Of a stretch of DNA of 40,056 nucleotides, positions 1 to 40,056 are shown in pieces. Source of the stretch: Octopus bimaculoides (Eukaryota); contig NC_068981.1 of the NCBI RefSeq assembly GCF_001194135.2, positions 25,331,369 through 25,371,424 on the forward strand, given 5' to 3'. The position numbers were made by a program, and so were the translations under genes. A model generated the notes under the pieces. That model was not told the origin of the DNA. It saw only the letters and a program-made list of their open reading frames with translations, and made no database searches. Within the stretch, counting starts at the first letter, position 1; the number at the start of each line of letters is the position of its first letter.

Positions 1-95
1 CCCTTTTGATCGGATTTTTTTTTTTTCTTAAAGAAAAGCTCTACAGTTGTATTTGTCCCCTCTGTGTGCAGCCCTGTGTGGCTAATAAAAGAAAG

Positions 96-156
<61 letters not shown>

Positions 157-160
157 ATTC
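1..160 (+). repeat. 3' tail of a SINE-like interspersed repeat ending in a (TCTA)n microsatellite
   Basis: aaagaaaagctct...ttgtatttgtccc...agccctgtgtggctaataaaagaaa followed by (TCTA)n; a near-identical copy lies at about 8585-8740. Confidence 0.65.
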
Positions 161-174
161 TATCTATATAATGT

Positions 175-421
175 GTGTGTATCTGCCTATGTGTATGTGT
201 CTTTCTGTTTGTGGTTTTTCCTCCATTAGATCTTGACATCCGGTGTTGGTGTGTTTGCTTCCGCATAACGTAGCAGTTCGGCAAAAGTGAAGTTCGAATA
301 AGTACCAGACTTATAAAAGGAAAAAACAAACTGGGGTCGATTCGTGCAAATAAAATTCTTCATGGCGGTGCCCCAGCATGGCCGCAGTTTAATGATCGAG
401 CCAAGTAAAAGATAAAAGATA
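175..421 (+). mobile_element. SINE family A, 3' half
   Basis: Matches the 3' half of the fuller copies at 9979-10385 and 16731-17150 (cagttcggcaaaag...ggggtcgatt...ggcggtgccccagcatggccgcag...gtaaaagataaaagat). Confidence 0.8.
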
Positions 422-469
422 ACTGAATGTAAGAACTACATTCATAGTTTCACAGTATCGCAGAAAACA

Positions 470-810
470 TCGACGGTGTTATACACCTCTTGTCATAATG
501 CGCTTCCAATTCTCTCTTGATTTAGTCAACTTGACCCAGATTACTTAACCAAATCGTCTTCCCATCCATGTGGAAGCTTTCCAACTGACCTTTTCTGATC
601 TCTTGGATACCAATCAGAAACTGCACAGGTCTTCCTGTTATCTGTGACTCTTACGACATGTCCGCTCGTGCGGAACTTGTGCGTTCGTTATTCTGTGACT
701 AATACGTTCACCACCCCCTTTGTTCTCGGCCTATCTCATTTCAAATATGCTCTCGTAATGCTATTCCTGGTATGAAATTTTGCGACGGAAACTATCGATG
801 TCCATTCCTC
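470..810 (-). mobile_element. RTE-clade LINE, degenerate C-terminal fragment
   Basis: The minus strand translates SGHVVRVTDNRKTCAVSDWYPRDQKRSVGKLPHGWEDDLVK, resembling the RTE post-RT motif AGHVARM-DNRW-K--EW-PR--KR-RGRP--RW-DD. Confidence 0.7.
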
Positions 811-1377
811 GATACACATGTGTGCTCATGCAGATTATAGTAACCATACAGAAGTATTAAGACGTTATAAATAACGTTTGCATTGCCTGTTATTTAATCT
901 GCTCTGAAATGTTAAAAGGTCAAACTGATCTCGTTGGGATTTGAGCCGGAACGAATAATGCAATCAATTCTTCGCGAGGGCTCTTACGACACTATTAAAT
1001 GTTTTACTCTAATGTATAATGAGTAAGGAGGAAGACATAAATATATCGTATGGTATCATTATCTTATGCTTACTTAGTTCAGGTACCTTTATAATATAAC
1101 ATGTTTATTTAGAAATGTATAAAAGACCATAACAATATGATAATTTTTCAAATGAGAAATGAGTGTTTGGTTTTCGATGTAATAGGCCTTATTAGTTGAC
1201 ATATAAGTTGACTTATCAAACACACACGTTGAAGAATTACTATGCGGCATGAATTGTAATGTGGCGTATTAGTTTACAAAAATATTCTGAAATATCTTGC
1301 AACTATACGGAAATGTAGGCTTCCGGTGTTATAGTATCGGGTATTAGAAAATCTAAAATATTTTTGAACTACATGGT

Positions 1378-1629
1378 TTTCCTCCTCCTCCTCTTTTCTT
1401 CTTTTTCTTTTTCTTCTTCCCTCCTCCCCTCCTCCCCGCCTTCCCCTTCCTCCTCCTCCTCTTTTCTTCTTCTTTTTCTTCTTCTTCTTCTTCTTCTCAC
1501 CTCCTCTCCTCCTCCTCCTCCTCCTCCTCTTCTCCTCCTCCTCCTCCTTCTTCTTCTTCTTCTTCTTCTTCTTCTTCTTCTTCTTCTTCTTCTTCTTCTT
1601 CTTCTTCTTCTTCTTCTTCTTCTTCTTCA
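1378..1629. repeat. (CCT)n/(CTT)n microsatellite at the 3' end of the adjacent LINE
   Basis: Pure trinucleotide runs that account for the poly-L/P/S ORF 1364-1690. Confidence 0.95.
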
Positions 1630-2996
1630 GTTGTCTTATTTTAATCGCGTGCTTTCACTGCACTACCGAGCGCAGCTCTGTGTGCCTTAGGTATGTGCTA
1701 TGATTTGTTGTGAAACTCTCATTTTTACTATATTGAAAATGTTTTACGTAGGATGTGTGCGGTGCCTAGTAGTACTATTTTTTGTATGTTATATATACTT
1801 GTTAGTCCTGGTGTTTTTGTTATGTATTTGTCTGAATATTTTTTTATCACACCTAATGCACCTACTATGATAGGAAGTGTTTCTGTTTTTAGACTCCACA
1901 GTCGAGTTACCTATATTTCCCGGTCTTTGTATTTTGAAAGTTTCTCAATTTCTTTTAGAGGAACATTGTCATCTGTTGGTTTTGATACATCAATTAGAAA
2001 ACGTTTTTTCCTTTGATGATCTCTGACAACTATATCTGGCCTATTGGCCTTAATTTTTCTATCTGTGTGTATTGGCATACCTCAGAGTATGGTTGCTTTT
2101 TCATTTTCTGTGACCTTTTCTGGGATGTGCCTATACTATCTTTTTTTCAGTTGTTATTCCAGTGTTGGCATAACTTCCAGTGTATATAGATCCCAACCCT
2201 GTCATGTCTGTGAATATATTCCCTCTTAACCAGGACTGGGAAGCCAGAGACAAAATAATTTATTGTTTCTGATCCAGCTCCTCATATTCTGCAGTTACTG
2301 CATTTCTTTTCATTTCATATTTTGGTAATTTCTGGTGGGGACGCTTTGATCTTGTACTGGAATTAAAAATCTTTCACTCTCTGCTTTGAGTCCTGAGCCT
2401 CTCAGCCATTGTTGTGGTTTTGCTTTGTTAATTTTCTGCATAGTTTAGCCCAGTATTTGGCATGAAAAGACTTTTCTTGCCATCGTTTTATCATGATCCG
2501 GTGTTGTTACTAGTTTTACCTTGGATTTCAGTTGTTTTCCAGCTTTTGTTGTTTCGTTTTTACCGTCATAGTTGTTAGGTATTATGAATGCATTTTTGTA
2601 ATTGTCAGCTTCCTTAAAAATTAAAAACAGTTTTTTGTTTTCCTCGTGCTTTGTGGCTATTTGTATTATTTTTCCTTGATTCTGAAGTAGGTATTTTTGC
2701 AGTCCTATGGTGGTTATTTTATAATAGTTTTCCAGCTGCATAAGGCCTCTATCACTTTCCATACGTTGTATATGTAACCTTTCTATGTCAGATTTTGTGT
2801 GGCGCATCCTAAATCCTGTCATTATTTTTCCTGTTTTCCTGTCTATTTTGATTAGTTCAGTTAGAGTCCAATGAAGGATATTGCAGCTGTAACTTATAAC
2901 TGGGACGGCTAGAATGTTGATACCTATTATTTTGTTTTTCGCATTGAGCTCTGTTTTCAGTATTAATCTAACTTGTCTATAGTATACTTTTTATTT
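1630..2996 (-). mobile_element. 5'-truncated RLE-type (R4/Dong-like) non-LTR retrotransposon, thumb to endonuclease plus 3' UTR, with stops
   Basis: The minus strand reads YYRQVRLILKTELNAKNK..HTKSDIERLHIQRMESDRGL..CRI*GAGSETINYFVSG..EYIHRHDRV..ANRPDIVV..FLIDVSKPTDDNV..EKLSKYKD..IVGALG..KIVLLGTAHILRK, i.e. a CCHC-like knuckle and a PD..D-type restriction-like endonuclease. Confidence 0.9.
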
Positions 2997-3004
2997 TTTC
3001 TTTC

Positions 3005-3475
3005 ATTTGCTGTACCCGTCGTTAGTCGGGTAATTACCTTCACTGTTTATCGGGAGTCACATTGAATGTATTATATGTATAATTTACTCCTCCTGTATGT
3101 GGGCATTTTTAGAAGAGAAAATCATGTAATAATTGAAATAGAAGAGAGATCAATATCATTCTTTGTTGGCTATCTGCAAGTCTTTTTGCAGTTTCTTGTG
3201 TTGTTTCTTGCATACGATGTGATGCTTTTCGAAGACGACCAGCTGCCAGTCGTGCATGTCTTTCGTTTTCATTTTCTGCTTCACGTTGAGCTGCCATTTC
3301 TTACTTGCTATCTGCAAGTTGTGCATTTCGTTGATGTTCGGTTTCAGATGCACGTCGAGCTTTCTTTCTCTGCCGCTGATCTACAAGCCGTGCGCGTGTC
3401 TCATCGTCGTTTTCTGATGCACGTCGAGCGTTTGTTTGGTGTTCGTTTTGTGACGGTCTTTTTTTTATGACACAT
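3005..3475 (-). mobile_element. Degenerate Helitron-like fragment with four 23-aa STPR-like repeats and a 3' hairpin
   Basis: 69-bp period on the minus strand: ARRASENDDETRARLVDQRQRKK / ARRASETEHQRNAQLADSK*EMA / AQREAENENERHARLAAGRLRKA / SHRMQETTQETAKRLADSQQRM. An acccg..cgggt hairpin lies at 3014-3031 downstream; the terminal CTAG is decayed. Confidence 0.6.
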
Positions 3476-4132
3476 GTTTTTGATCATAAATATCAGTAAG
3501 TAATAGTGAAATGCAATTCGGACGCTATGTTACAGTAATACAAGGAAAATAGTTATATCATATTGAAGAATGGCTTAAGGGAATGAGAAATGTTTTTGAT
3601 AAGGAATATCAGTGAGTTGTAGTGAAATGAAAGTACTCATGGTGTGTGAATATCAGTAATTATGAAATGAATTTACAAATGCTGAATGGTGTCAGTGTCT
3701 GTGCTGAAATTCCGACGCTGTATTACAGGAGTGCAGGGCATTGCGTTGTGTGGTTGTCTTTTTGTTTGTGTGTCGATGAATTTCATTTTTCTGTGAATTT
3801 GTGCCCGTGCGTGTGGCTTCACTGTCAGGTTGTCTCTGCATATGTGAAAGAAATTTGTACATTTATATCTGAACGAAGTCAGAAAAATAGGTGTATCTGA
3901 AACATGAATGAATATACATATATGTGTGTGCGTGTGTGTGTGTGTATATGTGAGTTCTTTTAGAGAGAAAAGAGAGAGACACAGATAAAAAAAATGGCGG
4001 TGCCATTGCTTTAGAGTTCCACTCTGCCAGTGAAAGTGGACAAAACACCCACACTTATAAATGAGATCGTGTCTCACTTATGTTTTGTGGGACAAACAGA
4101 CAAACAGACAGAAACTTTTATATATATTATTT

Positions 4133-4500
4133 TATTCTTTTATTTGTTTCAGTCTTTTGACTGCAGCCATGCTGGAGGACCGCCTTTAGCCGAACAAACT
4201 GCCCCCAGGATTTATTCTTTGTAAGCCTAGTACTTATTCTATCGGTCTCTTTTGCAGAGTCGATGCTAAATTATGGAGACGTAAAAACATCAACATCGGT
4301 TGTCAAGCGATGAATGTCGGGGGTGTTGGGGCACAGACACACACCCATATACGACGGGCTTCTTTCAGTTCCAGTCTACCAAATCCAGTCACAAGGCTTT
4401 GGTCGACCCGAGGTTATAGTAGAAGACACTTTCCCAAGATGCCACGCAGTGTGACCAAACTCGGAACGATGTGGTTGGTAGGCAAGCTACTTACCACATG
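4133..4500 (-). mobile_element. SINE family A, near full length
   Basis: Reverse complement of the family-A consensus from head (gtggtaagtagcttgc) to tail (ctgaaacaaataaaagaataa). Confidence 0.85.
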
Positions 4501-5089
4501 TCAGGTCGATCTTGGGCGCTACTGTTAACTTGTAACTCGATACGACTTGTTGCATGATCGGGTCGTCGGCAACTAAACTGGCAAACCGATGAAGCTAGCT
4601 TGGTGAGTAAGGTGATTGTTGGACACATTGCAGGACGAAAAATAAGACTTGTCAAAGGGCAGAAAAGCTCATGACCAGCCAATGGCCATTCAACTATATG
4701 TGTACATGTGTATGTACGTATGTACGCATGTATGTATGCGCGGTGACGTGGAAATACCTAGGCTGGCATCCAGGTGAGCAGTTAGCCCACTGTGAGTGGG
4801 AGGCCCTTCTGTTGTTGTTACAACATCTCTCTAGGAAAGGGAAACTCTGAGAGAAGACCTGCGACACTGACAATATTTGATGATGTTGACTAGTTTTTCT
4901 TTTCAAGTTTAAGGTGTCCATGTTCAATGAGTGGGAATGGATTTGTGAAAATCCTTCCCCACAATAAAGAAAATCATAATGCACAGGAAAAGCTTAAAAA
5001 AATAATAAATAAAAACACTTCACAAAATTGTTTGGTCGTAGTCTTCGCATGTGCGGGACTTTTGAGCAGGTGATGACAATATTCGAACA

Positions 5090-5620
5090 CGAGTTTGCAG
5101 TCATCATGTATGTATATGTGGGTCTTTATTCAATTTTATTTGAAGATTTCTTGCCAATAGAGACAAAGCCGTTTTCTAATGCAGTCCCAAGGTTCCTGCA
5201 CTGGAATTTCAACAACATGCATATAGTTGTGTGTCTAGACATGCTGATATATACTTAAATGATGAGCTTCTGGCAAGTTATACAGATATTTACAGTTCTA
5301 GTGATGAGTTGCATCTGTAGTCTTCGAATCAGCTTTCTCATTTCTGATTATGAAAAGCCTCATTTCTCAAGATTGGTATTTAGGTAGTGTGTTATATATG
5401 CTTGTGCCCCAATAACTACAGGTATAAATCTGAACTTGTAATCTGGATACAGTAGTTGTAGATGCCTCACTAGTCCAGTGCAGGATTTTGTTTTTCGTTG
5501 ATCTTTCGCTTTTTGTTAATATTTGCCGGACAGCTGATTTCCACAATTATACACAGTTTCTCTTCTCTATCCCTAAATTCTAAACACGATTCGGAGGATA
5601 ACCATACGGCATAAATTGTA
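5090..5620 (-). mobile_element. RLE-type LINE, short 3' fragment (endonuclease end plus 3' UTR), second lineage
   Basis: The minus strand reads REEKLCIIVEISCPANINKKRKINEK / LVRHLQLLYPDYKFRFIPVVIGAQAYITHYLNTNLEK, frameshifted. Confidence 0.65.
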
Positions 5621-6469
5621 ATAAAAGATATAATCTAATATAACTTGCAAATATACGGATAAGTAGACTTCCGGTTTTATGGTATCAGTTCTTGGAAAAT
5701 CCAAACTACTTCTGAATTACCTGACTGCTGTCAACTATTGTTAGTGGGATAAAGTAACCAGAGTATAATATCTATTTTTATCGTAGGTTTTACCCGTTTA
5801 TCTACAAATTATTTAATGACGTCAATGACATAGTGTTTGTTGTTTGTACGCTTTTGTTTGCTGTTCACTCGCGAAGAATTTAGTTGAATATTTTTGATGA
5901 TAATAACAGAAGCAAAATACACGTGGTATGTTGTATTTTATCTTTGGACTAAGTTAGCTATTGTTCTGTGACGATTCCGGGTCTCCTGCATTTATGTTTT
6001 AGCCGAAAAATCGACCCCAGTACTCATGTTTTTAAGACTGTTGTTCATGTTAAATTTCTTCCACTCATTTCAAGTTCTTTACATTTTCACCATATTATTT
6101 TTTTTAAAAATAATGTTCAGATTCATACTGATGATGAAAATCACACACATGTAATAATAAAACAATTAGGCTGGCCCAAGTGCTTTTCATTTGCGAGTTA
6201 ACAACATTTAAACTAAGATCTAACTCCACTCTGATATTATATACACTTTTTCTTTTCTAATCTTTCCAAATGATCAAATTGAAAAGTTTAGAACATAAAA
6301 AAGTCGATGTCAACAATGATGATGATAATGATGCTACTGATCGGGTTCTGTCACCAATACCAACTATTTTAAAATTATTTTTAGCATGAAAAATGAGAAA
6401 CTACATTCGTCTGTCTTTACTTCTCCCGAAGTGGATTTTGCTTTTCATCCACCCGAGGGCGTCATTATA

Positions 6470-6589
6470 GATATATCATAGTCATGCCATTTAGATATAG
6501 ATATATTATAGTCATGCTATTTAGCTCTCGGTACTTTTGGGTCACAGACCCAATTATCCCTCCGCATGAAATGCGGATTTTCAGCTAGT
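6470..6589 (+). mobile_element. Helitron-like 3' terminus
   Basis: Perfect hairpin TCCGCAT-gaa-ATGCGGA (6561-6577), then CTAG (6585-6588) followed by T; a short tandem duplication (tagatatatcatagtcatg) lies upstream. Confidence 0.6.
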
Positions 6590-6685
6590 TATATATAAAA
6601 GAAAAATTCATTCTGCAATCAAGACATTCTTCAGTTAATACATTTCAAAACACTCAAAATTCCATCTACTCACATACTGTAACAA

Positions 6686-6687
<2 letters not shown>

Positions 6688-6781
<94 letters not shown>
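6688..6781. repeat. (TA)n microsatellite
   Basis: Direct reading of the sequence. Confidence 0.95.
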
Positions 6782-7627
6782 CGTCAATTCCAGGAAGTTA
6801 GGTCAACATTAGGGATTATATAATCTAAAAGATTCTACTGGCTAATCACTATCATACAATGCGAAAGTCAGTTACATTAGGGATTATTGTAATAATGCAT
6901 ATCAATATTGAAGGAAAGAAAATAGAGAAAAAGTGGATGTATGAATAATTCATTTGTATGATATGAAAATGTTAAAATGTTTTTTTAAACATATTATAAT
7001 ACAAATAAATTAATAATAAGTTGTAGCGCTCAAAAAATGTGAAAAAACCTACATATATGTTTCAGTCCTATCCCCTAGTGGAAAAGGAATTCTAAGTATT
7101 TGGTTAAATGTTAAGAAAGGTATCATTCTTTAACTATATGGGGCAGTACTTCTTCAGGGTTATTGTGAGGTTATAGAACTTAGGTTCACATTTTTCCTGT
7201 GAAGGATGCGTACAGAATACTAATAAGTTTAAGACGTTAAATCGTGGTGGTGAGCTATAGATATTCCGACCCGCACCCCGCGATACGTGAAACAGCGCAA
7301 AGTGGAAACAGTACTGTACTGTATATTTTAAAATTATTTTTATAATTTGTAAATGTTTATTTTATTATAAAAACAACACCACAGAGTAATCGGCGTAAAC
7401 TTAAATAGTAAACCCCGATAGGTGAACCGCGATAGGTAGGCTTGCGTTGATTTTGTTTTCCATTTGCCTGTAATAATTTACCTGCTAACTCGGAAGCCTC
7501 CTACATATTCCTAGCTCCAGCTTCAGCCGTGGACTTGGAGCCAAGCGGATGACCAATTATAGCACTTATGCAGCACGCCTATTGATTTAAATCACCAGTG
7601 AAATAAACCCCTCATATTCCTATGTAC

Positions 7628-7664
<37 letters not shown>

Positions 7665-7751
7665 AGAATATACAAAAAATAACAACAGACGAGGACAGGT
7701 GGTGTAAATAACAAAAGTATATATTAGTATGACGCTCGGGAATACGGAAAG

Positions 7752-7788
7752 TCTTTGACGTTTCGAGCTACGCTCTTCAACAGAAAGA
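7752..7788 (-). ncRNA. Minimal type I hammerhead ribozyme-like motif (Penelope-type) with a variant core
   Basis: Minus strand: stem I tcttt / core CTGTTGA / stem II gagc-gta-gctc / GAAA / CG / TC / stem I aaaga. The core has U at position 6 instead of A. Confidence 0.6.
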
Positions 7789-7852
7789 ATACGGAGACAA
7801 GGAGAAAAACACGGAGAAAAAAAATTGAATAGTGTTCAGTCAACGGTCAATC

Positions 7853-7883
<31 letters not shown>

Positions 7884-7884
7884 C

Positions 7885-7933
<49 letters not shown>

Positions 7934-8480
7934 GCGCATCGCTCAATGGTTAGCGAGTTCGATCACCGGACAAGGGCTGTTTATATATATCAAAGCAGAA
8001 TATATGTAATATATGCAATAAGTATTTTTCAGTATTTTTCAACTCTCATGCATACTTCACACAAACATAAGATTCACATAAAACTTTGGTGTACTGGAGT
8101 AAACTGATGTGCTTTAAAATTATATGCCTTGGATTATTGCCCTATCTACATAATGTACACACACACACAAACACACACATATATGCATACATATATATAT
8201 TATGTCCACTTTAACGTAGATGTTCTGTAGGTACAAACTATACTGTGGTAATTACCATGAGAGACACCCTCATATTGGCTTTGGGTGAAAAAAGCACCCT
8301 TGTTCATATCACTAGCAGGGAGATAAATCCCCGCCACCTTCAGCGCCAAAACCACCGGAACACATGATTTCACCTTTCCTTGGTCTTCTAAATGATGGAT
8401 GCTCGACCGCTAGAGGTAGAAGTGATTCATCTCCCCCACCAGCGAACAGCCAGTGAGCTTGTTAAAAAAACAAACACCTA

Positions 8481-8523
<43 letters not shown>

Positions 8524-8584
8524 GTGATACACGATCCCTATTGGTCCCCCCTTTTTTTCGATCCCTTTTGTCCTTCCCACGATC

Positions 8585-8740
8585 CCTTTTGATCGACATC
8601 CCCTACTTTTTCCCCCTCCCCCTCCCAAAAAGAAAAGCTCTTCATTGTATTTGTCCCATCTTTGTTGAGCCCTGTGTGGCTAATAAAAGAAATCTATCTA
8701 TCTATCTATCTATCTATCTATATATATATATATATACATA
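8585..8740 (+). repeat. Second copy of the SINE-like tail plus (TCTA)n seen at 1-160
   Basis: cccttttgatcg...aaagaaaagctct...agccctgtgtggctaataaaagaaa is shared with the window start. Confidence 0.65.
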
Positions 8741-9978
8741 TATATTAGCAACATAGGCAGTATTAATAACGGTTCATCTCTCCGTTGTAAACAAGTGTGA
8801 GTTTTGCACTAAAAGCCAATGTGTGTGTGTGCTTTCTCATGGTATATACTGCAGTATGGTTTGTTAATAGAGAACAGCCACGTTAAGGTGGGAATGAATA
8901 TTACCACTTGTCATTAATACTGCCTCTGCATATCTATATATAGATATGGATAGAAAGTCAGAAGTGAAAGAAGACCGATCTATATTGTCAATAAAGTTGG
9001 ATATTATTATCAATATGCTCTAAGGGCTCAATTAGGCGTACCTTGTTTCGAAATCCATATTTGTAGACAATTACTTAATATCTACTTATCTTTCGAGTCT
9101 CTCATCAATCCTCAAACGGATGACAGTATTAACTCGAGATAATGTGTCAAAACGACATAACAGATCAAGGGACACAACTGTTATATTTACATGAAAAAGA
9201 TCTTACTAAAATATAAATAGTTTGTAGATGTCTGACTGGTGGGTTGACAAATTGTCCCGTTTGTTTACTTATGCAATGCGTGCACGTGCTTGTGCAGTTA
9301 ATGTGAGTCTTTGTTCTTCCTTTATTAATTGTGGTAAATAGTTTCATTTACTAGTTTTATTCAATAATTTTATAACATATATAGAAGTTTTTTTACTTGT
9401 TAAATATTATTAACTTACGTTTCACATAATAATGGTAATATATAATAGTATTGATAGGGGTAAATTTCGCAATAAATTATTAATTCCCGTAATGTTTATA
9501 TGTTTAATTTGACGTGGTTATAAAATAATCGATGAGGGTTTCTTTATGTTTAGCACTTTCTATATATATATATATATCGCTATTATATTTTCAGGTGTTT
9601 AATTTTATTAAATTTTAATGAATTTTAAAAATTTTAATATTTATATGTATTTATGTATATAGGTGTGTGGTGGGGAGTGAATAGGAGATAACCACTCCAA
9701 AAAGGTATGCATCCCACAGTCTGGTTAGGGAACGCTGTTGGGTGACTCGGTGTATTAACACGTGTTTGTTCGCAGCGAGAAATTTTCTTCATCACAAAAT
9801 GCAATGTATGGCTTTCTTAAGGTTCGGATATGCCTCGAGCATATTTGAACTTGTAACAAGTTTTTTGTTTATGTTAAAGCTCTATTATTGAAATTCCTAA
9901 AATTAAAATTAACGACCTACCTCCATTACGAATTTCTATAACGCATTGCTTTCGCTTTGCAAAGATATTTAAAACATT

Positions 9979-10385
9979 TAGGAGTGGCTGTGTGGTAAGT
10001 AGCTTGCTTACCAACCATATGGTTCCGGGTTCAGTCCCACTGCGTCGCACCTTGGGCAAGTATCTTCTACTACAAACTCGGGCCGACCAAAGAGTTGTGA
10101 GTAGATCTGGTAGACGGAAACTGAAAGAAGCCCGTCGTATATATGTGTATGTGTTTGTGTGTCTGTGTTTGTGTGTCTGTGTTTGTCCCCCCCCCCAACA
10201 TCGCTTGACAACCGATGCTGGTGCGTTTACGTACCCGTAACTTAGCAGTTCGGCAAAAGTGATCGATAGAATGAGTACTAGGCTTACAAAGAATAAGTCA
10301 TGGGGGTCGATTTTCTCGAATAAAGGCGGTGCTCCAGCATGGCCACAGTCAAATGACTGAAACAAGTAAAAGAGTATAAAAGATA
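9979..10385 (+). mobile_element. SINE family A, full length (tRNA-derived head)
   Basis: A-box-like gtggctgtgtggtaag, B-box-like gggttcagtccc, central (TG)n tract and gtaaaagag tail; more than 8 homologous copies in the window. Confidence 0.9.
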
Positions 10386-10532
10386 ATGTTCCATGGAAAC
10401 TATACTACTTTACCAACACACACACATACACTCACACAAACACACGCACCCAGACACATACACACATAATCACGCACTTACATACACACAAGTGTACATA
10501 GGTCATACATAGGCTGTGTATAATATTATATC

Positions 10533-10565
10533 ACTAGCTGGCCCCATGCCGTCAAAAATGCCGGC
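10533..10565 (-). mobile_element. Probable Helitron-like 3' terminus
   Basis: A-CTAG at 10533-10537 (T after CTAG on the minus strand) with an imperfect hairpin gccgtc-aaaaat-gccggc 10 nt inside. Confidence 0.4.
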
Positions 10566-10774
10566 TAATTGTAGTATTTCATGTATAAATATGGATGATA
10601 AATCAAATTAATACACTTGTTAATGTTCACAAAACATTCACATACTTCCCTTGTACACGCACACTCATACACACATATAAGCACTGAGAGTTGAAACGTT
10701 GTTTGATTTTACTTTTTTGCGTTGAATGATCACAACCTCACCGGTTTGCCATCACCCCTTCCTTTTTTTCCCAT

Positions 10775-13200
10775 CTATCTACTGTCCATGCGATAACCCC
10801 CTACTCCATATCTAAGGATTGAAACCGCCCAGGTCTTGATAGCTTCGATCTTATTCCGTCCGTTTAATTTCGACTTAAATATCAGTCTCACTCTCCGCAG
10901 GTACTCTACCTTAAATTTTTCTGTCATTTCTTTCTCCATCAATCTATCCATTTCCCATATCCCCAAGCACTTATAGCCCGTCTCTTCTATCTGCATCATA
11001 ACCTCCTCCGACGGTTTCGTTAGCTCGTCCATTCATTTGATTTTTGCCTCTCTTCAAAACTAACACACCATACTTTCTCAGTTCGAACTCCATTCTGATA
11101 GCAGCACTGAAGGTATACACCGTATCAACGAGGGAACTGACTCGTGTTACATCTTCACCATAAAGTTTCAGATCATCCATGAATTACAGATGGTTGACTT
11201 TTTGTTGGCGGCTTTTGAATACATACCCAGCCTTTGTATTCCTCAGAATCAGTGTTAATGGCATCAAGCACAGTACAGAGATCAGTGGGGACAGGTAGTC
11301 TCCTTGGAAGGTGCCCCTCCTAATTTCTACTGTCCCTAAACTTCTTCCGTATGCTGTCAGGTCCGTCCTCCATTTCGCCATACTTTTTCCATGCAATCGC
11401 TCAACATTCGATGAAATAGAAAATAGGTTCATACATTCTATTATCCAAGAATGTGGTATCATATTGTACCTCTTACGATAGTCGATACATAACACGGCTA
11501 AGTTACTTTTCCTCCTGTTGCAGTCTCTAAGTACAGTTTTGTCTATCAGGAGTTGATCCTTGGTACCTCTGCACTTATGCTTGCAACCCTTCTGCTCATG
11601 TGGCAGGACTCCATTTTTTTCCAGAAGTTCGTACATTGACTTTGCGAGTATTCCAGTCAATAACTTCCACATAAGTGGAAAACAGGATATCGGCATGTAA
11701 TTGTCTGCCGTATTGCCTTTTCCGATGTTTTTCAGACACAGTACTATCCAACCCAATGTTAACTAATCTGGTGTTATTGGTAGGCATTTAACAAGGTGTT
11801 GAACTGCGCAGCTATTCGTGCATGACATTCACCAAAGCTGTTAATCCAGTAGCCTTGAACTCCATCTGGTCCCGGGGACTTCCTGTTGCTCATTTTTTTG
11901 CTGATTTCTTTCACTTCCCAAACTGAAATGACTAGATCTGCCTGTTTTGGACAGACTACTGTTTGTTTCAGTTCTTGCAACCATTCAGCATCCTTTTTGT
12001 GCTCCTTGTCTTTGCTCCAGATGTCACTGCAAAACCTTTGACTTTCAATGTTATCTGGTATCAACTTTTCATCTGTATACTCTCCATTTATTTCTTTGTA
12101 GAATCTCTTCTGATCTACTCTGAATAATCTATTCTGGTGGTAACCCTTCATTCTTTGATCATATCTTACCATCTTTGCTTTCTTTGCAATGAGGCGCTAT
12201 TTCAGTTCCTCCGTCACTACTTTCAGGCCCTTTCTTTCAATATTATACTTCCTTTTCAGCGTCCTGTATTTTTGTTCGGTTTTAAGCTCCCCTTTCTCTT
12301 TTCTGTCTAACACAGAGATTTCCTTCGAGAGCATGTTTAACCCTGCCTGGATTCTTCTTTTCCACCATGAATCTTTTCTTTTGTCTCTCCCGTTATGTTT
12401 CTTTTTCTTTACATCAACACCCACGTTTTCTGCTACAACAATACTTGCTGCCTCGACCAAATTATTTGCTTCTGTGATGTTGTTTGTTCTGATGTATTTC
12501 AGAATTTCATTGACATTTTTCGCTTCTTGGTTCAATTTCCATCGATCAACCTTTTTAAGGTTGCAAATAATGTCGCTATCGTTCTCATGTAGTCTTGCTT
12601 TATTCTGTCGTAGAATGCCTTTTGTTCATCTGTCATGTCGCCATTAGTTTTATTGTCTTCTTTTAGATCATCTATATGTCTCTCATCAAGTAAACAAGCA
12701 CTGCTCCTTTCCTGTGTTATGGGATTACTTTTATTCGTAAGAACTGTATTTTCATTGTTATCTCTGCTGCTATTTTCCATGACCCCTCGTACGTTAGCTT
12801 CGAGCTCTACTTCTGTGAATCAGCAATTTTTTCTTATTGCTCTAGCTTGATCTCTGTTCCGTAAGTTGAAACAATCCTTTTTCTCTCCAATGATCATACA
12901 TACGTTGTCGGTAACCCCTAATTTGAGCCCCATTTTCATCTACCGGGCTGCTCAGGTAGTAACACTCCATGACCACAGCATTAATTTGCTTGCTCCATCT
13001 ACGCACTGTGTGGTGGTCCCTTTCTGGATATCGACAGGCTGGAGCCAGACACGAATCTCTGAGCCTAACGGGTGTAACACTGTCACCGTCATTGGCTTCA
13101 GTTTCAATACCACCATTATTCACAATATTTTGTTTCTTCATTGTCACTCATATGAGGTAGCGATTATCAGGTTGCGCAATTACCAGTGTTTTTATTGTGA
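10775..13200 (-). mobile_element. RLE-type (R4/Dong-like) non-LTR retrotransposon, N-terminus through RT and thumb, frameshifted and lacking its 3' end
   Basis: ORF pieces: RRWSKQINAVVMECYY..RGYRQRMY..LTEQR; SPGPDGVQGYWI; [16 protein letters not shown]; [15 protein letters not shown]; [15 protein letters not shown]; [11 protein letters not shown]; MDDLKLY; EYLRRVRLIFKSKLNGRNK. Confidence 0.92.
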
Positions 13201-13234
13201 CATCATCACTAGATGTATCATTAATCAGTTCGTG

Positions 13235-13548
13235 NNNNNNNNNNNNNNNNNNNNNNNNNNNNNNNNNNNNNNNNNNNNNNNNNNNNNNNNNNNNNNNNNN
13301 NNNNNNNNNNNNNNNNNNNNNNNNNNNNNNNNNNNNNNNNNNNNNNNNNNNNNNNNNNNNNNNNNNNNNNNNNNNNNNNNNNNNNNNNNNNNNNNNNNNN
13401 NNNNNNNNNNNNNNNNNNNNNNNNNNNNNNNNNNNNNNNNNNNNNNNNNNNNNNNNNNNNNNNNNNNNNNNNNNNNNNNNNNNNNNNNNNNNNNNNNNNN
13501 NNNNNNNNNNNNNNNNNNNNNNNNNNNNNNNNNNNNNNNNNNNNNNNN
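13235..13548. other. Assembly gap (N run)
   Basis: Run of n. Confidence 1.
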
Positions 13549-13902
13549 CGAGTAGCCCATCCCGCTCAAAAGGTCCCTGAATAAAGTTTGTTTAAGGATG
13601 TTGAGCAAAACACCCATGTTTCCAAAGGTGAATTATTCAAACCTTAAAGAATTCCTCTCAACACATGGCTATGATGCTCCCCCACTACTTCTGCTCATGA
13701 TCAGAGATGCACATATTGTCAACCTCCAAGGGACATGCTCAACTGTTTAAGGTCAAACAACTGACAAGCGAATCTGTGGTATTAAGCAGAATATTTGCTG
13801 TAGCCCATCTTCTATACCAAGACAAAACAATGTACATGATAACACTTCCAGTCAATTAAGATCAGAAGCCATGAGAGCCACTGCCTGGTACTGCATCCGG
13901 GC
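13549..13902 (-). repeat. Probable unclassified interspersed repeat abutting a (TAA)n array
   Basis: GC-richer block with a sharp boundary at the (TAT)n array. It resembles a common Octopus repeat from memory only; there is no second copy in the window. Confidence 0.35.
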
Positions 13903-13951
<49 letters not shown>

Positions 13952-13954
13952 TAC

Positions 13955-14006
<52 letters not shown>
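13903..14006. repeat. (TAT)n/(AAT)n microsatellite
   Basis: Direct reading; explains the poly-N ORF 13812-14171. Confidence 0.95.
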
Positions 14007-14299
14007 TGATACACTAATTTTTAAATGTTTCCTCTTGTTATAAACGGAAACAACAAAAACATTGGCAGCATAACTAAGATTGACGATGGCAAAACTGAGA
14101 GTATTGTCAAAGATTTTAAGCAACAGGAAAATTGTAAAGAACAGTGTGGTTATAGCGCAAGTGTTCCACATTTAAGTCTTGCAACAACTAAAAATATACA
14201 TGCTTTACCTATGAACAGCGATAGTTCCGGAAAGCCAAAAAGTACACGCTCTGACTACTAATGAAATAATAAGGCTAGTAAACAACTGACCTTGTTGAA

Positions 14300-14397
14300 T
14301 TCAAACACGTGTCTACTGCCACTCCTAATTTCTATATTATACTCCGCTTTCATTTCCCACGCATTCTTGTACTTTAGCAGGAATATCGAATGCTGCT
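14300..14397 (+). pseudogene. IL-17-like gene 1, first-exon remnant
   Basis: Homologous to the gene 2 5' region (aaacacgtgtctactgcc..tatactccgct..GTAAG..tcaataag..tgacgta). Donor GTAAGT at 14398. The only ATG (14390) is out of phase with exon 2. Confidence 0.65.
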
Positions 14398-14569
14398 GTA
14401 AGTCTTCTCAATAAGTGTGACGTAGATTAGATTTTCTCATGATATTACTTTTGTATTTCTCTAACATCATATAATCTTAAAATAAGGAAACATTACTGGA
14501 CGCAAATTGATATAAAAATATGATGTTAGTTATTTATTTCTTTTTTTAATTTCTTTAACAGTATTAACA

Positions 14570-14801
14570 GGCGGCGAGCTGGCAGAAACGTTAGCACGCC
14601 AGACGAAATGCTTAGCGGTATTTCGTCTGCAGTTACGTTCTGAGTTCAAATTCCACCGAGGTCGACTTTGCCTTTCATCCTTTCGGGGTCGATAAATTAA
14701 GTACCAGTTACGCACTGGAGTCGATGTAATCGACCTAATACCTTTGTCTGTCCTTGTTTGTCCCCTCTGTGTTTAGCCCCTTGTGGGCAATAAAGAAATA
14801 A
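14570..14801 (+). mobile_element. SINE family B, full length, inside the gene 1 intron
   Basis: ggcggcgagctggcagaaacgttagc (A box), gagttcaaattcc (B box), gactttgcctttcatcctttcggggtcgataaattaagtacc core; homologous copies at 25790, 26666 and 37156. Confidence 0.9.
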
Positions 14802-15010
14802 GAATCCTTAACACGCCGGGCAAAACGCTTAGCATTTCGTCAGGCCTTGCATTCTGAGTTCAAATTCCTTTCTTACGTTCTGAGTTAAAGATCAAGTTTC
14901 TTTCTTATCCTTTCAAGATCGATAAAATAAGTATCGATTGTGCACTGGAATAGATCTGAACAGCTAACACACTTCCCCAAAATTACTAGCCTTGTGCCAA
15001 AATTTGATAT
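14802..15010 (+). mobile_element. SINE family B, older degenerate copy in tandem
   Basis: acacgccgggcaaaacgcttagc..ttctgagttcaaattcc..gatcgataaaataagta..cttccccaaaatt..gccttgtgccaaaattt. Confidence 0.75.
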
Positions 15011-15071
15011 CTGTATTGATATTCCATATTGTGAAATACTTGACTTAACCGAAATATTTTCTATCTCATAG

Positions 15072-15383
15072 GTGTTCATTCGTGTTGTTTTCTTCCTCTT
15101 CTGCCATGTCATCTTCTCCGTAACTTCGGCGTTATTTACTACCAAATACAAAATACCAACAGATTTGAAAGTCCCATACAAGAGTCCCTCCTGTACAGCC
15201 GTAGGCAATAAATTTCTATCGGCTGAAATGGTTTCAGCTGGACGGTCAAGACTGATCGAAGACGATAAAACTTGCCCAGAATCTTCTCTTTCTGCTGAAC
15301 GTTCAACCTATCCTTGGTACCTGACCATTACTCAGGATTCAACAATTTTCCCTCCATCATATACTGGGGTAGTTTGTCGCTGT
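15072..15383 (+). pseudogene. IL17-like: IL-17-like gene 1, exon 2 5' part (interrupted)
   Basis: Acceptor ttttctatctcatAG at 15070-15071. Translates VFIRVVFFLF..KIPTDLKV..CPES..ERSTYPWYL..FPPSYTGVVCRC, collinear with genes 2 and 3; the RSTC Cys has changed to Tyr. Confidence 0.85.
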
Positions 15384-16390
15384 TGTAGCGACGCAAGTCA
15401 TAATAATAAATTTTGATCGGCAGTAATATGACGTCATTGTCATGTTGCCTGAATAGGCATAATTAGATAGTTTCCCATTGGTTAAAATTACTCCCCATAT
15501 TTGAATTCTAAACTTTCGTCAGAGAAATCTTTCATGAAATGCGGTTCTTAGAATTCAGGTATGAGCAGTTATAAAAACCCTGATTTTTGGGAAATTAATC
15601 AGTAATCGTTGGTTATCACTCATTTCCACGACACTCACTCTTTTGAGATATTGGCTATTTTTATGCCATGTCTATTATTCAATTCAATAAGACTATTTTG
15701 AATTATGGAAGTGGAGAGACAAGTTACTGAAGAGATTGCAAGATTGCAATGAAATTATTTAACAAAAAACTATATACTGTTTATAAATTAATAAAGGACT
15801 GAACCAGTGTGTGTGTTTATTACTGGCATAATGCCTCTCCCAAGGTTTAATTGTATTTCTTTCAACACACGTATCCACATCAAGAATCTTGCACACGAAA
15901 TACACATACGAAATCTAGTAGCTTAGTATGGGAGAATTAGCTAATATAAATTTTATGTCGTAATCCTCTACGACAATTTTCTTTTGACTTATAAATGCAC
16001 TGTAAATATTAAATGAAATCAAATAAATTAATTTAGTAAATAATTTCTGTTTCTTCATTTTCTTCAACCTGTTAATGAAATTTATTTCTGCAACTATGAA
16101 ACTGTTATCATAGCGGTGAAAAGAGCGAGCTTATTTATCTCCAACATATATGTACGTTTCAGCGTCTTGGTGTATATAATTCATCACGGTGTTTACGCAG
16201 CCTGAGTTAATTTTATGTATAATGATAATACTTATAATTAAGTTATAAGTGATGGGTTTCTCACTATAGATTTGTACTCAATAAACATCTGTATTTATTA
16301 TCTTTTCCAAGTCAAAAACATTTAAAACTTGATAATCCAACACAACGGTATAAATTGGTGACCGTATAAGTTAGGTAATTCACCGTTATA
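15384..16390. mobile_element. Solo-LTR-like insertion (1007 bp) with a 4-bp TSD CTGT
   Basis: CTGT at 15380-15383 and 16391-16394. Ends TGTAGCG...CGTTATA form an imperfect terminal inverted repeat typical of TG..CA LTRs (here CA to TA). AATAAA at 16280. Removing the insert restores the IL-17 frame exactly. Confidence 0.75.
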
Positions 16391-16583
16391 CTGTTCAAAG
16401 TGGTTAGACTCTGACAGGCGCAACCACCAATGTGGCATGCTATATAATACAATGACTGTCATCCAACGTATAGATGAATGTCTTGATGAATTGTATGTGT
16501 ATAAACCAAGGCTGATTGAAGTAGCTACAACCTGTGTGTGTGTGCACGTAAGTTTGATGTCGTTAATGGAATATGAAACGTAA
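16391..16583 (+). pseudogene. IL17-like: IL-17-like gene 1, exon 2 3' part (absent from the ORF track)
   Basis: CSKWLDSDRRNHQCGMLYNTMTVIQRIDECLDELYVYKPRLIEVATTCVC..*; TAA at 16581-16583; the 3' UTR aligns with that of gene 2. Confidence 0.88.
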
Positions 16584-16730
16584 AAAAGATCCAAATAACA
16601 AATTGTAAACTGTTATTCGTAATGTGAAGCATCTCGTTGACCACCGTCTGGTTATCATATACTTTATATCGACCTCTATGCATATACATATGCATGCATA
16701 TGCGTGTGTGTATATATATATATATATGTA

Positions 16731-17150
16731 TACTCTTTTACTCTTTTACTTGTTTCAGTCATTTGACTGTGACCATGCTGGAGCACCGCCTTTAGTCGAT
16801 CAAATCGACCCCAAGACTTATTCTGTGTAAGCCTAGCACTTATTCTATCGGTCTCATTTGCCGAACTGCTAAGTTACGGGGACATAAACACACCAGCATC
16901 GATTGTCAAGTGATGTTGGGGGGACAAACACAGGCACACAAACGTATACAGACACACATAAATACATATATATATATACATATATACGACGGGCTTCTCT
17001 CAGTTTCCATCTACCAAATCCACTCACAAGGCTTTGGTCAGCCCAAGGCTATAGTAGAAGACACTTGCCCAAGGTGCTACACAGTGGGACTGAACCCGGA
17101 ACCATGTGGTTGGTAAGCAAGCTGCTTACCACACAATCACTCCTACGCCT
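16731..17150 (-). mobile_element. SINE family A, full length
   Basis: Reverse complement of the 9979-10385 copy from aggcgtaggagtg to the gtaaaagagtaaaagagta tail. Confidence 0.9.
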
Positions 17151-17166
17151 ATGTGTGTATGTATAT

Positions 17167-17444
17167 NNNNNNNNNNNNNNNNNNNNNNNNNNNNNNNNNN
17201 NNNNNNNNNNNNNNNNNNNNNNNNNNNNNNNNNNNNNNNNNNNNNNNNNNNNNNNNNNNNNNNNNNNNNNNNNNNNNNNNNNNNNNNNNNNNNNNNNNNN
17301 NNNNNNNNNNNNNNNNNNNNNNNNNNNNNNNNNNNNNNNNNNNNNNNNNNNNNNNNNNNNNNNNNNNNNNNNNNNNNNNNNNNNNNNNNNNNNNNNNNNN
17401 NNNNNNNNNNNNNNNNNNNNNNNNNNNNNNNNNNNNNNNNNNNN
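17167..17444. other. Assembly gap (N run) flanked by (TA)n
   Basis: Run of n. Confidence 1.
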
Positions 17445-17475
<31 letters not shown>

Positions 17476-18261
17476 CATACAACAAAAATACGTATTCAGA
17501 AGCTTATATCTAATGACAGAAGATGGTTGTTATTAACGTAAGTTGGGTTGCGTTTGATTGAGAAAAGTCACGCGGTGTCATGGTTTGAGGTTGGTATATG
17601 GGTAACAGTTAGTTGGGAAATATTGCATGGCGAACTGCAAATTGACCAAACGGAGAACAGGAAATAGACTAGAAGTCGGTTAGGTTGTTGGCAGGTGGGT
17701 GTAGCAAGGAGCTGCGTGTGCAAGTATATAGTTTTATATGTGGGTATGCAGACGCGCTCATACAGTTTTGCGTGCATGTGTATACTGATGAGAGTGTGCG
17801 CATCTGTACATTGGCACACGTAAGCACATACACTGGCACACACACGCCCAGGAGGAATACTTCCATGTCGCAGGTTCATAAAAGAATGATAGTGTGAAAT
17901 AGTAGAAATTGGCTAAAGAGAGAAGTAAGTAGAAATAGAGAGAGAGAGGTATCGTAATAGAGCGGTAGAGGCAACTGAGGGAAAAAGAGAAAGAGGAATA
18001 ATAAGTAGAGAGGGTGGTCAAATTTATAGAGAAGCAGTTGACAAGGCATTGCGGAAGGGTATACAAAATATAAAAATATAATGAACAATAGGCGTAGAAG
18101 TGGCTGTGTGGTAAGTAGCTTACTTACGAACCACATGGTTCCGGGTTCAGTCTCATTGCGTGGCACCTTGGGCAAGTCTTCTACTATAGCCTCGGGCCGA
18201 GCAAAACCTCGTGAGTGGATTTGGTAGACAGAAACTGAAAGAAGCCCGTTATATATATATA

Positions 18262-18676
18262 TCTTTTACTCTCTTTTACTGGTTTCAGTCATTTGACTGT
18301 GGCCATGCTGGAGCACCGACTTCAGTCGAGCAAATCGACCCCAGGACTTATTCTTTGTATGCCTAGTACTTATTCTATCGTTCTCTTTAGCCGAACCGCT
18401 TAGTTACGGGGACGTAAGCACACCAGCATCGGTTGTCAAGATATGTTGGGGGGGGGACAAACACAGACACACAAACATATACACACACATACATATATAT
18501 ATATATACATATATACGACAGGCTTCTTTCAGTTTCCGTCTACCAAATCCACTCACAAGGCTTTGGTCGGCCCGAGGCTATAGCAGAAGACACTCGCCCA
18601 AGGTGCCACGCAGCGGGACTGAACTCGGAACCATGTGGTTCGTTAGCAAGCTACTTACCACATAGCCACTCCTACA

Positions 18677-18679
<3 letters not shown>
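18262..18679 (-). mobile_element. SINE family A, inner full-length antisense copy
   Basis: Complete reverse-complement copy from head (aggtgtaggagtggc) to tail (gtaaaagagagtaaaagat). Confidence 0.9.
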
Positions 18680-18707
<28 letters not shown>

Positions 18708-18717
18708 NNNNNNNNNN
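18708..18717. other. Assembly gap (10 N)
   Basis: Run of n within (TA)n/(TG)n. Confidence 1.
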
Positions 18718-19534
18718 GCGTGTGTGTGTGTGTTTGTGTGTCTGTGTTTGTCCCCCTAACATCGCTTGACAACCGATGCTGGTGTGTTTACGTCCCCGTA
18801 ATCTAGCGGGTCGGCAAAAGAACCGATAGAATTCTGGGGTCGATTTGCTCGACTAAAGGCGGTGCTCTTGCATGGCCACAGTCAAATGACTGAAACAAGT
18901 AAAAGAGAAAATATAAACAGAAAGATAAAGATAAATAAAGGATTAAAGGTAAAGGAAGATAAAGTAAGAAATACAAGATAAAGAAAAGTAAAGTAAATAC
19001 GTAAATAAAGTAGATAAAAGGGATTCAGACAGACAGGAGACGCTAGTGTTGTTCTTCGAGTTATAGGGGTGACACAGGGAGAAGTGTAGGCATCAGTTTT
19101 ATTGTCAAGTTTAGTGGCCGTAAATATAATCCTAGCTAGCAGTGTATGGGTGATGGAAAGGGTGAATGTGTATTGGAAAACCAGTTAACTTTTAAATCAA
19201 ATTATTTAGTAATGAAATATTAGGGGATCTGTGAGGTTAAGTTTTTAAAAAATTATCTAAAGAATTAATAGTTAGGAATGAAGGGATTACCAGTTGTTAA
19301 CTAAGGTATCAGTAATGATAGAGAAGACATACAATGGCATGAGATGTCTTGCCTTGATATTTGATTTCCTTTTTAACAAATTTATATCCGTTGTGTCGAA
19401 AATCTACAATAGCTTCATAGTTCCATAACTCCTGTCTCGGTTACGAGCTTGGAATCCGTTTCAGCACATAACTAGCATACCTATCAGTTTAGGTTACCTG
19501 TGAACTAAACACACACGCACACACACACACACAC

Positions 19535-19567
<33 letters not shown>

Positions 19568-19689
19568 CACACACACACACACGAACACACACACACACAC
19601 ACACACATATAGATATACATATATACACGTAGAGAAAATATCATTCAAATTTATATTAATATCCTTTATATCCTAGATATTTTATATTA

Positions 19690-20100
19690 ATATCCGGTTG
19701 GTATCTTTCTCAACTGCATCATACGGATAGTAAATCATGGGATCGTAACTGGGGGAATTAGGATGACAGAAATTGGAGCTGATGAAATCGTAGGATTTCT
19801 CCGACAACTACTTCAAACTGTTTCCAGAGGTATGGCAAGGAACCGAATTCGGGTGCCACGTATATGGCCTTCCGGCAGCAACGATCTCAGAGTTTGACTA
19901 CAGTCTCCAGCGGCTTCACATAGCCGTCTTAATTGATCTTAATGCCCTATCTACATATGTGGGGTGACATGCCGTTACGCTCACTGGTGTCGCATCGAAA
20001 TATCATCACAGTTTGTAGGAACTTAATTTTCATGATGCCCATGTTTGTCATACAGCTTTCACAGAGCATTGAGAGGTAGTCATGATGTCGTCATTTTGAT
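19690..20100 (-). mobile_element. Tc1/mariner-superfamily transposase remnant, maT/DD37D-like
   Basis: The minus strand reads KIKFLQTVMIFRCDTSERNGMSPHI..GYVKPLETVVK / VAAGRPYTWHPNSVPCHTSGK / HPNSPSYDPMIYY..AVEKDTNR (compare WQQDSAPCHT and WPPNSPDLNPMDY). Confidence 0.72.
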
Positions 20101-20497
20101 ATTCGGTGCGAATCATCATGATACAGTTAACTCTTTCATGATATTAACATGGATTCCCTTTTTCAATGTCAGCGAACTTTTTCTCAAATAGAACTGTCAT
20201 ATTTACGCTGTCCAATACCGTCGACTGTTCATCAATGGATTGAATGTTCCTGGAAAAAGGAGACACAAAATCGTCAAATTTAGCCTGAACAACCTGTATA
20301 TTAATACGCAAATTGGAATGAAGAGAAAAGTGTTTAAAGAGAAACATACATAAATTAATATCAATAAAATTTGCTAACTTACTTTGGTTGTCTTTACCTG
20401 AATAAGGACAGCAGTATTCATTTTATATTTTTCTTCAAGTAAAGCTTAAGTGTATCGCTTTTCAGTGTTAACATTTGCTTGCTATGCTAGTGGTTGT

Positions 20498-20705
20498 TCT
20501 TTTTTTCTTTTACTTGTTTCAGTTATTTGACTGCGGTTATGCTGGAGCACCGCTTTTAGTCGAACAAATCGACCCCAAGACTTATTCTTTCGAAGCTTAG
20601 TACTTATTTCATCGGTCTCTTTTGCCAAACCGTTATATTACGGAGACGTGAATACACGCACGAACATCGGTCGTTAACCGATGTTGTGGGGATAAATACA
20701 GACAC
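20498..20705 (-). mobile_element. SINE family A, 3' half
   Basis: tttacttgtttcagt..gctggagcaccgc..cgaccccaagacttattc..; ends in (CA)n running to 20756. Confidence 0.8.
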
Positions 20706-20757
<52 letters not shown>

Positions 20758-20939
20758 CGTGGCATGTCAAGAGATCCTTCTTCCCTCTAAATTGATTTAT
20801 TTAATCAATAAAATGTATCCTTTCATTATTGACTGCATAATCACAATCTATTTGGAAAATGCTGATTGTTCGGGCGTAAATTTATTCCTGCTTCGAAGCA
20901 AAGGAACACCGAATATCCTTTACGACTTCTTCACAATTA

Positions 20940-21765
20940 ATAATCATTAATCGATCTATGTTGTACCGGTCTGAACTGAATATAATCAGATGGAGAAAGG
21001 CTAGGACAGCAAATGGGGTTAGTCATATCTTCCATATTGCGTGTTTCAATCTTTTCCCGAGTAATTTGTTCAATATATGGTCTTGCAAAATTGTGTAAGG
21101 GTAATAACCCTTTACGATTTTCCAATGATAGCCGCTTTTCTGCATATTTTTTGTAGTGCTTCTAATTGAGGTGAATACTTCTCTGCATTGACTGTTTTGG
21201 TTGGGGTTAGATACTTCATGATAGGCAATACCTTTTATGCATAATTCATAACAGCACCCTTCATACAGTACCCTTCATACTTAATACATAAGATTCTTAG
21301 GATTCTGCTTTCGCCTGTGAATAGGTTCTCATTTTGACTATGGTGATTCAAGCCGTATTAGGACATTTATCCCCATAGGACAATTCCCTCCAACGACAAC
21401 TACCCCTAGGACAATTACCTCACTTAGTTAATTACCCCCTCTCCAATATATTAAGAAGTTTTAAATAATCTGTTGTCCTCTGGGGTAATTGTCCTTGGCG
21501 GGTTATTGTCCATGGGGATAAATGTCCTAGAGTCGATTCAAGCAAGGAAAGTTTCACACACCGGGATCACAATGTGGCATAATCTTTACCTGAAAGAATT
21601 TGAATTTTCGGGAAAAAAGTTTCTTCTGGTAAAGAAAATAAATTCGTTGTGGATTTATCACTTACAAAAAAAGATACTAAATTATTATATATAAAGAGAG
21701 AAGAGGTTAAAATAGCAACAACATAGTTCATACTTTGTTTCATTTTTTTGCTTACTTACCTAATA
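20940..21765 (-). mobile_element. Mariner (DD34D-like) transposase remnant interrupted by a MITE
   Basis: NRKGLLPLHNFARPY..PSLSPSDYIQFRPVQH (compare HDNARPH..SPDLAPSDYHLFRSLQH); TVNAEKY..QL upstream; possible TIR remnant near 21753-21765. Confidence 0.7.
21354..21534. mobile_element. Foldback-type MITE with an 8-9 bp TSD
   Basis: GATTCAAGC at 21345-21353 and 21535-21543; terminal inverted repeats taggacatttatcccc / ggggataaatgtccta; internal repeated ggacaatt-cccc units. Confidence 0.8.
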
Positions 21766-22008
21766 TGCATTAGGAAAATGTTTATTTACTTGACCGGTTT
21801 CACTTTTTTAGAAAAAAGATTGTCAAAAGTAAAATGTAAAGCTTCGTATGAGCTTTGTTGTGTTAAGTACTGGTTATCACAAAGTATTAAAATACAGAAA
21901 TACATTCTTTGATAATGATAAGAAAATGTTAAAAACAGTTTACAAGAAAGTATTTAAGAAAGTAATCAGAACGGAACTCCAAAAAGCATTAGGAGTTCAA
22001 TAAAAATC

Positions 22009-22297
22009 ATGGCCCAGTGGTTATGGCAGTGGACTCGCGGTCATAGGATCGCGGTTTCGATTCCCAGACCAGGCGTTGTGAGTGTTTATTGAGCGAAAAC
22101 ACCTAAAGCTCCACGAGGCTCCGGCAGGGGATGGTGGCGAACCCTGCTGTACTCTTCCACCACAACTTTCTCTCACTCTTACTTCCTGTTTCTGTTGTGC
22201 CTGTAATTCAAAGGGTCAGCCTTGTCACACCGTGTCACGCTGAATATCCTCGAGAACTACGTTAAGGGTACACGTGTCTGTAGAGTGCTCAGCTACT
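22009..22297 (+). mobile_element. SINE family C
   Basis: tRNA-like head ggcccagtggttatggcagtggactcgcgg..ggtttcgattccc; homologous to both arms of 24513-25007. Confidence 0.85.
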
Positions 22298-23135
22298 GGA
22301 CCAACGGGTTTTATATCTTTGTATAGGTTGCAAAGGCGTTTCTTTTCGAAGTTTACCCGCAAGTTTTAATTATTTCAGCTTGCCCATCAACATATTTTAT
22401 CAAGTAGAACTTACTGCTTGTCGAGATAAGGAGAAACAGCTAGAATGAATTTATGAGAGGCACATCTAATCAATGGTATTCTAAAGAAATTCGCTATAGA
22501 TTTGTTCACTTCGGTATTATTTCCGGTAATAGCTACAACATTTTCTAAATTTTTGTTATAAACACTTAACACATACTCTATAAATTCGACATAATAAGAA
22601 GCAGTGAATGATGTCTCACTTACCATTGGCGAAAATGCCAGCAAAACAGTACAATAGTTATTTTGATAAATGTACGAATAAAATGCAAAAAGTCTGACGA
22701 AATACGACGAACCCTTAGTCCAACCATCGAGTACCAACGACGATTTACTCGAAAGTTCACCAGATATTTTCTTTTCCACTTCTCGAGTAAGTTTCTCCAT
22801 GTATTTCTGTAAGGTCACATTTGTCATACTTTCGAAGTTTGTATATTTACGAGTCAGTGGGTCTTTAGTAAAGAAAAGTGGTTTTGAAACAACACACACC
22901 AGCTCAATCTAACCGTAAACGTTTAAGGCCGAGTGACTGACCAAAGAAAACTCGATAAAGATGGTTGTCCGGGTGCTTGAGTAGTAGAATACTCTGGATG
23001 CTGGGTTTTTTTTATATCATTCATAAGATTTGTCCATCAAGTTCCTTTTTTTCTGGGTCAACTTTTCCCAACACCTGCATTTCCATACATACTCACTGTC
23101 TGTTTGGTTAAAATATTTTCTGACGATTTGCTCGT
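22298..23135 (-). mobile_element. hAT-superfamily transposase remnant
   Basis: BED-finger-like WKCRC..KKGT*WTNLMNDIK..HPEY; catalytic LVLDGWT; ITGNN (decayed GDN); CASH (CxxH); LAGKLRKETPLQPIQRYKTRWS; multiple stops and frameshifts. Confidence 0.85.
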
Positions 23136-23919
23136 TTTCATGCGGCCTGGGTTAGTTTAAAATAAATTATATTTCGCCAAAGTTTAATCAGAAGATAGTT
23201 CGACACCCCGCTGGTGAAAGTCTTGTAATGGGTACGATGCTGAAGGGGAGGATGATGTGAATATCGATGTGCTGGATCTCGAGGAAATAAGGACAGTGGA
23301 CGAAGCTGATGTTGACTCCAAATTATATTTACCGTTACTTATTATGCATAGACAAAACACGACGAGCAGGCGTGTATAAAATAATAGAGAGTTAGTTTTT
23401 CTTTGTATGAGAGTGTATAATGTTCCTATCGCTGTAGTAGCACGAAAGAGATAGACAGAGTGATGTTTGTTAGAACGGCGCCTGTGAACAAGTGAGAGAC
23501 AGGAGTAGGAAGTTGTATGGTGAAATATTATAGCCGCCGATCGCCACACGGGAACATTTTCTCTCTTCCTCTGTCATTTTGCCTCTAGTAGTCTGCTTGG
23601 AACTGCTTGCATTTATAAGTATGCAGACCAGCTCGAAAAGGAGATATACTGTTCTAACAATGGTTAAATTAATATAGGTCATTCATTATCTATTTCATCT
23701 TTTCATGGCATAGAAAAGGTAGAGAGCCAAGTGAAAAACACATAAATCTGTGTTCCTCCCAGCCGTATGGCGTGGGAGAATTTCTAGATTCGATTTCGAA
23801 TCTCAGGTAAGACCGATCGAGGTCTCGTCAGTCTCTACAGTCAGATTCAGTTAAAATGTTGGAGCGGAATACAAGATATAATCGCGTTGCAGGCGATGTT
23901 ACGATTCAATGACTTGAAG

Positions 23920-24235
23920 ACAGAAAGTGCGAATCATTCTCGGGAGTCAGAATTAAGAATCACTCCACAGCGATTATTTGACAACATACACAATGGCCAA
24001 TTCCTAAACACGACAGAATGTGTGAATCATTCTCAGCAGTCCTAACCAAGTGTCAACACTCGACAGCGGTTATATGACAACATACATAATAGCCATTTTC
24101 CAAGTATGATAGAATGTGTATTATTCTCAGCTGTCCGAATCAACCGTCAACATTTGACAACATACATAATCGTCAATTCCTAAGCACGACAGAATATGAA
24201 TCATTCTCAGCAGTTAGAAGAAAGCGTCAATACAA
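23920..24235. repeat. Degenerate minisatellite of about 80-94 bp units, about 3.5 copies
   Basis: gaatcattctc-like anchors at 23931, 24024, 24118 and 24198; tgacaacatac..aat..caattcctaa.cacgacagaat recurs. Confidence 0.75.
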
Positions 24236-24512
24236 TTCCTCAAATAATAAGAGAACGCTGTATTTGTTAATTGAACGTGGAATGAAGTATGAGCCATTTG
24301 AAATGTTGCAACTAACTGCAATTAAATGCGATTGATATGATAGCAAATATTATTTAATCAGCAGTACGACTCCAATCAAATAATTGGATAAATATTGCAA
24401 TTAATTTTTTTCACCAATCAATTTTCTACAACCCATGGCTGGAGGGAAAAATTATGAATTTAAAATATTCAAATTACGAAAGGTAATGATTATCCCCATA
24501 GTATCTATAAGT

Positions 24513-25007
24513 TACGACGACGTGAAATTAACGTGCAAGTGGCTGAGCACTCCACAGACACGTGTACCCTTAACGTAGTTCTCGGATATTCAGCGTGACA
24601 AGGCTGGCCCTTTGAATTACAGGCAAAACAGGAAGTAAGAGTGAGAGAAAGTTGTGGTGGAAGAGTACAGCAGGGTTCGCCACCATCTCCTGCCGGAGCC
24701 TTGTGGAGCTTTTAGGTGTTTTCGCTCAATAAACACTCACAACGCCCGGTCTGGGAATCGAAACAGCGATCCTATGACCGCGAGTCCGCTGCCCTAACTA
24801 CTGGGCCATTACGCCTCCACTGTTGTACCTGTATTTCAAAGGGTTAGCCTTGTCACACTGTGTCACGCTGAATATCCCCGAGAACTACGTTAAAGGTACA
24901 CGTGTCTGTGGAGTGTTCAGCCACTTGCACGTTAATTTCACGAGCAGGTTGTTCCGTTGATCGGATCAACTGGAACCCTCGTCGTCGTAACCGACGGAGT
25001 GCCAACC
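24513..25007. mobile_element. Inverted composite of SINE family C (antisense full copy plus sense 3' half) flanked by a 10-bp direct repeat
   Basis: ATCTATAAGT at 24503-24512 and 25008-25017; arms at about 24523-24623 and 24828-24940 are reverse complements. Confidence 0.85.
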
Positions 25008-25789
25008 ATCTATAAGTACGGAAAGAACAACAATGAAAACCTACCCATAGCTAATAGATTTGACTGGTGATTCACTCTAATAATAATGACGCTTTAGATA
25101 TGTCCTGGTTACCTTGATCTTTTATGTAGTTATGCAGCTCTCAGCAATTGAATTCGTTTCCGATAAGTGATACAATATCACCCGATTTATTATTTTACCG
25201 GAAGAATATTATTCCGTAGTTTAGTTTGTTCCTTCTTAATATATTTATAAAATTAAATTATTTCATGCATTACGATTTATCAATGGCTATTCCACTGCCT
25301 GTGTTTAATATCATATATAAGCCACTTCAAAGTAGACGGATTCATTAAGAATGAATATTTCAATAAAAACGAACATTACACACTCAGGCCTGAATTGAAA
25401 AAACTACACATAAATCTAAAGATCTCATCCACTCAACAAGAATTATAATGGACCTAACTAAAGTAAGTGATAATGAATAAATGATATTGTGTGATATTTA
25501 TATATGATTTACTTATTTCTATCTGTCCACATACACAAATATATATTTTTTTAAATGACGTTGAAAAAGTCATTGGTCCAATATACACAAAGAAGCACCA
25601 ATCCAAGATGAACTGTGGCAGTTTGCTTGCTTCTTCACCTACATGTTGGTGATGGAGTTTTAATGAAATATTTCATTTGTATACTAGAAAACATGTTCAT
25701 TCAAATTTTTCTTAGTTACAAATAATCAGGGATAAGCGATATTATATAAATGTAATATGGAGAATATTTAAGGTAACAAGTTGTCGAGG

Positions 25790-25976
25790 TTGTAAGTACA
25801 CCGGGCAAAATGCTTAGCGGCATTTCATCCGTCTTTACGTTCTCAGTTCGAATTCCGCCGAGGTCCACTTTGCTTTTCATCCTTTTGGGAATCAGTACCA
25901 GTTGAACACTGGGATCGATGTAATCGACCAACCTCCTAATCCAAAACTGCCAGCTTTGAGCCAAAATCTGAAACCA
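25790..25976 (+). mobile_element. SINE family B, degenerate
   Basis: caccgggcaaaatgcttagcgg..cagttcgaattccgccgagg..gtaccagttgaacactgggatcgatgtaatcgac. Confidence 0.8.
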
Positions 25977-26583
25977 ATATGAAGAATATTTCTTAGTGCT
26001 TGAAAAGTCTTATGTATGGAGCAACGTCGAAAATATCATCTCTGTACCTTTTCCTTTACATTAATACTATCTTCATAGGTCTTCGGCAAATTTCTAGATA
26101 CATATTATGTCCTTATGCTCATATCTGAGAAAATTGAATGAGGCGGGATTTGAACCAGCCATCCACAGTGAACAAAGCAGAGTAGCTACTCAGCTGAATG
26201 CTGTATTCAGAAAGACTGTATTCCTACTATTATTATTGCACTTAGATTTATAATTCATTTGTGTGAAAAATGATATAAACAATATAATAATTTTTGACAA
26301 AACATTATGATTTAAATTTCGTTCGGCAGTTTATTAATGACACCTTTTAAGGTCTATTTTTGTATCTATAATAGATTATGTCTCCGAAGTAATTCCATAG
26401 TTTATTTCTCATTTGCCCTAAGTCTAACATATGAAAATTTTACATTTTACGATTAAGTTGTCATTTAATTATTTCGAAACATTAAAACCTAGAACTCTTA
26501 TAATTTACTTTCTTCACATAAAAGAAAAGTAAAAAAAAGAAAAAAATGGAGAATGACTTCCACATTATTCCAAGGGTAATATT

Positions 26584-26636
26584 CTTTTCTACACTAAGCT
26601 CAAAGCTCAAAATTTTTGGGGAGGGGGCTCACTGTG
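26584..26636 (-). mobile_element. 53-bp, extremely 5'-truncated SINE-B-type 3' tail with a 16-bp TSD
   Basis: TTCCAAGGGTAATATT at 26568-26583 and 26637-26652; the insert is the reverse complement of the family-B tail (ccccctccccaaaaattt..tgtagaaaag). Confidence 0.8.
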
Positions 26637-26665
26637 TTCCAAGGGTAATATTGTTTAAAGTTTAG

Positions 26666-26879
26666 GGCGGCGAGCTGGCAGAAACGTTAGCACGCCGGGT
26701 GAAATGCTTAGCGGTATTTCGTGTCTTTACGTTCTGAGTTCAAATTTCCCTGAGGTCGACTTTGCCTTTCATCCTTTCGAGGGTCGATAAATTAAGTACC
26801 AGTTGCCTCTGGGGGTTGATCTAATTAACTGGCACCCTCTCCAAAAATTTCGGGCCTTGTGCCTAGAGTGGGAAAGAAT
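26666..26879 (+). mobile_element. SINE family B, full length
   Basis: Same head and core as 14570-14801, with the alternative tail ccctctccaaaaatttcgggccttgtgcctagagt. Confidence 0.9.
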
Positions 26880-27226
26880 CTTGTATGTAGTGTTTTAAAC
26901 AATCCTCATTTAAAAAATAAAAATTACACACATTTGTGAGCACTCTTCTATAGCCCTGCACCGACGAAATCTTTGTGAGTAGATTTGGTAGATGGAAACT
27001 GAAAGAAGCCCGGTGTATGTGTATATATAAATTGATATAAGCAGTTAGACGCAACATAACACCATAGAGAAAGAAAAAAAATTATCACCACTAATTGTGA
27101 CTGAAGATGACGAAAGGTGTGTGTGTGTATCAGTGTTTGTCTCCCATCACTATTCGACAACTGGTGTTGGTATGTTTATGTGCCCCTAACCAATAGAATA
27201 TGCATGAAGCTTAAAAATATAAAGTA

Positions 27227-27328
27227 TAAAAATATATAGTTCACTCTCACAGCATATGGCCTAGTGGTTAAGAGCGCGGACTACTAACCCCAAGATTCCA
27301 AGTTAGATTCCAAGCAGTGACCTGAATG

Positions 27329-27359
<31 letters not shown>

Positions 27360-27524
27360 GAACATCAAAAAATACCTTAGGAATGAGAACCCAGGTTCGA
27401 AATTTCTCCAAGACACATGAAGAAGGCTGGAGAGTATATCAGCCGAAACGTTGTGTTAACAACAAACAAGATGAGGACAAATATCCGTCGAATGTAAATA
27501 ATATTCATAAATATAGAACTGTAT
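27227..27524 (+). mobile_element. SINE-like element: tRNA-derived head, (AAT)n, then a Penelope-type hammerhead-bearing tail
   Basis: A box tggcctagtggttaag and decayed B box aagttagattcc; (AAT)n; hammerhead motif at 27413-27456; flanked by TATAAAGTA at 27218-27226 and 27525-27533. Confidence 0.65.
27413..27456 (+). ncRNA. Minimal type I hammerhead ribozyme-like motif (C3-to-A core change)
   Basis: Stem I acac / core ATGAAGA / stem II ggctg-gagagtatat-cagcc / GAAA / CG / TT / stem I gtgt. Confidence 0.6.
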
Positions 27525-27685
27525 TATAAAGTACCAGGGTCGAATCATTCGACTAAAATTTTTTCGAGGCGGCGCTCCAGCATGGCCGCGGTCTAATGGC
27601 TGAAACAAGTAAAAGATGAAAGATAATTAGCGATATTTATTGAAAAGTACAGCGTATCAGCTTTTATCCTGTACACCCTCACCAG

Positions 27686-27693
27686 TATATAAA
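27686..27693 (+). promoter_or_regulatory. Candidate TATA box of IL-17-like gene 2
   Basis: TATATAAA about 100 bp upstream of the first-exon coding segment, inside the block homologous to the gene 1 upstream region. Confidence 0.45.
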
Positions 27694-27793
27694 TTAAGTA
27701 ATAAAGCAAGTGACCATGTGACCTAGGATATTAAACGTGTCTACTGCCGCACCTACTTTCTATACTATACTCCGCTCTAATATCACTCACATT

Positions 27794-27820
27794 ATATGGA
27801 TAGTAACTGATACTTCCGTG
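27794..27820 (+). other. IL-17-like gene 2, putative first coding exon lacking an in-frame ATG
   Basis: Donor GTG|GTAAGC at 27821. The 27 nt upstream read ATA TGG ATA GTA ACT GAT ACT TCC GTG (9 codons, as in gene 3). The ATG at 27796 is out of phase and meets TGA after 4 codons. Confidence 0.55.
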
Positions 27821-27939
27821 GTAAGCTTTTTGTCAATAAGTTTGACGTACGTTAGATTTTATCATATTGTTTAACGCTATTAATATATATTTTAGAAAAT
27901 AAAATATTTCACTTAACAGAAATACTTTCTGTCTTACAG

Positions 27940-28482
27940 GTATTTATCCACTTTGTATTATTCCTCTTCTTCAACGCCATCTTGTTCATAATTTCGGCGT
28001 CATTTACGACCAAATACAAAATACCAACAGATTTGAAAGTCCGATACGAGAGACTCTCCAGTGCAGCCGTTGGCAATAAATTTTTTCTACCCGCTGAAAT
28101 GGCTTCAACTGGAAGTAGACAGCCAAGGCTCAACGACGGTGATAAATTTTGCCCAAAATCTCTTTCTACTGATATTATCCTTGAACGTTCAACCTGCCCA
28201 TGGTACCTGACTACTACTCATGATTCAACAGTTTTCCCTCCATCACGTACTGAAGTAGTGTGTCGCTATGGACACTGTCTAGACCTTGACAACAATCATC
28301 AATGTGTAACAGTATATAATAAAATGTCTGTCCTCAAACGTACAGGTGAATGTGTCGATGGATTGTATGTGTACAAACCAAGCGTGATTGAAGTAGCCAC
28401 AGCTTGTGTATGTGCACGAACATTACATAACATTAATGGGAGAAATGAAAGCCAATGTGCAACGAAAAATGGACCAATATAA
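27940..28482 (+). CDS. IL17-like: IL-17-like cytokine gene 2, exon 2 (180 aa, open; start codon uncertain)
   Basis: Acceptor tttctgtcttacAG at 27938-27939; hydrophobic signal-peptide core VFIHFVLFLFFNAILFIISA; motifs ERSTCPWY, EVVC..C, HQC, VLKR..C, VATACVC of the IL-17 cystine-knot family. Confidence 0.85.
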   Translation, partial: VFIHFVLFLFFNAILFIISASFTTKYKIPTDLKVRYERLSSAAVGNKFFLPAEMASTGSRQPRLNDGDKFCPKSLSTDIILERSTCPWYLTTTHDSTVFPPSRTEVVCRYGHCLDLDNNHQCVTVYNKMSVLKRTGECVDGLYVYKPSVIEVATACVCARTLHNINGRNESQCATKNGPI

Positions 28483-29358
28483 CAAAATATAAACTGTTAT
28501 TCAGAATATATGAAGCATTTCATAGATCGCCATGCGGTTATTATAAAGTTCGCATATATACACATACAAACATACCTACACTACATACGTATACATATAT
28601 GAGTTTGTGTGTATGTGTGTGCGTGTGCGTGTGTGTGTATGTGTAATGAGTGTGTCTATATATGTATGTTACTACTTGAAACCTATTTAATCGTCTTATA
28701 GCGACAATGGATATCACAAAACCACTCTGTGAGCAGCGACATCGTATACAGTACGCTTCACAGCACATAATGCAATCTCACCATATTTCTACATAAACGC
28801 TCACACTCATTCCTATTCTTTATTTGGAACGTTTTTCCCTATTATCCTCTTTCTCACTGATAACCTATCTAGACTTCACAGAACATAAAAATCCAAAATT
28901 ATAGTCATAACAATTGTTAGCGCACTGGTTTAATTACAAGATTTCAAACCCCTCACGTAATGAATTTTGGTGTTTGGATCACTACAGTTAAAAATATCTA
29001 CTAGTTATTTATGTTTTACTTAATCTACATTTGCTCCTTCTTTTCAAAAACTTCCGTTGTCGGTTTCAATGAATTTTCGGATTTAAGTGTAATAACACCG
29101 ATGTCTACTTTGCTAAACAACATTTTGTAATTGATTAAATGTTTATAGAACGAGGGACGATAAAAGCAGTTATAGTATTCTCACATATGATTGGCCTCGC
29201 ATATGATATTAAATATGTAGTTTGATTTATATTGTAATTTAACTGAAAACTAAATTGACAGACATGATCTCACTTACACATATAATCTACAAACATAGCA
29301 TTATATATCTATATACTCTTTTCTCTGTATGCATCAAACACACACACATGCGCCTGTA

Positions 29359-29393
<35 letters not shown>

Positions 29394-30769
29394 TTGAGTA
29401 TTAAGGCTACCGTTGGATTCATGGTAAGAAAATGTCTTAGTATTTTTCCAAACCAATTGCATGGAGAAATAGTTGCCTGTCTCCATTTTGGATGAAAACC
29501 CGAAAAATCACGGGAATTCAAATCACAAACGTACAAATATTAAACATACCCAAGATATCATAAAATGTAAAGGAACTTATTCAACAAAAGGGAAATAATC
29601 AGTTCAAAGTTGTTACCCAAGAGTCGACCCCCTTGATTTCTTGTTTTTATATACGAATGCAAAATCCTCCATTTGATTGGCTTGAAAAATTGCCAAGTTG
29701 TTTTCCTAACATGAAATAGATGGTAGCTTCAATGCAGAAATAAAGAATCATTATTCACCGAATACATCGTTGAGCACTCAATCCCATTTGTCCGACATTT
29801 ATATGCGTGTGTGTGAGAGTGTGTGTTTGTTTGTGTGTGTGTGTGTGTGTGTCTGTATTTTGTGTGTATTTAAGCGCGTGTACAGTGTATATCTGTCTAT
29901 CTAGATGTATGTGAATGTGTGTGCGCGTATGTGCATGTGCGTGATAATTATCTATCACAATGTTTGTACAATGATTAAAAATAAGTCAGATTTTTGTGAG
30001 AAATAATATATTATTTACGTGTATTGGTATAGTTGTAATTTATTTTCTCATTTAAATTGTATTAAAAATAATATTTCGATAACATGCCATACAATACATC
30101 GGTTTTACTTTCTTTTCTTATAAATTTGTTTCGCTGACGCACGACGGACGGAGCATTATATCTATATTTTGAGTTCATTTCGAAATATTTCTAGAATTAC
30201 GTTAGCTTCATTTGTCATATATATTTCATGTAGCGTCGTAATAATTACGTATGACGCAACAATAATCAAACTTGTTTATTGATAATATCAATGTAATTAG
30301 TGTAATAAATAGTTGTTTATGTCTAATAATTAAATCTCGAAAGTAAGTTTTTGATTTGCATTTTTGGGTGTCAGGCATGAAAAACGTAAATGATATATTC
30401 AGAAATAAAATTTTAAAACTGTATACAGTGATAATAAAATAGTATAGGAAAGGGCAGGACTGGAAGACAATTTTGTACGGGATATTTAGCAGTGCGAAAT
30501 CTTACTTAATCACCATCTTAACTAATCTATTGCATGCCAGCTCCCAGAAATGACTGTCAGAAATATATGTGTATAAGATTTAGACATGTAAATTATTTCA
30601 TTGTTTAATAAAGTACATTTGGATACAAATGAAATTAATATGTAGAAGATATGTGAATGTATGTCAACTTGTATGATTATAGAAAGCATAAGAAAATATA
30701 CAAATGTTTCTTTCAAATATTAGTAGGATAAACAACATAATAAAATTACACAATAAAATTGTGGTGGAG

Positions 30770-30851
30770 CCATCTGGTTCGCCAGTCCTCAGTCAAATCG
30801 TCTAACCCATGCTAGAATGGAAAGCGGACGTTAAACGATGATGATGATGAT
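30770..30851 (+). mobile_element. 3' tail of an RTE-type retroposon ending in (GAT)n
   Basis: aacccatgctagaatggaaagcggacgttaaacgatgatgatgatgat. Confidence 0.55.
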
Positions 30852-30872
30852 ACATATATATATATATATATA

Positions 30873-31274
30873 NNNNNNNNNNNNNNNNNNNNNNNNNNNN
30901 NNNNNNNNNNNNNNNNNNNNNNNNNNNNNNNNNNNNNNNNNNNNNNNNNNNNNNNNNNNNNNNNNNNNNNNNNNNNNNNNNNNNNNNNNNNNNNNNNNNN
31001 NNNNNNNNNNNNNNNNNNNNNNNNNNNNNNNNNNNNNNNNNNNNNNNNNNNNNNNNNNNNNNNNNNNNNNNNNNNNNNNNNNNNNNNNNNNNNNNNNNNN
31101 NNNNNNNNNNNNNNNNNNNNNNNNNNNNNNNNNNNNNNNNNNNNNNNNNNNNNNNNNNNNNNNNNNNNNNNNNNNNNNNNNNNNNNNNNNNNNNNNNNNN
31201 NNNNNNNNNNNNNNNNNNNNNNNNNNNNNNNNNNNNNNNNNNNNNNNNNNNNNNNNNNNNNNNNNNNNNNNNNN
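30873..31274. other. Assembly gap (N run) flanked by (TA)n
   Basis: Run of n. Confidence 1.
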
Positions 31275-31284
31275 ATATATATAT

Positions 31285-31315
<31 letters not shown>

Positions 31316-31317
31316 CC

Positions 31318-31460
31318 ATGGGTTCTTTCAGTTTCTGTCTACAAAATTCACTCACAAGGCTTTGGTCGGCGCAAGGTTATTGTAAAAGATACTTGCACGA
31401 GGTGCCACGTATTGGGACCGAACTCAGAACCACGTGTGTGGGAAGCAAGCTTCTTAACAC
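31318..31460 (-). mobile_element. SINE family A, 5' half, degenerate
   Basis: ttctttcagtttctgtctac..cactcacaaggctttggtcgg..gtgccacg..aagcaagcttcttaacac. Confidence 0.75.
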
Positions 31461-31999
31461 AAATCCACGGCACGCACACAAACGCTTATATATATGTTGT
31501 ACCGTTCCGTTATACGTGTGATAATAAGAAGTACTCCATCAAGCGAGTGTTAGATATCGTTTAATATGCACAAATGTGCGCTACTCTAAGTGCTATTCTT
31601 CTGACATTGCGAAAGTCGGACGAGCTTGTATTGAATCATGTATATTATCATGTAATCGTTCAAGCGGAAACGCAATGAGAAATAACTAGGAGAGAAACAT
31701 AGTATCGAAAGAAAAAACAGAAACAAAGGAAAACGAAATGAGTAAAAAAGCATAGAGGGATGGTAGATAAGAGTTGTGTCCCTTTAAATAGGATTTTTTT
31801 TGTTTTTGTGTGAGATAAATTCGACGGTAAACTTTTTGTGACGCTCTATGAAAAATTATACCATTTAAAAAAATGTAGCCTCTCTATTTTGTTCAGTGGA
31901 AATGTGGGTTTAAGTTAATCGATATGCAATTAATTTGATATGAAAATAAGAATGCTTATTACAATTTATTTATACACTATCAATATAGCCACCGCACAG

Positions 32000-32440
32000 T
32001 CTATCGAGTCCAGCCTTCACATGTATAAGTTGACATGCTCTAGCTTACAGAGTGTGTGGGAGTCGTCGGCTACACACACCATGGTTTAGACGACCTGTTG
32101 AAGCATTGTCCGACGTATAACAACTGTTGCATGCAGAAAGTTGCGTGAATCCATACGTGAAAGTTGAGTATCAGGTGATAACCAAAGCGAGCGAACTACT
32201 CTGAAGAGCATTTCATGTTCCACTGTCAGAGTTATTATCCCATTCAGACAACCCACGTAACGCATTGCTGGGGCACAATGAAAACGCGAACTTCGCAACT
32301 CCTCGCCTTCAATTCCAACAAACCACCAGTGCCCAACTTGCGGCCGTACCTTCTGACTATGCGTCGGTCGATTCGGCCAAGGTCGGACACATCGCGTCCA
32401 ATGTTCTTTTGCTATGTGATTTCTTTGGTCATTGTCAAAA
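32000..32440 (+). mobile_element. Highly degenerate RTE-type LINE C-terminus with a C2H2-like motif
   Basis: A third frame absent from the ORF track reads KRELRNSSPSIPTNHQCPTCGRTF*LCVGRFGQGRTHR, resembling LINE C-termini of the form H-CPTCGR-F-ARIGL-SH-RTH. Confidence 0.45.
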
Positions 32441-33927
32441 ACGATGGACGAGCTAATACTAGTAACATCAATGTTGCTATGGTGTAGGAGAATATTATGG
32501 TAATAGATAGATTATGAATTTGATTTATACAACGCAATTACTAAGTATACCTTCCGTATAGAAATTGGCTGACGAAGCATTTGCTTAATTTGTTTGTAGA
32601 AAGAAGTTGAGTCCTAGAGCTGAACATTTATTATGTTCTAGATGTGTTTCATAAGATTCTTTGGTGCTTATTTATGTTCCCAATTTTGCATGTTGTCAAA
32701 TAACATCTGAAATTCTGAATTCATTACTTCGTAGTTAGCATGTAAGTTATGGCGTTATACCTTAAGATACTTAGAGAAAATAATCTGTAAAATGTGGATT
32801 TTGTGATTTTTTTCATTGGTTTTTAGCCCTCTTGAAGTATTGTTAAAAGATTTTCCGTTCATTTTATCGATTCTTGTCTCAGTTCGTTCGTATCAGAGGT
32901 GAATATATACTGTGTGGTTCTAGCGAGGTAATACCGTGAAATCTATACCTGGATTAAATGAGACGCTCTTCGTAATGCCTGATTCATAGGTATAGATACA
33001 AGGTCAGACAGTACAAGCAGGTTGTAGAACAGGAAAACTTCTTCACTAAATTTAATTGCATATCTTTAGGCTTTAGTACATTTACTTGAGTTCAGCTGGG
33101 CATGTAGTCAGTGAGTGAAAGTTTACAGGCTTTATTCAGGCCAGAGAAAGAAAATATGAACATAACACAGTACACGTTATGTATTGATAATACATTTTTT
33201 ATTGATATTAGAATCCAATTCTTTACAATACAATAAATATGTAATACAAATTAACATATATGTCTAATGTTCTGCATTATGGAAAAGCAACGGTAAAATA
33301 TATTCGAACACTTTTATAATTATTCTATGGATGATAGATATAATTCTAAATATATACATAGTAAAAATCAAATAATATATTAAAAAAAATATTATTTATA
33401 CACTTATAGCGACACACACACACACACATATATATATATATGAGCATCTGTGCCCAAGCAAATACATATACAAACAGATACTCACGCCTACATCCGCTCA
33501 CACGTACATAATGAATAATGTTAAAGTATATAAAAAAATGCGCACATATAAAAATCAAATATTTATGTAAATATTACATAAATGTAAATATTAGTGAACT
33601 CAGTACTAGTGTTTAAGTAACTATATGATATGGATATGGATTCAGAGAATCTTACAGCTATCACAGTAAGCTCCTCTTACGGACTCGCCTATCAGTTCAC
33701 GTAATAGTTAGTTACAATGTCAAATATCTGTGGAAGCTAGCTTTCTTTATTTGCATCAATTTTGGAATATAGAATTGTACTCTACAATGATGAACAATGG
33801 TATATAAGAATACATTCCTAGTATAGAGAAAGTAAGACATGTAGAAAGTTGCGAAACGGCTGTAATCCTACGAAAGCCAGGAATTAAATATTATATACAT
33901 TCATCTGACAAATCGCTCAACTTTATA

Positions 33928-33981
<54 letters not shown>

Positions 33982-34494
33982 ATTCATTTTGCTTATTACT
34001 ACAGTTATGTTCCGTAGTTAAATTTTTTTATATGTACGACAGAGTGTCAGCGAAGAAGGATAATATGTGCACTGGAATGTGTGTGCAGGTGTCTGTATTT
34101 CTATTCTTGGTTGGTTCATGTAATGAGGATTAAACCATAATGATCGGAGTATGTAATTTTAAGAAAGGGTCATGTATATGGAAATATACTCCAATACCAT
34201 TTATTGGTTTGAAATATTTATATAAAATAAAGCCTAATATAGGTTGAGGTAGAAAAAAAAAAGAAAAGGAAAAAAAGGAAATGTTAATGTTGTATTAAAT
34301 ATGATAGTAAGTAAGATAAGAGTTCCCTTCAGTGTTTACAAAATAGAAAACAAACTTATTTGGAAGAAATACGTTTCAGCAGCATTTAGGAAAGTTTTTG
34401 CCTATGTATGTATGTATGTATGTATGTATGTATGTATTTATTTATGTATGTATGTATGTATGTATGTATGTATGCGTGTGTGCATTTTCAAATA

Positions 34495-35197
34495 CAGAAC
34501 GGGGCAGAGAGGACGGACGTTTTTGAAATAGCCATTACTCAGACCCAGCAGGAGGTATATATGTCCGACAGTTACTATTCAGTACGTGGTGTATTGCACA
34601 GGCCAAAACTGACGGTCTGGTGTGCTGTTGGAAAAGCTACAGTCACTGCTCCTTACTTTGTTGAAGACAATAATGAAAATGCTTTTACTGTGAACTCCAA
34701 GCGTTACATCGAGATGACAAACAATTTTTTTGTGCCTGAATTACAACGAAACTTTATGCCTACTCGACGTGTGAGGGATGGGGCGACGGCCCATACAGTC
34801 AGAGCATCAATGGATGTTCTTCGCCCTCTCTTCAGTGACTACTTCATTTCCAGGTTTGCTGATTTGTCCATGTGTGATTATTTCTTGTGAGGAAACCTCA
34901 GGGTACATCTATATGCACATAAGCTCTGTACATTGGACGATTTGAAGGAAGCTGTTCGTATGGAAGTCGCCCAAATCGACAAAGCAATGCTGGAGAGAAT
35001 GGAGGCCAACTTACAAGAACGCCTTCAGAAATGCATCAATGAAAACAAGCACCACATGATGGCTGTTGTTTTGCACACTCACATTTGACAAATGCTAATT
35101 CAAAACGAACACATTGATGTCAAAGAAATTTGTTTGCATCTAAAATGAATGATTTTGTGAAGTTTTCAAAAACGTCCGTCCTCTCTGTCCCATATTA
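34495..35197 (+). mobile_element. Internally deleted Tc1/mariner element (DD41D/Visitor-like) with TIRs and a TA TSD
   Basis: 34-bp TIRs containing cagagaggacggacgtttttgaaa (34495-34528 and 35164-35197), TA on both sides. The ORF reads LHRPKLTVWCA..PYFVEDN..TVNSKRY..DGATAHT..LSMCDYFL*G; the WPPRSPD motif is deleted. Confidence 0.88.
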
Positions 35198-35393
35198 TAG
35201 ATATATGCATATTTATATGCACATATATATATATTTATATTTGCCTGTGTATATGTATGTTGGATGGATGGGAGTGTGTTTGTGTGTTTGAGTGTATGTA
35301 TATTTGTATATGTATATATATACAAGCAAAACGCATATATATGTGAGTGTGTGTGAAAAAAGGAGAGAGAAAGAGATAAATAATGAGCGAGCG

Positions 35394-35399
35394 TTTATT
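35394..35399 (-). promoter_or_regulatory. Candidate polyadenylation signal of IL-17-like gene 3
   Basis: First AATAAA on the minus strand, about 140 nt after the stop codon. Confidence 0.4.
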
Positions 35400-35538
35400 T
35401 GCATATACACGCTTGTATGATTTTTTTTTCTGTACATGTTTCGTATAACAACCACACAGTGGTTTACTTAAACTTCCATAACATTATGAAAAACTTTTGT
35501 GTTACACACAATTGAATGTTTGATGATTTTGGCCGATA

Positions 35539-36069
35539 TTACGACTCATATTCGTCACCATTTCCTCCGGATATTATATCGATTTTCCGTGCACACACAC
35601 AGGCTGTGGCTACATGGATGACACTTGGTTGATAAACGTACAGTCCATCAATACATTCGACTGTACGTTTCAGGACAGTCGTTGGAGTATATACCATCAC
35701 ACATTGATGATTACTGTCAGAGTCCAGACAGTCTGTACAGCGACAAACGACTTCAGTGCGTGATGGAGGAAAATATGTCGAATTGTGGGTAATTTTCAGG
35801 TACCATGGGCAGGTTGAACGTTCGCGGATGATATCAGTAGATACAGGAGATGTTGGGCACGTTTTATCCCCTTCGGTCAGTTCTTGTTGGTCACTTCCCG
35901 CTGGAGCTATTTCAGCTGGTAGAAAAAAGTTATTGCCGATCGCTGCGCTGGATAGTTTCTCGTATTGGACTTTCAAGTCTTTTGGTATTTTACATTGAGT
36001 CGGAATTGACGCCGAAGATATGAACAATACGACGTTGGTGAGGAGGAAGATTACAGCCTGGAGGAGAAC
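35539..36069 (-). CDS. IL17-like: IL-17-like cytokine gene 3, exon 2 (176 aa plus stop)
   Basis: Acceptor atatcacgcAG at 36071-36070. VLLQAVIFLLTNVVLFISSA signal core; ERSTCPWY, EVVCRCTDC (CxCxxC), HQC, VLKRTVEC, VATACVC; 10 Cys; N-glycosylation sequon NST. Confidence 0.93.
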   Translation of the reverse strand, partial: VLLQAVIFLLTNVVLFISSASIPTQCKIPKDLKVQYEKLSSAAIGNNFFLPAEIAPAGSDQQELTEGDKTCPTSPVSTDIIRERSTCPWYLKITHNSTYFPPSRTEVVCRCTDCLDSDSNHQCVMVYTPTTVLKRTVECIDGLYVYQPSVIHVATACVCARKIDIISGGNGDEYES

Positions 36070-36190
36070 CTGCGTGATATAAAATGTTTATGTCAAGTTC
36101 AGTAATTATATTTCAATATGACACACAGTTAAATGAATGAACGAATTGAAGAATAGTACACTACATTTGTAGCACACATACACTCACTCA

Positions 36191-36281
<91 letters not shown>

Positions 36282-36406
36282 ACTCACTCGCATATACGCA
36301 CACACAAATCTTTATATCAAAACCAGTTTATGAAAGACTAGAGGGCATTCATTGTAATGTATGCAGGTTTATTTTGTGAAAGAAATCTAATGAATGAAAT
36401 ACTTAC

Positions 36407-36433
36407 GACAAGACTTGAATAAACTGTTGACAT
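36407..36433 (-). CDS. IL17-like: IL-17-like cytokine gene 3, exon 1 (MSTVYSSLV)
   Basis: ATG TCA ACA GTT TAT TCA AGT CTT GTC|GTAAGT: canonical donor, phase 0, 337-bp intron to the exon 2 acceptor, completing a 185-aa secreted protein. Confidence 0.8.
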
Positions 36434-37155
36434 CCGTATTCAAAGCCGAAAATTAACAAATGTGAAGTATAAGAAGAACAGTAGGAATGGGCTAACCTGA
36501 TACATACACGGACTCCTAAGTAAACAACGAAATTTAACAACCTCTAAGTGTGTCTAAGTGCAAGAGTTGTATTTAGTTTGAAATACAGTAAATTGCAGAT
36601 TGAAAAATTGTAGAGAATATTTTCAACAAACTATTATGACAATGTGATATTTTCTGAATTTAGATCTCTATGTATAGGAGTAGGATATCAACCACGGTGA
36701 CATTTGAATTTGTGAGATATCTGATGTTTAGAGGAACAGCACGCATGACGAAACATTCTCAAGAAATTTATCGTTGTTAATCGAGTAATTAGGTGTCAAC
36801 GTCAATCTAGCGAACATTCGCAATAATGCCTCCAGTGTCTTTGACTGTTTCGTTGACAATATGAAAAGAAATGTTTGTAATTTTATAATCACTGCGTTTT
36901 TTAATGAAGTTGTTGCTGCTTCGAAATTATATTTTGCAGTCAATAAATAAATCAAGCAATGCACGAATGTCACATTATATTTATCATTCAGCTTTGTGAA
37001 ACTAAATCATAGCGTTTGGAATACATACTTAGAGTTTTAAACAGAAGGGAGAGTAATTATCGGTTAAGATTTAGCCACTTGTGAAATTTGTGAATTTAAG
37101 AAAAAATAATTTTTATTTTGGATAACTGTTTCAATGAATTATAATTCCTTAAATT

Positions 37156-37360
37156 CGGTGAGCTGGCAGAATCACTTGCACGCCCCGGCAAAATGCTTGG
37201 CGCCATTTCGTCTGTCTTCAGTTTCTGAGTTCAAATTCAGCCGAGGCCGACTTTGTCTTTCATTCTTTCGAGGTCGATAAATTAAGTACCATTTGAGTAC
37301 TCAAGTTAATCGACAAACCCCCACCCGGAAATTGCTAGCCTTGTGCCAAAATCTGAAACC
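37156..37360 (+). mobile_element. SINE family B, degenerate
   Basis: cggtgagctggcagaatc..ctgagttcaaattcagccgagg..ggtcgataaattaagtacc..gccttgtgccaaaatctgaaacc. Confidence 0.8.
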
Positions 37361-38352
37361 GATAGATTATAATTTTTCAGCATAATATGAAAATATATGA
37401 ACATTGCGAATAGCAATACGCCGGGAGCATTGCTCATTCTGTAAATAATAAAAGATAACAGAACAAAAACGTATGAATGGCACCTCATATCTTGCTCCAT
37501 TCTTCGTTCGTAAATTTAAATATACAGGTGAGGATTAGTTTTAATATTATATAAGAAAGGGTCGCTGATTAATATTTATTACAAGTGAGATCAAAGAATT
37601 ACATGTGTATAATAAATGTATAAAAATATACGAGTCTACATATATGTGTGTATGAAAGCAAAGACTTACGTCAATATATCAAATCCATAAAAATACGTTT
37701 CAAATGTATAATATCTATCTGGGTAAGGTACATAAGGAAAATGATTCACATGTTTGAAGAAAGGTAGATCTTTCCATGAATGATACGAGAGTAAGCATAG
37801 AAATAAGACTGAAGGTATAAATATAATAGTTGATATTAACGATGTATGTTTACTTACGTTGGTCGTATTCATTATAATGGTTGGTCACTTGGAAAGGAAA
37901 GGATGACAATAGTATTATATACGTATATATATTATCAAGCAAATCTTGAGGGTGTTAGCTCTTTAAAATAATATTAGCTTGTGATGATATCAGCTACTCT
38001 GAGATTACTTATATATAATATTTGAGGCAGTGGAATTACCATATGTCATAAAGCTTCCAAAACTAAAGAAATTATAAATATAAACAGGAGGAACTAACTA
38101 AAATTACAGAAACATTTTCTTCCGGTAAAGTGAAGGATCTGATATTAAGTGAAATAAATTGTGATCTATATAAATTGCTGAACGTCTGAAGTCAACAGGA
38201 CATAGCTTATTTACTTGTTTCCTCTTTTACCTGCTAATCGGATGTCGTACGGTGTGTGTTGTCTTAATACACAGGAACTAAGTAAAATATTGTGTGTGTT
38301 GTGTAGTTTTCCGTTCTATTTTTAATATACTTTATTATTTCACTTGCCTATT

Positions 38353-38354
<2 letters not shown>

Positions 38355-38430
<76 letters not shown>

Positions 38431-38460
38431 CTCTATCTCTCTATCTATCTTCTCTCTCTC
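38355..38460. repeat. (TCTA)n/(TC)n microsatellite
   Basis: Direct reading. Other arrays: (CA)n at 19508-19608 and 20708-20756, (CT)n at 33930-33979 and 36193-36285, (TATG)n at 34404-34474. Confidence 0.95.
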
Positions 38461-38499
38461 TCTGTATATATATATATATATATAATTTAGAGAAAAAGC

Positions 38500-39529
38500 T
38501 CTATCAACAAATTCAACAATTAAGAATGTCATTCAAAACATCTAGAAAACAAATATGCCACAAAAACCCTATTCCCAAAATCAATAAATTACACAATCAA
38601 TAAATAGCAAATAGCAGAATTTAAGGAGATATTATTAAGTAATAATAAAAAATTGAATTATTCCCTATATGAAAGTAAAATAAATGTAGACAAAAGTTAA
38701 ATTACTTATATAATAAGTTTAGCTAATTTGTGTGTATATATAAACCCTATTTTATGTTACTAATTGTTGTTGATATAATTTGTAGTAGTTAAATGTGTAT
38801 ATTAGCACGACATATATTGGGTATATTACATATTCAGAATAAGATTAAACTAAGACGTTTTTTTAGAATAAATTAATTAATTAATGAAAATAGATTAAGT
38901 TATAGAAATTTAGCTTAACTTATGTATATTACGTATTTTAGTTTTAAATTATTTAGACTTAATAATTTTCCAGTAAATGATATACTACAGTTAATGTTTC
39001 TTTATTTTCACAGCTAAAATTTATTTTGTCATATTAACAGTTTAAATACATATTCTATCTATTTATTCTATAATTTTTATATTCACGCCTTATATTCACG
39101 TGATATATTTCTTATAAATGTTAAGTTCTTTGTATTACGTTTGAAATTTTAGGTTAACAGAAATTCTTCGATAAGATAAGTTATGTTTATAGTTTAAGTA
39201 ATGTTGTTGAATAATTTTCGATTATTTATTGTTAATACGTATTATTCTATATTTATTTGATATTTATTATACGTTCAGATACGTACATTAATTTTATTAT
39301 TATTATTTTTATCATTCTTATGATTATTTTAGACCTGAAGCGTCACTATATTCTAAGATCGTATCGAATTTATTTAAAAATATAGCCACGAAACGTGCGT
39401 AGTCTGTTTAGTACTATTTCCTATTTATTGATTGTGTATTTTATTGATTTTTGGAATAGGGTTTTTGTGGTATATTTGTTTTTCTAGATGTTGTGAATAA
39501 CAATTTTCATTGTCGAATTTGCTGATAGA
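38500..39529. mobile_element. Penelope-like element remnant with inverted terminal arms
   Basis: About 115-bp arms at 38500-38614 and 39414-39529 are reverse complements (catctagaaaacaaatatgccacaaaaaccctattcc..); a hammerhead motif abuts the right arm. Confidence 0.6.
39331..39405 (+). ncRNA. Type I hammerhead ribozyme-like motif, degenerate
   Basis: Stem I agac / core CTGAAGC / stem II gtcactata..30-nt loop..tatagccac / GAAA / stem III cg-tg-cg / TA / stem I gtct. Confidence 0.55.
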
Positions 39530-40056
39530 TAAATTATGTATATGTATCATATATTGGGAAATTTGATTTAGCATTGCTAAATTGAATTTTCCCTGTGAGT
39601 TTTGGAATTTTATTCCTTAATATAATATATATATGTATGTATATATATATACATATATAGGTAGTCACGAAAGTGACAAAGGGCAGTAATCAGCACCAGT
39701 ATTGCTAGAAATTACTGCCAAACAACTAAATAGTCACGGAAAGAACTATCTTAAAGACAGACAGGGGAGGTAAGATCTCTAGAGCAGCGGATATAACCAG
39801 ATCATTAATGATTCCGTATTTTAATGTTTAGGTAATCGAGGCTCTCGTCACACCTAGGGTTAAACTCAGCTCGTCCTGTCAGATTATAAAGTTGCCTAGC
39901 CCTTGTTGTGAGCATTACAGCATATATCTGCTGCAAGATGTAACACCATTATCTATCTATCTATCTATTTATCTATCTATATATCTTATATAAATAAATA
40001 TATATATATGTTAGATGAAATGAGATAACAAACATGCATATATATATATATATATA

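What the first reader, a model, noticed from the sequence alone, without database searches (positions are those of the whole stretch)
14300..36433. Three IL-17-like paralogues caught at three stages of birth-and-death evolution
Seen: three collinear two-exon genes with the same phase-0 intron inside the signal peptide. Genes 1 and 2 are in tandem on the plus strand and share promoter, first exon, intron start and 3' UTR; gene 3 is inverted and more divergent. Gene 3 is intact, gene 2 lacks an in-frame ATG, and gene 1 is disrupted. Established: Octopus has a large, mostly clustered expansion of IL-17-like genes. Inference: this window is part of such an array, and gene counts based on single ORFs would over-count functional copies and mis-call starts. 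The ORF track misses exon 1 in all three genes.
Basis: partly seen in the sequence, partly recalled or inferred. Interest (0 to 1): 0.75.

Follow-up and report, generated by a model that had tools for sequence, protein, structure and literature searches.

The report
Octopus IL-17 cluster: two genes, one pseudogene

Summary
The window is Octopus bimaculoides chromosome CM046601.1, about 25.331-25.371 Mb, inside the published IL-17-like gene cluster.

The real first coding exon is 15 nt (ATG plus four codons, GTAAGT donor, phase 0) and lies 1.8-2.5 kb upstream, behind a conserved TATATAAG promoter block.
- **Gene 3:** exon 1 is at 37872-37858 (MNTTN), outside the finding's interval.
- **Gene 2:** exon 1 is at 25448-25462 (MDLTK).

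Relatives have ATA instead of ATG there, and no GT donor. The block read as the shared promoter and exon 1 of genes 1 and 2 is intron.

Gene 2 therefore has a start codon and is intact. It is divergent: two non-knot cysteines lost, a stop-loss extension, and no close orthologue among the O. sinensis and O. vulgaris proteins found.

Gene 1 is a real unprocessed pseudogene. It carries a 1,011-bp insertion in exon 2, a +2 frameshift and three lost conserved cysteines. No exon 1 was found, and it evolves neutrally.

The assembly gaps lie in (TA)n tails of intergenic repeats and touch no exon. Birth-and-death holds at cluster level; the "three stages" anatomy does not. Ordinary and largely known.

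The parts
14260..15071 (+). Gene 1: surviving 3' part of the intron.
   Evidence: 14260-14440 matches gene 2 intron 27692-27865 at 71%, and 15034-15071 matches the last ~38 nt of the gene 2 intron. The SINE-like copies match 26666-26863 and 37156-37356. In phase 0 the block reads GISNAA without an ATG. No GTRAGT donor between the gap and exon 2 has an in-frame ATG.
15072..15384 (+). Gene 1 pseudogene: 5' piece of exon 2, from the hydrophobic core of the signal peptide to ...VVCRC.
   Evidence: tblastn and family HMM. 78% identical to gene 2 at the DNA level. STCPW has become STYPW. Three in-frame deletions of 3, 6 and 12 nt.
15385..16395 (+). 1,011-bp insertion that breaks gene 1 exon 2. It is bounded by the direct repeat CTGTT (15380-15384 and 16391-16395) and brings an in-frame TGA at 15414-15416.
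   Evidence: Homology to genes 2 and 3 stops at about 15384 and resumes at about 16396. The sister relic L002:400-745 reads straight through the site. The insert is 31% GC, has no ORF longer than 71 aa, and has no other copy in the window; among the ~150 kb of fetched loci there is only one 51-nt match at 80% (L007).
16396..16580 (+). Gene 1 pseudogene: 3' piece of exon 2 up to the ancestral stop (TAA at 16578-16580). It carries a +2 (TG)n frameshift near 16537 and a 14-nt deletion downstream.
   Evidence: The family-like reading CVCARKFDVVNG is in a different frame from the upstream ...EVATT. The knot cysteine codon TGT is TGG (Trp) at 16401-16403. Pfam IL17 scores 20.4 bits for this piece alone and 35.7 bits for the joined pieces.
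16581..16659 (+). Gene 1 3' UTR remnant, homologous to the gene 2 3' UTR.
   Evidence: 16421-16659 matches 28293-28545 at 72% (alignment).
25141..25447 (+). Gene 2 promoter and 5' UTR block, with TATATAAG at 25314-25321.
   Evidence: Homologous to the gene 3 promoter block (62.7% over 402 nt, E 1.7e-23). nhmmer E 6e-43. TTCCACTGC, TATATAAG and ATTATAATG are invariant in six aligned genes.
25448..25462 (+). Gene 2 true coding exon 1: ATG GAC CTA ACT AAA (MDLTK), followed by a GTAAGT donor, phase 0.
   Evidence: It encodes the N-terminus of XP_014769325.1 and XP_052830608.1. The gene is called at exactly these coordinates in GCA_001194135.2. It is the only stop-free ATG-to-GTRAGT candidate in the 2.9 kb upstream of exon 2.
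25716..25772 (+). Gene 2 optional 57-nt exon (LQIIRDKRYYINVIWRIFK), present only in the current RefSeq model of 204 aa.
   Evidence: It is flanked by AG and GT and keeps the frame. It is not covered by the homology with gene 3, which ends at about 25522.
27692..27939 (+).
   Evidence: In phase 0 it reads IWIVTDTSV without an ATG, and the nearby ATG at 27796 runs into a TGA. Its 71% identity to gene 1 is what neutral divergence predicts for dS 0.34.
27940..28482 (+). Gene 2 exon 2: an intact 180-codon reading frame ending at TAA 28480-28482.
   Evidence: Pfam IL17 at 49.1 bits. The AlphaFold model has pLDDT 77-95 over the core, and the top 50 Foldseek hits in the PDB are all IL-17A or IL-17F. 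All four knot cysteines are kept; two others are changed to Tyr; the ancestral stop TAA has become AAA, adding 5 codons.
35539..36069 (-). Gene 3 exon 2: an intact 176-codon reading frame plus stop.
   Evidence: 100% identical to XP_014769326.1. Pfam IL17 at 48.3 bits. It departs from the family at 0 of 26 near-invariant columns.
36070..37857 (-). Gene 3 intron (1,788 nt).
37858..37872 (-). Gene 3 true coding exon 1: ATG AAT ACG ACC AAC (MNTTN), followed by a GTAAGT donor, phase 0. It lies outside the finding's interval.
   Evidence: It is identical apart from one synonymous base in three O. bimaculoides paralogues and one O. sinensis gene.
37873..38181 (-). Gene 3 promoter and 5' UTR block, with TATATAAG at 38015-38008.
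   Evidence: 84-90% identical to the same block of paralogues and of an O. sinensis gene. nhmmer E 1.8e-73. Alignment.

Best explanation
The window is a 40-kb piece of the Octopus bimaculoides IL-17-like gene cluster (chromosome CM046601.1, about 25.331-25.371 Mb). It holds two intact genes and one unprocessed pseudogene.

GENE PLAN. Every intact family member whose locus I examined has the same plan:
- a TATA-box promoter (TATATAAG) about 130 nt upstream of the ATG;
- a first coding exon of usually 15 nt (ATG plus four codons; only the ATG in one subfamily) ending in a GTAAGT donor;
- a phase-0 intron of 1.3-2.9 kb that is full of SINE-like and other repeats;
- one large exon that encodes the hydrophobic core of the signal peptide and the cystine-knot cytokine domain.

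GENE 3 (37872-37858 plus 36069-35539, minus strand, 181 aa) belongs to a young clade. It has at least three near-identical O. bimaculoides paralogues (dS 0.08-0.12 for the two measured, P0045 and P0046) and is under purifying selection.

GENE 2 (25448-25462 plus 27940-28482, 185 aa, with an optional 57-nt middle exon) is intact but divergent.

GENE 1 is the dead sister of gene 2.
- Its lineage first lost three conserved cysteines. One is a knot cysteine, changed to Trp before gene 1 and a relic about 85 kb away were duplicated.
- Gene 1 then took a 1,011-bp insertion in exon 2 and a +2 frameshift.
- Its upstream region now holds a LINE fragment and an assembly gap, and no recognisable exon 1 or promoter.

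MECHANISM.
- Inferred from the arrangement of the copies: they arise by local tandem duplication and inversion.
- Shown here: copies diverge, and some are killed by insertions and point lesions.
- Inferred from the IL-17 family, not tested here: the intact products are secreted disulfide-knot dimers that signal through IL-17 receptors.
For: - **Identity of the locus.** Window 15448-38482 is base-for-base identical to CM046601.1:25346816-25369850. Genes are called there at exactly the coordinates I give.
- **Family membership.** Pfam IL17 hits. Alignment to human IL-17F places all four knot cysteines. The predicted gene 2 structure matches IL-17A/F.
- **True exon 1.** Annotated N-termini are MNTTN and MDLTK, and both map to the window. 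The promoter/exon-1 block is 84-90% conserved within the gene 3 clade and is still alignable between genes 2 and 3. A 15-nt exon 1 with a GTAAGT donor is recovered in other paralogues.
- **Gene 1 lesions.**
- **Conserved columns.** Gene 1 departs from the family at 7 of 26 near-invariant columns, gene 2 at 2, gene 3 at 0.
- **Lineage-specific changes.** Gene 1 has 44 non-synonymous and 10 synonymous changes (omega about 1.3). Gene 2 has 15 and 6 (about 0.75).
- **Relative-rate test on amino acids.** 30 changes unique to gene 1 against 10 unique to gene 2, p = 0.0016.
- **Tree.** Genes 1 and 2 are sisters on long branches; gene 3 sits in a tight clade.
- **Sister relic.** It shares 17 derived sites with gene 1, against 4 (gene 1 with gene 2) and 1 (gene 2 with the relic) for the other pairings.
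- **Upstream of gene 1.** A LINE reverse transcriptase fragment.
- **Cluster.**. Published expansion: PMC8353272 and PMC6279123.
Against: - No transcript data could be examined. The exon structure rests on RefSeq models, on conservation, and on the matching N-terminus of the Amphioctopus protein A0A290GIF9. I did not see the evidence behind that entry.
- Gene 2's functional status is not settled.
  - Its branch omega (about 0.75, from 21 changes) cannot be told apart from 1.
  - It lost two cysteines that are conserved in at least 95% of the other family members aligned.
  - It lost its ancestral stop codon.
  - No protein more than 67% identical was found in O. sinensis or O. vulgaris.
- Gene 1's first exon could lie in the unread gap 13235-13548.
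- The nature of the 1,011-bp insertion is unknown. It has no terminal inverted repeats, no poly-A tail, and no full second copy in the sequence available.
Confidence: 0.85

Rival explanations
1. Exon 1 of genes 1 and 2 lies about 120-680 nt upstream of exon 2 (near 14390 and 27800), and exon 1 of gene 3 is at 36433-36407. Gene 2 would then be a copy that has just lost its start codon.
For: The gene 3 candidate is a stop-free ATG-to-GTAAGT stretch in phase 0 and gives a plausible signal-peptide start. The gene 1 and gene 2 blocks are homologous and each ends in GTAAG.
Against: - The ATG and the GT donor of the gene 3 candidate are both absent at the homologous site in three relatives.
- Four of the six strong donors upstream of gene 3 have an in-frame ATG, so such candidates are cheap.
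- The gene 1 / gene 2 block has no in-frame ATG in either gene, and its 71% identity is no higher than neutral expectation.
- Annotated proteins from three octopod species start with the 5-residue exon instead.
- The conserved TATA block lies 1.8-2.5 kb upstream.
Confidence: 0.04
2. Gene 2 is structurally intact but functionally dying or dead: transcribed, with a complete reading frame, yet no longer under effective selection. On this reading the "middle stage" is real, for a different reason than the reader gave.
For: - Branch omega is about 0.75 and cannot be told apart from neutral.
- Two near-invariant cysteines are lost, one new tail cysteine gives an odd total of nine, and a stop-loss adds 5 codons.
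- No close orthologue was found among annotated O. sinensis or O. vulgaris proteins, although the gene 1 / gene 2 split (dS 0.34) looks older than the species split (dS about 0.2).
- The current RefSeq model inserts 19 residues into the signal-peptide region.
Against: - The 185-codon frame, both splice sites, the start context and the promoter motifs are all intact.
- The four knot cysteines and 24 of 26 near-invariant columns are kept.
- It accumulated a third as many unique amino-acid changes as its dead sister over the same time (p = 0.0016).
- The core is modelled confidently as an IL-17 fold.
Confidence: 0.3
3. Gene 1 only looks dead because of the assembly. Its exon 1 would be hidden in the gap 13235-13548, and the 1-kb insert would be a misassembly or a newly gained intron.
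For: - The gap begins about 1.5-1.8 kb upstream of exon 2, which is where exon 1 sits in the other genes.
- Both coding pieces are open and in the same frame once the insert and one CTGTT copy are removed.
Against: - The insert junctions lie in unique sequence with no gap nearby.
- The insert ends are not GT...AG in a position that would restore the frame.
- Independent lesions remain: the knot cysteine changed to Trp, STCPW changed to STYPW, a +2 frameshift, and omega about 1.3.
- The knot-cysteine change is shared with a plainly decayed relic elsewhere in the cluster.
- No protein model for gene 1 appears among the called genes or the database hits.
Confidence: 0.05

Closest known systems
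Octopus bimaculoides IL-17-like gene expansion (Albertin et al. 2015, as cited in PMC8353272: 31 genes; 36 genes in GCF_001194135.1)
   Same: Genes 2 and 3 are members that are already annotated (XP_014769325.1 / XP_052830608.1 and XP_014769326.1). They lie on the same chromosome as the other six members I fetched, and share their exon plan and domain.
   Different: Nothing differs for genes 2 and 3. The gene 1 pseudogene, and the relics at 20490-20351 and L002:400-745, are not among the protein models I could see. I could not check whether RefSeq lists them as pseudogenes.
Vertebrate IL-17A / IL-17F (PDB 1jpy, 4hsa, 5nan and others)
   Same: The PF06083 domain, the four cystine-knot cysteines in the C-x4-C ... 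C-x-C arrangement, the RST(S/C)PW motif and the beta-strand core fold.
   Different: About 22-25% identity. The octopus proteins carry six further cysteines and a longer N-terminal segment. The vertebrate IL-17A and IL-17F genes have a different exon plan (from my own knowledge, not tested here). Receptor usage in octopus is untested.
Expanded IL-17 repertoires of marine bivalves and sea urchin (PMC8353272)
   Same: Large, lineage-specific, clustered families. Two exons is the commonest structure in mussel. Signal-peptide exons are easily missed by annotation, as that paper itself notes.
   Different: These are independent expansions. The 15-nt first coding exon described here was checked only in octopods.
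Birth-and-death evolution of tandem immune gene families (Nei and colleagues; from my own knowledge)
   Same: The cluster holds recent duplicates (dS 0.08-0.12), an old divergent copy, and pseudogenes and relics side by side.
   Different: The window does not show the neat three-step series that was claimed. The supposed intermediate stage was an annotation error.

Membership tests
IL-17 cytokine family (Pfam PF06083) | Match to the IL17 domain profile above the curated cut-off (24 bits) | tested here: met
   Gene 2 scores 49.1 bits and gene 3 scores 48.3 bits. Gene 1 with its two pieces joined scores 35.7 bits; its 3' piece alone scores 20.4 bits and its 5' piece alone gives no hit.
IL-17 cytokine family (Pfam PF06083) | Four cystine-knot cysteines (C-x4-C on one strand, C-x-C on another) | tested here: met
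   Met for genes 2 and 3. Alignment to human IL-17F pairs vvCRctdC with aqCRnlgC and aCvC with gCtC, and these columns are invariant in the family alignment. NOT met for gene 1, where the second knot cysteine is Trp (TGG at 16401-16403).
IL-17 cytokine family (Pfam PF06083) | IL-17 beta-strand cystine-knot fold | tested here: met
   AlphaFold model of the gene 2 exon-2 product: mean pLDDT 72, and 77-95 over residues 81-160. The top 50 Foldseek hits in the PDB are all IL-17A or IL-17F, with E from 2e-5 and TM-score on the target of 0.53-0.70. Genes 1 and 3 were not modelled.
IL-17 cytokine family (Pfam PF06083) | N-terminal signal peptide, meaning a secreted protein | tested here: inconclusive
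   By inspection only. After the 5-residue exon come about 17 hydrophobic residues and then SSA|S (gene 3) or ISA|S (gene 2). The model shows a helix at residues 2-20. No signal-peptide predictor was available.
IL-17 cytokine family (Pfam PF06083) | Dimerisation and signalling through IL-17 receptors with SEFIR domains | not testable with these tools
   Needs protein expression and binding or reporter assays.
Octopod IL-17-like cluster genes | Very short first coding exon (15 nt in most) with a GTAAGT donor, a phase-0 intron of 1.3-2.9 kb, and a conserved TATATAAG block upstream | tested here: met
   Met for genes 2 and 3. NOT met for gene 1: no such block was found in any readable sequence upstream.
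Octopod IL-17-like cluster genes | Location in the chromosomal array | tested here: met
   The window lies at CM046601.1 25.331-25.371 Mb. Other members lie at 24.98, 25.06, 25.42, 25.45 and 25.52 Mb.
Unprocessed (duplicated) pseudogene - gene 1 | Homology to a functional paralogue that extends into intron and UTR, which rules out a retrocopy | tested here: met
   The intron block, exon 2 and the 3' UTR are all homologous to gene 2.
Unprocessed (duplicated) pseudogene - gene 1 | Disabling lesions in the coding sequence | tested here: met
   A 1,011-bp insertion that brings an in-frame stop, a +2 frameshift, three conserved cysteines lost, and no exon 1 found.
Unprocessed (duplicated) pseudogene - gene 1 | Neutral pattern of substitution | tested here: met
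   44 non-synonymous and 10 synonymous lineage-specific changes, omega about 1.3. Three times as many unique amino-acid changes as gene 2, p = 0.0016. Counts are small and the method is parsimony.
Unprocessed (duplicated) pseudogene - gene 1 | No functional transcript | not testable with these tools
   No RNA-seq data could be accessed.

The most novel reading that the evidence does not exclude
Gene 2 may be a functional IL-17-like cytokine specific to the O. bimaculoides lineage, with a rewired disulfide pattern. It has lost two otherwise near-invariant non-knot cysteines. One of these losses is shared with gene 1 and so predates their duplication. It has also gained a cysteine in a new 5-residue C-terminal extension created by stop-codon loss.

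The gene 1 lineage also shows that a copy which had already lost a knot cysteine went on being duplicated across about 85 kb of the array.
Probability: 0.25. Interest if true: 0.3.

Novelty: already known. Interest (0 to 1): 0.15.

Why it matters
It matters mainly as a caution. In this family the first coding exon is only 15 nt long and lies 1.3-2.9 kb from the rest of the gene. Neither an ORF scan nor reading by eye can place it.

Plausible ATG-plus-GTAAGT decoys occur by chance inside the intron; four of the six strong donors upstream of gene 3 have one. Superseded RefSeq and 2015 gene models of these same genes made comparable errors. One gene 2 model took its first exon from a repeat.

Counts of functional IL-17-like genes in octopus (31-36 in the literature) should rest on checks of exon 1, the knot cysteines and the reading frame. 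At least two unannotated dead copies, gene 1 and the relic in L002, lie within about 100 kb here. None of this changes what is known about the expansion.

Tried and rejected
- **More copies in the window.** I looked for further IL-17 copies or a hidden gene 1 exon 1 using tblastn, a six-frame family-HMM search and an nhmmer profile of the promoter/exon-1 block. These found only the three known second exons, plus two weak exon-1-like relics on the minus strand (20490-20351 and 1184-1039). Nothing turned up upstream of gene 1.\n- **Gene 1 frame under selection.** I considered that gene 1's reading frame stayed under selection until recently, because several of its indels are multiples of three. 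I rejected this after finding the +2 and -14 indel pair in the 3' piece.\n- **Classifying the insertion.** I tried to classify the 1,011-bp insertion. It has no second copy in the window and only one 51-nt match at 80% among the fetched loci, no terminal inverted repeats, no long ORF and no poly-A tail. Only a 5-bp direct repeat bounds it. It stays unclassified.\n- **Insertion as a new intron.** I considered this reading and found no frame-preserving GT...AG pair.\n- **Orthologues of genes 1 and 2.** The protein search found nothing above 67% identity, and there is no copy within 10 kb of one O. sinensis member of the gene 3 clade. The O. sinensis and O. vulgaris genomes themselves could not be searched.\n- **Transcript evidence.** I looked for contigs that encode the 185-aa gene 2 protein exactly; none is on record.\n- **Literature.** The Albertin 2015 paper is not held in the library, so the published gene counts are cited second-hand from PMC8353272.\n- **Other ORFs.** Pfam found nothing at E <= 0.01 for the ORFs at 22411-22899, 34408-34890 and 2445-2822. 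ARAGORN found no tRNA-like gene in the SINE-like repeats.\n- **Disulfide partners.** The partners of the two cysteines lost in gene 2 could not be worked out, because the structure tool returns no coordinates.

Full report
**What the window is.** Window positions 15448-38482 are base-for-base identical to Octopus bimaculoides chromosome CM046601.1:25346816-25369850 in assembly GCA_001194135.2. The window therefore spans about 25,331,369-25,371,424.

Six further IL-17-like genes that I fetched lie on the same chromosome between 24.98 and 25.52 Mb. The window is thus part of the known clustered expansion. PMC8353272 cites 31 genes from Albertin et al. 2015 and itself counts 36 in GCF_001194135.1. 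The O. minor genome paper also reports an IL-17 expansion (PMC6279123).

**Checking the observation.** Three IL-17-like second exons are present.
- Gene 1: 15072-15384 plus 16396-16580, plus strand.
- Gene 2: 27940-28482, plus strand.
- Gene 3: 36069-35539, minus strand.

Pfam PF06083 scores are 49.1 bits for gene 2, 48.3 bits for gene 3, and 35.7 bits for the joined gene 1 pieces, against a curated cut-off of 24. A six-frame search with a family HMM finds no fourth copy in the readable sequence.

- 14260-14440 with 27692-27865, 71% identical;
- exon 2, 78% identical;
- the end of the coding sequence plus about 80 nt of 3' UTR, 72% identical.

Gene 3 shares only exon 2 and about 40 nt of intron with gene 2.

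**The gaps, tested.** The three gaps inside the finding (17167-17444, 18708-18717, 30873-31274) each sit in a (TA)n run. The first two follow copies of one ~430-nt repeat at 16741-17166 and 18271-18695. All three are intergenic, and no exon, intron or reading frame of the three genes crosses them. Whether the sequence is continuous across them cannot be established here.

A fourth gap, at 13235-13548 and outside the finding, is the only one that bears on the interpretation. It lies where gene 1's first exon would be expected.

**The first exons are elsewhere.** The database protein identical to gene 3's exon 2 (XP_014769326.1, 181 aa) begins MNTTN and not MSTVYSSLV. O. sinensis proteins also begin MNTTN, and the Amphioctopus fangsiao protein A0A290GIF9 begins MNNTN.
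- MNTTN is encoded at 37872-37858 on the minus strand and is followed by GTAAGT.
- Gene 2's RefSeq products begin MDLTK. This is encoded at 25448-25462 and is followed by GTAAGT.
- The assembly's called genes start at exactly those bases.
- The current gene 2 model (XP_052830608.1, 204 aa) adds a 57-nt exon at 25716-25772.

The roughly 240 nt around exon 1 are 84-90% identical between gene 3, three O. bimaculoides paralogues and an O. sinensis gene. This block can still be aligned between genes 2 and 3 (62.7% over 402 nt, E 1.7e-23). TTCCACTGC, TATATAAG, ATTATAATG and GTAAGT are invariant in all six sequences. Splitting the coding sequences of further paralogues recovers the same 15-nt exon 1 and phase-0 intron. 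One subfamily keeps only the ATG in exon 1.

- Four of the six strong donors in the 2.2 kb upstream of gene 3 have a stop-free in-frame ATG, so such candidates arise easily.
- The block read as the shared promoter and exon 1 of genes 1 and 2 has no in-frame ATG in either gene.
- That block is 71% identical between the two genes. This is what neutral divergence predicts for their dS of 0.34. It is simply the 3' end of the intron.
- In gene 2, the annotated exon is the only ATG-to-GTRAGT candidate in 2.9 kb.

"Gene 2 lacks an in-frame ATG" is therefore an artefact of a misplaced exon.

**Gene 3.** It is intact and departs from the family at 0 of 26 near-invariant columns. It sits in a tight clade with three O. 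bimaculoides paralogues. For the two measured, P0045 and P0046, dS is 0.08-0.12 and omega 0.3-0.4. The O. sinensis genes lie at dS about 0.2. This is the "birth" end of the process.

**Gene 2.** Its reading frame, splice sites and promoter motifs are intact. All four knot cysteines are kept, as placed by alignment to human IL-17F. An AlphaFold model of its exon-2 product has pLDDT 77-95 over the core, and its top 50 PDB matches are all IL-17A or IL-17F.

It is nevertheless unusual:
- Two cysteines conserved in at least 95% of the other family members aligned are changed to Tyr. One change is shared with gene 1 and so predates their duplication.
- The ancestral stop TAA has become AAA, which adds KNGPI, and a new cysteine appears in the tail.
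- Its branch omega is about 0.75, from 15 non-synonymous and 6 synonymous changes. This cannot be told apart from 1.
- No protein more than 67% identical exists in the O. sinensis or O. vulgaris sets.

Against decay, it accumulated only 10 unique amino-acid changes where gene 1 accumulated 30 over the same time (p = 0.0016). My estimate is about 0.7 that it is functional and about 0.3 that it is decaying.

**Gene 1.** It is the sister of gene 2 and a clear unprocessed pseudogene.
- A 1,011-bp insertion (15385-16395) splits exon 2 between CRC and SKWLD, and an in-frame TGA follows at 15414. The insertion is bounded by the direct repeat CTGTT, is 31% GC and has no long ORF. It has no other copy in the window, and only one 51-nt match among the ~150 kb of fetched loci.
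- A decayed sister relic about 85 kb away (L002:400-745) reads straight through the insertion site. It shares 17 derived sites with gene 1, including the knot cysteine changed to Trp. That loss therefore predates both their duplication and the insertion.
- A +2 (TG)n frameshift near 16537 and a 14-nt deletion follow.
- Seven of 26 near-invariant columns are changed, and omega is about 1.3.
- No promoter/exon-1 block exists in readable sequence upstream. A LINE reverse-transcriptase fragment (RVT_1, E 2e-11) and the gap occupy that space.

**Verdict.** The broad inference is right: this is an IL-17-like array that evolves by birth and death, and exon 1 is invisible to ORF lists. The specific anatomy is not: all three first exons were misplaced, and the "no ATG" intermediate stage does not exist.

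What is here is two annotated genes and one pseudogene in a known cluster, which is ordinary. The useful residue is a caution about 15-nt first exons and about dead copies inflating counts of functional genes.

**Limits.** No transcript evidence could be examined. The substitution counts are small and based on parsimony.

Noticed in passing
window 20351-20490 (-): A degraded copy of the IL-17 promoter/exon-1 block (nhmmer E 8.8e-6). It keeps ...CAACCAAAGTAAGT but has no ATG. No exon 2 is found downstream on that strand, although the gaps at 18708-18717 and 17167-17444 lie where one would be expected. It may be the relic of a fourth, lost gene.
   Followed up: partly
window 1039-1342 (-): A weaker match to the exon-1/promoter block (blastn 57.8% over 353 nt; nhmmer E 0.015), with AAG where the ATG should be. 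Any exon 2 would lie beyond the left end of the window.
   Followed up: partly
L002:1-830 (CM046601.1, about 25,431,570-25,432,398, minus strand): An unannotated, decayed IL-17 exon-2 relic with a TAG inside the PW motif, its 5' half replaced by a repeat, and a frameshift. It is the sister of gene 1 and lies about 9 kb upstream of the intact gene XP_052821809.1.
   Followed up: yes
window 10400-13234 (-), running into the gap 13235-13548: A non-LTR retrotransposon fragment. The ORF at 11184-11756 matches RVT_1 (E 2e-11), and further open frames on the same strand extend to 13147.
   Followed up: partly
window 16741-17166, 18271-18695 and 20505-20687; pieces at 26944-27626: A ~430-nt repeat (84-90% identical between the first two copies, which are 1,530 nt apart). 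Each of those two copies ends in a (TA)n run where the assembly breaks. Fragments of the repeat also lie in the gene 2 intron, and the first exon of the 2015 gene 2 model (27107-27170, MTKGVCVY...) was drawn from one of them.
   Followed up: partly
window 14570-14730, 14801-14998, 25801-25923, 26666-26863, 37156-37356: A SINE-like repeat is present in the introns of all three genes (80-88% identical between the best copies). ARAGORN finds no tRNA-like gene in the window.
   Followed up: partly
window 28465-28482: Stop-codon loss in gene 2. The family's ancestral TAA reads AAA, which extends the protein by KNGPI. Six bases upstream of that codon a Tyr codon has become Cys.
   Followed up: yes
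window 22411-22899 (-) and 34408-34890 (+): Two ORFs of about 160 aa in the intergenic regions. Their sequences look transposase-like by eye, but neither has a Pfam hit at E <= 0.01.
   Followed up: partly
window 13903-14006, 36183-36289, 38354-38483: Long microsatellites: (TTA)35 upstream of the gene 1 remnant, (CT)n in the gene 3 intron, and (TATC)33 just upstream of the gene 3 promoter.
   Followed up: no

What the first reader, a model, noticed from the sequence alone, without database searches (positions are those of the whole stretch)
15380..16394. Hidden solo LTR splits an IL-17-like gene; excision restores the frame to the base
Seen: the ORF track shows a truncated 114-aa product, but the missing C-terminal half sits 1 kb downstream (16392-16583). 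The intervening 1007 bp starts TGTAGCG, ends CGTTATA and is flanked by CTGT (extendable to CTGTT). Removing it gives V-C-R-C-S-K-W-L-D-S-D, aligning with V-C-R-C-T-D-C-L-D-S-D in gene 3. The insert carries TATA-like (15570), AATAAA (16280) and CRE (TGACGTCA, 15429-15436) motifs. Inference: a gypsy-like retrotransposon inserted into the CxCxxC codons and later recombined to a solo LTR, possibly of an uncatalogued family.
Basis: partly seen in the sequence, partly recalled or inferred. Interest (0 to 1): 0.7.

Follow-up and report, generated by a model that had tools for sequence, protein, structure and literature searches.

The report
Insertion-broken IL-17-like gene copy
One of three neighbouring interleukin-17-like genes in this octopus-like genome stretch has been cut in two by a 1-kb piece of non-coding inserted DNA and is decaying into a pseudogene. 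This is an ordinary event in a large, fast-turning-over gene family, and the claim that the insert is a "solo LTR" could not be proven.

Summary
Exon 2 of an IL-17-like gene (15072-15383 and 16395-16583, + strand) is interrupted by 1,007 bp (15384-16390) flanked by CTGT/CTGTT on both sides. Deleting the insert plus one repeat copy (1,011 bp) restores one frame and a full Pfam IL17 domain. Two paralogues in the window (27940-28482 +, 35539-36069 -) run uninterrupted through the site, so this is a gain in gene 1, not an ancestral intron. No canonical splice pair removes the segment at the repeat.

The insert is non-coding and single-copy in the window. It has no inverted or direct terminal repeats, no A-rich or microsatellite tail, and no tRNA, Rfam or mitochondrial signal.

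A 4-bp duplication, a TG start and the lack of coding sequence fit a solo LTR best. Against that, the 3' end is TA rather than CA, the TATA and AATAAA motifs occur at background frequency, and LTR elements are rare in octopus. No octopus genome could be reached, so copy number was not tested. I put solo LTR at about 40%, and "gypsy-like" rests only on prior abundance.

Gene 1 carries further damage: a cystine-knot Cys is replaced by Trp, a (TG)n slip shifts the frame of the C-terminal tail, and its substitutions look close to neutral. Ordinary; low interest.

The parts
15072..15383 (+). Gene 1 (IL-17-like), exon 2, 5' part. It covers the hydrophobic N-terminal segment through ...VVCRC. The acceptor ...tctcatAG|GTG at 15070-15071 is conserved in all three paralogues.
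   Evidence: ORF list; alignment with genes 2 and 3; acceptor comparison
15380..15384 (.). Left copy of the flanking direct repeat CTGT(T). It is part of the ancestral codons CGC TGT.
   Evidence: the paralogue alignment shows that only one copy is needed
15384..16390 (.). 1,007-bp inserted segment, 30.7% GC and non-coding. It starts TGTAGCG and ends CGTTATA. Orientation and class are unresolved; the leading guess is a solo LTR in + orientation.
16391..16395 (.). Right copy of the flanking direct repeat CTGT(T), a putative target-site duplication.
16395..16583 (+). Gene 1, exon 2, 3' part: SKWLDSDRRNHQC...CVCVHVSLMSLMEYET, with the stop codon at 16581-16583.
16401..16403 (+). TGG (Trp) codon where genes 2 and 3 and human IL-17F have the second cystine-knot cysteine (TGT).
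16533..16544 (+). (TG)6 run with one unit more than in gene 3. It shifts the frame after CVC. Without the extra unit the tail reads ARKFDVVNGI*, matching ARK.. of genes 2 and 3.
   Evidence: alignment; read from the sequence
27940..28482 (+). Gene 2, uninterrupted IL-17-like exon 2. It is the closest paralogue, with 80% DNA identity to joined gene 1.
35539..36069 (-). Gene 3, uninterrupted IL-17-like exon 2 (71% DNA identity to gene 1).

Best explanation
Shown: a 1,007-bp non-coding DNA segment was inserted into exon 2 of one of three clustered IL-17-like paralogues. It lies between the two cysteines of the first knot strand (CRC|SKW) and duplicated 4-5 bp of target (CTGT or CTGTT). The insertion truncates the product at 114 aa, which removes half of the cystine knot.

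Inferred: the gene has since drifted as a pseudogene. It shows a knot Cys changed to Trp, a (TG)n slippage frameshift in the tail, and a roughly 3:1 nonsynonymous:synonymous ratio on its own branch.

Inferred, about 40% likely: the insertion footprint is that of an integrase-type mobile element, and the best-fitting class is a solo LTR of an LTR retrotransposon. On that reading, integration made the 4-bp duplication and later LTR-LTR recombination removed the interior. Gypsy would be the superfamily by prior only. The remaining probability lies mostly with an unclassified or non-LTR repeat.
For: Insertion:
- The frame and the full PF06083 domain are restored by removing 1,011 bp.
- Genes 2 and 3 are colinear and uninterrupted at the site. 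Gene 1 is closest to gene 2 (80% against 71%), so one gain on the gene-1 branch is the most parsimonious history.
- The flanking repeat has a chance rate of 0.65% (4 bp) or 0.17% (5 bp).
- None of the six 1,011-bp deletions allowed by the CTGTT repeat has canonical intron ends (sequence).

Pseudogene:
- The alignment to IL-17F structures puts Trp at the knot cysteine of CRNLGC.
- There is an extra TG unit at 16533-16544.
- Gene-1-specific changes are 11 synonymous to 33 nonsynonymous, against 9:17 and 25:32 for the paralogues.

LTR-like by elimination:
- No Pfam domain in any of the six frames.
- No Rfam family, tRNA or mt-tRNA.
- No terminal inverted repeats and no terminal direct repeats or tandem tail.
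- The insert starts with TG. A 4-bp TSD is what Gypsy-dependent animal elements make (PMC10886601). One T-to-C change at 16389 would give the canonical TGT...ACA.
Against: - The 3' terminus is TA, not the near-invariant CA.
- The terminal inverted repeat is 5/7, and 13/30 over 30 nt, which is not significant.
- The TATA and AATAAA motifs are at background level.
- There is no second copy in 40 kb.
- LTR retrotransposons make up <1% of mollusc genomes (PMC6238403). Classified octopus repeats are mostly SINE, LINE and DNA elements, and there is a large 'Unknown' class (PMC8967140).
- The difference in substitution pattern is not significant (Fisher p=0.08).
- The flanking exon halves carry no stop codons, so decay is mild.
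- Copy number, the key criterion for any mobile element, was not testable.
Confidence: 0.8

Rival explanations
1. The insert is a mobile element of another class. It could be the non-coding 3' part of a 5'-truncated non-LTR retrotransposon (LINE or Penelope-like) inserted by target-primed reverse transcription. It could also be a member of the large unclassified repeat fraction of octopus genomes.
For: LINEs make up about 30% of classified octopus TE copies, and 'Unknown' repeats are a significant share (PMC8967140). LTR elements are <1% of mollusc genomes (PMC6238403). TPRT gives variable short duplications, so 4-5 bp is allowed. The window holds an RT-coding LINE-like fragment (RVT_1, E=2e-11). 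The missing canonical CA end removes the one LTR-specific hallmark. The minus-strand frame 2 has somewhat few stops (13; P=0.025 against shuffles).
Against: There is no A-rich or microsatellite tail at either end. No RT, endonuclease or any other Pfam domain appears in six frames. The flanking exons are still open, so a coding remnant should still be detectable. There is no similarity to the LINE or other repeats of the window at DNA or protein level.
Confidence: 0.3
2. The insert is not a mobile element. It is filler DNA captured during double-strand-break repair (an ectopic genomic or organellar fragment), and the CTGT repeat is repair microhomology.
For: It is single-copy in the window. It has no structural hallmark of any TE class.
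Against: A clean 4-5-bp duplication of target sequence with no loss of flanking bases is typical of transposition rather than end joining. A mitochondrial origin is excluded: there are 8-22 stops per frame under the invertebrate mitochondrial code and no mt-tRNA.
Confidence: 0.1
3. The segment works as a newly gained, possibly element-derived, spliceosomal intron. Gene 1 would still make an IL-17-like protein by using cryptic GT-AG sites.
For: Several in-frame GT-AG pairs exist. GT15385-AG16374 adds CNSPLYC. GT15397-AG16407 removes exactly 1,011 bp and gives VVCRCCSDANSDRR. GT15369-AG16400 deletes VVCRCSK. The two exon halves have stayed free of stop codons.
Against: The donors match only 3-5 of 9 consensus positions, and the acceptors have weaker pyrimidine tracts than the three genuine exon-2 acceptors. 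Every such product lacks the second knot cysteine or changes the C-x4-C spacing. About one third of random pairs are in frame anyway. The tail frameshift and the near-neutral substitution pattern argue against constraint.
Confidence: 0.06
4. The segment is an ancestral intron kept by gene 1 and precisely lost from genes 2 and 3.
For: Invertebrate IL-17 genes have variable exon-intron structures, 1-7 exons in mussels (PMC8353272).
Against: This needs two independent exact losses on a ((g1,g2),g3) tree, while both paralogues keep the upstream intron acceptor. No GT-AG, GC-AG or AT-AC pair sits at the boundaries that restore colinearity (sequence). The boundaries carry a direct repeat instead.
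Confidence: 0.03

Closest known systems
Solo LTRs of Ty3/Gypsy-type LTR retrotransposons
   Same: A non-coding block of about 1 kb that starts with TG and is flanked by a 4-bp (possibly 5-bp) target duplication. It has no internal coding sequence and no long inverted repeats. The size lies within the 80-1500 bp range used to find mollusc LTRs (PMC6238403). Animal Gypsy-dependent elements make 4-bp duplications (PMC10886601).
   Different: The 3' end is TA rather than CA. The terminal inverted repeat is weak. No other copy, no partner LTR, and no PBS, PPT or gag-pol is available. Superfamily assignment is impossible from an LTR alone.
Transposon-disrupted paralogues in birth-and-death evolution of expanded immune gene families, here the octopus IL-17 expansion (31-36 genes, PMC8353272; also expanded in O. 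minor, PMC6279123)
   Same: This is a tandem cluster of diverged paralogues. One member is inactivated by an insertion and is accumulating further lesions.
   Different: I found no published description of this particular locus. Inactivation is inferred from sequence only.
Vertebrate IL-17A/F cystine-knot cytokines (e.g. PDB 1jpy, 5n92)
   Same: The Pfam IL17 domain is present. The first-strand motif C-x4-C and the last-strand motif CxC align with human IL-17F.
   Different: Similarity is distant (E about 1e-3 to PDB chains). Gene 1 has Trp at the second knot cysteine and is split. No function has been tested.
Introner-like, transposon-derived intron gains
   Same: A discrete element with a target duplication sits inside a coding exon, and its length plus the TSD is a multiple of three (1,011).
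   Different: The element ends do not supply GT...AG. Only weak cryptic sites are available. No multicopy evidence and no RNA evidence exists.

Membership tests
Solo LTR (LTR retrotransposon) | Short target-site duplication of fixed length (4-6 bp) directly abutting both ends | tested here: met
   CTGT (or CTGTT) at 15380-15383(84) and 16391-16394(95). The chance rate in this window is 0.65% for 4 bp and 0.17% for 5 bp. Only one copy is needed for colinearity with the paralogues.
Solo LTR (LTR retrotransposon) | Termini 5'-TG...CA-3' with a short terminal inverted repeat | tested here: not met
   No placement of the boundaries within the CTGTT repeat gives TG...CA. The best placement is TGTAGCG...CGTTATA, that is TG...TA. 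The inverted repeat is 5/7, and 13/30 over 30 nt. One transition would restore ACA, but that is conjecture.
Solo LTR (LTR retrotransposon) | Many genomic copies sharing both ends, some as direct pairs flanking PBS, gag-pol and PPT | not testable with these tools
   There is no other copy in the window. No octopus sequence is in the protein or contig collections. There were zero exact hits to either terminus in metagenome or viral contigs.
Solo LTR (LTR retrotransposon) | U3-R-U5 layout with promoter and polyadenylation signal | tested here: inconclusive
   TATAAA occurs 5 times and AATAAA 4 times on the + strand, close to what a 31% GC sequence gives. The window background is 1.3 and 1.5 per kb. 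A plausible layout exists (TATATAA at 16173, AATAAA at 16280, about 110 bp to the end) but it is not distinguishable from chance.
Ty3/Gypsy superfamily specifically | RT/integrase phylogeny and gene order of the internal region | not testable with these tools
   No internal region is present. Support comes only from priors: all 275 intact LTR elements in O. bimaculoides were Gypsy (PMC6238403), and a 4-bp TSD is typical of Gypsy-dependent animal elements (PMC10886601).
Non-LTR retrotransposon (LINE/SINE) insertion | 3' A-rich or simple-repeat tail; RT/endonuclease coding remnant (LINE) or pol III tRNA-like head (SINE) | tested here: not met
   No tail on either strand. No Pfam domain in six frames. 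No tRNA-like sequence or Rfam hit.
TIR DNA transposon / MITE | Terminal inverted repeats of 10 bp or more | tested here: not met
   13/30 matches between the first 30 nt and the reverse complement of the last 30 nt. No terminal pair appears among the inverted repeats found.
TRIM / small non-autonomous LTR element | Two terminal direct repeats within the element | tested here: not met
   The longest direct repeats inside 15300-16480 are 10-17 nt and are not terminal.
Nuclear mitochondrial insert (NUMT) | Open frames under the invertebrate mitochondrial code, mt-tRNAs or rRNA | tested here: not met
   8-22 stops per frame under table 5 and no mt-tRNA. No rRNA family match.
Spliceosomal intron (ancestral or functional) | Canonical splice dinucleotides at boundaries that give the conserved protein; shared position in paralogues | tested here: not met
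   The six 1,011-bp deletions allowed by the repeat end in TA, AC, CT, TG, GT or TT (sequence). The cryptic in-frame pairs have weak sites and alter the knot motif. Genes 2 and 3 have no intron here. RNA evidence was not available.
IL-17 cytokine family (Pfam PF06083) | Significant match to the IL17 domain | tested here: met
   Joined gene 1 scores E=1.2e-8, 35.7 bits (cut-off 24). Gene 2 scores 6e-13 and gene 3 scores 1.1e-12. Gene 3 matches IL-17F and IL-17A structures at E about 1e-3.
IL-17 cytokine family (functional member) | Four cystine-knot cysteines (C-x4-C ... C-x-C) | tested here: not met
   For gene 1, the second cysteine is Trp (TGG at 16401-16403). Genes 2 and 3 keep all four.

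The most novel reading that the evidence does not exclude
The 1-kb segment is a very recent, element-derived intron gain (introner-like) in an immune cytokine gene of a cephalopod. It would be spliced through weak GT-AG sites, so that gene 1 still makes a variant IL-17-like protein with an altered knot strand. Alternatively, it is the first sighted copy of an uncatalogued octopus LTR family with non-canonical TG...TA ends.
Probability: 0.05. Interest if true: 0.55.

Novelty: new member of a known kind. Interest (0 to 1): 0.17.

Why it matters
It matters little beyond annotation. The locus shows gene death by insertion inside the expanded octopus IL-17 cluster, which is expected under birth-and-death turnover of immune gene families. 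It also flags a gene model that automated annotation would either truncate at 114 aa or wrongly splice. If the insert proves to be a multi-copy element, its exact boundaries here (defined by the paralogues) give a clean full-length reference copy with its target duplication. That would help classify part of the large 'Unknown' repeat fraction of octopus genomes.

Tried and rejected
1. External copy-number and empty-site tests all came back empty, because the collections hold no octopus data.
- A homology search with the joined protein found no hit.
- Exact-product look-ups of the 114-aa ORF, of gene 3 and of an ORF inside the insert found nothing on record.
- Exact scans with both termini and one internal stretch of the insert in metagenome and viral contigs gave zero hits.

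2. Coding remnants in the insert were not found. Six-frame Pfam gave nothing credible. tblastx against the rest of the window gave nothing below E=0.1.

3. Other origins were rejected: NUMT; TRIM, MITE or Helitron-type structure (the target has no A|T site); a tandem or satellite origin.

4. The promoter, poly(A) and CRE motifs were rejected as LTR evidence because they occur at background frequency.

5. The relaxed-constraint test by branch-specific substitutions gave a suggestive but non-significant result.

6. From memory I guessed that ORFs 22411-22899 and 34408-34890 are hAT-like and mariner-like. Pfam did not confirm either, so those labels are dropped.

7. The original octopus genome paper (PMC4795812) is not held.

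Full report
**Context.** The window is eukaryotic: 36% GC, four assembly gaps, and many interspersed repeats. It carries three exons that encode an Interleukin-17 domain (Pfam PF06083):
- gene 1 on the + strand, starting at 15072;
- gene 2 at 27940-28482 (+);
- gene 3 at 35539-36069 (-).

All three begin at a conserved splice acceptor (…AG|GT…). They are therefore second exons of two-exon genes, the commonest structure reported for mollusc IL-17 genes (PMC8353272). A large IL-17 expansion is already known for Octopus bimaculoides (31-36 genes) and O. minor (PMC8353272, PMC6279123).

**Check of the observation.**
- The gene-1 frame runs from 15072 to …GTA GTT TGT CGC TGT (VVCRC). It then enters unrelated sequence and stops at 15414-15416, giving the 114-aa ORF.
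- The rest of the domain resumes in frame at 16395: TCA AAG TGG TTA GAC… = SKWLDSD…, with the stop at 16581-16583.
- Between the two parts lie 1,007 bp (15384-16390; TGTAGCG…CGTTATA), bracketed by CTGTT at 15380-15384 and 16391-16395.
- Deleting the segment plus one CTGT (1,011 bp = 3 x 337) gives one open frame. Its product matches the IL17 profile end to end across the join (residues 78-154, profile 1-80/81, E=1.2e-8).
- The joined DNA aligns without a gap at the site to gene 2 (80% identity) and gene 3 (71%).
- A flanking repeat of 4 bp is found at 0.65% of random placements of a 1,007-bp segment in this window, and a 5-bp repeat at 0.17%.

**Gain, not an old intron.** Genes 2 and 3 read straight through the site (VVCRYGHCLDLD and VVCRCTDCLDSD). 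Gene 1 is closer to gene 2 than either is to gene 3, so a single gain on the gene-1 branch explains the pattern. An ancestral intron would need two exact, independent losses, while both paralogues keep the upstream intron. The six possible 1,011-bp deletions allowed by the repeat end in TA, AC, CT, TG, GT or TT, never AG (sequence). I listed all GT-AG, GC-AG and AT-AC pairs within about 50 nt that keep the frame. Several exist, as expected by chance. Their donors match only 3-5 of 9 consensus positions. Their acceptors have poorer pyrimidine tracts than the three genuine exon-2 acceptors. Every product disturbs the knot motif. Functional splicing cannot be excluded without RNA data, but nothing supports it.

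**What the insert is.**
- It is AT-rich (30.7% GC) and single-copy in the window at DNA and translated level.
- It has 13-32 stops per frame and no credible Pfam match in any of the six frames.
- It has no Rfam family, tRNA or mt-tRNA.
- It has many stops under the mitochondrial code too, so it is not a NUMT.
- It has no terminal direct repeats, so it is not a TRIM.
- It has no meaningful terminal inverted repeats (5/7 at the tips, 13/30 over 30 nt), so it is not a TIR transposon or MITE.
- It has no A-rich or microsatellite tail on either strand. With the lack of any RT or endonuclease remnant, this argues against a LINE or SINE.

The flanking exon halves are still open and carry only about 10% lineage-specific change. 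A coding remnant in the insert should therefore still be visible if there had been one.

By elimination, a solo LTR is the best-fitting known class. It is a short non-coding block with a fixed 4-bp (or 5-bp) duplication and a TG start. Animal Gypsy-dependent elements make 4-bp duplications (PMC10886601), and all intact LTR elements found in O. bimaculoides are Gypsy (PMC6238403).

The case is weak, however.
- The near-invariant 3' CA is absent (TG…TA).
- TATAAA (5 copies) and AATAAA (4 copies) are what a 31% GC kilobase gives by chance, and TGACGTCA is one hit among many possible motifs.
- LTR elements are <1% of mollusc genomes (PMC6238403). SINE, LINE, DNA and 'Unknown' repeats dominate octopus genomes (PMC8967140).

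Because a defining LTR feature was tested and not met, I do not file the insert as an LTR. I rate it as the leading hypothesis at about 40%. Another or unclassified element stands at about 30%, non-mobile filler DNA at about 10%, and the rest is the intron readings.

**State of gene 1.** The insertion lies between the two cysteines of the first knot strand. Alignment of gene 3 to human IL-17F structures pairs VVC and TDC with the C…C of CRNLGC. In gene 1 the second of these is Trp (TGG, 16401-16403), so even precise excision would not restore a canonical knot.

The tail has one extra TG unit in a (TG)n run (16533-16544). Without it the tail would read ARKFDVVNGI*, matching ARK… in genes 2 and 3; with it the tail reads VHVSLMSLMEYET*. 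Another cysteine shared by genes 2 and 3 (STCPW) is Tyr in gene 1 (15309-15311). That position is Ser in human IL-17F, so it carries little weight.

Changes unique to gene 1 are 11 synonymous to 33 nonsynonymous, roughly the neutral ratio. The figures are 9:17 for gene 2 and 25:32 for gene 3. The contrast is only suggestive (Fisher p=0.08). Together these point to a young pseudogene.

**What could not be done.** It could not be run, and neither could the empty-site and RNA-seq tests. The protein and contig collections hold no octopus sequence. Exact scans of metagenome and viral contigs with the insert's termini found nothing.

**Verdict.** Biologically this is an ordinary case of a paralogue in an expanded immune gene family being knocked out by inserted DNA. 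No literature on this specific locus was found. Interest is low.

Noticed in passing
window 16533-16544: The (TG)6 run in gene 1 has one unit more than in gene 3 and shifts the frame after the final CVC. The unshifted frame reads ARKFDVVNGI*, like the paralogues. This is a second lesion, independent of the insertion.
   Followed up: yes
window 16401-16403: Gene 1 has TGG (Trp) where genes 2 and 3 and human IL-17F have the second cystine-knot cysteine.
   Followed up: yes
window ~28260-28275 (gene 2): Gene 2 reads VVCRYGHC. The middle Cys of CRC is Tyr, but both knot cysteines are kept. The middle Cys is therefore not essential in this family.
   Followed up: partly
window 4102-4499, 9979-10385 (-), 16721-17166, 18068-18262, 18250-18695, 20498-20734, 31277-31468: Many copies (75-88% identical) of one interspersed repeat of about 400 bp. 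It is SINE-like and not matched by Rfam. One copy starts only about 140 bp after the gene-1 stop codon, and several abut assembly gaps.
   Followed up: partly
window 14570-14730, 25792-25929, 26666-26825, 37156-37294: A second short repeat family of about 160 bp, 77-88% identical, with a copy 0.35-1.3 kb from each of the three IL-17 exons. The copy near gene 3 has the same absolute orientation although gene 3 is on the other strand. These are probably independent insertions rather than part of the duplicated unit.
   Followed up: no
window 22009-22297 and 24538-24809: A pair of roughly 290-bp inverted repeats, 90% identical and about 2.2 kb apart. They enclose ORFs 22411-22899 and 23184-23549 (-), which have no Pfam match. 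This looks like a DNA transposon with long terminal inverted repeats.
   Followed up: no
window 11184-13147 (-): A reverse-transcriptase-coding fragment (RVT_1, E=2e-11 for 11184-11756) with further ORFs upstream, running into the assembly gap at 13235-13548. It is a non-LTR-retrotransposon-like element unrelated to the insert.
   Followed up: partly
window 13235-13548, 17167-17444, 18708-18717, 30873-31274: Four runs of N (assembly gaps), three of them next to microsatellite or SINE-like sequence. This indicates a short-read scaffold assembly. The finding's region itself has no gap.
   Followed up: no
window 16345-16390: Three spaced copies of an ACSGT(T)ATAA-like 9-mer (16347, 16361, 16382) lie at the 3' end of the insert. 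No mirror copies occur at the 5' end. Their meaning is unknown.
   Followed up: no
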